From Mizuhopecten yessoensis (lineage: Eukaryota): a stretch of DNA of 64,000 nucleotides. Location of the stretch: NCBI RefSeq assembly GCF_002113885.1, contig NW_018408897.1:543151-607150 (forward strand), read 5' to 3'. Below the pieces are notes generated by a model. The model saw only the letters and a program-made list of their open reading frames with translations, was not told where the DNA came from and ran no database searches. Below are positions 1-64,000 of the stretch, piece by piece. Positions within the stretch are counted from its first letter, which is position 1. Every line of letters begins with the position of its first letter. The translations under genes were made by a program, and so were the position numbers.

Positions 1-140
1 CAGGTAGGTAACAACACTGGTAGGTAATATAACAACACAGATAGGTAACAACACAGGTAGGTAACAACACAGGTAGGTAACAACACTGGTAGGTAATATA
101 ACAACACAGATAGGTAACAACACAGGTAGGTAACACTGGA
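1..140. repeat. ~17-bp minisatellite (caggtaggtaacaacac)
   Basis: Visible tandem copies, truncated by the window start. Confidence 0.85.
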
Positions 141-813
141 GGAAGTGCTCTGTATCGAAGTCACCTTTCTATGTGTACATCAGTAGCGTGTTATAATTAG
201 AGCTGGTGATGGACAAGGAGGAGCTGGGAAGGAATTTATTCATTGTCGACTGTCCTTTGTCATCATCGACATCATAGCATTAAAGGTCACGTACTGGTCA
301 CGACTTGCTTCATTTTTAAATACCCCTGTTATTATACTAGCTGATTGTCCTGTGATCTAATAGTGTATAACAATACTCAACACTTTCGTTATAACAATCT
401 TATACACACACAGTGTAGACAGTTACACAATGTTATATCCCCGTTGGCCACACCGCCGAACAAAGTATTACGATATCGGTCACAGGGGCAACTCTCAAAC
501 CTTGAAATAATTCCCAAACACAGCTTACACCAGAAACCAGGTATTGAATACTTCGTCATCTTCAGCAGTGATATTTGTAATGACCGCACGTAACCTACAC
601 GATGGTGGAGACACATTGAACCCCGTTCTAGGATACTGTAGATTTATAACCCGCTATCCTATTACAGCTTTTTGTAAGTATTATTATAAGTTCAGTAATT
701 TAATTACAGTCTTGATTTGAATACAATCAGTCGACACAGACTCACCAATCTTAAACAAAAACTACTAAGAACAAAGTTACCAGATAATTACAAATGATAT
801 TTATCTTTTCCAG

Positions 814-2459
814 TTTTGGCGTCGTCTTTCCACGTTACCGTAATAACAGCGACCGTATGCCTGGTTGTCACTGGCTATGATGTGTTCCCGATTGAGTTCA
901 AGACAATGCCATTGCTCCTTAACAAAGACAACACACGAACGCAAGATCTGGCATGGAGGAGCAGAGATTCTTACGATTACAAAATATGGAGACCTCTGAC
1001 TGGAGCATCACAGCCAGCCTACTACAACGGCTATGTCGGTGACCTTGTCGAGGTCATACTGGAAGTACCCTACTACGACATCTTCAGCCGCGCAAATCTC
1101 CAGCTTATACATGAGGCTGAAGAGAGGATGTTCAACGTCAAGTATTACCAGATCTTCTTCTGCTATGTTGCCAGCGGCACCGATTGCCATAAACCCTCGT
1201 CTGTTCTCAGGTTGTTTGACGGAACCTTTAACTCCTCCAGTGCCGTATTCTATGACCCCACGTTCAGTAACATCCATGGTGTTTTGTGCGAGTCAACCGC
1301 TCACAACGCAACCAAGGATTACGTGCAGTTCTTCACAGAAAAGGGACTCAATCTCTGTGATGGCATATTGAGATCCTCTAAAACCAGATTCTTTTACAAA
1401 TTAGGATGGCCACTACGAGGTACTAATGATAAAACCAAGTTAGAAACATTTCTGGTCTCCTCGGTGAAACCAGAGATGGAAAATATTCGTGATCATCTAC
1501 TCTCCGGTAAAATGTCTCTGTATTACATCAGCACGCTACTGTTCGAACATGACGTCGTTGACCAGGCTCTGAGTGATATGCTTCTCGCTGTTGGCAGCTT
1601 TTTGTTTATCTTCGTCTTCATGTGGTTTCAGACAGCTTCTTTTTTTATAACGTTTATGGGTATTTTCAGTATACTTACCAGCTTCCTCCTAACGAATCTC
1701 ATCTATAGGTGTATCCTGAATTATGAATACTTTGGATTTTTCCACGTTATTGCCATGTTCATAATCTTGGGTATCGGGGCGGACGATGTCTTTATCTTCT
1801 ACGACACGTGGCGACTGACAGGCCACACGGTATATCCCAGTAAGGCGCACAGACTTTCCGATTGTTATAGGAAGGCAGCGAAAACGACTTTTGTTACATC
1901 TCTCACAACGATGACTGCTTTTCTGGTGAGCGGTCTCTCACCTCTACTGCCGGTGTGCTCGTTTGGAATATTTTCTGGTATTTTAGTATTTGTAAATTAT
2001 CTTTGCGACCTTCTCTACTTTCCCACTGTGATAATGCTTTATTCACAAAAGGTCAAACCTCTTTGGGATAAACTGTGTGGACCCTGTATAAAAAAATGCA
2101 AGAGGGAGAAACTAAAAGGAAATATAAAAAACAGTCCGAACAGTCTACAACATGACGTCACTATGTCTATGGATATACCGAACAGTGATATAGACAAAGT
2201 ACAGAAGCCTTCCACACCTTCTACAACTAAGCGCCCAGCATGTAGTGATTCGTCATGCTGTGATATCCAAAACACATCCATGACGCCAAGGACTAAGAAA
2301 AATTTCGAACACCGTAACAGAGTCGTCCTGTTTCTGAAAAACGGATTCTACGATTTCCTGACGCGTCGTGCTGTAACAGTTATTGTACCTTTGCTATTTC
2401 TCTGCATTTCAGGTTTCTGTATGTGGAGTGCTTCAAACTTGGAACCAGATTCACAACAG
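814..2459 (+). CDS. Dispatched-like exon: TM1, luminal domain 1, SSD (TM2-6), cytosolic loop, TM7
   Basis: Acceptor ttatcttttccag at 813 and donor cag|gtaaaa at 2460. Encodes FIILGIGADDVFIFYDTW and TTFVTSLTTMTAF. Confidence 0.93.
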
Positions 2460-2673
2460 GTAAAATTTGATTTGGAACTAAAGCTACTAGAGTTCATTCT
2501 GGATTAAGTGCAGTTTAAAAAATAAACTGAAAGTGAAACGACGACGTAGTTGAACCTTAAATTTGTTGCCATACTTATTAAGAAATATTAATAATTCCAT
2601 TAGTTGTGTATAATAGTTGACTATTGCTGCAGCAAATCAGTTTGAACAATCATTTGGTCATTTTTATTCACAG

Positions 2674-2901
2674 CTTCAGATCTACCGTGCATCTCATAAC
2701 TACGGACGTGCGTCGCGCATGCACTACTACAGCTTTGAGCGGAGTTTCGAGGAGGAATATGCAACCGTATATCTCGTATGGGGTATCAAAAGGAAGGATC
2801 TCAGTTCGTGTAACTTCAAGTCAGCAACTTACTGTGATGGAGTGGCAGGATGGGACGATACCTTCGACCCCAGTACACCTGAGGCACAGGTCGCACTTAA
2901 G
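2674..2901 (+). CDS. Dispatched-like exon (LQIYRASHNY...TPEAQVALK)
   Basis: Acceptor tttttattcacag and donor aag|gtacat; 228 nt, phase 0/0. Contains VYLVWGI and WDDTFDPSTPEAQ, typical of Dispatched luminal domain 2. Confidence 0.88.
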
Positions 2902-4530
2902 GTACATCTCTAATCTAAACACTATCTCATGATGCCTTCCACAGGTCGCACTTAAGGTATACCTCCGATCTAAACACTGTCTCATGATGCCTTACACAGG
3001 TCTCACTTAAGGTATACCTCCGATCTAAATACTATCTCATGATGCCTTACACAGGTCGCAATTAAGCTAACCCCTATACACAGGTCGCACTTAAGGTATA
3101 CCTCCGATCTAAACACTATCTCATGATGCCTTACACAGGTCGCAATTACGCTAAACCCTATACACAGGTCGCCCTTAAGGTATACCTCCGATCTAAACAC
3201 TATCTCATGATGTCATATACAGGTCTCACTTAAGGTACACCTCCGATCTAAATACTATCTCATGATGCCTTACACAGGTCGCAATTACGCTAAACCCTAT
3301 ACACAGGTCGCCCTTAAGGTATACCTCCGATCTAAACACTATCTCATGATGTCATACACAGATCTCACTTAAGGTCCATCTCTAATCTAAACTCTGTCTC
3401 ATGACCCCATACACAGGTCGCACTTAAGGTACACCTCTGAACTAAATACTATCTCATGCTGTCATATACAGGTCGCACTTAAAGTACACCTTCGATCTAA
3501 ACACTATCTCATGCTGTCATATACAGGTCGCACTTAAGGTACAGCTCCGAGCAAAACACTTTCTCATGATATCATATACAGGTCGCACTTAAGGTACACC
3601 TTCGATCTAAACACTATCTCATGATGTCATACACAGATCTCACTTAAGGTACATCTCTAATCTAAACTCTGTCTCATGACCCCATACACAGGTCGCACTT
3701 AAGGTACACCTCTGAACTAAATACTATCTCATGCTGTCATATACAGGTCGCACTTAAGGTACAGCTCCGAGCAAAACACTTTCTCATGATATCATATACA
3801 GGTCGCACTTAAAGTACCCCTCCGATCTAAACACTATCTCATGATGTCATACACAGATCTCACTTAAGGTACATCTCTAATCTAAACTCTGTCTCATGAC
3901 CCCATACACAGGTCGCACTTAAGGTACACCTCCGATATAAACACTATCTCATGATATCATACAAAGGTCGCACTTAAGGTACATCTCTAATCTAAACCCT
4001 ATCTTATGATGCCTTCCACAGGTCGCACTTAAGGTATACCTCCGATCTAAACACTGTCTCATGGTGCCTTACACAGGTCTCACTTAAGGTATACCTCCGA
4101 TCTAAATACTATCTCATGATGCCTTACACAGGTCGCAATTACGCTAAACCCTATACACAGGTCGCCCTTAAGGTATACCTCCGATCTAAACACTATCTCA
4201 TGATGTCATATACAGGTCGCACTTAAGGTACACCTCCGATCTAAATACTATCTCATGATGTCATATACAGGTCGCACTTAAAGTACATCTCCGATCTAAA
4301 TACTATCTCATGATGTCATATACAGGTCGCATTTAAGGTACATCTCCGAACAAAACACTATCTCATGATGTCATATACAGGTCGCATTTAAGGTACATCT
4401 CCGAACAAAACACTATCTCATGATGGCATATACAGGTCGCACTTAAGGTACACCTCCAATCTAAATACTATCTCATGATGTCATATACAGGTCGCACTTA
4501 AGGTACATCTCCGAACAAAACACCATATCA
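2886..4530. repeat. ~55-bp minisatellite whose unit includes the exon end and splice donor
   Basis: acaggtcgcacttaaggtacacctccgatctaaacactatctcatgatgtcatat, roughly 30 copies with some shorter variants. Confidence 0.95.
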
Positions 4531-4688
4531 TAGACCTCATAGACATCATAGACCTGCGATTGCATTGAGACTTCACAAAAGTTTCAAAAGAAATGTTGGT
4601 TAACAACTTTCCGTTATCATATTTTAAGTAGCGATTTGTTTGTTGTTATTTAGAGAGGCACAATAGAATGATTTTATATATTTCACAG

Positions 4689-4814
4689 AACCTTTGTAAT
4701 CGACTTGAGACGATGAGCGCTGAGGAGGCCGATTCACTGAAAATAAAAAGAAACGCTCTCACGGAAAAGTTGGAAATAACCTGCTTCACCACCCCGTACG
4801 AAACATATTTGCAG
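4689..4814 (+). CDS. Dispatched-like exon (NLCNRL...CFTTPYETYLQ)
   Basis: Acceptor tttcacag and donor cag|gtactg; 126 nt, phase 0/0. Confidence 0.85.
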
Positions 4815-4866
4815 GTACTGCTAGCTTTTAATCAATTTATTTTCTTTTGTATTGATTCACACTGAT

Positions 4867-4868
<2 letters not shown>

Positions 4869-4903
<35 letters not shown>
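4869..4903. repeat. poly(T) tract
   Basis: 35 consecutive T in the intron. Confidence 0.9.
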
Positions 4904-4905
<2 letters not shown>

Positions 4906-4994
4906 AATCTTAAACAATTAGAATACATGTAATGTAATTTTGGGGCCAACTCAACGAGTTTAGTGAATAGTTCTAACGCGTTTCGTTTTAACAG

Positions 4995-5147
4995 AAAGTG
5001 ATCAGTACGAACAGCAGCCTTTACCCCACTGGGCAGACACTGGACCTGCCTGTCAATGTCGGGAACGTCTCGGCTTTCATGGATGCCCAGCCTTCAATAT
5101 ACTACTCCAGCTCGTCATTGCCGTCTGATTTTGACCAGCACGTAGGG
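4995..5147 (+). CDS. Dispatched-like exon (KVISTNSSLYP...SDFDQHVG)
   Basis: Acceptor tttcgttttaacag and donor ggg|gtaagt; 153 nt, open frame. Not in the ORF track. Confidence 0.78.
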
Positions 5148-5164
5148 GTAAGTAGTCAGGGTGG

Positions 5165-5650
5165 GTCAAAACATTGAAGTGTCCCTCCTGTTTACTTTCA
5201 GACATATCGACGATGTTTTGAAAACTAATATTGACAACGTCGATCGTATGTACCCTCCTAAACTTGAAATCAAAAACATTACAAACTCTTCTAAAACTAC
5301 CAGACATCTGGCTTTTACAACATTTAATGATTTCGAATTTTCTGATCTTGAACTTCTTGAAAGTAGCCTCCCCGTTTTCCTCCCCACATACAGTATTTAC
5401 ATGTCGCAGTTGATTCTAGACATGTCGACGGCTGACGGACAAACATGGTTCACTCTATCATTTGGATATATTCGACTTTCTTAGTTTCACCGTTTTCGAG
5501 TTCAATTTACGGGATTTGTTTCACACTGTTGTAAGCTTGTCAAACCTACTGTGAATACTGATATCTTGTAGGTCAATAATAATTCGGTTGTCTTAGTCGA
5601 GGTATTATCTCTTCATGTACTTAAAAGGTGTTATTAACCACTAGATATTT
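5165..5650 (+). mobile_element. Degenerate reverse-transcriptase fragment, Penelope-like retroelement
   Basis: FTFRHIDDVL...MYPPKLEIK...YSIYMSQLI resembles the FRYIDDVL...IYPxELEIK...YGVYISQLI pattern of Penelope-like RTs; disrupted. Confidence 0.6.
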
Positions 5651-5941
5651 TTCGCAATTTCTTTGGCTAGAGATCCCATTCACGTGACCAGTCCTCAAGT
5701 CATGTAGACAAATATTTCGGTGAATACGGATTTCTAAACATAGACTAGAGGAGAATCCCCAATACGCTAAACGTTTGTAAACAGTTGTTTGGTTAATAAA
5801 TATTTGAAGGGGCTTCTTCTATGTGTTGTAATTGTCTTACATCAACACAAACTATCGTATTAGTCAACATCATTACTTGTCTAAACCAAGGTGTACGATT
5901 TGAAATCTACAATAAAGTGTGGCCGAAACCTCGTTTCCTAA

Positions 5942-6659
5942 AGGGCCTGTCACACACTACCGATGTACCTCGCCGGGACTAAACCGGAGCAAAAAATTAA
6001 CAATGGCGAGAAAATCGGCAGAGCTCTGGCGAGAAAGCACTTGAAAAATCAAAAATTACTGTAGCAATACCGATATAGTACCGGCGTTCCCGTTGTGACA
6101 CCGTTGTTCTACCGATGTGCTACCTAATAGCACTTTTTGTCACCTCAGTGTTACCAAGGCGTGGCCGATGTTATACCGAGGGTCCGCCGATGTTCTAACG
6201 ATGTGCCACCGTTGACCGGAGCTATAGCGGAGTGATACCGTTGGGGTGACGAAGTTACGTTAGTACATCGTTAGTACATTGGCGGCGCATCAATACTACT
6301 TCGGTGGTATTCGGTAGTACTAAGGTATCACATCGATACCAGTACGGTACACATTGAGGCCACCGGAGAGCCGCCGATCCATTACGGGACGCTACCGGTG
6401 CTCTAATGACATCAACAAAGCCATACCGGACTACTGCCGATGTACTGCCACTGTAGTCCGGTTGCTCGCTGGGGCAGCGCAACGGCGGAAATTATTGAGC
6501 ATGATCAAATATTTCTACCGTCGCCTGCCGTTGCTAAATTTTTCGATAGCGATGTGAGACCGTTGCGCTGCCGTACTAGTACCGATCCCAAAAAATCGTC
6601 AAATTTGGGCTCCGGTATAGCTCCGGCGACCCAAATCGGCTAGGTGTGATATAGGACCT
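5942..6659. mobile_element. Non-autonomous DNA transposon (MITE), PIF/Harbinger-like
   Basis: Imperfect TIRs: agggcctgtcacac...tcgccgggactaaaccggagc versus gctccggtatagctccggcga...gtgtgatataggacct. Flanks are taa/tga, and the CpG-rich interior contrasts with the intron. Confidence 0.6.
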
Positions 6660-6907
6660 TGACCATGATATTTAAAAGTCAATTTATTCATCGTATCAGC
6701 ATGTTACATAATTTGATTATAACCTCGGATTCGCCTCTGTCTATATCTAGGACAGTTGACATACGAGTGGAATATATATCTGATATGACACTGTACGGGA
6801 AATCATTGGATTTTCGATTGATTTTCAGACACTTATTTGAAGCATTGTATTACTAGTTGTATGTAGTATGTAGCTTAATTGACTCGTATATTGTTAACAA
6901 TCTCTAG

Positions 6908-7034
6908 ATCGGAGTGTCCTACTGGTTGTCCAAAAGTTATACAGGAGAACCTACCGATGATTACTATCTGTATAACAGCCTACTGGGGGAACAGTCCATA
7001 GACGGCACCACTCAAAGGACTAGAAACTCCTATA
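6908..7034 (+). CDS. Dispatched-like exon (IGVSYWLSKSY...TQRTRNSY)
   Basis: Acceptor tctctag and donor a|gtaagt at 7035. The 127 nt length leaves phase 1, which matches the next exon. Confidence 0.8.
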
Positions 7035-8292
7035 GTAAGTACACAGTCCATAGACGGCACCACTCAAAGGACTAGGAACTCCTACAGTAAGTACACAGTC
7101 CATAGACAGCACCACTCAGAGGACTAGGAACTCCTACAGTAAGTGCACAGTCCATAGACGGCACCACTCAGAGGACAAGAAACTCATATAGTAAGTACAC
7201 AGTCCATAGACGGCACCACTCAAAGGACTAGGAACTCCTACAGTAAGTACACAGTCCATAGACGGCACCACTCAGAGGACCAGTAACTCCTACAGTAAGT
7301 ACACAGTCCATAGACGGCACCACTCAGAGGACCAGAAACTCCTACAGTAAGTACACTGTCCATAGACGGCATCACTCAAAGGACCAGAAACTTCTACAGA
7401 GAAAACAACATACCTCCAGTTGGTTCCTAATCGAGAACTTGCGGGACTTACTGGTTGTCCAAAAGTTATACAGGAGAACATACCGATGATTACTATCTGT
7501 ATAACAGCCTACTGGGGGAACAGTCCATAGACGGCACCACTCAGAGGACTAGAAACTCCTACAGTAAGTACAAAGTCCATAGACGGCACCACTCAGAGGA
7601 CCAGTAACTCCTACAGTAAGTACACAGTCCATAGACAGCACCACTCAGAGGACTAGGAACTCCTACAGGAAGTACACAGTCCATAGACGGCACCACTCAG
7701 AGGAGTAGGAACTCCTACAGTAAGTACAAAGTCCATAGACGGCACCACTCAGAGGACCAGTAACTCCTACAGTAAGTACACAGTCCATAGACGGCACCAC
7801 TCAAAGGACTAGGAACTCCTACAGTAAGTACACAGCCCATAGACGGCACCACTCAAAGGACTAGAAACTCCTATAGTAAGTACACAGTCCATAGACGGCA
7901 CCACTCAAAGGACTAGGAACTCCTACAGTAAGTACACAGCCCATAGACGGCACCACTCAAAGGACTAGAAACTCCTATAGTAAGTACACAGTCCATAGAC
8001 GGCACCACTCAAAGGACTAGAAACTCCTATAGTAAGTACACAGTCCATAGACGGCACCACTCAAAGGACTAGAAACTCCTATAGTAAGTACACAGTCCAT
8101 AGACGGCACCACTCAGAGGACCACAAACTCCTACAGTAAGAACACAGTCCATGGACAGCACCACTCAGAGGACCAGAGACTCCTACAGTAAGTACACAGT
8201 CCATGGACGGCACCACTCAGAGGACCAGAAACTCCTATAGTAAGTACACAGTCCATAGACGGCACCACTCAGAGGACCAGAAACTTCTACAG
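6991..8292. repeat. 52-bp minisatellite including the exon end and GTAAGT donor, interrupted by a duplicated exon fragment
   Basis: acagtccatagacggcaccactcaaaggactagaaactcctatagtaagtac in two blocks (~6991-7400 and ~7520-8292). Confidence 0.95.
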
Positions 8293-8432
8293 AGAAAACA
8301 ACATACCTCCAGTTGGTTCCTAATCGAGAACTTGCGGGACTTACTATGGCGGGTGCCGAATATTGTGCAGAAAAGTGATTTTTGTCTCTGCTATGGTATA
8401 TATGACTCATTATTTAAATTTTATCCTTTCAG

Positions 8433-8560
8433 ACATGTACTATGCAACCAAGTTAAAGTACATTGGGATCCGTATCAATACCACCATGAACGTCTATACA
8501 CTTGGTTACCCCGAAGGGAAACCTGTTTATCAGAGATGGGAGAATCTCATAACAGAAGAG
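8433..8560 (+). CDS. Dispatched-like exon (MYYATKLKYIGIRINTT...WENLITEE)
   Basis: Acceptor ttttatcctttcag and donor gag|gtatac; phase 1 in, phase 0 out. Confidence 0.87.
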
Positions 8561-8799
8561 GTATACTAAACAAACTTTATAATTTTGTCAGTCCTATGTC
8601 CACAAGAAATATTGTTATTTTACTGAGCAAGTGGTCACTGTGATGGTTAAATAAAGCTAAGAATATTTATTTCCTCATCATTATTAATTACATATGTGTG
8701 TAGCCAAAATCTCCTGTTGTGTTACCCTTTAAACATATCCCTTGTTGCTTGTCGATATTTTATCCTTGGATATTTCTTGTAGTTCTGTCACTGATGGAC

Positions 8800-9342
8800 C
8801 TTGCTGTTTTATCATCTCTAGTTCCCAATGTTGTTTTATCATCTCTAGTTCCCTATGTTGTTTTATCATCTCTAGTTCCCCATGTTGTTTTATCATCTCT
8901 AGTTCCCCATGTTGTTTTATCATGTCTAGTTCCCTATGCTGTTTTATCATCTCTAGTTCCCCATGCTGTTTTATCATCTCTAGTTCCCCATGTTGTTTTA
9001 TCATCTCTAGTTCCCCAGGCTGTTTTATCATCTCTAGTTCCCTATGTTGTTTTATCATGTCGAGTTCCCTATGCTGTTTTATCATCTCTAGTTCCCCATG
9101 CTGTTTTATCATCTCTCGTTCCCCAGGCTGTTTTATCATCTCTAGGTCCCTATGGTGTTTTATCATCTCTAGTTTTGTTTTATCATCTCTAGGTCCCTAT
9201 GGTGTTTTATCATCTCTAGTTCTCCATGCTGTTTTATCATCTCTATTTCCCCATGTTGTTTTATCATGTCTAGTTCCCTATGCTGTTTTATCATCTCTAG
9301 TTCCCCATGTTGTTTTATCATCTCTAGTTCACCATGTTGTTA
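8800..9342. repeat. 27-bp minisatellite (ttttatcatctctagttccccatgttg)
   Basis: About 20 copies. A degenerate tttcccgatgtttt-type continuation runs to ~9680. Confidence 0.95.
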
Positions 9343-9700
9343 GTTCCTGCTGTTTTACTAATGATGTTTTCGTTTTATTAAATTCAATAATTTCAGAAGG
9401 TGTATTTTTCATATTTCCCGATGTTTTATTAGTCATGTTTCCCGATGTTTTATAATTGAAACATGTCGTTTTCTTATTACTGCTATTTCCAGATGCTTCA
9501 TATATTCTGATGTCTTATTATTAATATTTCCCATTTTTTTTATTATTCATATTATCCGTTGTTTTATTATGAAAATTTCCCGATGTTTATATTTTTTTAT
9601 AATTTCCTGATATTATATCATTGAAATATCCCTATGATTTATAATTAATATTTCCCGATGTTTAATTATGGATATTTCATTTTTTTTAATCGGAAACTAG

Positions 9701-9778
9701 TTGGAGAAAATGCCAGACACAATGAAGAATGGATTCCAATGTTCAACAAACACTTGGAACTGGATCAAAGTTCAGGAG
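9701..9778 (+). CDS. Dispatched-like exon (LEKMPDTMKNGFQCS...WIKVQE)
   Basis: Acceptor tag at 9700 and donor gag|gtaagg; 78 nt. P-x-x-M-x-x-GFQ is typical of the segment before TM8. Confidence 0.87.
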
Positions 9779-10007
9779 GTAAGGCTCATCATACTAGTGC
9801 TTCCGTCACATAATCTGAAATTTTGTCCTGATCAAATACTAACAAGCATGTTTACTGAAATAATTGGATGTTTTCCGAACATTCATGGATAATCATATAG
9901 AACGTTTATAATATTAAGGTTGTCTGTTGATCGTGAAACTAAGAAATCTATTGTAAAACGACAGCATGTCTATCAAAGTCAGTATCCTCCTTCCTGTCCT
10001 GTTTTAG

Positions 10008-10178
10008 TCGCTGGCGGACTCTGCTGTACAGGGGGTAATCGTCGGCCTGTGTCTCGCCCTGCCCATCCTTATCATCACAACTTTAAATGTGGTCATCGGC
10101 TTCCTCGCCACTGTCACCATTGGACTCGTCACCGCCTGCGTCATAGGGATCATCCCCCTGGCTGGCTGGAAATTGGGG
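10008..10178 (+). CDS. Dispatched-like exon, TM8-9 (SLADSAVQGVIVGLCLAL...LAGWKLG)
   Basis: Acceptor cctgttttag and donor ggg|gtaagt; 171 nt encoding two hydrophobic helices that end in GWKLG. Confidence 0.9.
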
Positions 10179-10342
10179 GTAAGTATTTTACAGGTATGTC
10201 GGGGTTCCCGATTAAAATGATAATTTTTTTTTCGATAACTTAACAGAAAAAAGGGATAAAAATACTTCCTGACCGAAATTCAAAAATGTATCTGATCTTT
10301 TGTCATGCAAACAACTTGACGCGCTTTTGAATACTTACTTAG

Positions 10343-10843
10343 GTGTTGGAGTCACTGAACATGTGTATGGTGGTTGGTCTATCCGTGGACTACGTTGTAC
10401 ACCTGGCCGAGGCTTACGCTACATGTCCCTCCCCCTACCGGATGGACCGTGTCCGCAACATGCTGGAGAGCATGGGCCTGTCTGTCCTGTCCGGGGCTAT
10501 CACTACCTTTGGAGCTGCCTCGTTCATGCTGTTTTCACAGATCCAGTTTCAGTACCAATTTGGAATATTTGTGATGAGTACAATCTCAATTTCACTCTTC
10601 TTTTCGTTCTTTGGTTTCACTACGTTTATGTCATTGTGTGGTCCCCAGGGCAACACCGGAAGTCTGGTAGCCTTCGGTAAATGGATAAAATCGAAGTGCA
10701 GCAACAACAAAAATGAGGAACTTTCCTCAACGCCTTCACAGATTTACGGAGACCAAAGCAAGTTTTATTGTTTGCTGACGTGTACACTGTGTCTTCCTTC
10801 GTCACATGTTGGCCTTTACACCTGCAGAACAACAACTACATAG
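10343..10843 (+). CDS. Dispatched-like last coding exon, TM10-12 and C-tail
   Basis: Acceptor ttacttag. Encodes VLESLNMCMVVGLSVDYVVHLAEAY and GLSVLSGAITT; TAG at 10841-10843. Confidence 0.9.
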   Translation: MLESLNMCMVVGLSVDYVVHLAEAYATCPSPYRMDRVRNMLESMGLSVLSGAITTFGAASFMLFSQIQFQYQFGIFVMSTISISLFFSFFGFTTFMSLCGPQGNTGSLVAFGKWIKSKCSNNKNEELSSTPSQIYGDQSKFYCLLTCTLCLPSSHVGLYTCRTTTT

Positions 10844-12256
10844 CAAACAGCACTCGGCACCATTCCAGGCGTCACCTGCGTTATTGCTTTTGTTTGCACG
10901 TCTCACTTGCAGTTTTCATTCACAGACTTCAACACAATGACGCATGCTCTTTCCTTGCTTGAGCACATTGTACCGGACAGTCGCATATCGTTTCAACCTC
11001 AACAGACAAATACATAGATTCATCACGAATTTCATCATCAGATCAATGTCATATCATTATCGGAATACGTACTAAAAGGTATCAGTATTTCAAATTCTAT
11101 CAGTTCAGAAATAAATTGGTCATCGGATCAATAATTGGACTAAAACGTCTCAACGAAGTTAATGTTTAAACGAACACAATCAAATAATAGTATCTCGCCT
11201 TTTTGGCATCACATACGAAGGTAAGGTTATAAAATATATTTGTTAAAAATGCAAATATTTCTTAATATTTTGTAAATCATTATGTACCACCATTAGCACT
11301 GGTTGTTGCATTGCACTGTCGTAACAAAACGAACAAGTGTCATTTTTATCATTGCAAACTTTCAACCAGCATTCATTTTTTTGATAACGGTTAGTAAGCT
11401 AGAATTGCAGTGCTAACGTGTGATCTTGTTTCTAAATGATGTATCGAGATGGAAATGGTCCAAAATCAAGCGTCAAACAAATTGTTTCAGTGTGTCTGAA
11501 ATGTTTCCCATTAGGCTGAACTAGGGTATACATAGTAAATCGCCGCACTCTGTATTTGTTCTAAACACTAATTTAATACTTATTATGTAAATGTTAATTA
11601 ATTGTTGACCATTTTGGTTTTGAAGGGACAACCACATTCATTGGGACAGACCGTAGGCATGTGATGGCTCCTGTAGAAATGTCGTTGGTGCGAAGTCAAT
11701 CCCGGGTCAACTCCTCGGACAGCTCGCTACGCCTCAGATTCTGGGAATGATTCGCATGAAACCAGTCGAGGAGTAACTCGTTTCCCTTTGGATTTTTCAC
11801 TGGAGAATTGAACACGTGTACCAAGATTTTGATTTAGGAGTCGCTCCTAAGTGCTTTGCTGTGTTTTGTGATAAAACCGTATACCGGATTACCCTCAGTG
11901 TATCGACTGCTGTAACGGAAACTTCAGCATTAATCTGTATAATATAAAATGTACATTTTATGCTATTTTAGTGAGAAAACAATTGAATTTGTAGTAATGC
12001 ATTACAATCTTTTTATTGAGTTATCTTTATATTATAAAATGTAAAACTTAACTTAACGGATTTAGTTTTCTCTGTGCCTATTGTGTATGCACTTCTACAG
12101 ACATGTGTAGTAAATATTGCTATGTTAGCCTTCAGGTATCATCTGAGTTACCAAATGCACAGCACAGTCACAATTATTCTATTAAGCATTTTAATGCAGT
12201 TTTTATTTAAAATCTAATATTATTTTCTGCATTGTTATCCTATTTAAGATTTGTTA

Positions 12257-12262
12257 AATAAA
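12257..12262 (+). terminator. Candidate polyadenylation signal of the Dispatched-like gene
   Basis: AATAAA about 1.4 kb after the stop, at the end of AU-rich UTR-like sequence. A second AATAAA lies near 12290. Confidence 0.3.
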
Positions 12263-12334
12263 CTTTGTTACTTAATCAATTGTAATAATAATAAATAGGA
12301 TAGATAACATCAAAGACGACTTTCTAAATATCAA

Positions 12335-12545
12335 TGTAACAAGAACAACCAGAGGCCACAATCAGAAACTAGAACAACTAAGGAGTAGAAGTAATCTGCG
12401 TGGCCACTCGTTCAAATTGAGAATTGTAAACAACTGGAATGGTCTCTCTGATCAAGTGGTAAATGCCCCATCTCTGTTTTCCTTTAAGACCAGGTTAAAT
12501 AACACTGGATAAATCACCCCAACAAGTTTGAACCAAGCTTTTACT
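12335..12545 (+). mobile_element. CR1/L2-type LINE ORF2 3' fragment
   Basis: Translates to TRGHNQKL...HSFKLRIVNNWNGLSDQVVNAPSLFSFKTRL, the typical CR1 ORF2 C-terminus. Confidence 0.75.
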
Positions 12546-12969
12546 AACTAGCTGGGGTAACACATACAGGCTTCTCTAATGTCTCATTTAAATTCAGCAT
12601 TTTTTAACCGATGAAACCTTTTAATATCTATGTTTCCTAGTAAAGCCCATTGACAGGTCTGTAACTAATTCACCACAATGTGTGTATCCATACTAAAAAG
12701 TAAAACAACTCTATTTTTTTGAGACTTGTGATCTATACAGGCCTGTCAGTCCTATTTTGAAACTGAATACCCTTATTTTATATAAATCAGGATGCAACTT
12801 TTGTTACCATCCACTGCACATGTACATACTTTTCACTAGTTTTTGAGAAATAAAGTCCTCTTCAAATGCCTCCGAATGCAACCGGAAGTGAAGTGGACAG
12901 TATTAAGAAGCACCTCAAGAAGCGACTAGACGCTTACAACGGTGCCACCTGCAATGAACCAATGAACCA

Positions 12970-13470
12970 ATACTTTGTTCACTGTCTGATATCGTTGTTG
13001 ACCTACATACTTTGTTCACTGTCTGATATCGTTGTTGACCTACATACTTTGTTCACTGCCTTAACTCATTGTTGACCTACATACTTTGTTCACCGTCTTA
13101 TATCGTTGTTGACCTACATACTTTGTTCACTGTCTTATATCGTTGTTGACCTACATACTTTGTTCACTGTCTTATATTGTTGTTGACCTACATACTTTGT
13201 TCACCGTCTTATACCGTTGTTGACCTTCATAATTTGTTCACTGTCTTATATCGTTGTTGACCTTCATAATTTGTTCAGTCTTATATCGTTGTTGACCTAC
13301 ATACTTTGTTCACTGTCTGATATCGTTGTTGACCTTCATTTGTTCAGCGTCTTATATCGTTGTGACCTACATAACTCTTCCCCGTGTCTTACATCGTTGT
13401 TGAACTACACATATACTTTTTTCACTGTGTCATTTATCGTTGTTGACCTTGATACTTTGTTCATTGTCAT
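12970..13470. repeat. ~37-bp minisatellite (atactttgttcactgtcttatatcgttgttgacctac)
   Basis: Visible tandem copies. Confidence 0.9.
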
Positions 13471-13489
13471 CATTTATTGAGACTAGCGC

Positions 13490-14060
13490 TTTTTTAACCT
13501 ACAATCATCAGATGGTTGGCTACTCAAAGCACCATCGTCCGTGGTCCTTGGTCCGTTTGCCAGTCTATCATTCCTTAAACAATTCTTGTCAGCGCTATTT
13601 TTAACAGTTATTGAGGTATTTTTCTCGAATGTCACATGACGGTTTCCTATGTTATGCATATGGAATTTTTGGAATGATCAGGAAAAACTTGCTTGCCGAC
13701 TAGACGCCGTCTTTGATTTTGAGAGTTAAAAGTTTGGTAACGTTTTTCCTCGAAAAGTACCGGAGGGATCTTTTTCAAATTCGATATATATATATATATG
13801 TATATTGTCTTTAGTTACACACGTTTAATTTTTGGACCTATCAGAAGACCAAGATGACTGACAGGCCGCCATCTTGAATTTTGAGATATTCTTAACATTA
13901 CTCCTCAGAAAGTCCTCCAGGGATCTTTCTCAAATTTCCCATGAAGGTTCCCAATCATGAATGGTTCCTTGTTACAAAACTTCATTCATCATTGACAGCA
14001 GTTCTATGTTAATGTACAAGATTCCCATTTAGGATTTCCAACATGGGACTTTAACAAAGT
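13490..14060. mobile_element. Degenerate non-autonomous Helitron/Helentron-type (HINE/pearl-like) element
   Basis: T-run followed by a cgtccgt-type microsatellite head, with internal diverged repeats containing gccgccatcttgaatttt. Confidence 0.4.
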
Positions 14061-15339
14061 GCCAAGAACATGTTCAAAGTATTCTTCCTTCAGTTTGGTT
14101 TTAGTTTCTCCTAAGTTCCTGTTGTTGATCTTTCGTAAAACCCTTGAGCTCGGTTTAGTGATTGTTTGTAGACACTTTGACATACTATTTCTTCTTCACG
14201 TGATGTTGTACTCCTCTTACGGTGTACACACTAGCCACCATATAATTATGTCACACAAATAGTCTCAGCATCTTGCATAAATTATTACTTCATACTGGTT
14301 ATCACAGAAAATTTGGAAACATTATACCTACTAAATGTACCTTTAAAGAGGTTCAGGACATATTTAAATGTTCAGTAAGACAACCACTACATAGGTATCA
14401 CAAAACAACTTTATTTTCTTGAGAGTGACCATCTCAATCCAAATAGGCTACAAATGTCACAACAAATATACACTCAATATATTTATTACTGGAGTCATCA
14501 AAAAGGTCAGCATCATCAATTTCATTGATTATCAGGTAAAGGGAGAAATCACAAGATTTCAACATACCGGTACTCAATAAATTTCTAAATAAATGTAGCA
14601 ATTTCAAAATACAATGTTATCCTTTTAATTTTTTGTTTGTGTAATTCTAAATATGCTGAACACTGTCAAAATCATCAAGAAAAAAAATTGCATTTACTTA
14701 TGAAAAAAAGCTTCTTCACGAACACAAATTGTACGTTGACAAACACAAAGGACAACATCATCAGAATGAAATAAAGGTCTAGAGGATTTATCTGTTTACT
14801 GTGTGAGAGCTTGGATATATACCAGTGTCCAGAGACGTATAATCAAAGTACTGAAAGTACTGAACACACAAACAAGGATGGGACCTGCTTACAGTTTTGT
14901 GAAAGCACATATTCTCAAATATACGTCTCTGCCAAGTCGTCTTACATCATTGCCATTTGGTATATAAATCATTATGTGGATATTGGGTAAATCAGATAAC
15001 TGAACGACGAGGCATAAACCAGAAGACACAGACAGGATATTCTTAACTCAACATTGAGAAGAAATAACTGTCCAGATGTCAGGTATAACCAACACTGCGG
15101 ACAATGAATGCTGGGTGATCTTCTGTAGAACTATTTCTTATGTTTTTTGACCCCTACATATCTCACAAACAGCATTGTTAAACACATCTCTGGAGCCATA
15201 TGACTACCTATATAATACCATACTACCCTACTTGGCTGACAAACAACAACATGACAATAGAGGTAAGCCAATCTAACTTTGATAAAGTGATTTATCCTTG
15301 GGCTTTGCTTGTCTTTACATTTACAGTGATGTTACTTAT

Positions 15340-15648
15340 CAGGGGCGTTTCTAGGATATTTGAAAGAGGGGGCGTAGAATCAAATCTGTCGCCGAGCGGA
15401 GCGAGTCAAAAAAAAATTGGACCTCTTTTTTGCTAAAAAACATAAAATAATTGTGAAATGCACTAATGTAACGGTTCCTGACTTGGAGTATGTATATTTT
15501 ATAGTTAAAGTGTAAGGGTGTTAATGTGTTTAATTAATGAATATGATAAATTGCCATATTCAATACAATATTAGCAGATTACGATATTTTTTAATTTTAT
15601 TTTTTGAAAAGGGTATGCCCATTACGCCCTCACCTGGACCCGCCCCTG
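15340..15648. mobile_element. MITE with CAGGGGCG... terminal inverted repeats (hAT-like)
   Basis: Left caggggcgtttctagg and right cctggacccgcccctg. The 8-bp flanks (ttacttat/caagttat) match only partly. Confidence 0.6.
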
Positions 15649-18572
15649 CAAGTTATGTTATCAGTTACCCTATAATTCAGTATATTACACTTGATTTGCA
15701 ATATGTAAATCTTTTGAGAAACAGGTTATCTCATTTTTTTTATATATTTAATATCTAGGTCTTGTTAGAAAGAGATAATGTAATATTGATCGATATTCAA
15801 GTCTTTGAGAAACAGATTATCTCATTAAAGTTTATGAAATGTATTTCAATCTTGTTTCTCTGTTGTTCATCAAATCAGCCAGTAGATCCTCACTAAATCA
15901 GTACTGGGCTGGGTTTGATCCTCTACCACTATAATATCTGTACTCTACCTTCACAAAGATTTCGTTCTGATGACTGAGAGGACTAAATGGCTACTACTAC
16001 AAGGCATCAAACACGGATACAATTTGGCTAATGTAGGCTAAGTGAATAGCCAGTGAAAATTGGCTAATGTTACAACATATAGGCTAAGTAGATTGCCAGA
16101 ATAAATTGGCTAATGTAACAACAAATAAGATCACCAGTCGTTAAAACACACCGGATCCTAGTAACATACTTCATGCTTTCAATGTTCAAATTTTCATCTG
16201 TATCTGTCATTAAGTCCTATGATAATTATCAGAGATTATTGGCAACGAAATTTCTTCAATATTTCAAATGGCAAGATCAATGTTTCCTTTTATCACGACC
16301 CAAATATATCTATACATGATTTCAAAATTAGAATAAATGCAACAATGCATTTTCGTTTTATATAAATATTTTAACTGATGAATATTTGATGGATGAAATA
16401 TGTTTCTATGATATGTAAATATACCAAATCAGAACATATATAACAAGATATTAGTTTTAAATGCATAATATATAGAATATTGTGGGTGATGTCATTGTCA
16501 TAGAAATGTGTCTATGGAAACATGTGGCCGTACACTATGAATTTACAAGGTGTATGTTATCTAACATAGTGACGTGTGATCTGTACGAATGAGTGTAGGT
16601 CGTAGAATTCGTGTTATACAAAATGTATGTAGCTAAAGTGACACATGTGTATGCATACTGTGTTTTTGTAAACAAGATGTGGCAGACATATTTATAGCAG
16701 GGACAGTATATCACACTATACGTCCCTGGTTATAGTGAGTGTCAGTTTTTTGAGTGACATGTAAACATAAGCATAATGTGTAGTTTAGGTAAGAGTGGCA
16801 CACAGGTAGTTATAGGGTTTTGTGTCAGTAAAGTGACATGTTCTAATATGTATGTATAAGACCAATGACCTCGTGTTTTATAGTGTATGTTGAGTAATGA
16901 AGCACATATGCACAGGTATACATAATAAGTATTTGTATGTAGGTGGCAAATGTGTATAGCCTGTATGTGTTTGTATTTAAAAAAGTTTGCTTTGTGTAAA
17001 ACAATATATATCAAAGTGTGTTTTTAAAGTATAAATAAAAGTTTGTGTAAGTAATTTTTAGTGTAAATAAAAGTTTGTGTAAGTAATTTTTAGTGTAAAT
17101 AAAAGTTTGTTGTGTAATGATTATAAGAGTAAGTGAAGGTGATGCAATGTAGACAAATGTGTGATAAAATATATATAGAGTTCAGCAGTTACAGCATCCG
17201 GAGCATTCTGCATCCAGTTGTCATGGTTACAAATTATATACAAGATTCGTCTGATCTTGAAACATATCTTATCTAATAAAACTTTATTATTCCAAAATTT
17301 CAAAAATAAATGTATCTGATCTTTCATTTTTGTTTGTTTAGGGCTTTTTTTTACTATGAAATTATCTCTCTTTTTTCCGTATTTTAATAGTCCACATTTT
17401 ATCATATCAAATTCAACTAGTACATTTAACCAATTTATGTACAGGATGTAGAACCAAAGATATATCAGATTTTTTGGGTTTTTAACTTCTTCATTATAGC
17501 CTTGAATTGACTTTTTAAACAACAGACGATCCCAATAAAATGTGTGGACTTTCTGCATAAAAATAGTATTTACAACCCATCACATAACACACACAAAGAT
17601 CATTAAAATATCCTTTAAACAGTTTTACCAAAATGGAAAAAAACACATTATCAATTTGGATGGAATCTTTGTATAATTGTATAACAAAATAAAAGTTCAT
17701 ATAAAGGTTGGCTCGGATTGTTCTTATATTTCAAAACAAAAGTGTGCTGTTCCTGCAACAAACGGTTGCATTAACAACATCTTAATGAAATTTTGAAGTT
17801 GTTTAACTTATCTTTTCATAAAAATATAATTATCATAATCCAACACCTGAACATTACTAAACATCTTATTCTTATAACCAAATATATCATAAAACATTTT
17901 CATACCTCTTTCATGATGTTTTCTGATTTGCAAATTTAAAAAATACAATTGATTTTTTTTGAAAATATCCTTTGAAATTTAAAAAGATTTTTTTTCTTTA
18001 AAAAAGTAGATTTAATTTCTTATTTTCGTGAACAAAAACTTGTCTAAACCTTCAAACCTAATCAAAACATCCTCCAGTGAACAAGCAGACAGGAGACCCT
18101 AAATATTAATCTTACTTTATCTAAATGTGACTGAAACCAACTTAAATGTTTTAGAATGAGTATTGTGGAATTGTACACATGATTTGTGTACAAGGTAGTC
18201 TAAGGCAGTCAGGGTTTAGACAAGTTTTTAAAATATGAATAAAATGATAAACCAAAATGCTGTGCCAAAAAATAACAAGCAAAAAAAATGTTGATAAAAA
18301 TAAATATATGTGACTGCCATAGACTACCTACTCTGTTTGGAATTAGTTCACTGGAGGGGAGACAACTCTAGACCAATGACAGCAAAAAAGCTATAAAAAG
18401 TACTTTTGAGCATTTATATCCAAAAATGTCATTGCATAAACGTTTTTTAATCTTTGAATGAATTTAATCTAAATAGAAAATCCATTTATCTTTTAGATTT
18501 ATAGAATATAAACAAAAGTCAAATCCAATTTCACTTAATTTCATAAAAATAAATTCCGCTGTCTCTAATAGC

Positions 18573-18769
18573 TTGTTTGTTTGTGTTTTACGTCCTATTA
18601 ACAGCTATGGTCATTTAAGGACGTGCCAGGTTTTGGTGGTCGAGGAAAGCCGGAGTTCCCGGAGTACCTGGCAACTGCCCCACATAGGTCTCGAACCCGC
18701 GACCCAGTGTTGGAGGGCTAGTGGTAGCAGAATGTCAGACGCCTAAACCACTTGGCCACTGCGGCCCCT
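18573..18769 (-). mobile_element. tRNA-derived SINE with 11-bp target-site duplication
   Basis: A-box TGGCCAAGTGG, B-box GGTTCGAGACC, core ctccggctttcctc and (AAAC)n tail. TSD TCTCTAATAGC at 18562-18572 and 18770-18780. Confidence 0.9.
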
Positions 18770-20509
18770 TCTCTAATAGCAATATTAGTTCTATGTTGGT
18801 ATCAGTGATACTAAAACTCCTATGTTAAAATCCCTTTGCAGTTTAACAAAAGGCATGCAAAATGAATCTTAACAGAAAGTTGTAGTCGATACAAATAGTA
18901 CTTCACCAATCAAACAGATGTAAAATCAGACACATAGCAAGAACAACCAAGAAATAGGCCTTGTCAAATAAAACAAACAAAATGTATAGACTTGTCCAAA
19001 CTGTCTTCTCGGATCATAAGTGAAGCTTGTCAATAGACTGAAGATGGTGTGATTTCAATCCTGTACTGTGGTACATACACAAGTCTTGTTGATGTAAACA
19101 TGACAAATTAATACTCATTGTTAGTTTTGACTATTTGCCACAATTCTGCCAACAACTAGTTGAGTCAGGTCTCAAAAGCTCAGCCAATCAAATTTGAGAT
19201 CTCGATGATGTCAAGTTTTACTGGCTCAGCAAGGTAAGCTCTAAGATAAGCTTTAGTCGAGGGGTTGAGGTAACTCAAGCACTGTTAGGGAAACTGTGGC
19301 AAAGCAGTTTCATGAATGGACGGAATACAGACACAAGTCTGTGGTCAGGGTTAGTATATCATTGTAGTATATCATTGTCATGGCAACACTAGGTAACAGC
19401 TCCTAGTCCCTCTACAACATTTCAAAGAAACTTTTCCGTATCTTTTTGGTCCAAATAACAAAACCTTTTTTTCAAGCTTTAAAATTTATAGATTTTGGTT
19501 AATTTTCATAACAAGGGAACAAATTTGTGAAATAAAAAAACTTTTTTTTAAAAAAAGGTAACAAAATTAACAAGTTATGAATAAATCTAACAAAATAAAA
19601 GCATTTAACAATTTTAACAATTTAGTGTAGTAGTGGAACTAGAGTCCATTCCCCACTGCTGCCTCATACAAACAACGAGAATATAAACTCTATATATAAC
19701 AAATAAAAACTGCACCAACAGAAAACTTAACAACTGTGTATCACAGTCGAGCCATCAACAACAACTTTCACAGTGTTCCTTGTAAACGTAAGAAATCTGT
19801 TCAATGGTACTCGTCATAGTTTGCCTTCCAGCAATCCTTATTGCTGGCTTTGTCATATTATGCACATATAAGATATTACATTATCAATACCTGAATCTCA
19901 AACTCGACTCAGAACAAAGTCATTGAAAGAATCAAGTCTCACACTCGACTGATACTTTATAAAAAGGACTGCATATCTCTGTCGTACAATAATTACAATG
20001 TATAAAATGTATATAAAAAAGTGGAATAACTTGGATCAACTAATATGATCCGGGTCATGAGAAGCTCAGAAATGGCAAATACATGTATAACATAAAAAGC
20101 ATGGAAGAAATGCAGACCCTTTAGTCAAATATAATTAAAAAATCAAGAGTCCTATAAACATTACTCACACTCCAAACTAGTCATCAATAAAAAAAAGTCT
20201 TGATGCTTGTCACACAAGCATCTCGTAAGTTTAGCTAGTATTCACCCCCTGTAACAGTGGTAGGTACGTATGATAACATGAATATGATCAATGAATAAAA
20301 CTAAATGAACTAGTAGTTGCAATTCCAACAAGACTGTCAAAAGACAGCCAGGAACTTGTCGATGACATAAATAGGTGTACAGCTGGCACTGTGTAGGCCT
20401 GGGTAAGGTGTGGGCACTTGGAGATCCATCATAGTTGTCTCCCTTGGTGACAAGATGTCGCCAGAGTTGCTACATCATATATTTCTCATTTCTCATCACG
20501 AAACATGCC

Positions 20510-20519
20510 TCAGCGTGAT
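20510..20519 (-). CDS. Tentative terminal coding exon of the 2DBD-NR (R-S-R-stop), followed by a long 3'UTR
   Basis: Good acceptor (tgttatgttttcatag) about 1 kb after the phase-2 donor gives ag|a tca cgc tga. This is inference only. Confidence 0.4.
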
Positions 20520-21537
20520 CTATGAAAACATAACATAAATAGCGAATATGAAAGAAATGGTGTTAAAATAAACAATCACCTGTATCAACAGTAAGTTTGA
20601 ACCGATATCTATGGAGAGTGTTAGGTAAGTTTAAAGCTGATCTAGTGGAGCGTTGTATGTATCAAACTACAATGCGTAGTGGATCTCAACATTAAGTCAA
20701 ATGAACTTTCAAATATGACAGATGACATGTGGCTGTCAGTTATGGGGATATCCTTTTTTAATATAAGTTTACCTTATTCAGTGAAAACACCCATGTCATA
20801 ATTATGCATATGAATTTAACCTTGATATGACCTATTTTAACCTCATCAAATGTTTAATAGAATCGTCCCCTATCTTGAAGTTGACATGACAATCTCCAAA
20901 CCAAGGGTGATGTGTTTGGTTGTCTAACTGGAGGCTCTGCCAAGGGTTAAACAACCAAATTATCACCCAGATAGTTGGCGCTTCTCTGCTGCACCTTCAA
21001 GTGGGGGATGATTATTTTTCTCCCATCCTATTACTTCAGTCAAAACTCTACCGACAGTATTATAGCATGAGTGTAAACAAAAGCATATGTGGCGTTTCAA
21101 TATCAGCATTAACTTTTTATGACATCAAAATTTAGTGCATGCAATTCTGCACAAGGTTATCTCCCCTTAGTGGGTAACATGTTTATCATTTTTGGCTAAA
21201 AAATTTATAGCAATATCCCATAAAATCTTGAGCACGTGAAAAAAATGGTCTGAAGTCTGTTTCCTTGTCATGAATCTTGTACAAATGTTCCACTTTTGCT
21301 TACCAGATACAGGCTAAAGTATAACATTCTTAAATTTATTCATCAATCTCATATACAATGAAAACGCATGTAAGATCTTATACCTGTGGTACATATTGTC
21401 AATAAGATGCACTTTTATGAGGTGCTGTCCGTGACTAGAGTAAAATCTCCATAGTATTTTTTTCGTACTTACATACATATTTAGTAAAAATTGTCTTTAG
21501 AATGAGGTTTACAATGGACAGTAACAAGAATACATAC

Positions 21538-22774
21538 CTGCTAAAACCATCTGTGGTACTGGTGTAGGTAGGGCTGGGGTGGAGCCGGGGCATGCTACCG
21601 GGGAACTCTGCCTTGATGACCGCTGGGTACTGTTGGCAGTCGGTGTGGATGGGCTCCTGTGGTGGAGGGGAGTACTGACAACTACTGTGGGGGGAGTCAG
21701 GATACATACAGTTAGAGCTGGGACTGGAAGGGTACTGGGCTGAGTGGACCGGGGAGCTATGGAATTGTGGCCCACTGTAGTGAGGGGAGTTGGCTGGGGA
21801 GCTCATGTACTGAGAAGTACTGCCTGGAGACCCAGGACAGGGGTTACTGGGGGAGGGGCAGTACTGACTTGTACTGCCTGGGGAGTGGGGATAGATGGGA
21901 CTGTGGGAGGGGGAGTTCATCTGATATTGGGTAGGATTGATGGGAGAATCTGAAAAGTTGGGTGAGTTTGGGTACTGTACACTGGTGGAGGAGGGGTCGG
22001 GGTATGTAGGGGAGGTGTGGTCAGTGGTGGTCTCCACAGGCATGTGCTGTGGTGGCACTGGACATCCACTCCTGTCCATCATACAAGGGGAGCGGGTGGG
22101 GAAGTTGTTAGGGTAGTAGTTGAAGTTTTGCTGGGGCTGTCGGGGGGTGGTGCAGGGAACTTTGTCCTGAGCCTGGATCGTCTGTTCTGTCTGGAGGTAG
22201 TCCAGAATTTCATCCATTTCTTCCTCCATGAAGGAGAGAGCAGAGGGCTGGGCTGTTGGCTGGTTCTGGCCCATGTTACTGGAAGGAATGGGTGCTGCAC
22301 AGGGGGTCCGGGCTGAGGTGGAGGAAGTGATTGGGGCATGCCAGTTGTTGATGGAGGTGGAGGAGGAGGCAGGGGTGGTCCAGCAGGGGGCTGCCTGGCT
22401 ACAGTGGGAGGTGTTACTGCCCATAGAGCAGTGGTCAGACATGGGGGTCAGTTGGGTATATAGCAGATCTGTGGGCATGGACATCCTCTTGGTGTCTGTC
22501 TGCTCACAGGCTGAGTCATGGGATTCTGTCTTGATCTTCTTGCTTGCCAACAGGAAGCCAATGTAAGATGGTTCGTCGACAGACTTAGAGTCTGATTCGT
22601 GCTGGGACATGGGTGAGCCTGCTCCACTGTCGTAGGAGGAATGAGGAGACATCTCACTCAGGGAGGAGTGAGGACTGTTGCTCTCCTCAGACAGGTCAGA
22701 GAGGTCAGCACCAGGTGAGCATGACAGAAGGCCATCACTGTTATCTGACTTCTTGGGACGACCCATCTTGATGG
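21538..22774 (-). CDS. 2DBD-NR large exon: C-terminal extension (AIKMGRPKK) and Ser/Pro/Tyr-rich low-complexity region
   Basis: Acceptor tcattgcag, then 1237 nt of GC-rich open frame to donor cag|gtatgt. GMSREAIKMGRPKK resembles the NR1-type T/A-box. Confidence 0.9.
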
Positions 22775-23212
22775 CTGCAATGACAATTCAATATTTCACA
22801 AATGTGGTATACTGAGAGAAAAACCAAGTCCTGCCAGGGTATGAGATCCTGTCAGGGCCTTGTACTCTTAGCTGTATTGGGACTACTACAAACCCTAAAT
22901 AGCCCAACAGTTACAACCTCCATATACATATACAATTCCTTTCAGGGCCTTACCAACTTAAATATTTTATTCTTAGACAATATGGAAGTCCTTCCATGCA
23001 GGGCCCTAACCCTGGTAGCCATACATGTACATACAGGGATAAAAAACAATTTGTCTACATCCATGCTTACCATCTGGAGAAAATGAATAGAAAGTCAAAG
23101 TGTCTGTGGCAGCGCTATATCCTGTGACATAGACCAGCTAGGTATAAGGTTGTCACCATGGTGTCCTGTATACTGAGACAGATCATAAAAATGTCTCCCT
23201 TAAGCTAATTAC

Positions 23213-23354
23213 CTTCTCTGGACATTCCGACAGTGATACATTTCTGGTAGCGACAAAAGCGACAGTTGTTCCGATTCCGCGGATTGATGGTACATTTCTT
23301 ATCTCCCTTGCAGACGTAGCTCTGGTTCTCAACCAAACCACGTCGGAAGAATTT
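23213..23354 (-). CDS. 2DBD-NR exon: second zinc finger of DBD2 (KFFRRGL...CRFCRYQKCITVGMSRE)
   Basis: Acceptor tttttcacag and donor aag|gtaatt; 142 nt. Confidence 0.95.
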
Positions 23355-23539
23355 CTGTGAAAAAAGACATAACCAAATGATAGACATTGTATCCAATAGA
23401 TTAAGATATTTATTTTGTTTAAACTTGCAATCTAGGAGACCAGGACATGAGAACGGTTATGAAATTGTCCACTAAAACTGACATAACTATATTGTTTATA
23501 TGATAAAATGTAGACATAATTTAGACTATGGAACCAGAC

Positions 23540-23646
23540 CTTGCATCCTTCACAGGTGTTGACTCCAAAGTGGATGCCGTTGGCAATGTCTCCACACACC
23601 TTACACAACACCTGGCCCTCTGCTGGCTGGACTGTCTCAGGCTTTT
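23540..23646 (-). CDS. 2DBD-NR exon: linker and first zinc finger of DBD2 (KPETVQPAEGQVLCKVCGDIANGIHFGVNTCEGCK)
   Basis: Acceptor tgtattacag and donor aag|gtctgg; 107 nt, phase 1 in, phase 0 out. Confidence 0.95.
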
Positions 23647-23936
23647 CTGTAATACAAAGCTTACATTAACTCACAAAATAAAACTTTGGCTTCGCTATAG
23701 AGGAGGAATAAAATGATTACTTGCTCACGGGAAGAAACAGCTCACCTCACACATAGGAACATGAAGCTCACTTCCCACCAAACAACAAGCTTTAATTACC
23801 TCATAAAATAGGTGTAAATACAAAAACGTTTCCCTTTTCCAAACATACCAGTTTACCTCTAAAAGATATCAAATGCTATTTTACCTCTGAAAAATATAAA
23901 AATATAATACAGCGTTATCATGATCGTTTAGCTTAC

Positions 23937-24081
23937 CTTTACGGCACATTCCTGCCATAAGGCATCGCTGGTAGCGACAGTATTGGCACCGAATGCGGCC
24001 CTGTTTGGCGATGTCACAGTTTCCGTTGCACTGGCAGGTGAAGGTCGGCTCACCCTCCTTGGTGCAGCGGATGTAAAAGCT
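23937..24081 (-). CDS. 2DBD-NR exon: second zinc finger of DBD1 (SFYIRC...CQYCRYQRCLMAGMCRK)
   Basis: Acceptor tatttacag and donor aag|gtaagc; 145 nt, phase 0 in, phase 1 out. Confidence 0.95.
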
Positions 24082-24984
24082 CTGTAAATACATCAACAAT
24101 AAATATGTAGTCCTGGTAATTATCAAAAAATCAGGTAATTAACAAAGCATCAAAGTATCATTCTCACAAAAAATGTCTGCTGGCTTTTCCTGGCAAATTG
24201 TTCATAGCTTAAGTTTTTTATGATGACAGGATTTTTTTGATTTTTATCAAGACAAATTGTGTATTACTAACGAGGATTTCACTTTAGGTCAATAAAAAAA
24301 AAACCATTAATCCACTGAAAAAGTAGTTGTGATTTAAATATTTACAGCTAATACTCATCCAAACAAAGAGTTAGTATACTGATGTATATCAGTTTACATG
24401 TTAGTTATAGTAATCCTTGATTAGCTTGTTTAAACCATAATTGCAAGCTTAGTAAATTTTGGTATCCACGATAAATTGAAATATGCAAGTGCATTTAGGC
24501 AATGGAAGAAGAGAACATTATGGTGAACTTGAACCGCCATTGCCCAGTGCTGTCTGATGTCTGTGTTGTATATAGTCCGGACTCTGCGAGTGGTTTACAC
24601 TCAGTTCTGTATATGTCACATGTTACTATGTAATAATTGTCTCCCTTTATAAGTTTTCTGATCTAGAGAAATACTGCCTGATCAGTGAAGTTGTAACTAA
24701 ACTGAAGCCTCCAGTATCAATGTTTACCATCAATGCTTGATCACCCACCACTGTCGGTATCTATTTTACAGATAATCACCTAATTGGAAATGATATATTC
24801 AGTAAAACTGGTTTAGGGTATATTCCAAGTAATTGTTGAGTATAGGTTTCATAAATATATAAATGAACATCAGTTTATTTTCCTATACAGAATCTGTATG
24901 ATCCTCTACAGCAGACATGTTATAAAACAATACATACAAGTACACCTATATGAAAGTTCGGCTATAGACATCACATGTTTAACA

Positions 24985-25190
24985 AAATATATTAGCTCCG
25001 TAACACCATTTCAATTTCTGATCAATCCAATACTTATCAAGTCTGTTTTTTAAATGTATGTATTGATGGTGCTGAACACTTCCTCTGGAAGACCGTTCCA
25101 TAATTTTACTACATGTAGGGAAAGAAAGTTCTTCCTTATTTGAATGTTGTGGATTATTTTTTTTGGAATGCCCTTTGTACAATGTCGAGG
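24985..25190 (-). mobile_element. CR1-type LINE ORF2 3' fragment, frameshifted
   Basis: KGHSKK...WNGLPEEV...KNRLDKYWIDQKLK is recoverable across frames. Confidence 0.65.
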
Positions 25191-25362
25191 TAATGGTTGT
25201 ATTAATTAATGGTTAATTAGGTTACTCTCAGTAATGGTTGTTTTAATTAATGGTTAATTAGGTTACTCTCAGTAATAGCTGTATCAATTAATGGTTAATT
25301 ATGTTACTCTCAGTAATGGTTGCATTACTTAATGGTTAATTAAGTTACTCTCAGTAACGGTT
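25190..25362. repeat. ~41-bp minisatellite (gtaatggttgtattaattaatggttaattaggttactctca)
   Basis: About 4 copies. Confidence 0.85.
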
Positions 25363-25440
25363 GAGAAAAAGTCATGCCTCGTTTATCAATGACTGGTGAG
25401 AGTATGTACATGACCACCTGTATATTGACATGTATCAGCA

Positions 25441-25840
25441 ACTTGTGCCCAGTGTACACGTACAGGTGGTGTACTTGTGCCCAGTGTACACGTACAGGTG
25501 GTGTACTTGTGCCAACAGTGTACACGTACAGGTGGTGTACTTGTGCCCAGTGTACACGTACAGGAGGTGTACTAATTACACAGTTTCTCCCAAACTGTTT
25601 CACTAAAGTTTAATTTAGTGAAACAGGTTGGGAGAAACTGTGTAATTAGTAGACCACCTGTACGTGTACACTGGGCACAAGTACACGACCTGTACGTGTA
25701 CACTGGGCACAAGTACGCCACCTGTACGTGTACACTGGGCACAAGTACAGGTGGTGTACTTGTGCCCAGTGTACACGTACAGGTGGTGTACTAATTACAC
25801 AGTTTCTCCCAAACTGTTTCACTAAATTAAACTTTAGTCA
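25441..25840. repeat. 32-bp minisatellite with central inverted block (large palindrome)
   Basis: Unit acttgtgcccagtgtacacgtacaggtggtgt; inverted at ~25603-25749. Confidence 0.9.
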
Positions 25841-26262
25841 CAGAAAACTATCTGTAAAAACCAACAAATAATTTCCCCAGAGATAAGTAATGTCTCTACC
25901 CTAAACAGTACAGTTATCGTGGTGCTGGCCTTAGCTACACCTTGACAATTCCTGATTCGAGTAAATGTATGTCTACCTGTATATTGATCCAGTACTTAGA
26001 TCAATGCCAGGGCTCTTAACGTACAAATCAATGGCCTTTATAAAGACGGTGATAATGAATATACATGGAGTACCTTGTGGATTTCACAATACAGTGTCAA
26101 CACTTGTGTCAACACGTCTCAGTGTTATTGTTACACAGCAAAGACACGTTCAGAAAAAACACTCTCAATGGACCATATGGTAATTCCACATTTACTTTTT
26201 TTCTGAGTTAATAATATGTGGATACGGCAGCAATATTCCCTCCTTATGTCTGTATAAGACAC

Positions 26263-26830
26263 CGATACACCTAGTTATAGCTATAGAGGTACCCCAGGCT
26301 TATATGCCAATGTGGTATATACCTAGCTATAGAGGTACCCCAGGCTTACATCAGTATCGGATACACCTAGCTATAGAGGTACCCCAGACTTACATCAGTA
26401 TTGGATACACCTAGCTATAGAGGTCCCCAGGCTTACATCAGTATTGGATACGACTAGCTATAGAGGTCCCCAGACTTACATCAGTATTGGATACACCCAG
26501 CTATAGAGGTACCCCAGGCTTACATCAGTATTGGATACACCTAGCTATAGAGGTACCCCAGACTTATATGCCAGTATGGGATATACATAGCTATAGAGGG
26601 ACCCCAGGCTTACATCAGTATTGGATACACCTAGCTATAGAGGTATACCCCAGACTTATATGCCAGTGTGGGATATACATATAGCTACATGTATAACAGG
26701 ACCACAGGCTTATATGTACCTACATGTAGCTATAGCGGGACCCCAGGCTTACATCAGTATTTGATACACCTAGCTATAGAGCTTGAGGGACCCAAGGCTT
26801 ACATCAGTATTGGATACACCTAGCTATATA
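26263..26830. repeat. ~44-bp minisatellite (ggatacacctagctatagaggtaccccaggcttacatcagtatt)
   Basis: About 12 copies. Confidence 0.92.
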
Positions 26831-28542
26831 AAAGGAACCTAACATGTGAAAACTGCACATTAAAATAGATTCAGAAGTACAGTTTATTTGAAATAATTTC
26901 AAAAACAAAATATAGTAACTCTAGAACTACAGTCCATAACAAGTAGGGTCAGCACTACACAGTCTGGAAGTATAGCTAAATTATAGCAGTTATTCAAGAA
27001 TTGCCCTGCAAAAGTATACACACAAACTGCAAGTTCAGAGGCACAAAGTACTAAAATAGCCAGTCAGACGCACTGTTAAACTAAGCCAGTAGCCAGTCCT
27101 GAAGTACACCTGAACCTTTAAATTTGGTAGTTGACGTCTCTTTGGTGACCACAAGACTAACAGGAACCATGCTCTTTTATTTATTATGATTTCTCTTTGA
27201 AATTTAATTGCTGATAAGAGTTTATATATTGGTATGAGCTACATTGTTGTGTGATAAGCCCACACCTGAGGCCTGCTGTATGGCTGCTCACTCACACAGA
27301 TCTCTACAAACCTTTACGCTGCTAATGTTTTACCTGTCTCCATTACCTTATACAAACCTGACAACTGGAACTGAAAAAACTCTAACAGTTCTATACCTGA
27401 TCAAACCTCTGATCAATTTAATATGATAAAAATATTTGCAAACCCAATGTCTGGTTCACTGATTTAACACAAAAGCCTATAAGCTGAATGACATTCTGCT
27501 AAGTGATTTTAATTCTATTGGGAGATTGTTAAAATCACCTCCATATAGAAGTGATCGGGGGTAAGAAAACCTTGTAAACTTTTTAGTATAAGACAGGGCT
27601 TGAAAATCTCCTTGTTAATTATATCTAAACAAATGAAAATTATTATTCAAAGAGGAAGAAAACCTGTAATTGTATGGTATTGACTGTGAACCGAGAATAA
27701 GTCCTGACGGCTCGACCATCAATACACATCACAGTCATGTTTACACATGCTTGTCTCAGCCATTTTGAACGTAGTTGACATACACAACCTGCGTTAATAT
27801 AAAGCAACAGCAGTTTTATTTACTCTTTGTGTACAAGTTCTATTTATGGAAAACTGTGGGTGTTTATAGGTATCAGACAAACACTGATCATGGGCGACCA
27901 TCGAAGCTACACCAAAATGTAATTACTAAATGACAAATTTAAAACGGCTGACAATTTGAATAGGGGTATTACGTTTCACAGCGTAAATTTTGTCTGTCAC
28001 TTCCGAGTGTAATTCTGTCGGCAGCAATTTAATAATGACTGATCAATGATATGCAGGAAATCCATTCCATTTGAATAAAGCTGAGATTAAAAACTAGATA
28101 AGTACACCTCGTATCATAACATACTTGTCCCTTTCCAACAGGGAAGGCGACATTATCTTTTTTTTCCTTGGAGACACTAACAACTTTAAAAAACAAACTA
28201 CAAAATCACCTAATTCTGCGGTTAAATCTTTGTCAGGTATAATTTTAGAACACTTCCATAGCTGATCATTATCTGCTATATTAGAACATAATTCTTATCT
28301 AATCAATAGGTGTACATATATAAGTACACAGTATATATACTCGTAAGTCCAGTAATGTTTAAATCTCTCCAAGGCCACTCCACACCCAGTTACGCTCACA
28401 ACCTTTCTCTCAGATGTTTTTAATCATCATATTAAGCCCACTTTTGCTTACAAGTTCAAATAATTCTGCAATGACTTAGTATTCATGATATCATGCCTTC
28501 CATCACCATTTTATACATTATAAGCAATCACATTTGATTTGT

Positions 28543-28840
28543 ATCTTTATACCTTATCACCCTCACCATTCTAAAGGAGATAGTTAACTTATCACCCTCG
28601 CCATTCTATAAAGAGGTAATTATGTTATCACCATCGCCATTCTATGACGAGATAATTATCTTATAACCCTTGCTATTCTATAAGGAGATAGTTATCTTAT
28701 CACCCTTGCCATTCTATAAGGAGATAGTTATCTTATAACCCTCGCTATTCTATAAGGGGATAGTTATCTTATCACCCTCACCATTCTATAAGGAGATAGT
28801 TATCTTATCACCCTCGCTATTCTACAAGGATATAGATATC
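28543..28840. repeat. 36-bp minisatellite (atcttatcaccctcgccattctataaggagatagtt)
   Basis: About 8 copies. Confidence 0.9.
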
Positions 28841-29360
28841 AACCTCACCACACAATATCACCCTCCCCTATATTCGGATATAACTATCTCCTTTTAGAAT
28901 GTGTTGATGGGGAGACAGTTATTTTGGACTATCTCATCCCACTTTAATATCACCCCCGCAATCTCATCCTATCTTTAAATCATTTATGAACATTTTGTAC
29001 CCAATTTGTAGATCTTATTTGGAAAGAGACTATATTAATTACTAAGCTATGAGTTGGATACTATGTTGTGAATAGTCTGAAGATGTTGATGATCAATTAC
29101 CTTGAAATTTGGGTATGGCCTTGGCGTATTACTCAGTAAGGTCATGCCACACCCTTGGGTTATGGGCAACAATCCTCTAAAGTTTCATTACACCCTAGAT
29201 AGAATTACATGCAGGCATATTTAAAAATTAATACTGCTTTTCCTCAAATGCAAGAGTCTGGTCAGTCTGCTAACCAAAACCAACAAATTTATTATTATTG
29301 TTGAAACAAAACTGACAAGTCCAAGTGTGATGTGAGGATACTAAACCAATCAGTAAACAC

Positions 29361-32300
29361 CACAGGTTAGAGAACCACTAGCATAGTAATTATATACACC
29401 TGGGAACGTGATCTTCATCAACAGGTATTTGTAAACTCTACTCAGGTTAGAGAACCACTAGCACAGTAACACGATCCTGTGCTAGTGGTTCTCTAACCTG
29501 TGTAGAGAACCACTAGCACAGTAACACGATCCTGTGTACGTGAACATCATTAACAGGTATTTGTAAACTCTACACCGGTTAGAGAACCACTAGCACAGTA
29601 ACGCCTGTGAACGTGAACTTCATTAGCAGGTATTTGTAAACTCTACACAGGTTAGAGAACCACTAGCACAGTAACACGATCCTGTGAACGTGAACATCAT
29701 TAACAGGTATTTGTAAACTCTACACAGGTTAGAGAACCACTAGCACAGTAACACCTGTGAACGTTTAAACTTTCATTAACAGGTATTTGTAAACTCTATA
29801 CAGGTTAGAGAACCACTAGCACAGTAACCCCTGGGAACGTGATCTTCATCAACAGGTATTTGTAAACTCTACACGGGTTAGAGAACCACTAGCACAGTTA
29901 CACCTGTGAACGTGAACATCATTAACAGCTATTTGTAAACTCTACACAGGTTAGAGAACCACTTGCACAGTAACACCTGGGAAGGTGATCTTCATCAACA
30001 GGTATTTGTAAACTCTACAAGGGTTAGAGAACCACTAGCACAGTAACACCTGGGAACGTGATCCTCATCAACAGGTATTTGTAAACTCTACACGGGTTAG
30101 AGAACCACTAGCACAGTTACACCTGTGAACGTGAACATCATTAACAGGAATTTCTAAACTCTACACTGGTTAGAGAACCACTAGCACAGTAACACGATCC
30201 TGTGCTAGTGGTTCTCTAACCTGTGTAGAGGTTACAAATAGCTGTTAATGATGTTCACGTTCACAGGTTTTGTACTTGAGTTTCTAAATATGATATCATG
30301 CATTGATTGATGAAACAAAATGTAAATGTTTTGTGAGCCTTACCCTAACACCCTTCAGTTGTTTGTTCTCCCATAGTGTCAAAGTTTACCTGGTATTAAT
30401 GAAGTTCACGTTCACAGGTGTTACTGTGATAGTGGTTCTCTACCCTGTGTAGAGTTTACAAATACCTGCTAATGAAAGTTTAAACGTTCACAGGTGTTAC
30501 TGTGCTAGTTGTTCTCTAACCTGTGTAGAGTTTACAACTACCTGTTAATGAAAGTTAACGTTCACAGGTGTTACTGTACTAGTGGTTCTCTACCCTGTGT
30601 AGAGTTTACAAATACCTGTTAATGAAAGTTAACGTTCACAGGTGTTACTGTGCTAGTGGTTCTTTAACCTGTGTAGAGTTTACAAATACCTGTTAATGAA
30701 AGTTTAAACGTTCACAGGTGTTACTGTGCTAGTGGTTCTTTAACCTGTGTAGAGTTTACAAATACCTGTGAACGTGAACTTCATTAACAGGTATTTGTAA
30801 ACTCTACACGGGTTAGAGAACCACTAGCACAGTTACACCTGTGAACGTGAACATCATTAACAGGTATTTCTAAACCCTACACTGGTTAGAGAACCACTAG
30901 CACAGTAACACGATCCTGTGCTAGTGGTTCTCTAACCTGTGTAGAGGTTACAAATAGCTGTTAATGATGTTCACGTTCACAGGTGTTACTGTGCTAGTGG
31001 TTCTTTAACCTGTGTAGAGTTTACAAATACCTGTGAACGTGAACTTCATTAACAGGTATTTGTAAACTCTACACGGGTTAGAGAACCACTAGCACAGTAA
31101 CACCTGGGAAGGTGATCTTCATCAACAGGTATTTGTAAACTCTACAAGGGTTAGAGAACCACTAGCACAGTAACACCTGGGAAGGTGATCTTCATCAACA
31201 GGTATTTGTAAACTCTACACGGGTTAGAGAACCACTAGCACAGTAACACCTGTGAGCGTTTAAACTTTCATTAGCAGGTATTTGTAAACTCTACACAGGA
31301 TAGAGAACCACTAGCACAGTAACACCTGTGAACGTGAACATCATTAACAGCTATTTGTAAACTCTACACAGGTTAGAGAACCACTAGCGCAGTAACACGA
31401 TCCTGTGAACGTGAACATCATTAACAGGAATTTCTAAACTCTACACTGGTTAGAGAACCACTAGCACAGTAACACGATCCTGTGTACGTGAACATCATTA
31501 ACAGGTATTTGTAAACTCTACACGGGTTAGAGAACCACTAGCACAGTAACCCCTGGGAACGTGATCTTCATCAACAGGTATTTGTAAACTCTACAAGGGT
31601 TAGAGAACCACTAGCACAGTAACACCTGGGAAGGTGATCTTCATCAACAGGTATTTGTAAACTCTACACGGGTTAGAGAACCACTAGCACAGTTACACCT
31701 GTGAACGTGAACATCATTAACAGCTATTTGTAACCTCTACACAGGTTAGAGAACCACTAGCACAGGATCGTGTTACTGTGCTAGTGGTTCTCTAACCAGT
31801 GTAGGGTTTAGAAATACCTGTTAATGATGTTCACGTTCACAGGTGTTACTGTGCTAGTGGTTCTTTAACCTGTGTAGAGTTTACAAATACCTGTTAATGA
31901 AGTTCACGTTCACAGGTATTTGTAAACTCTACACAGGTTAGAGAACCACTTGCACAGTAACACCTGGGAAGGTGATCTTCATCAACAGGTATTTGTAAAC
32001 TCTACACGGGTTAGAGAACCACTAGCACAGTAACACCTGTGCACGTAAACTTCATTAGCAGGTATTTGTAAACTCTACACAGGTTAGAGAACCACTTGCA
32101 CAGTAACACCTGGGAAGGTGATCTTCATCAACAGGTATTTGTAAACTCTACAAGGGTTAGAGAACCACTAGCACAGTAACACCTGGGAAAGTGATCTTCA
32201 TCAACAGGTATTTGTAAACTCTACAAGGGTTAGAGAACCACTAGCACAGTAACACCTGGGAAAGTGATCTTCATCAACAGGTATTTGTAAACTCTACAAG

Positions 32301-32425
32301 GGTTAGAGAACCACTAGCACAGTAACACCTGTGCACGTAAACTTCATTAGCAGGTATTTGTAAACTCTACACAGGATAGAGAACCACTAGCACAGTAACA
32401 CCTGTGAACGTGAACTTCATTAATA
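29361..32425. repeat. ~73-bp satellite with multiple internal inversions
   Basis: ggttagagaaccactagcacagtaacacctgggaaggtgatcttcatcaacaggtatttgtaaactctacac occurs in both orientations. Confidence 0.95.
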
Positions 32426-35400
32426 CCAGGTAAACTTTGACACTATGGGAGAACAAACAACTGAAGGGTGTTAGGGTAAGGCTCACAAAACATTTACATT
32501 TTGTTTCATCAATCAATGATATCATATTTAGAAACTCAAGTACAAAAAGGCTATCCTAACAACCCAACCTGCTGTTTACAAAGCTGACAATTCACTAAGC
32601 CCTGTGAAAAACCATGAGCTATATGATTGTAAATAATATATATGACTCGCTTGACTTTTTAATTCTGTTCTTTATTGATCTTGCACTCTAGTGACCCACA
32701 CCAACGGGTCATTGAGCAAATATTGACAGGACACCTATCTAATTGAATCAATATCTGACCATTTTTCTCCATTGTCCACATTTCAAGAAAAACATGCATA
32801 CATTTAGAATCTAGGTTCAAGGACAATAGTTCAAGGTCACATGTTTTTGCTCAGAGACAAGCATGTGATCAAAGGTAATGACACCAACTTCCAACAAAGG
32901 AAACAGTCCTAAAGAGTAGGAATCAATATAATTAGAATATTTTACCAACACACAAAACTTACTGGTAAATGATCAATGGAGGGGACAATGAAGTGTTCAA
33001 TACAGGATTGATAAAGGCTACTAAAGAAAACTTCACATGCAAACCCGAGGAGACACCATTCAGTAGAATTCAAGACGGTCACAAAAGATTGAAGAAAAGC
33101 AGCAAAGAAAAAATTATTAAATAAGGTCTTTACAATTATGAATTCGGTCAAGTATAACTTTCAAAGAACAGCAATATTTTTTTTCTCTGTTAATACTTTT
33201 TTAATTTCTAGCTTGGACAATGACTGTCAATCAATAGTAGAATGCTAGTCTTTAAACTTGAGAAGATTGAAGTAGACAAACATACACAACAATTTCAATA
33301 CTAAATCAACATTGTCATAGCGCAATTCTACCTGACAATCCCTTAAATATTGGGGAGAACATTTCAAAACAGCCACCTCACCATGTGCCCTGACCTCTCA
33401 AACAATGTCTGTTGATCTGAGGAGGTTCAAGTATTTATTAATGTTCTCAAATACTGCCGACGTAATAACATCAAACATTATTGATAGACGATGACATCCC
33501 TGGAAGGTTCCATCATGATCAGTATGACAATGATTCATCTTGGGTTATATGAAAAGAAAACATTACAGCCTAACTTAATAAAATCAGATCATGACATATT
33601 GATTGTCTTTCATACCAAAAACAGGAAATAATCTGCAACTTAAAATATATCAAAGTCTCAAATTTCCCATATTGAACTAAATTTGATTTACAATACCATA
33701 TCATTATGAAAAGGTTTATCATCATTTCCAGAATATTCTTCAGAAGGAACTACCACATACAATCAGGAAACATGACAGGTATCTTGTATTCAAAATTACA
33801 AATGATTTTCAAATTATCATGAAAGGAAGATGGAGGCCAAGGGTAGGAAATTTGAACGTATTCCTGACAAAGTGAATTTTTAGGATTAGAATTAAATGGA
33901 ACACTGAAAAAGATCAAATAATCAATGCCATTGTCTGTCCCGGGTATTCTCAGCCAATCAGAATCTTTGACTTAAGTGTTTCTCCTGGCTAAGGAATTGA
34001 ACCAAAATAACAATCATTATCAATCAGGTGCCTTGGAAACGAACTCCACACTCTGACATGAGTTTTGTCAATATACATTGTATGCCAAGATATTGCTCTA
34101 AGTTAATTACTTCAAGGTCTTAAAATCTTTCAAACAGAACGAATTTTGTGGAAAAGTTCACGATGATCATTGAATTGGAAATAATAGATACTGCATTTGC
34201 CATAATTAGCCCCCCTCCCCCTTTTCCGGGAGGATTTTAGATTTTATATACCCTCTCCCCACCCTAGACCTTGCTGCTTGTTTATAAATTAATGTCCTTT
34301 TTTATACTGTAGCAATGGTTGAAATTGCAACTGCACACTTTGTTCTATCCAGAGACATTTATATATTATTTATAAGCGCCATGGGTGCTTATTATGGCAA
34401 ATACACTCATATAATCAATGCATGGTCATGCCAGCTATTTAAACAATTGAAAGATACACACTGTTCACAGGTGTTGGTGATTGCTAGCTATTCACATGTT
34501 TATATTACTATTTAATCAAAACCTCAATTTTAACACGAAGACTTACATTTCAATAAGAAATTTTCTAAAAAAAACTCTGCAATATAATTGATATAGATCA
34601 AATCTGATTGTGTGATCTAGATCAATGCTCTAGACAGTCCATTTTCCTCTGACAGGATAAACATACACCTGTTAAAGAGTTGGGATGTTCAGAATCAATA
34701 GAGGATCTGTAATTAGGAATTAACCAACAACAGGTAGAGGAGCTTTTCTGACAGCCCTGTACAACAATCTGTAAAGTACTGCTTTGTCATTATAGGTAAA
34801 CAAGTCTATCACATCCTGTTGTCGGGGTTATCTCCCCGATAAACAATCACAGGACCTTTAACCCCTTATCTCCTAGCTACGTCATCCACCATAAGTAGAA
34901 TATAGAAGGAAAAAAAATATTGATTAAAGTTTTGATTGACAGGTCTGTATGGCTTCAGCAAAGCAATACTTTGATTAAATGAATTAACACTGAACAAAAC
35001 TTCACTATTCCTTGTCAGACCTAAACATAGTAACATTGCCGGGAAACCAGAATACACACACTAGATATCATTTATACTTAGTTAGTACCTATTTATGGCA
35101 GTTTATTTTACTTCCAGGAAGTCAAAAATCCCTACAAGGTCCAACAAATACCAAAAGTCAACCCCAGACAAGGTTATTTCTATTAAAGATACGCTATAAG
35201 CTTCTCAAATAGTTAAACATGTAAGAACTGGTTTACAGAACAAAAAAAAGTAATATTCACTTACAGCACATGAACATATTAACTTACGGTATAAGAACAT
35301 CTGATTGAACAAATAGAATATGAGGTCACCCCCTTTTATCTTTTCCACTGTCTGTATGTGACAGTCAACAGAAAGTTGATTATGGAACCACTGCACTGGT

Positions 35401-36230
35401 TTTATGACAAAGAGTCTCAGGTCTGCTCTGAGCTGGGGTCCTTTTTCAACTTCTTTTGATATCGACAATAAAGCAACAAAATGTGTTTAGAGTTACTTCC
35501 CTTGTTGAGGGATACACCTGTCATTTTGATGCTGTGCATGTATACGTCCTGTAAAACAACATTGATAAAGTAAATGATTGGCAAATAGGAGATCAGCCAC
35601 TGAAGTTTTTGCTTTTGCATATTTTGAATTTTGTTTTCAAATACTTTTTGTTGCTCCACGTTGCTGAATTAGTGAGTGAGTCCCAGATATAATTGCATTG
35701 CTGGAAAATCTAGCATGCCAGTACTGTATTATTTTCCCCTCATTTTCCTTGGCTGCAGTATGTGCAGATACAGGTGTTGTATTGGTATGTGTTTGCACAT
35801 GTCTTCAGTTTAACTATAATAAGTGTTATGACTACAGTAACAGATAACACTGGTACAACTTTTCACCAAAATCTTCAGAAATATTCAACAATGTATCTCC
35901 CTTCTCAAACAAGACTAAACAGCAAGGGTAAGTAGCAGCACGTGGAGCCCAGGTCCACTTGTATGCAACAGTTACCTCTGTCATACATCAAATAAAAGTC
36001 GTCCGGTTTGTTTGTAATTTGCACAGGAAACCACACACCCGCTGTATGCAGACCTGACCCCAATTAATACCCCCAAGAATAGATTACCTTCAGCACTTTC
36101 TTAAATTAGAGCTCACACTGTAATTTTAGGCATTTTTCATAAATAAACATTAAAGAAAGAAGATCATTTTCTCTATTACTAGCTTCAATATCTTCTCTTG
36201 AGCAGGCCATGTTCTCAAACTGTGTGCCTG

Positions 36231-38150
36231 AAGGTATAAGTCCCCACTCTACAGAACAAGGTAGTCCCCACTCTACAGAACAAGATAGTCCTCACTCTAC
36301 AGAACAAGGGAGTCCCCACTCTACAGAACAAGGTAGTCCCCACTCGACAGAACAAGGTAGTCCTCACTCTGCAGACCAAGGTAGTCCTCACTCTACAGAA
36401 TAAGGTAGTCCTCACTCTACAGAACAAGGTAGTCCTCACTCTAGAGAACAAGGTAGTCCTCACTCTACAGAACAAGTTAGTCCTCACTCTACAGAACAAG
36501 GTAGTCCCCATTCTACATAACAAGATAGTTCTCACTCTACAGAACAAGGTAGTCCCCACTCTACAGAAAAAGGTAGTCCCCACTCTACAGAACAAGGTTG
36601 TCCTCACTCTACAGAACAAGGTAGTCCCCACTCGACAGAACAAGGTAGTCCTCACTCTGCAGACCAAGGTAGTCCTCACTCTACAGAATAAGGTAGTCCT
36701 CACTCTACAGAACAAGGTAGTCCTCACCCTACAGAACAAGGTAGTCCTCACTCTACAGAACAAGGTAGCCCTCACTCTACAGAACAAGATAGTCCTCACT
36801 CTACAGAACAAGGTAGTCCTCACTCTAGAGAACAAGGTAGTCCTCACTCTACAGAACAAGTTAGTCCTCACTCTACAGAACAAGGTAGTCCCCACTCTAC
36901 GGAACAAGGTAGTCCCCACTCTACAGAACAGGGTATTCCCCACTCTACAGAACAGGGTAGTCCCACTCTACAGAACAAGGTAGTCCCCACCCTACAGAAC
37001 AAGGTAGTCCTCACTCTACACAACAAGGTAGTCCTCACTCTACAGAACAAGATAGTCCCCACTCTACAGAACAAGGTAGTCCTTACTCTACAGAACAACG
37101 TAGTCCCCACTCTACAGAACAAGGTAGTCCACACTCTACAGAACAAGGTAGTCCCCACTCGACAGAACAAGGTAGTCCTCACTCTGCAGACCAAGGTAGT
37201 CCTCACTCTACAGAATAAGGTAGTCCTCACTCTACAGAACAAGGTAGTCCCCATTCTACATAACAAGATAGTTCTCACTCTACAGAACAAGGTAGTCCCC
37301 ACTCGACAGAACAAGGTAGTCCTCACTCTGCAGACCAAGGTAGTCCTCACTCTACAGAATAAGGTAGTCCTCACTCTACAGAACAAGGTAGCCCTCACTC
37401 TACAGAACAAGTTAGTCCTCACTCTACAGAACAAGGTAGTCCCCACTCTACAGAACAGGGTAGTCCCCACTCTACAGAACAGGGTAGTCCCCACTCTACA
37501 GAACAGGGTAGTCCCCACTCTACAGAACAAGGTAGTCCTGACTCTACAGAACAAGGTAGTCCCCACTCTACAGAAAAAGGTAGTCCCCACTATACAGAAC
37601 AAGGTAGTCCCCACTCTACAGAACAAAGTAGTCCCCACTCTACAGAACAAGGTAGTCCCCACCCTACAGAACAAGGTAGTCCTCACTCTACAAAACAAGG
37701 AGCTATTATTAAGTCTCTCCAATTATCTACATTGTTACATTTTGTATTATTAATGAGTAGCACAAACCTACAATGTTACAGCCACCCAGAATTTCTATCA
37801 ATGATCACTGATCAATGCAAAAATTCTAACATATCTTTAGAGTTTAATATCCAATTGAATCCTATCTGTCATTCACAGAGATGTAAATAGAATATAATGG
37901 TTTTAAAGTATTCTAAATAGTTAACTCATATTCATTATTTATAACGATTTTTAATGAGCTGTCTCCTAACAGCAAGGAAGGTAGTCCCAACTCTACAGAA
38001 CAAGGTAGTCCCCACTCTACGGAACAAGGTAGTCCCCACTCTACAGAACAGGGTAGTCCCCACTCTACAGAACAAGGTAGGCCCCACTCTACAGAACAAG
38101 GTAGTCCTCACTCTACAGAACAAGGTAGTCCTCACTCTACAGAACAAGGA
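36231..38150. repeat. 24-bp minisatellite (aggtagtcctcactctacagaaca), two blocks
   Basis: Blocks at 36231-37700 and 37978-38150. Source of the CRVGTTLF ORFs. Confidence 0.95.
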
Positions 38151-39684
38151 GCTATTGTTAAGTCTCTCCAATTATCTACATTGTTACATTTTGTATTATT
38201 AATGAGTAGCACAAACCTACAATGTTACAGCCACCCAGAATTTCTATCAATGATCACTGATAAATGCAAAAATTCTAATATATTTTTAGAGTTTTATTTC
38301 CAATTGAATCCTATCTGTCATTCACAGAGATGTAAATAGAATATAATGGTTTTAAAGTATTCTAAATAGTTAACTCATATTCATTATTTATTACGATTTT
38401 TAATGAGCTGTCTCCTAACAGCAAGGTGTGGTGAGAAATGTAAATATAACGGTAGTCGTGTGACAAAGTGAAATGTATGTTAATCGATCTTTTTTATTGC
38501 TAATATTTTTAATTCTCATTTGAGGTGATTTTATTCATTGATAGACAGGTCATTCGGAACCAAATTCTAGCTGAAACATGTCTCCATTACTGAGGGAGCA
38601 CAAACCTGAAGGTGATGTGTAAAATCTTGTCAGTGGTACTAACAATGGGAATGTTATATATACATGGCAACCAAAACTTCAATAATACTGGTATACACCC
38701 ATAATGTGCACAAAAATCCAGCTTTCTTCCAAACAATGACAGATTCATAACATCATTATACAGAGAAAGGATATCTGCTCCAAAATTTATCCGATATTCA
38801 ATGATAATATTTGGTTCTTGATTGGAATACTGAAAGCAATCTAAAATGTCTAGATTAAAACTTGTGATAATTTTAAATTTGCTTAACAGAATCAAACTTC
38901 AAGGTTTGACTGTCCAGTGTATTCTGTTTAAACTGGACATCCCTCTGACCTCATAATTAGGCCAGTGTGCATAGAATTCCCAATTGTAGAGTCTACCTAT
39001 AGCTATTACACATTGTTTTATTGGGACTGATTTTTCTACTAGTTTATATAAAATTCTGTATTCGACAGAGCCCAGTTAAGACAAAGTACACACCTCATCT
39101 TGTACCAATCAATAAATCATAACAAGTGACAAAGCTTTAGAGGTTTTGCAAATCCTTCCCATTGTTAACTACATAAATCTACAATTTACCTGGGGTTGTT
39201 TTGTGGTTGTCATAATTAAACTATGATCCTCTTCATTTAAAGGATTGTGTTTTCAATTAAATATTTTAACAATTTTCTATTTGTACAGAACTTGGTGCTC
39301 ATTTATTTAAACTACATATATATGTGCATCAGTATATCTTAGCCTTAAAGTTCCTGTATTATCAATATCAGGTTTTCTGGATGGCAGTGACTCAGCGGTT
39401 CATTTGAATACTGTGTCCATCCATTGATCTACAGGATCAAGCAGTGCAGTATTAGCCATTAGTGGAAGTACAGTAAACTTGTCATCAAAGGAATTAGTAA
39501 TCTTTGGTGTATTTTAAGCTATTCTGAAATATGATGTTTGTTATTAATAAAATTCTTCTATTTTACAAATATCATGTTTTAAAAAATATCATTGGCATGA
39601 TTGATCAAAGATCAATGACTTTGTGAATATATACAAGTAGGTCAAACTAACCAAGACAAATTCTACACCATGGCTTTAGGGTAA

Positions 39685-40770
39685 AACTCTGGACACAACA
39701 CCCTGGATATCTAACTCTGGACACAACACCCTGAATTCCTGACTCTGAACACAACACCCTGGATATCTAACTCTGGACACAACACCCTGGATATCTAACT
39801 CTGGACACAACACCCTGAATTCCTAACTCTGAACACAACACCCTGGATACCTAACTCTGGACTAAACACCTTGGATACCTGACCCTGGCAACAACACCCT
39901 AGATACCTATCTCTGGACTAAACAACTTGGATACCTATCTCTGGACTAAACACCTTGGATACCTGACCATGGCAACAACACCCTAGATACCTAACTCTGG
40001 ACTAAACACCTTGGATAACAACTACCTACATACCTAACTCTGGACTAAACACCTTGGATACCTAACTCTGGACTAAACACCTTGGATACCTAACTCTTGC
40101 CACAACACCTTGGATACTTAACTCTGGACACAACACCTTGATACTTAACTCTGGCCACATCACATTGGATACCTAACTCTGGACTAAACACATTGGATAC
40201 TTAACACTGACCACATCACATTAGATACCTAACTCTGGACACAACACCATGGATACTTAACTCTGGAAACAACACCTTGGATACTTAACTCTGGACACAA
40301 CACCTTGAATACCTTACTCTGGCCACAACAACTTGGATACCTTACTCTGGCCGCAACAGCTTGGATACCAAACCCTGGCTACAACACCCTAGATACCTAA
40401 CTCTGGACTAAACACCTTGGATACCTAACTCTGGACTAAACACCTTAGACACTTATCTCCGGATCAATAAATACCTAACTGTGGCCACAACACCTTGGAT
40501 ACTTAACTGTACATGACCACAACACCTTGGATACCTAACTCTGGCCACAACACATTGGATACATAACTCTGGACTTAACACCTTGGATACCTGACTCTGG
40601 CCACAACACCTTGGATACCTAACTCTGGACTAAACACCTTGGATACTTAACTCTGGACTAAACACCTTGGATACCTAACTCTGGCCACAACACCTTAGAC
40701 ACTTAACTCTGGATCAATTAATACCAAACTCTGGCCATAACACCGTGGATACCCAACTCTGTCCACCACA
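39685..40770. repeat. 28-bp minisatellite (ctaactctggacacaacaccttggatac)
   Basis: Tandem copies ending about 100 nt from the DBD1 exon donor. Confidence 0.93.
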
Positions 40771-40870
40771 TCTAGCGTTATGTACAATTTGTGAATTCCT
40801 TCGATAAAACACAGGGTAATGGGAGAGGTCGAAGAGATAGCTCTTAGCTTGAATGTGAATTGGTACTTAC

Positions 40871-41049
40871 TTTGCATGGTAGACAGACCAGGGCACCGAA
40901 ATAGTAGCCGGAGGCCTTTTCTCCACAAACTACGCAGATTTTCTCATCTTTGTCGTCGTCCAGTAAACACTCGTCACTAGCTTCTACTTTAATATCAGCG
41001 GGGAAACCCACGTCGTTGTCAAGTTTGGATGGAAAGTTGTATGAGGATG
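40871..41049 (-). CDS. 2DBD-NR exon: first zinc finger of DBD1 (ICVVCGEKASGYYFGALVCLPCK)
   Basis: Acceptor tttttatttcag and donor aaa|gtaagt; C-X2-C-X13-C-X2-C pattern. Absent from the ORF track in this frame. Confidence 0.93.
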
Positions 41050-43780
41050 CTGAAATAAAAACAAGTGTTCTGATAAAAATCAGTCAGAAAAATAGATTAT
41101 GGATGAACACAAAGTGATAATGATATGAACATTTTTAGATATCAAACAATCATACAAGTACCAAGTACTTTATATAGAAAACACCTACAACTGGCAATAA
41201 AAAATTGTTGTCTCGCTTGCCTAACAGCTCATCTGATGAACCCAATATCATACACCCTAATAATGTCAGCATGTCTGAAGTCCAATCATAAAATCATAAA
41301 AGTTTCTATAAACTGCTTGTGTGAACACGATAACACATGACTTGTCAAATGTATATGCACACGTTTTATCTAAATGTGGAAATAAAACTAGATAAATCAA
41401 TTTCCTCAGTTATCTGTCATGCAAATTCTAAAAGTGGCCATTAACACTCAATGAATGCTATCCCATCAAGACACATTTTAATTCAGATTTACAGTTTTTA
41501 CCCGTGTCTGCTTGTTACAGTCATGGATACATCCATGTAATGAAAATTAAATATACCCAAAATTTTGATAATAATCCATGGCTTATTTTCATTTTTAGTC
41601 ACAAATCTGAGGCTTATTTTCAAAACCATCTTATTTTCAAGATTGTCTTATGAATGAAGCCATTTAGACAGTAAGTAGTGTGCAGTTTATTTTCAATGCC
41701 ATCTTATTTCCAAGACCATTTAGGTGGTAAGCCATGTGGGGCATGCTATCTTGGCTGTTTTACTTTTGAAGCCTTTTAGATGGTGTTAAGTATGTTTTTC
41801 CATGACCTTTTTGGCTATGGCTGTCCCCAATTATTACATTTCTTTGTGCCATCATTACATTGCATTTATCATCCTTAAAAAAAACCTCAAAAATTTTCAT
41901 TATCCATTTTCAAGGCCTGCAAAGACTTATTTCTTAATGCCAGCCTATTTTCAAATCAGACAGATTATCAAGATTTTAGAGTTTAACATAAGGAAAAGAA
42001 CTGTAGACTGTAACTGTTACAGATAAAAAAATATTGTATCCATCTGGTGATGACAGAATATCACATTTATCTGGTGATGACAGAATATCACATTTATCTG
42101 GTGATGACAGAATGTCGTACATTATGTATTAATCTGTTGACGACAGATTATCATATTCTATAATACTGTCATACCTCAGTACAATTAAAGATAGAATTCA
42201 ATATTTGTTTATATGATTTAAAGAAAATACCACTTCTGGAGAGACAATATTTCAAGACATTTATAAAAACAAACATTTCAAATAAAAATTATAAAACGAT
42301 TTTATTGTGTTGTTTAAAAGACTGTCACGTCTGAGGCCCTTATCAACCGATGTGTTTTAGTTACTAATGTAATGAATGAATTTAATAATATTTTCACTTT
42401 GCCCGGGTTGTTAGTTTAATGAACAAATGACTAACCATGTTCATGTTTATGTGGCAAGCCTACACTGTAAGGAAAAAAATATTGGTTATGTCAGAAATCT
42501 GGCACCATCCCAGTGACCAGCTAGACTGGACTATCAACCTAGGACCAAAATGTCTCAAGAGCATTATTCCTTGAGTAGGTTTGGACAACAGTGTACACAA
42601 TACACATCATTTAGCTGGCTTTACACTCAATAGAGTAATCCCTATCAATCCAGATTACAATAGGCAAACACAGAGAGATTACATCAGGTAAAAATAGCAT
42701 GGAATATGGTAAACCCGTGAATCATACACCAAGGGACCGTCATAGAAATCAAAGAAACTCTAAATGTGAATGTTTGTAATTCATATTCAAAACAAAATCA
42801 GCCGTAACATTTCATCATGAAAACTTTTTTTATCAAAAAAGTCACTGTTTGTGTTAAGTGTTTTTTTCCCTATCTGAGGTTTTGGTTTGTGGAGTTGAAC
42901 ACCTGTAAGGAGGACACCAAGACAGGATGGTCCGCCCACATACACAGATTTACGGAGGGGAACCTGATCTGTAGTGAAGAGTTGTAATGAAGTCAATAAG
43001 TCTACAAGTAACCTGATACAATTATTTACAGACCAACTTGGTTTTTCCAACACCTGTAGATTTCTTCTATCAGGCAATCCTTTCAATTAAAAAACACACA
43101 AGAAATGGAGCTTTACCGACATAAAAGATATAAAGCTTTACCGACATAAAAGATATAAAGCTTTACCGACATAAAACCAGGTACAGGAATACAAAAACAC
43201 ACTCACAGTATATAACCCACACAAACATATAAAAAAAAATACAAAATATTAGACCTCTTCTACTTACAAAACATTACCAAGATTCACCTCCTTCACATAC
43301 AAATATACCAAAACACATATAACATATATATATATATCTCTTACAAAAATGAATACAAAAACACACCCCAGATAGATCTCTTTGACATACATGTACAAAA
43401 TTACATGTAACAATGACCTTTTTAATAACAACACACATACAAGGCAGCTACATGTAGACCACTGTTGACACACAAAATATATATCTTTACTTACATACAA
43501 AATATAAGCAATATAATCACTCTACCATAAACAGAAATCACTTAGGAGTACAACTCCTCACCACACAATTATGTTACCAACACATCTTCCTGAACATTCA
43601 CATGCAGATTATAATAACAGACACCTTAATTTGTTTAAATAAATGCTCATAGTTTTCTTTTTCTAAAGCAAAGACATACCAAAATTAGATTAACCTATAA
43701 AAACCAATACCTATTGGATCATGATCCTTCACTAAGCATTTAGTATCAGGTGGAATATTTATCCCCTGGACTGACGACAT

Positions 43781-44975
43781 TGGCCTCAGAACCAACTCAA
43801 CACTTACGCCCTTTGTGGCCTCAGAATTCACTCAACACTTACACCCTTTGTGGCCTCAGAACTAACTCAACACTTACACCCTTTGTGGCCTCAGAACCAA
43901 CTCAACACTTACACCCTTTGTGGCCTCAGAACTAACTCAACAATTACACCCTTTGTGGCCTCAGAACCAACTCAACAATTACACCCTTTGTGGCCTCAGA
44001 ACCAACTCAACAAATACACCCTTTGAGGCCTCAGAACCAACTCAACAATTACGCCCTTTGTGGCCTCAGAACTAACTCAACACTTACACCCTTTGTGGTC
44101 GCAGAATTAACTCAACACTTACACCCTTTGTGGTCGCAGAACTAATTCAACAATAACACCCTTTGTGGCCTCAGAACTAACTCAACAATTATGCCCTTTG
44201 TGGCCTCAGAACCAACTCAATACTTACACCCTTTGTGACCTCAGAACTAACTCAACACTTACACCCTTTGTGGTCGCAGAACTAACTCAACAATAACACC
44301 CTTTGTGGCCTCAGAACCAACTCAACAATTATGCCCTTTGTGGCCTCAGAACCAACTCAATACTTACACCCTTTGTGACCTCAGAACTAACTCAACACTT
44401 ACACCCTTTGTGGCCTTAGAACTAACTCAACACTTAAACCCTTTGTGGCCTCAGAACCAACTCAACACTTACATTTGTGGCCTCAGAACCAACTCAACAC
44501 TTACATTTGTGGCCTCAGAACTAACTCAACACTTAAACCCTTTGTGGCCTCAGAACTAACTCAACACTTAAACCCTTTGTTGCCTCAGAACCAACTCAAC
44601 ACTTACATTTGTGGCCTCAGAACCAACTCAACGCTTACATTTGTGTCCTCAGAACTAACTCAACTCTTAAACCCTTTGTGGCCTCAGAACTAACTCAACA
44701 CTTAAACCCTTTGCTGCCTCAGAACCAACTCAACACTTACATCTGTGGCCTCAGAACCAACTCAACACTTACATTTGTTGCCTCAGAACCAACTCAACAC
44801 TTACATCTGTGGCCTCAGAACCAACTCAACACTTACATCTGTGGCCTCAGAACCAACTCAACACTTACATCTGTGGCCTCAGAACCAACTCAACACTTCC
44901 ATTTGTGGCCTCAGAACCAACTCAACAATTACACCCTTTGTGGTCGCAGAACCAACTCAACACTTACGCCCTTTG
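43781..44975. repeat. 35/32-bp minisatellite (tggcctcagaaccaactcaacacttacaccctttg)
   Basis: 35-bp units grade into a 32-bp variant towards the right end. Confidence 0.95.
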
Positions 44976-46804
44976 TTGTTAACAAGTCTCATTTTTTTAA
45001 TCTTTGTGACTTGATCAACTGATATAGAGGTCGTAACGACCTTGGCTGACCAGTAGTGAGAGGGACAGAGTGGTACACACTCCCCATCTCATGGCCTACC
45101 AGGTTTAGGGATTTTAATGGCCATATTTACCTCCAAAGATGTCATGCCACCATCAAATTAAAAACAAACAGGCGAACATTTTAAACATGTGACGTTCCAC
45201 ACTGTAGCTAGTACATTAATAATCACACCAGTTCAATCCAAATAGATTTAGTTTAATGCTAAATTAAATGACTTTGAACACAGGTGTAAACACTGCAGGT
45301 AGGTTCACTTGTTTTGAGTTAAACATTTAAAATGAATAGCATATACATCTGTAATCAGGAGAATTATGATAATATAACACAAAGACCTCAATAAATTAAA
45401 ATTAACTTGTGATATACATGTAGCAATGGTTTTATATAATTATACCTGTCAGGTAATCATTACATTCATGTATTAATTACTCTAGGGACACAAAGCAAAA
45501 TAATATAGCTGCATCTTTATGTTTTGAGATGATGGCAAGATTATTTTTTTATTCAAGTTGTAACTGATTTAACAAGAGGCCACTTATCTTGTTTTTTTTC
45601 TAAATGTAACGCTCCATTGTGAACTACTCTTTTTCAAATTACAAACAATATATAAAACAGATTTGTTTTCAATAATAATAAAAAAAAATTTATCAAAGAC
45701 GAAACAAATAACTGCCTCCCGCAGTTTTAGTTAAAATATGTCATTTATCTTTCGCCAGAATTGCTTACCACAAGGAAAAGAACAAAAGTAGAAAGTCCCT
45801 CAGTATACATTAATATGAGTTGGAGAAATCTGATCAGGGTGGTACACTCACCCTCTCACATGTGACTGAACAATAAGAGTCAACTGGAAATTAATATACA
45901 TAAAAATCAAATACCGTAACGACCTTAACACCAGAACTGTGTCGATCAGAGAGTTCAGCAGAGACTAGGATCGCAAACCTAGCTCATCGAGTTATGTCTG
46001 AACCCTCACCGATTCCACCGTAAACCAGGAATGTTTAGTTGGCAGTCTGCGAGTGTTCGGAGACACTTTGAGAAGGGAACCATACATAGAGGGAAGAATG
46101 GGTTAAACTTTAGGGTTCATCACTCTGCCTCTCCCGCGTGGTCGAAATACAGGAAGGCTTGATGTCAATGTTTCAATGGCCTAGCACTTAAAGGTCAGGC
46201 CAGACACTTAGTACATGATATCAGTTGGGTACGGTGTCAAAAATGGTGTTAAATAAACCACAGCCACTGGTAATCCTACGGCCCGATTATTTCTGTGTGT
46301 TAACAATCTGCAGTTGTCAGCTACCTAAACATTTATCTATCAAAAACATATTCATAATTGGTTTGTTTGGTTCAATTGAGTGTTTGATTTGTGTTTTAAA
46401 AGTCCTTGTCGAAAATTTGTTTCAAAACGTTTTGGCATAGATAGTACACTTAATGTTGATATCATCAAATTATATTTGTACTTTCCTTTATATCATAAAA
46501 AGGATGATATTTGCCGATTTTATAACCACTATTCATCACCAATGAATTATTCATTTAATTTTGATATTGTTACAAGCTTGAATTAATTGGTTAAGCTTTT
46601 TAGATTTCTACATTAAAAACATCCCCTATAGATTTATATCGATTTGGACACTATTTACAGTCAAACCAATATGTTGAATTTCTATTTAATCAACAACATG
46701 CATTAACAAATAGACCAATTTGTTAGTGATTCCAGCAAACAGGATCAGCATGCAGTAGAGAATGGTAGCCATGGTGTAGTAGGAAAACACAGCGAGAACA
46801 AACT

Positions 46805-47540
46805 TCCTCATGCTCTGTGTTTTTATGTACAACATGTAGCTCTTCATGCTCAGTGTTTTTATGTACAACATGTAGCTCTTCATGCTCGTTGTTTTTATGT
46901 ACAATATGTAGCTCTTCATGCTCGTTGTTTTTATGTACAATATGTAGCTCTTCATGCTCGTTGTTTTTATGTACAATATGTAGCTCTTCATGCTCGTTGT
47001 TTTTATGTACAATATGTAGCTCTTCATGCTCGTTGTTTTTATGTACAATATGTAGCTCTTCATGCTCGTTGTTTTTATGTACAATATGTAGCTCTTCATG
47101 CTCGTTGTTTTTATGTACAATATGTAGCTCTTCATGCTCGTTGTTTTTATGTACAACATGTAGCTCTTCATGCTCGGTGTTTTTATGTACAACATGTAGC
47201 TCTTCATGCTCGGTGGTTTTGTGTACAACATGTAGTTCTTCATGCTCGGTGGTTTTGTGTACAACATGTAGCTCTTCATGCTCAGTGTTTTTATGTACAA
47301 TATGTAGCTCTTCATGCTCGGTGTTTTTGTGTACAACATGTAGCTCTTCATGCTCGGTGGTTTTGTGTACAATATGTAGCGCTTCATGCTCGGTGGTTTT
47401 GTGTACAATATGTAGCTCTTCATGCTCGATGTTTTTATGTACAATATGAAGCGCTTCATGCTCGATGTTTTTATGTACAATATGTAGCTCTTCATGCTCG
47501 GTGTTTTTATGTACATTATGGAGCTCTTCATGCTCGGTGT
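46805..47540. repeat. 36-bp minisatellite (tcttcatgctcgttgtttttatgtacaatatgtagc)
   Basis: About 20 copies. Confidence 0.95.
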
Positions 47541-47840
47541 TAAGCTATTTTAATGGTACTGATTGTGTTTTGGTTGATTAAATAATCTGAAAATAAACCC
47601 ACAAATCAAACCTGAATGCAAAACTTGTAACACAAAATAACAACTTTTGGTCATTTCCAATGTTTAAACCAATGACAAATGATCATAGTGGCGAACTTTT
47701 TACTTGGTATTTCTGTATTGTTGAAATCACTTCTTGTACAGTAAGCTAATACAATGAATGAAGTTCAACATGTGGCTATCAGGCCATGGCATACAATAAA
47801 AGTGTTTGTTTTAACCACTTTACAGTTTTATGTAGAGTAT

Positions 47841-48095
47841 GTGATGCATCAGTGTAAGACATCTAGAGTCCTTAACTATAGAGTGATGCATCTTCTTAAG
47901 ATAACTAGAGTCCTTAACTATATATTGATGCATCAGCTTAAGATAACTAGAGTCCTTAACTATAGAATGATGCATCAGCTTAAGATAACTAGAGTCCTTA
48001 ACTATAGATTGATGCATCATCTTAAGACATCTAGAGTCCTTAATTAACTATAGATTGATGTAATAGCTTTAAGATAACTAGAGTCCTTAACTAGC
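47841..48095. repeat. 42-bp minisatellite (gatgcatcagcttaagataactagagtccttaactatagaat)
   Basis: About 6 copies. Confidence 0.88.
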
Positions 48096-48217
48096 TCTAG
48101 CCTTTAGATAAAATTTAAGAGAGGGAATCCACACCTTCAATGAGAGTCTAAAAAAAAAGGTATATGTGTAGGGCATCATTGTAAGAGGACTGACCAAACC
48201 TGGGCAGCTTACCCGTG

Positions 48218-49245
48218 GGTGCCCTCCTTGTAAGGAGAATGGCTAAACTCAAACATGTAAGCAGGACATCCTCCTTGTAAGGGAAAATGGCTAAACCAGA
48301 ACATGTGAGCAGGGTCCCCTCGTTGTACGGGAAAATGGATAAACCCAAACATGTGGGCAGGGCACCCTCCTTGTAAGGGAAAATGGCTAAACCATAACAT
48401 GGGAGCAGGGCACCCTCCTTGTAAGGGAAAATGGCTAAACCAGATCATGTGTGCAGGACACCCTCCTTGTAAGGGAAAATGGCTAAACCAGATCATGTGT
48501 GCAGGACACCCTCCTTGTAAGGGAAAATGGCTAAACCAGATCATGTGTGCAGGACACCCTCCTTGTAAGGGAAAATGGCTAAACCAGATCATGTGTGCAG
48601 GACACCCTCCTTGTAAGGGAAAATGGCTAAACCAGAACATTTGAGCAGGCCACCCTCCTTGTAAGGGAAAATGGCTAAACCAGAACATATGAGCAGGGCA
48701 CCCTCCTTGTAAGGGAAAATGACTAAACCAGATCATGTGTGCAGAGCACCCTCCTTGTAAGGGAAAATGGCTAAACTCAAACATGTGAGCAGGACACCCT
48801 CCTTGTAAGGGAAAATGGCTAAACCAGATCATGTGTGCAGGACACCCTCCTTGTAAGGGAAAATGGCTAAACCCTAACATGTGAGCAGGGCACCCTCCTT
48901 GTAAGGGAAAATGACTAAACCAGATCATGTGTGCAGGGCACCCTCCTTGTAAGGGAAAATGGCTAAACTCAAACATGTGAGCAGGACACCCTCCTTGTAA
49001 GGGAAAATGGCTAAACCAGAACATGTGAGCAGGGCAGCCTCCTTGAAAGGGAAAATGGCTAAACCAGAACATATGAGCAGGGCACCCTCCTTGTAAGGGA
49101 AAATGACTAAACCCAAACATGTGAGCAGGGCACCCTCCTTGTAAGGGAAAATGACTAAACCCAAACATGTGAGCAGGGCACCCTCCTTGTAAGGAAATGG
49201 ACAAAACCTAGATATGTCCAAAGGGCACCCTCATTGTAAGGAATT
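48218..49245. repeat. 48-bp minisatellite (caccctccttgtaagggaaaatggctaaaccagatcatgtgtgcagga)
   Basis: About 21 copies. Confidence 0.95.
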
Positions 49246-50214
49246 AACAGACAAAACCTCTTGACATGTCTTCAGGGGGGCATAGACATAGATGCACACT
49301 GGATGCACTCGGCACTCCTATGATATTTTAATTCAATGATCTTTGAGGTTCGAAAGGGTACACATATTCTTAAAAGCAATTAAAAGTTATTGAACTATTT
49401 CATGAGAATCTTTACAAAGTGGGACTTAAAAACAGTACGCTATTGTGTTAACCCAGATATCTATATAATATAAAGGAATCTAACTTACTCAATTAATCAG
49501 ATTGATATTTAAACAAATTTATACTATGTAATTACCCCTTTTTACCCTCTTTAATTATCTCACAATCAATTGGTCTAGCTTTTGACATAATTAGATTGAG
49601 TGTAATGTACCCCCTTAGACCTACCCAGACCTTGATGATCCTGCTCTTTGAAGCAGACATATATCCAGTCCTATGCTCACTGTATTACTTACCTCATAAT
49701 GTACATATCCTTGATTAATAGATAACTTATTTCTCATTTAACATGTACTGATTCAACTCCTTCTTTATGACAGGATCATAAAGTTACAGGTGTATACATA
49801 GCAGTAAATGAAATATTATATCAGGAATTTTAAAATTCTACAAGAAGCTGATCACTGAACTACCAATAATAGTTACCTGGCAGACACAAACCACCCTAAC
49901 TCTAGGTCTGTAAAACAATGGTACAATACACTTGTATATGTCTCACCTGTAACACACCTGTAACACACACCTGTGTACCAAGCAATATAGGTTAGATGTA
50001 CAAGTATATTTTACAGGTGAGGTATAGAGATGAGATACCCTTTATGTAGTTCCTGGGATGAACACCTGTAGTCCTACCTGATCAGAATAGCTTACTTATA
50101 TATATATATATGTGGGTAATCAATCTATCTGATTTTCTAACCAAAGATATGGTGGATAAAAAAATCAATATAGGCATTTGCTTTCTTGAGTTATACCAGT
50201 AGCCAGTGTTGGAC

Positions 50215-52185
50215 TACAGACAGTCGAATAGATATATACAGACAGTTTAACAGATCCCTATAGATGCAGACAGCCACTATATACAGACAGTCACCAGATA
50301 CAGACAGCCACTATATACAGACAGTCACCAGATACAGACAGCCACTATATACAGACAGGCCACCAGATACAGACAGCCACTATATACAGACAGTCACCAG
50401 ATACAGACAGCCACTATATACAGACAGTCACCAGATACAGACAGCCACTAGATACAGACAGCCACTAGATACTGATAGGTCACTAGATAGGCCAGACAGC
50501 CACTATATACAGACAGCCACCAGATACAGACAGCCACTAGATACAGACAGGCCACCAGATACAGACAGCCACTAGATACAGCCATTAGATACAGACAGCT
50601 ATTATATACAGACAGGCCACCAGATACAAACAGCCACTAGATACAGCCATTAGATACAGACAGGCCACCAGATAAACCCAGGCCACCAGATACAGATAGC
50701 CACTAGATACAGCCAGATATTATATACAGACAGCCACCAGATACAGACAGACACTAGATACAGCCATTATAGATACAGACAGCCACTAGGTACAGCCATT
50801 AGATACAGCCAGCTATTATATACAGACAGCCACCAGATGCAGACAGCTACTAGATATTGATAGGCCAGACAGCTACTATATACAGACAGGCCACCAGGTA
50901 CAGACCGGCCACCAGATACAGACAGGCCATCAGATACAGACAGCCACTGGATACAGCCATTAGATGCAGACAGCTATTATATACAGACAGGCCACTAGAT
51001 ACAGACAGCCATTAGATACAGACAGCCACTAGATACTGATAGGCCACTAGATAGGCCAGACAGCTACTATCAACAGACAGGCCACTAGGTAACAGACAGC
51101 TACTAGATACTGATAGGCCAGACAGCTACTATATACAGACAGGCCACTAGGTGACAGACAGCCACTAGACACAGTTATTAGATACAGACACAGACACTAG
51201 ATACAGACAGACCACAAGATATAGACAGGCCACTAGGTACAGCCGTTAGATACAGACAGCCACTAGATACAGCCATTAGATACAGACAGCCACTAGACAC
51301 AGCTAATAGATATAGACAGCTACTATATACAAACAGGCCACCAGATACAGACAGCCACTAGATACTGATAGGTCAGACAGCTACTATACACAGACAGGCC
51401 ACTAGGTAACAGACAGCCACTAGACACAGTTATTAGATACAGACACAGCCCCTAGATACAGACAGACCACAAAATATAGACAGGCCACAAGATATAGACA
51501 GGCCACTAGGTACAGCCATTAGATACAGACAGCCACTAGACACAGCTATTAGATATAGACAGCTACTATATACAAACAGGCGACCAGATATAGACACAGC
51601 CACTAGACACAGCCATTAGATACAGACAGCCACTAGACACAGCTATTAGATATAGACAGCTACTATATACAAACAGGCGACCAGATATAGACACAGCCAC
51701 TAGACACAGCCATTAGATACAGACAGCCACTAGATACAGCCATTAGATACAGACAGCCACTAGGTACAGCCATTAGATACAGACAGCCACTAGATACAGA
51801 CAGACACTAGATACAGACAGACACTAGATACAGACATTAGTGACAGGCAGCCACTAGATACAGACATTAGTGACAGGCAGCCACTAGATACAGACATTAG
51901 TGACAGACAGCCACTAGATACAGCCATTAGATACAGACAGCCACTAGATACAGCCATTAGATACAGACAGCCACTAGGTACAGCCATTAGATACAGACAC
52001 AGCCACTAGATACAGTCATTAGATACAGACAGCCACTAGATACAGCCACTAGATACAGCCACCAGATACAGACAGCTACTATATACAAACAGGCCACCAG
52101 ATACAGACAGCCACTATACACAGCTATTAGATACAGACACAGCCACTAGACACAGCCATTAGATACAGACAGACCACCAGATATA
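50215..52185. repeat. Complex ~13-17-bp minisatellite (agatacagacagccact)
   Basis: Long degenerate tandem array. Confidence 0.92.
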
Positions 52186-53027
52186 CCTCTAATATTATCT
52201 CTACTATATTCACAGAGATCCAATATCCTTTAATTTGCAATCACTTCTGGTCACCAGCCATGTTGATTGACCAAGACTTTTTGTTATGCAAGGAGAAGTC
52301 ATTTTGCTGTTGATGTTTTGTAAATTTGCTCCAAACATGATTTCCACAGAAACAATATTTTCTTCGTAAATGGAAGGACATGAAACATTACCCTGCTCAA
52401 TCAAATAAATTACCTAATAGAAATAACAATCATTGTTTCCTCTGAACTTAAGTACATATATATTGAATTTGCACTTTTTTCTATTATAGAGACATAATGT
52501 TATGGTAATTCAGGTGCCAGAGTTCAATAACTAGAACTGTTTAATAGAAGGGTTCATAAAACTGCAGTCTGACGGAAACTAAGTCATACACAAATTGATG
52601 TTAGTATCACCATATCTTTTTAATTTGTTTAAGTGTTGGCTGTAAAATAAGTAAAACGTAATATCCAGGCCTTAAAATGAGAACAGTTAAGTCTGCATAG
52701 TAAACATACCTGGCCTGATTAGTTCTGTAATATTACCATCAAATTTCTTTTCTAGGGCAATAAAGCATATCACCTGTAAGAGTCGCCCAACACTGGATAT
52801 AAACTATAAAGAATCCTAAATTAAAATGTTCTCACTTAGTGGATGTTTATCAAATGAATTATGCTTCATTAAAGTGACTCATCATTCATGGTTAAAATCT
52901 ATTATTGGATGAGGAGAGAGGTTGACCAAACAACATCACAAATTTTTAAACTTAAATAAAATGGTAAATTAATTTACTAATCTGATAAAGCGAGGACAAA
53001 CAACTGATAAATCAGGTACTGTAGAAA

Positions 53028-54375
53028 GGGAATTGATCAGGAACACAAGAAACCTGGTAATAGTTATTGGGAACTGATCAGGAACACAAGAAACCTGGTC
53101 ATAGATATTGGGAACTGATCAGGAATACAAGAAACCTGGTATTCGTTATTGGGAACTGATCTGGAATACAAGAAACCTGGTAAAAGATATTGGGGATTGA
53201 TCTGGAATACAAGAAACCTGGTATTAGAAATTGGGAACTGATCAGGAACTCAAGAAACCTGGTAATAGATATTGGGGATTGATCTGGAACACAAGAAACC
53301 TGGTACTAGATATTGGGGATTGATTTGGAACACAAGAAATCTGGTACTAGATATTAGGGATTGATCTGGAACACAAGAAACCTGGTAATAGATATTGGGG
53401 ATTGATCTGGAACACAAGAAACCTGGTAATAGATATTGGGAACTGATCTGGAACACAAGAAACCTGGTAATAGATATTGGGAACTGATCAGGAATACAAG
53501 AAACCTGGTAATAGTTATTGGTAACTGATCTGGAATACAAGAAACCTGGTAATAGATATTGGGGATTGATTTGGAACACAAGAAACCTGGTATTAGATAT
53601 TGGGGATTGATCTGGAACACAAGAAACCTGGTAATAGATATTGGGAACTGATCTGGAATACAAGAAACCTGGCAATAGATATTGGGGATTGATCTGGAAT
53701 ACAAGAAACCTGGTAATAGATATTGGGAACTGATCAGGAATACAAGAAACCTGGTAATTGATATTGGGAACTGATCTGGAACACAAGAAACCTGGTAATT
53801 GATATTGGGAACTGATCTGGAACACAAGAAACCTGGTAATAGATATTGGGGATTGATTTGGAACACAAGAAATCTGGTACTAGATATTGGGGATTGATCT
53901 GGAACACAAGAAACCTGGTAATAGATATTGGGGATTGATTTGGAACACAAGAAACCTGGTATTAGATATTGGGGATTGATCTGGAACACAAGAAATCTGG
54001 TACTAGATATTGGGGATTGATCTGGAACACAAGAAATCTGGTACTAGATATTGGGGATTGATCTGGAACACAAGAAATCTGGTACTAGATATTGGGGATT
54101 GATCTGGAACACAAGAAACCTGGTACTAGATATTGGGGATTGATCTGGAACACAAGAAATCTGGTACTAGATATTGGGGATTGATCTGGAACACAAGAAA
54201 CCTGGTAATAGATATTGGGAACTGATCAGGAATACAAGAAACCTGGTAATAGTTATTGGGAACTGATCTGGAATACAAGAAACCTGGTAATAGATATTGG
54301 GGATTGATCTGGAATACAAGAAACCTGGTAATAGATATTGGGAACTGATCAGGAATACAAGAAATCTGGTACTGG
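53028..54375. repeat. 41-bp minisatellite (gaacacaagaaacctggtaatagatattggggattgatctg)
   Basis: More than 30 copies. Confidence 0.95.
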
Positions 54376-55695
54376 AGACAAGAGATATATCATTTATAAA
54401 AAATTCTGCTGACATTTTACATGTTATCAAACATCCAGTATTCCTGTTGACCTTTTTGACTTGAACTTTGTACTTTAAAAAATGCAGTTTGATCATTAAT
54501 AACCCAATGTTTGTGTATCTAAGTCATCATACCCTGAATAAAACACTGAAAGGAAGAAAACAGTTTTAACAATATCACAGAATAATGAAATACAAAACAA
54601 CGGTTATAACAGATAGAAAATCAATGTGTTCCTTTTTCTCCTTGGAGATTTCAAAAGGTAACGGAATGGTTTGTCAATATTCATGTTGCCTTCACTAGCA
54701 TCCAATGACGTATTTTACACTGCAAATGAAAAACAAATCACCAACTGCTTGACTAAAGCTGTCAGGTCAATGTTAGCATAGATCTAAATACAGCAACTGG
54801 GATGGCGCCCACATCAAGGTGTGCATCTGATTAAGTCAGACAATTCCTAACAGTCTAGTCCTTTATGAAGTAATATAAAAAAGGCAATAAAGTCACAAAT
54901 TCTCTCATAGGATCACAAGCTTCGATATTTCTCATTTGACTGATAATAAAACTAATCTAAACAACAAAACCAATATTGTGGTTTTAATATCTCTAACTTC
55001 AGATTTCTAATGGTCTTATATTAGGGAAAACTAAAAAGGCCCTTAGATTAATTTGACAGAGGAATTTAAACTCTTTAACTGCAAACTGTTTGTCAGTGTT
55101 CAAAACTCTCAGCTAGGAAATGAAGATCTTGTACATGCCATCTTTAAATATCTCCTAAATCTTAAAATACTCTTCAAAATCATACTGAATTAAAAATCAT
55201 AGTTCTTGTTGAAACTTGAATATTTATGATAACAAATTGTACGTCATTGCCTCTACAACTGAGACAAAATCAATAGTAAGCTTGTAATGAATGGAGTAAT
55301 AAATGGATCTCATTTACAATGTTATAGAGACAGGAGAGAATACAGGTGGGGAGGGTAGGCCCAACAGTACAACAACACCTAAACTGTAAACCTCGGCCGA
55401 TGGACCGGCGTTCTTACGTCATGCTCTATAATTCAAATGACCATGATACAGGTGGGATTTAAATATTTAAGCAGAAAAATGCTCAATAGAGACAGGAAGC
55501 AGAATTTAATTCCATACATTCAAAATCTAATTCTTGAGTTGTCAGATAGAAGAAGTTAAATGAGATTATAATACACATTTGTAAAATTCCACAGGAAGTC
55601 AGCATGCTTGTGTAAATATTGGAACACAGCTCCAGGTGAGAGAGAGGTAAATCACAATCCTACCTAGATAAGGTTGTTGAGGAGTAACACAGCTA

Positions 55696-56552
55696 GCTCA
55701 GGTACAACCTCGTTACTCAGGTACAGGTACAACCTCACAACCCAGGTACAGGTACAACCTCGTTACTCCGGTACAGGTAAAACCTCACAACCCAGGTACA
55801 GGTATAATCTCGTTACTCAGGTTCAGGTACAACCTCGTAGCTCAGGTACAGGTATAATCTCGTAGCTCAGATACAGGTATAACCTCACAACCTAGGTACA
55901 GGTACAACCTTGTTACTCAGGTACAGGTATAACCTCACAACCAAGGTACGGGTACAACCTCACAACCCAGGTATAGGTATAACCTCGTTACTCAGGTACA
56001 TGTATAACCTCACAACCCAGGTATTGGTACAACCTCGTTACTCAGGTACATGTATATAACCTCCCAACCCAGATACAGGCACAACCTTGTTACTCAGGTA
56101 CAGGTACAACCTTGTTACTTAAGTACAGGTACAACCTTATCACCCATGTACAAGTACAACTTCACAACTATTTTACAGGCACAACTAAGTTACTGAGGTA
56201 CAGGTACAACCTCGTTACTGAGGTTTAGGTACAACCTCGTTACTCAGGTACAGGTACCTTAGGTACAGGTACAACCTCGTACAACCTCATCACTCACGTA
56301 CATGAACAACCTCACACCTAAGTTACAGGCACAACTAAGTTACTGAGGTACAGGTACAACCTCGTTACTTAGGTACAGGTACAACCTCGTTACTCAGGTA
56401 CAGGTACAACCTTGTTACTTAAGGACAGGTACAACCTTATCACCCATGTACAAGTACAACCTCACAACTAAGTTACATGCACAACTAAGTTACTGAGGTA
56501 CAGGTACAACCTCGTTACTTAGGTACAGGTACAACCTCGTTACTCAGGTACA
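55696..56552. repeat. 25-bp minisatellite (caggtacaggtacaacctcgttact)
   Basis: Tandem copies with alternating variants. Confidence 0.92.
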
Positions 56553-57518
56553 CTCTTCAAAACTTATGTATAAGTACACAGAAGCTCTCTAATGTAATGT
56601 CATGTGCATCTTCCTGTCACCAAGTTTGCTAATATAAAGTATTGGGTACAGTACTGTCACTCCAAATCACTGAAGTAATGTCTAGTGAATCTCCAAGTCA
56701 CAAAATTCACTAGTGTTGTTATAGTTCACTAATTCAATTTCCAGTGAATCTCCCAGTTGCAGAGTTGACAAATTTAATACCCAGTGAACCATGAACAAAG
56801 ATTACCATTTAATGTCTAGTAAAGTACAAAGTTTACTATTGCAATATACTGTATATCTAGTAAATGTTCTGATCACAGAATTTATTATGTATTATATTGT
56901 ATCTGCAGGTCTAATGTCCCGTACTGGAATGTATAGACATCTGTCTCATTAACCTAACAATACAGCATTAGAGTATCATCAGGAACCCAGTGTAAAGCAG
57001 AATCCAGTATAATTGACACCTCAACTGTTTATTTAAAAAGTTTATAAACTGAAATCTGTATAATTCAGAATTCTGTATAATTCAGGAATATGTATACTTC
57101 AAACATCCTTATACTTCAAAAATCTATATAATTCAAAAATTTGTATAAAACTATAGTTAAACTTATATTATTATCTAAGTCCTGACTGAAATAATTGATT
57201 CAACCACTATCTAACCTGATAAGCTTTGAGTTCATTTGTGTGACTTTCTTAATCTTAGGGAACATTAAAGATTGTAACTGTTGGTAAGGTTTGTGCCAAT
57301 CAGAAGTTTACAGAATTTATATGTTAGAAATGACCTCATTTCGTGTCTATCAAAGAGATAAGATAGAGAGGTAATTTCATGATGAAATACCCCACTCAAT
57401 TACCGTCCCAAACAACAGTGTTCATAGCTCAGTTTACATCCAAATACAAACAGACTATACAAGGAAACATAAAACAACCTGTCTATATCCTAGAGGTCAA
57501 TCAACAACTCAAACTTAC

Positions 57519-57660
57519 CTGGGTAGTAATGGGAGATGGACGTCCTCTTCTTAGGGAAGTAGTAGGGCGAAAAGAAATGGTGATGATGATGATGAGACAG
57601 GGGCAGATGTCTATGATGGTAGGCCCCTGTCCAGACGGGCTGCTGTACCAGGCAATCCAT
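57519..57660 (-). CDS. 2DBD-NR first coding exon (MDCLVQQPVWTGAYHHRHLPLSHHHHHHFFSPYYFPKKRTSISHYYP)
   Basis: ATG lies in an accATGg context with an open frame to donor cag|gtaagt. The 142 nt length gives phase 1, matching the next exon. Absent from the ORF track. Confidence 0.72.
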
Positions 57661-57814
57661 GGTCCAGGTGTGTGAAGATGGCGAAAAGGTAAATATAACA
57701 GTCGTTACAGGTGAGGTGAAGTATCTTGGGTCCGGCCAGCGATTATTATAAGGACAAATGCATGGCCACCGTCATGAAGTCTGGGTGTGTGTTTCTACTC
57801 TTGTTGAGAGCTCG

Positions 57815-58065
57815 TCAATACTAACCAATCTACCTGTCTACCTCACCTTACCTACCTGGGGAAATCCAATAATACCTAGCGGTCACGTGATCACCTAAAG
57901 TCTCTGGCAGGCACAGCTCCTATTTACCTACCGTTATTGGGTATTTGAATAGACACTGGTGCGTTTAGTGGTCGGGACAATACACAGTCTGTTCTCTCTA
58001 CAAGCGTCACCAATCAACCATTACCTGGTTGTTTTGGCACCCAGTCAAAATTAACCAATATTTAA
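57815..58065 (-). promoter_or_regulatory. Probable proximal promoter of the 2DBD-NR: E-box GTCACGTGA plus several CCAAT boxes
   Basis: ggtcacgtga at 57881-57890. CCAAT/ATTGG near 57825, 57866, 57936, 58010 and 58055, 160-400 nt upstream of the ATG. Confidence 0.45.
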
Positions 58066-58324
58066 AATAGACGACTAGTGTAATACATATCCGCATGATT
58101 GAACACTGTAAGTCTAAATGATATTAATTGTTAAGCTGGTGAAATTTATGACAGCTCTTCTTTCATTATACCAGTTCTTATCAGGTTTGTGTTTCTAAAG
58201 AAGATGAAAGATTTGGTGATTAAATTCAAAAGAGATAGGGATAGCACTACCTCATTATGTGTACCTAATAGGTAACAAAAGTGTAATCCTTTCACCTGAT
58301 AGGACCAACAAGGTTACAACTTCA

Positions 58325-61300
58325 ATGGACAAACACCTGTAATACTGTACACTGGACAAACACCTGTTATATCATACAGTGGTCAAACACCTGTAATACT
58401 GTACACTGGGTAAACATCTGTAATACTGTACACTGGACAAACACCGGTAATACTATCAACCGGACAAACACCTGTAATACTGTACACTGGACAAACACCT
58501 GTAATACTGTACACTGGACAAACACCTGTAATATCAAACACTGAACAAACACCTGTAATACTGTACACTGGACAAACACCTGTAATATCATACAATGGAC
58601 AAACACCTGTAATATCATACAATGGACAAACACCTGTATTATCATACACTGGACAAACACCTGTATTATCATACAATGGACAAACACCTGTAATATCATA
58701 CACTGGACAAACACCTGTAATATCATTCACTGGACACCTGTAATATCATACACTGGACAAACATGTGTAATATCATACTCAGGGCAAACATGTGTAATAT
58801 CATATAATGGACAAACACCTGTTATACTGTACACTGGACAAACAACACTACTACTGTATACTGGATAGACACATGTGCAGTGTACACTGGACAAACCCCT
58901 GTTACATCATACATTGGACAAACACCTGTAATACTGTTAACTGGGCAAACACCTGTTATATCATACACTGGACAAACACCTGTACTATCATACACTGGCC
59001 AAAGACCTGTTATATCATACACTACACAAACACCTTTAATATCATACACAGGACAAACACCTGTAATATCAAACACTGAACAAACACCTGTAATACTGTA
59101 CACTGGACAAACACCTGTATTATCATACAATGGACAAACACCTGTAATTTCATACAGTGGACAAACACCTGTAATACTGTAAACTTGACAAACACCTGTA
59201 AGTTCATACACTGGACAAACACCTGTAACATCATACACTAGACAAACACCTGTAATATCATACACTGGACAAAACACCTGTAATATCATACACTGGACAA
59301 ACACCTGTAATACTGTACACTGGACAAACACCTGTAATACCATCAACTGGACAAACACCTGTAATATCATACACTGGACAAACACCTGTAATATCATACA
59401 CTGGACAAACTCCTGTGATACTGTACACTGGACAAACACCTGTAATACCATCAACTGGACAAACACCTGTAATACTATACACTGGACAAACAGCTGAAAT
59501 ATCATACACTGAACTAAAACCAATAATACTGTCTACTGGACAAAAACCTGTAATATCATACACTGGACAAACTCCTGTAATATCATACAGTGGACAAACA
59601 CCTGTAATACTGTACACTGGACAAAGACCTGTAATACTGCAACCTGGACAAACACCTGTAATACTATACACGGGACAAACACCTGTAATACTGTACACTG
59701 GACAAACACCTGTAATACTATACACTGGGCAAACACCTGTAATACTATACTGGACAAACACCTGTAATACTGTACACTGGACAAACACCTGTAATACTAT
59801 ACACTGGACAAGCACCTGTAATACTGTACACTATACAAACACCTGTAATATAATACACTGGACAAACATCTGTAATATCCTACACTAGACAAACACCTGT
59901 AATATCATTCACTGGCCAAGCACCTGTAATACTGTAGGAGAAATAAACCTTGTTTAGTTATGATGAAATTTTACTTCATCTCCTGAAATATTCATAAAAA
60001 AATTCCGTGAAATTTGGGGGCATGGTTTCTACAACATTGAATCATGTTGGGCCAAGGATACTCTATATCAAATTAGATTAAGATAAAGCAATAGGATAAA
60101 GTAGGTAAAGATCATTTTCATTTGCAAACTTTGTTGGGCTCCTTCTAAGGAAACAACTTGTTAAAAAGCATGACTTCATGCCTGTCACTTCTTCAAAAGA
60201 AGCTGTTTGCACTTTTTGCTATATTTGACCCCTGTGACCTTGAAAGTAGGTTGAGGTAATTTTCAATAGCCAACTTTGTCGGGCTTCATCTGTGACAGTT
60301 ACAAGCCAAATATTATAATTCTATGCCTTTAGATTATTCAGAAGAAGTAATTTGAAGTGTTTGACATATTTGGCCCCTTTGACCTTGGTAAGTTGTGGTA
60401 TTTTTCATTCGCAAACATTGTCGGGCTCAATCCAAAGAAGACATCAGCCAAATAATATGATTCTATGCATTTCAATTATTCAGAAGANAACTGTACACTG
60501 GTCAAACATCTGTTATATCATACACAAGACAAACACCTGTAATACTGCACACTGGACAAACATCTGTAATATTGTACACTGGACAAACACCTGTTATATC
60601 ATACACAAGACAAATACCTGTAAAACTGTACACTCGTCAAACATCTGTTATATCATACACTAGACAGACACCTGTAATACTGCACACTGGACAAACATCT
60701 GTAATATCATACACTGAACAGACACCTGTAATACTGTATACTGGGAAAACACCTGTAATACTGTACACTAGACAAACACCTGTAATACTGTACACTGGGA
60801 AAACACCTGTAATACTGTACACTGGACAAACACCTGTAATATCATACACTGAACAAACACCTGTAATACTGTACACTGGGCAAACACCTGTAATATCATA
60901 CACTGGGTAAACATCTGTTATACTGTACACTGGACAAACACCTGTAATACTATAGGTGTTTGTTCAGTGTATGATATTTCAGGCGTTTGTCCAGTGTATG
61001 ATATTACAGGTGTTTTTCCAGTGTATGATATTACAGATGTTTGTCCAGTGTATGATATTACAGGTGTTTGTCCGGTGTACAGTATTACAGATTTGTACCC
61101 AGTGTTCAGTGTTACAGGTGTTTGTTCAGGGTATGATATTATAGGTGTTTGTACAGTGTACAGTATTACAGATATGTACCCAGTGTTCAGTATTACAGGC
61201 GTTTGTTCAGTGTATGTTATTACAGGTGTTTGTCCAGTGTATGATATTACAGGTGTTTGTCCATTGTATGATAATCGTGTGTTTTTCCAGTGTATGGTAT

Positions 61301-62005
61301 TACAGGTGTTTGTCCAGTGTACAGTATTACAGATGTGTACCCAGTGTTCAGTATTACAGGTGTTTGTTCAGTGTATGATATTACAGGTGTTTGTACAGTG
61401 TACAGTATTACAGGTATTTGTCCTTCTGTTATATCATACATTGGACAAACACCTGTACTTCTGTACACTTGACAAATGCCTGTAATACTGTACACTGGAC
61501 AAACACCTGTAATATCATACACTGGACAAACACCTGTAATCTGAACACTTGACAAACACCTGTAATACTGAACACTTGACAAATACCTGTAATACTGTAC
61601 ACTTGACAATCATTTGTAATACTGTACACTGGACAAACACCTGTAATATAATACACTGGACAAACACCTGTAATATTATACACTGGACAAACATCTGTTA
61701 TATCATACACTAGACAAACACCTGTAATATCATACACAAGACAAACATCTGTAATACTGTACACCGGACAAACACCTGTTACATCATACACTAGACAAAC
61801 ACCTGTTATATCATACACTATACAAACACCTGTTATATCATACACTGAACAAACACCTGTAATATCATACACTAGACAAACATCTGTTACATCATACACT
61901 AGACAAACATCTGTTATATCATACACTGAACAAACACCTGTAATATCATACACTAGACAAACACCTGTACTATCATTCACTGGCCAAGCACCTGTAATAC
62001 TGTAG
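58325..62005. repeat. 27-bp minisatellite (acactggacaaacacctgtaatactgt), two blocks, with an inverted segment
   Basis: Blocks at 58325-59935 and 60489-62005; inverted at ~60954-61425. Confidence 0.95.
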
Positions 62006-62099
62006 GAGAAATAAACCTTGTTTAGTTATGATGAAATTTTACTTCATCTCCTGAAATATTCATAAAAAAATCGTGAGATTTTATATCAATGATGTTTAA

Positions 62100-63235
62100 A
62101 TGTAAACAATCGGGATGGGGGCATGGTTTCTACAACATTGAATCATGTTGGACCAAGGATACTCTATATCAAATTAGATTAAGATAAAGCAATAGGATAA
62201 AGAAGGTAAAGGTCATTATCTTTTTCAAACTTTGTTGGGCTTTTCTAAGGAAACAACTTGTTAAATAGCATGACTTCATGCCTGTCACTTCTTCAAAAGA
62301 AGCTGTTTGCACTTTTTGCTGTATTTGACCCCTGTGACCTTGAAAGTAGGTTGAGGTAACTTTCAATAGCCAACTTTGTTGGGCTCCATCTGTGACAGTT
62401 ACTAGCCAAATATTATAATTCTATGCCTTTAGATTATTCAGAAGAAGTAATTTGAAGTGTTTGACATATTTGGCCCCTATGACCTTGGTAAGTTGTGGTA
62501 ATTTTCATTCGCAAACATTGTAGGGCTCAATCCCAAGAAGCCATCAGCCAAATAATATGATTCTATGCATTTCAATTATTCAGAAGAAGTCATTTTAGGT
62601 ATTTGGCACTTTTGACCCCTGTGACCTTGAAAAGGAGGTCAAGGTTATTTTCGTTCTAAACTTTGTTGGGCTCTTACCAACGAAGCTACCAACCACAAAT
62701 TAAGAGTCTATACCATTCAGTTCTTAAGAAGAAGTTGTGTGAAGTATTTGGACACTTTTGACCCCTGTGACCTTGAAAGTAAGTTGAGGTAATTTTCAAT
62801 TGCCAACTTTGTTCGGCTTTTACCAACGAAGCTACTAGCCGCATATTAAGATTTTATACCTTTCAGCTCTTCAGAAGAAGTCATTTTAAGTATTTGACAT
62901 TTTTGACCCCTGTGACCTGGAAAGGAGGTCAAGGATATTTTCGTTCTCAAACTTTGCTGGGCTCTTACCAATGAAGCTACCAACCACAAATTAAGATTCT
63001 ATACCTTTCAGTTCTTCAGAAGAAGATGTTTTAAGTATTTGACACTTTTGACCCCTTTGACCTTAAAAGTAGGTCAAGGTTATTTTTGTTCTCAATCTTT
63101 GTTGGGCTCTAACCATCAAAGCCATCACCCAATTATCATGACTCTAGGCCTGCTCATTCTTCAGAAGAAGTTGTTCAAAGAAAAAGTTGATGGACGACAG
63201 AGGACAGACGCTTGACAAATTGACAACTTGACAAT
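62100..63235. mobile_element. Non-autonomous Helitron/Helentron-type element with ~146-bp internal tandem repeats
   Basis: tttgacccctgtgaccttgaaag recurs near 62325, 62470, 62611, 62757, 62902 and 63047, and the element ends in a ggacgacagaggacagacg microsatellite. A partial duplicate lies at ~60015-60487. Confidence 0.6.
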
Positions 63236-64000
63236 TAATATATTTCCTGAATTTTCAAAAGTCAAAATATCATCAAATTTTGAAAATAAAAGTAAAAAAT
63301 ATATATCCTATAAACAAAACCCATTACAAAATAAAATGCTTGGTTAGATGTTAATTTTACATTCTATAGGTAAGATAATTAACTCTATCTCTAGATCCTG
63401 TGTTAGCACTGAATTATTCAACACAGAGGAAAACATATCAAAATGTAAAATGTTGATTAGATATTTCAGAATGGCACAGATCAATGTTTCCTCGGAACTG
63501 GTTTCCAGTGTAACTGGTACCAAGAATATGTTTTCTCCTACCTTCTAAATTTTACATCACAGTACACGTATTCCAGCAAATAAGTATCAGAGTGAAAGAG
63601 ATGTGACATTTATTTGAGGGTAGATTATCTCCCCTGGTAATCTATAACAGGTATGTGCAGCAGTCTACCAGTTTGTGCAGGGTGCTTTCTGTAGGCTGTT
63701 TTTGCACATTCATTTCATACAAACAAATTCGCTTAGTTTTGTACATAAAACATTTCATTAAAAGAAATTAAAAACTGAACATTTTCACATTCAATTCATT
63801 CAAAAAAATGCTTCACTTAGTTGCACATTAGTATTTATAAATGAAAATCTTTCAATACAAAAATAAAAGCAAATTCCTTATTTTTGGACTAGTTTTAAGT
63901 GAAAATAGATCACATGATGAAATGATACTGTACATTTAACTTAATCCTTTTAAACTTATTTCTTTTATTTTAAAATTAATATTCCCAGCAACATAAAGCA

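What the first reader, a model, noticed from the sequence alone, without database searches (positions are those of the whole stretch)
20510..57660. Nuclear receptor with two DNA-binding domains and apparently no ligand-binding domain
Seen: exons hidden from the ORF track join in frame into His-rich N-terminus / DBD1 / 17-aa linker / DBD2 / T-box GMSREAIKMGRPKK / ~400 aa low-complexity tail. After the phase-2 donor at 21537 I find no exon encoding LBD helices in the ~10 kb before the convergent Dispatched-like gene, and the nearest good acceptor (20520) stops after 3 codons. Known: 2DBD-NRs (first described in Schistosoma mansoni, also found in molluscs) are described as 2 DBD + 1 LBD, whereas LBD-less receptors (NR0A, knirps-like) have one DBD. 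Inference: this may be a 2DBD, LBD-less, ligand-independent factor that reads a bipartite element as a monomer. Alternative: the LBD exons lie left of the window, with the whole Dispatched-like gene nested antisense in an intron, which would also be notable.
Basis: partly seen in the sequence, partly recalled or inferred. Interest (0 to 1): 0.88.

Follow-up and report, generated by a model that had tools for sequence, protein, structure and literature searches.

The report
Scallop two-DBD nuclear receptor without LBD
The Yesso scallop copy of the nuclear receptor 2DBD-NRB1 really makes an mRNA that encodes two DNA-binding domains and a long disordered tail but no ligand-binding domain, and four scallop genera share this conserved truncation while other bivalves keep the domain.

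Summary
On the minus strand, seven exons (57660 to 20510) encode a 653-aa protein: His-rich N-terminus, DBD1 (P-box CLPCKS), a 17-aa linker, DBD2 (CEGCKK), the T-box GMSREAIKMGRPKK and a 406-aa Ser/Pro-rich tail. It is identical to Mizuhopecten yessoensis XP_021378725, listed as My2DBD-NRB1 by Wu & LoVerde 2023.

- **mRNA:** spliced contigs from four studies join 21538 to 20519. The frame stops after three codons and a UTR of at least 1.8 kb follows. No other joint leaves this donor.
- **No LBD sequence:** two LBD profiles find all five LBD-coding pieces in the oyster orthologue's locus. They find nothing in this window or in the Pecten, Argopecten and Ylistrum loci with 10 kb downstream.
- **Conservation:** all four scallop genera share the donor, the acceptor and the C-terminus GFSRSR. 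Ka/Ks of the tail exon is about 0.11, and 0.01-0.05 at its end.
- **Other bivalves:** the Solemya, unionid, mussel, oyster and pearl-oyster orthologues keep the LBD.

The best reading is an old LBD loss in scallops that left a working, ligand-independent factor. The far-left-LBD alternative is very unlikely. The gene is catalogued, but I found no paper saying it lacks an LBD. Monomer binding to a bipartite site is inference.

The parts
57519..57660 (-). Exon 1 coding part: ATG at 57660, His-rich N-terminus (47 codons plus 1 nt), donor CAG|GTAAGT
   Evidence: Sequence read. It equals residues 1-47 of P0001. The P. maximus orthologue aligns at L001 10001-10141. The contigs extend about 265 nt beyond E2, which fits this exon plus a 5'UTR of about 120 nt.
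40871..41049 (-). Exon 2: A/B region and first zinc finger of DBD1, with P-box CLPCK(S)
   Evidence: Pfam zf-C4 positions 1-25. The loose end at 24081 in runs X6 and X10 is the reverse complement of 40871-40900.
23937..24081 (-). Exon 3: second zinc finger of DBD1
   Evidence: Pfam zf-C4 positions 25-69. Joint 23937|23646 in the contigs of 4 runs.
23540..23646 (-). Exon 4: 17-aa inter-DBD linker and first zinc finger of DBD2 (P-box CEGCKK)
   Evidence: Pfam zf-C4 positions 2-28. Joints on both sides.
23213..23354 (-). Exon 5: second zinc finger of DBD2 and start of the T-box (GMSRE)
   Evidence: Pfam zf-C4 positions 20-70. Joints.
21538..22774 (-). Exon 6: rest of the T-box/CTE (AIKMGRPKK) and the Ser/Pro-rich tail, ending at the phase-2 donor AGCAG|GTATGT
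   Evidence: Ka/Ks 0.10-0.12 among three scallops. AlphaFold pLDDT below 50 except for one helix.
22191..22238 (-). Conserved acidic amphipathic motif LSFMEEEMDEILDYLQ (residues 418-433). It is the only confidently helical element of the tail and a candidate activation or co-regulator contact motif.
   Evidence: Translation. Conserved across bivalve orthologues (alignment columns 500-516). Helix 420-435 with pLDDT about 72. The function is inference.
18720..20519 (-). Exon 7, the terminal exon: coding 20519-20510 (last base of Arg651, then Ser-Arg-stop), followed by a 3'UTR of at least 1.8 kb
   Evidence: Joint 20519|21538 (skips 1018 nt, GT..AG on the minus strand) inside contigs of 3875-3923 nt in three runs (X1, X5, X6) and in a shorter contig in X10, four studies in all. 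The exon is followed for 1800-1828 nt. It is 76% identical to P. maximus and 72% to A. irradians over 1.7 kb. The acceptor TAG|ATCACGCTGAG is conserved in four scallop genera.
18575..18765 (-). High-copy repeat with a B-box-like GGTTCGAGACC (probable SINE) in or at the end of the 3'UTR. The transcript contigs break here.
   Evidence: (depth up to 14,900 and many loose ends). No tRNA by ARAGORN.
816..10843 (+). Convergent neighbour: Patched/Dispatched-family gene with a sterol-sensing domain. Its last long coding ORF ends at 10843, about 9.7 kb from the receptor's stop codon.
   Evidence: Pfam Sterol-sensing and Patched hits. The same convergent neighbour (1146 aa, PF02460/PF12349) lies 8.9 kb downstream in A. 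irradians L003.

Best explanation
This is the Mizuhopecten yessoensis orthologue of the molluscan nuclear receptor 2DBD-NRB1 (NR7B1; Cg2DBD-delta in oyster). In the scallop lineage it has lost its whole ligand-binding domain. Shown: the mature mRNA joins the large tail exon to a terminal exon that supplies Ser-Arg-stop, giving a 653-aa protein. That protein has an A/B region, DBD1, a 17-aa linker, DBD2, a T-box/CTE and a 406-aa disordered Ser/Pro-rich tail. Its coding sequence has been kept under strong purifying selection in at least four scallop genera. Inferred: without an LBD the protein cannot be regulated by a ligand, has no AF-2, and lacks the only dimer interface shown for a 2DBD receptor (the E/F domain of Sm2DBD-alpha). 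It should therefore act as a constitutive, probably monomeric, sequence-specific factor. DBD2 with its ROR/Rev-erb-like C-terminal extension would bind an extended AGGTCA-type half-site. The tethered DBD1, with the unique P-box CLPCKS, would bind a neighbouring site of unknown sequence. Transcriptional output would come from the tail, through the conserved acidic helix EEEMDEILDYL and three SUMO-consensus psiKxE motifs (IKVE 67, IKTE 319, and the scallop-specific IKAE 625).
For: - **Identity:** 100% identical to XP_021378725.1, which is My2DBD-NRB1 in Table 6 of PMC10497141. The P-box CLPCKS was described for Cg2DBD-delta.
- **mRNA:** contigs of 3875-3923 nt in three runs, and a shorter contig in the fourth, carry the joint 21538|20519, four studies in all. 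The three long contigs also carry the three upstream joints listed, and X10's 2115-nt contig carries at least two of them. The terminal exon is followed for 1.8 kb. No other joint from 21538 is reported. An A. irradians RNA contig (L004) holds the full 649-aa ORF with the same junction.
- **Absence of an LBD:** tblastn with five LBD-bearing orthologues finds nothing. A family LBD HMM (17 sequences) and a broad one (67 sequences) give E above 4 on six-frame pieces of the window. They give E above 2 in L001, L003 and L005. The same HMMs hit five pieces of the C. gigas locus at E 1e-34 to 6e-5, all within 5 kb of the big exon.
- **Loss rather than ancestral state:** Solemya, unionids, Mytilus, Crassostrea, Pinctada and Lingula relatives carry the LBD at 275-351 bits.
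- **Still functional:** Ka/Ks 0.10-0.12 at Ks 0.57-0.84, and 0.01-0.05 in the last 60 codons. DBD-region branch lengths are 0-0.013 in the tree.
- **No hidden fold:** AlphaFold with 38 sequences gives pLDDT 86-96 for residues 80-245 and below 50 for the tail, apart from helix 420-435.
- **Monomer hint:** DBD2 plus CTE is closest to the RORgamma and Rev-erb DBDs. The Sm2DBD-alpha LBD is the homodimer interface.
Against: - The reads were assembled contigs, not raw reads, so a rare LBD-containing isoform would be dropped.
- The runs are only guessed to be RNA, although their intron-free contigs show that they are.
- I could not search the rest of any scallop genome for a displaced NRB1-type LBD. 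Two word-based protein searches with the Mytilus LBD found only mytilids, so they are uninformative.
- DNA binding, monomer state, activation or repression, and SUMOylation are all untested.
- DBD-DBD dimer contacts on DNA could still exist.
Confidence: 0.88

Rival explanations
1. The LBD exons still exist but lie far downstream, left of the window, with the whole convergent Patched/Dispatched-family gene nested in a giant last intron. The 653-aa form would then be only one isoform.
For: The window ends inside or just before the start of the Patched-family gene, so DNA to its left was not examined. Contigs drop rare variants.
Against: - No joint other than 21538|20519 leaves the donor in four studies.
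- The terminal exon carries a UTR of at least 1.8 kb that is 72-76% conserved.
- In oyster all LBD exons lie within 5 kb of the big exon, and the first LBD helices are inside that exon. The scallop big exon lacks them.
- NCBI models in four scallop genera end at the same GFSRSR.
- The same gene order occurs in A. irradians.
Confidence: 0.03
2. The locus is a decaying gene. Loss of the LBD inactivated the receptor, and the transcript is a non-functional remnant.
For: Loss of a major domain is often a step in pseudogenisation. NCBI names such as 'RPB1-like' and 'FLO11-like' show that annotators saw mainly low-complexity sequence.
Against: - The reading frame is intact in four genera that differ by Ks 0.6-0.8.
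- Ka/Ks is about 0.11 over the tail and 0.01-0.05 at the new C-terminus.
- The DBDs are identical or nearly identical to those of LBD-bearing orthologues.
- Splice sites are conserved.
- The gene is expressed in runs from several studies.
Confidence: 0.03
3. The protein is LBD-less but works mainly as a dominant-negative or competitor. It would occupy the response elements of other receptors (for example NR1-type half-sites, via DBD2) and repress, rather than reading its own bipartite element.
For: DBD2 has the common P-box CEGCK and a ROR/Rev-erb-like CTE. psiKxE SUMO-consensus motifs, which are often linked to repression, are conserved. LBD-less knirps-type receptors are repressors (general knowledge).
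Against: DBD1, with its unique P-box, and the 17-aa linker are invariant across bivalves, which argues that both DBDs are used. The conserved acidic helix looks more like an activation motif. Nothing was tested directly.
Confidence: 0.2

Closest known systems
2DBD-NRB1 / NR7B1 of other bivalves (Cg2DBD-delta XP_011428801, Mytilus, Pinctada, Solemya, unionids)
   Same: It is the orthologue. It shares the N-terminal motif MDCLVQQPVWTG, DBD1 with P-box CLPCKS, an identical 17-aa linker, DBD2 with CEGCKK, the T-box AIKMGRPKK, a Ser/Pro-rich hinge with the EEEMDEILDYL motif, and the same exon layout up to the big exon.
   Different: Those proteins are 918-1088 aa and carry an LBD of about 250 aa. 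The LBD is encoded by the end of the big exon plus four further exons. The scallop protein stops at 653 aa, with a new donor and a three-codon terminal exon.
Schistosoma mansoni 2DBD-NRs (Sm2DBD-alpha, -beta, -gamma; NR7A)
   Same: Two tandem zf-C4 DBDs joined by a short linker. Same subfamily (PMC1810520, PMC10497141).
   Different: A different group (A rather than B) with P-box CEACKK in DBD1. They have an LBD that homodimerises, and the scallop protein has none.
NR0A receptors (Drosophila knirps, knirps-like, eagle) and other DBD-only receptors of arthropods and nematodes
   Same: A nuclear-receptor DBD without an LBD, so presumably ligand-independent, with output through a non-LBD C-terminal region (PMC10497141 introduction; general knowledge).
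   Different: Those have one DBD and are not related to NR7 by descent. The scallop protein has two DBDs and lost its LBD secondarily, within Bivalvia.
ROR and Rev-erb (NR1F, NR1D) DNA-binding domains
   Same: They are the best solved-structure matches to DBD2 plus its C-terminal extension (7xvn at 92 bits, 1a6y at 91.5 bits, aligned through the GMSR..GR..KK extension). These receptors bind extended half-sites as monomers (general knowledge).
   Different: The similarity covers one domain only. ROR and Rev-erb have a single DBD and an LBD. No DNA-binding data exist for the scallop protein.

Membership tests
Nuclear receptor superfamily | zf-C4 DNA-binding domain (two C4 zinc fingers, P-box, D-box) | tested here: met
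   PF00105 at 152.6 bits with two full stretches on P0001. Exon-level hits. AlphaFold gives pLDDT 86-96 over residues 80-245. PDB DBD matches at E 3e-25.
Nuclear receptor superfamily | Ligand-binding domain (PF00104, 12-helix sandwich) | tested here: not met
   No PF00104 hit on P0001, P0152 or P0153. Family and broad LBD HMMs find nothing in the window or in three other scallop loci, with an oyster positive control. The tail is predicted to be disordered. Lack of an LBD does not exclude membership, because NR0A receptors also lack one.
2DBD-NR (NR7) subfamily | Two tandem DBDs separated by a short linker of 17-22 aa | tested here: met
   The first cysteines of the two DBDs are at residues 86 and 170, and the linker is 17 aa. 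The 17-22 aa range is quoted in PMC10497141.
2DBD-NR (NR7) subfamily | [quoted passage not shown] | tested here: not met
   Same evidence as for the superfamily LBD row, plus mRNA contigs that stop three codons after the tail exon. By descent it is a member. By the architectural definition it is a truncated variant.
2DBD-NRB1 (NR7B1) orthology group | DBD1 P-box CLPCKS, DBD2 P-box CEGCKK, and grouping with molluscan NRB sequences | tested here: met
   P-boxes read. The protein is 92-94% identical to the bivalve NRB1 second finger of DBD1. It lies inside the mollusc NRB clade (support 100/100), with near-zero branch length among bivalve NRB1 sequences. It is listed as My2DBD-NRB1 in PMC10497141.
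NR0A (knirps-like, DBD-only receptors) | Single DBD, no LBD, grouped by architecture | tested here: not met
   The protein has two DBDs, and by phylogeny it is NR7B. It only shares the lack of an LBD.

The most novel reading that the evidence does not exclude
Scallops carry a natural nuclear receptor made of two DNA-binding domains and no ligand-binding domain. None of the four 2DBD-NR papers I checked for this (the 2023 review with its supplements, PMC4070562, PMC4388693, PMC11589774) describes this architecture. It has been fixed and kept under purifying selection since before the four sampled scallop genera diverged. The LBD of NRB1 may also be dispensable more widely. Haliotis NRB1 keeps only the first LBD helices. 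Several gastropod NRB models show no LBD. The 2023 review silently omits the scallop, Lottia, Haliotis and Gigantopelta NRB1 sequences from its LBD-signature (Ti) list, and the scallop, Lottia and Haliotis ones are also absent from its LBD alignment. If so, the core function of this receptor group is ligand-independent DNA reading by a tethered DBD pair.
Probability: 0.8. Interest if true: 0.6.

Novelty: new variant of a known kind. Interest (0 to 1): 0.55.

Why it matters
All 2DBD receptors have been defined and discussed as two DBDs plus one LBD. Their only tested biochemical property, homodimerisation, maps to the LBD.

A conserved, expressed orthologue without the LBD is a natural deletion experiment. 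It shows that the tethered DBD pair plus the hinge/tail is enough for a selected function. It also offers a simple protein for finding the still unknown response element of this subfamily (SELEX or DAP-seq with one polypeptide, with no ligand or partner to consider).

There are two practical consequences:
- Receptor inventories of bivalves used in ecotoxicology should not count this gene as a possible xenobiotic target in scallops.
- Database names such as 'RNA polymerase II subunit RPB1-like' and 'flocculation protein FLO11-like' are wrong.

The interest is moderate rather than high. Loss of a domain in a nuclear receptor has precedents (NR0A and DBD-only nematode and oyster receptors), and no function has been tested.

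Tried and rejected
1. Word-based protein searches with the Mytilus LBD found only mytilids and not even the oyster orthologue (P0155 whole; P0158 residues 661-918). They therefore say nothing about an orphan LBD in scallops.
2. The first AlphaFold run, with a 9-sequence alignment, failed: pLDDT was 33 and even the DBDs did not fold. It was replaced by the 38-sequence run.
3. I did not run PF00104 itself on six-frame pieces of the window. It would have needed more than 100 typed references, and Pfam misses even the oyster and pearl-oyster LBDs of this family. I used family-specific and broad LBD HMMs with a positive control instead.
4. The 587-aa C. gigas entries looked like a possible LBD-less isoform. 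They are only the big exon read through its flanking introns, so I rejected them.
5. Exact look-ups of Haliotis P0012 and Mytilus P0158 found no contig. P0179 served for Haliotis.
6. Rfam found no family in 10800-21600, and ARAGORN found no tRNA in the repeat at 18.6 kb.
7. The scan's earlier findings held nothing about an LBD elsewhere in this genome.
The joined model was available as the public protein P0001, and Ka/Ks was computed on exon 6 alone.

Full report
**What is there**

The window is Mizuhopecten yessoensis DNA. Exon 6, taken by reference, matches NCBI protein XP_021378725.1 (P0001, 653 aa) at 100% identity. It matches Pecten maximus XP_033734800.1 (P0002, 653 aa) at 84%. The scaffold is NEDP02005570.1 of GCA_002113885.2.

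I read all splice sites on the minus strand:

| Exon | Coordinates | Content |
|---|---|---|
| E1 | 57660-57519 | ATG, His-rich N-terminus |
| E2 | 41049-40871 | first finger of DBD1 |
| E3 | 24081-23937 | second finger of DBD1 |
| E4 | 23646-23540 | linker, first finger of DBD2 |
| E5 | 23354-23213 | second finger of DBD2, start of T-box |
| E6 | 22774-21538 | rest of T-box, Ser/Pro-rich tail |
| E7 | from 20519 | last base of Arg651, then Ser-Arg-stop |

- The phases are 1, 0, 1, 0, 1 and 2.
- The E6 donor is AGCAG|GTATGT.
- E7 reads A TCA CGC TGA, so the protein ends ...TTDGFSRSR and the stop codon ends at 20510, the finding's left coordinate.
- P0001 is exactly this model.
- Pfam zf-C4 hits the two halves of each DBD, and nothing else is found on the whole protein.
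- The linker is 17 aa, the T-box is GMSREAIKMGRPKK, and the 406-aa tail is 20% Ser and 14% Pro.

**Is the short form what is expressed?**

Twenty runs from 13 studies hold exon 6. I laid the contigs of four of them, each from a different study, on 18200-24150.

- Single contigs of 3875-3923 nt in three of the runs carry the joints 23937|23646, 23540|23354, 23213|22774 and 21538|20519. The fourth run, X10, carries the 21538|20519 joint in a 1303-nt contig and the upstream joints in a 2115-nt one. Each joint has GT..AG ends on the minus strand.
- A loose end at 24081 is the reverse complement of the end of E2.
- Intron bins have depth of about zero, so these runs are RNA even though the tool only guesses so.
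- After the acceptor at 20519 the contigs follow the genome for 1800-1828 nt. They break at a high-copy repeat (18575-18765).
- No other joint from 21538 is listed.

Contigs cannot exclude a rare isoform.

**Is any LBD hidden nearby?**

- tblastn with full-length orthologues from Solemya, Mytilus, Crassostrea, Pinctada and a unionid finds the DBD exons and the tail but nothing for their C-terminal 250 aa. This holds both in the window and in the P. maximus locus L001.
- I built an LBD HMM from 17 NRB-type LBDs and a broader one from 67 2DBD-receptor LBDs. I ran both with all filters off against every stop-to-stop piece of 12 aa or more in six frames.
- In the C. gigas locus (L002) they recover five pieces at E 1e-34 to 6e-5. 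These are the last 60 residues of the big exon and four exons within the next 5 kb.
- In the window the best hit has E = 4.8, and it is a DBD exon. In P. maximus L001, A. irradians L003 and Ylistrum balloti L005, each with 10 kb downstream, nothing is better than E = 2.
- There is no assembly gap between the donor and the neighbouring gene.
- AlphaFold with a 38-sequence alignment folds residues 80-245 at pLDDT 86-96. It leaves residues 249-653 below 50, except for one helix at 420-435. The tail is therefore not a cryptic LBD.

**Comparative picture**

- Four scallop genera have proteins of 649-655 aa that all end TTDGFSRSR: Mizuhopecten, Pecten, Argopecten and Ylistrum.
- The donor AGCAG|GT and the acceptor AG|ATCACGCTGAG are conserved in all four genomes. 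The intron between them is 1018 nt in Mizuhopecten, 136 nt in Pecten and 333 nt in Argopecten; Ylistrum was not measured.
- An A. irradians RNA contig (L004, 2428 nt) carries the joined form and the complete ORF.
- A Patched-family gene lies convergent about 9 kb downstream in both M. yessoensis and A. irradians.
- Orthologues in Solemya (927 aa), unionids (1086-1088), Mytilus (918-1012), Crassostrea (1012) and Pinctada (1085) carry an LBD. So does a Lingula relative (893 aa). These LBDs score 275-351 bits on the family HMM, although Pfam misses two of them.
- Presence of the LBD is therefore ancestral, and the scallop state is a loss that predates the split of the four genera.

**Is the truncated gene under selection?**

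- Ka/Ks for exon 6 is 0.10-0.12 at Ks 0.57-0.84 among three genera, and 0.01-0.05 for the last 60 codons.
- In a tree of the DBD region the scallop sequences have branch lengths of 0-0.013 inside the molluscan NRB clade, which has 100/100 support. There is no relaxation of constraint after the loss.
- The 3'UTR is 72-76% identical over 1.7 kb. Four more collinear conserved blocks reach 6 kb past the stop codon.

**How it probably works (inference)**

- The LBD of Sm2DBD-alpha is the demonstrated homodimer interface (PMC1810520). The 2023 review assumes four DBDs per dimer. The scallop protein has lost that interface, together with the ligand pocket and AF-2.
- Among solved structures, DBD2 plus its extension is closest to RORgamma and Rev-erb. 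These are receptors that bind extended half-sites as monomers (general knowledge).
- I therefore propose a constitutive monomer. DBD2 with its CTE would read an extended AGGTCA-type site, and the tethered DBD1 (P-box CLPCKS, unique to this group) would read an adjacent site.
- The tail would supply regulation through the conserved acidic helix LSFMEEEMDEILDYLQ and through the psiKxE motifs at residues 67, 319 and, in scallops only, 625.
- None of this was tested.

**Comparison with the literature**

- Wu & LoVerde 2023 (PMC10497141) list this very accession as My2DBD-NRB1, and the Pecten one as Pm2DBD-NRB1.
- Their text defines all 2DBD-NRs as two DBDs plus one LBD and speaks of the LBD of 'all available 2DBD-NRs'.
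- In their supplements the two scallop NRB1 sequences appear in the DBD alignment. They are absent from the Ti, AF2 and LBD files, whereas the scallop NRA sequences are present there.
- I found no statement that these proteins lack an LBD in that paper, in the oyster, Biomphalaria/Lottia or Lymnaea papers, or through full-text searches. The library holds only open-access papers.

The gene is therefore known and named, but its architecture is not described. I class it as a new variant of a known kind.

**Verdict**

- The main interpretation (LBD-less 2DBD receptor) is supported, at about 0.9.
- The nested-gene alternative is very unlikely, at about 0.03.
- The monomer, bipartite-site mechanism is plausible but untested.
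- Interest is moderate, at 0.55.

Noticed in passing
window 18575-18765: A short repeat with a pol III B-box-like GGTTCGAGACC sits in the receptor's 3'UTR. RNA contig depth there is 1,900-14,900, against 10-370 for the gene, with many divergent loose ends. It is probably an expressed or high-copy SINE. ARAGORN calls no tRNA.
   Followed up: partly
window 14355-18567: Four non-coding blocks are 66-75% identical and collinear with P. maximus (L001 43298-47552). Three of them also match A. irradians (L003 41900-45104, 68-79% identical). They lie between the receptor's terminal exon and the convergent Patched-family gene. They are either a much longer conserved 3'UTR or conserved regulatory DNA. 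There is no Rfam hit.
   Followed up: partly
L006 23218-24996 (Haliotis asinina NRB1, P0012/P0179): The abalone orthologue (845/849 aa) keeps only the first ~55 positions of the LBD profile, at the end of its big exon (18 bits). Nothing more is found in 10 kb downstream. This may be a second, independent LBD truncation, or an incomplete gene model.
   Followed up: partly
P0021 (Physella acuta, 832 aa), P0035 (Nucella lapillus, 967 aa), P0029 (Pomacea, 933 aa): These gastropod NRB-type proteins with two DBDs show no LBD, or only a 14-bit trace, by the family HMM and Pfam. The 2023 review's LBD-signature list also omits the Lottia, Haliotis and Gigantopelta NRB1 sequences. LBD loss or decay may be recurrent in this group.
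   Followed up: partly
P0065, P0015, P0039, P0058, P0063 (representative-library hits): These protein models carry four to six zf-C4 domains. P0065 has six in 875 aa, and P0015 has four plus an aminotransferase domain. They may be fused tandem receptor genes or true multi-DBD proteins.
   Followed up: no
window 25340-25825, 36200-38200, 43750-45020, 46686-47531, 48209-49221, 50264-51990, 53250-54500: The two 16-kb introns of the receptor gene are filled with long tandem-repeat arrays. They show up as periodic pseudo-ORFs on both strands in the ORF list.
   Followed up: no
P0001, P0002 (database names): NCBI names the scallop proteins 'DNA-directed RNA polymerase II subunit RPB1-like' and 'flocculation protein FLO11-like', and UniRef names one 'Retinoic acid receptor RXR'. 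All three are artefacts of the Ser/Pro-rich tail or of generic DBD similarity.
   Followed up: yes
I saw the repeated ORFs there but did not study them.
   Followed up: no
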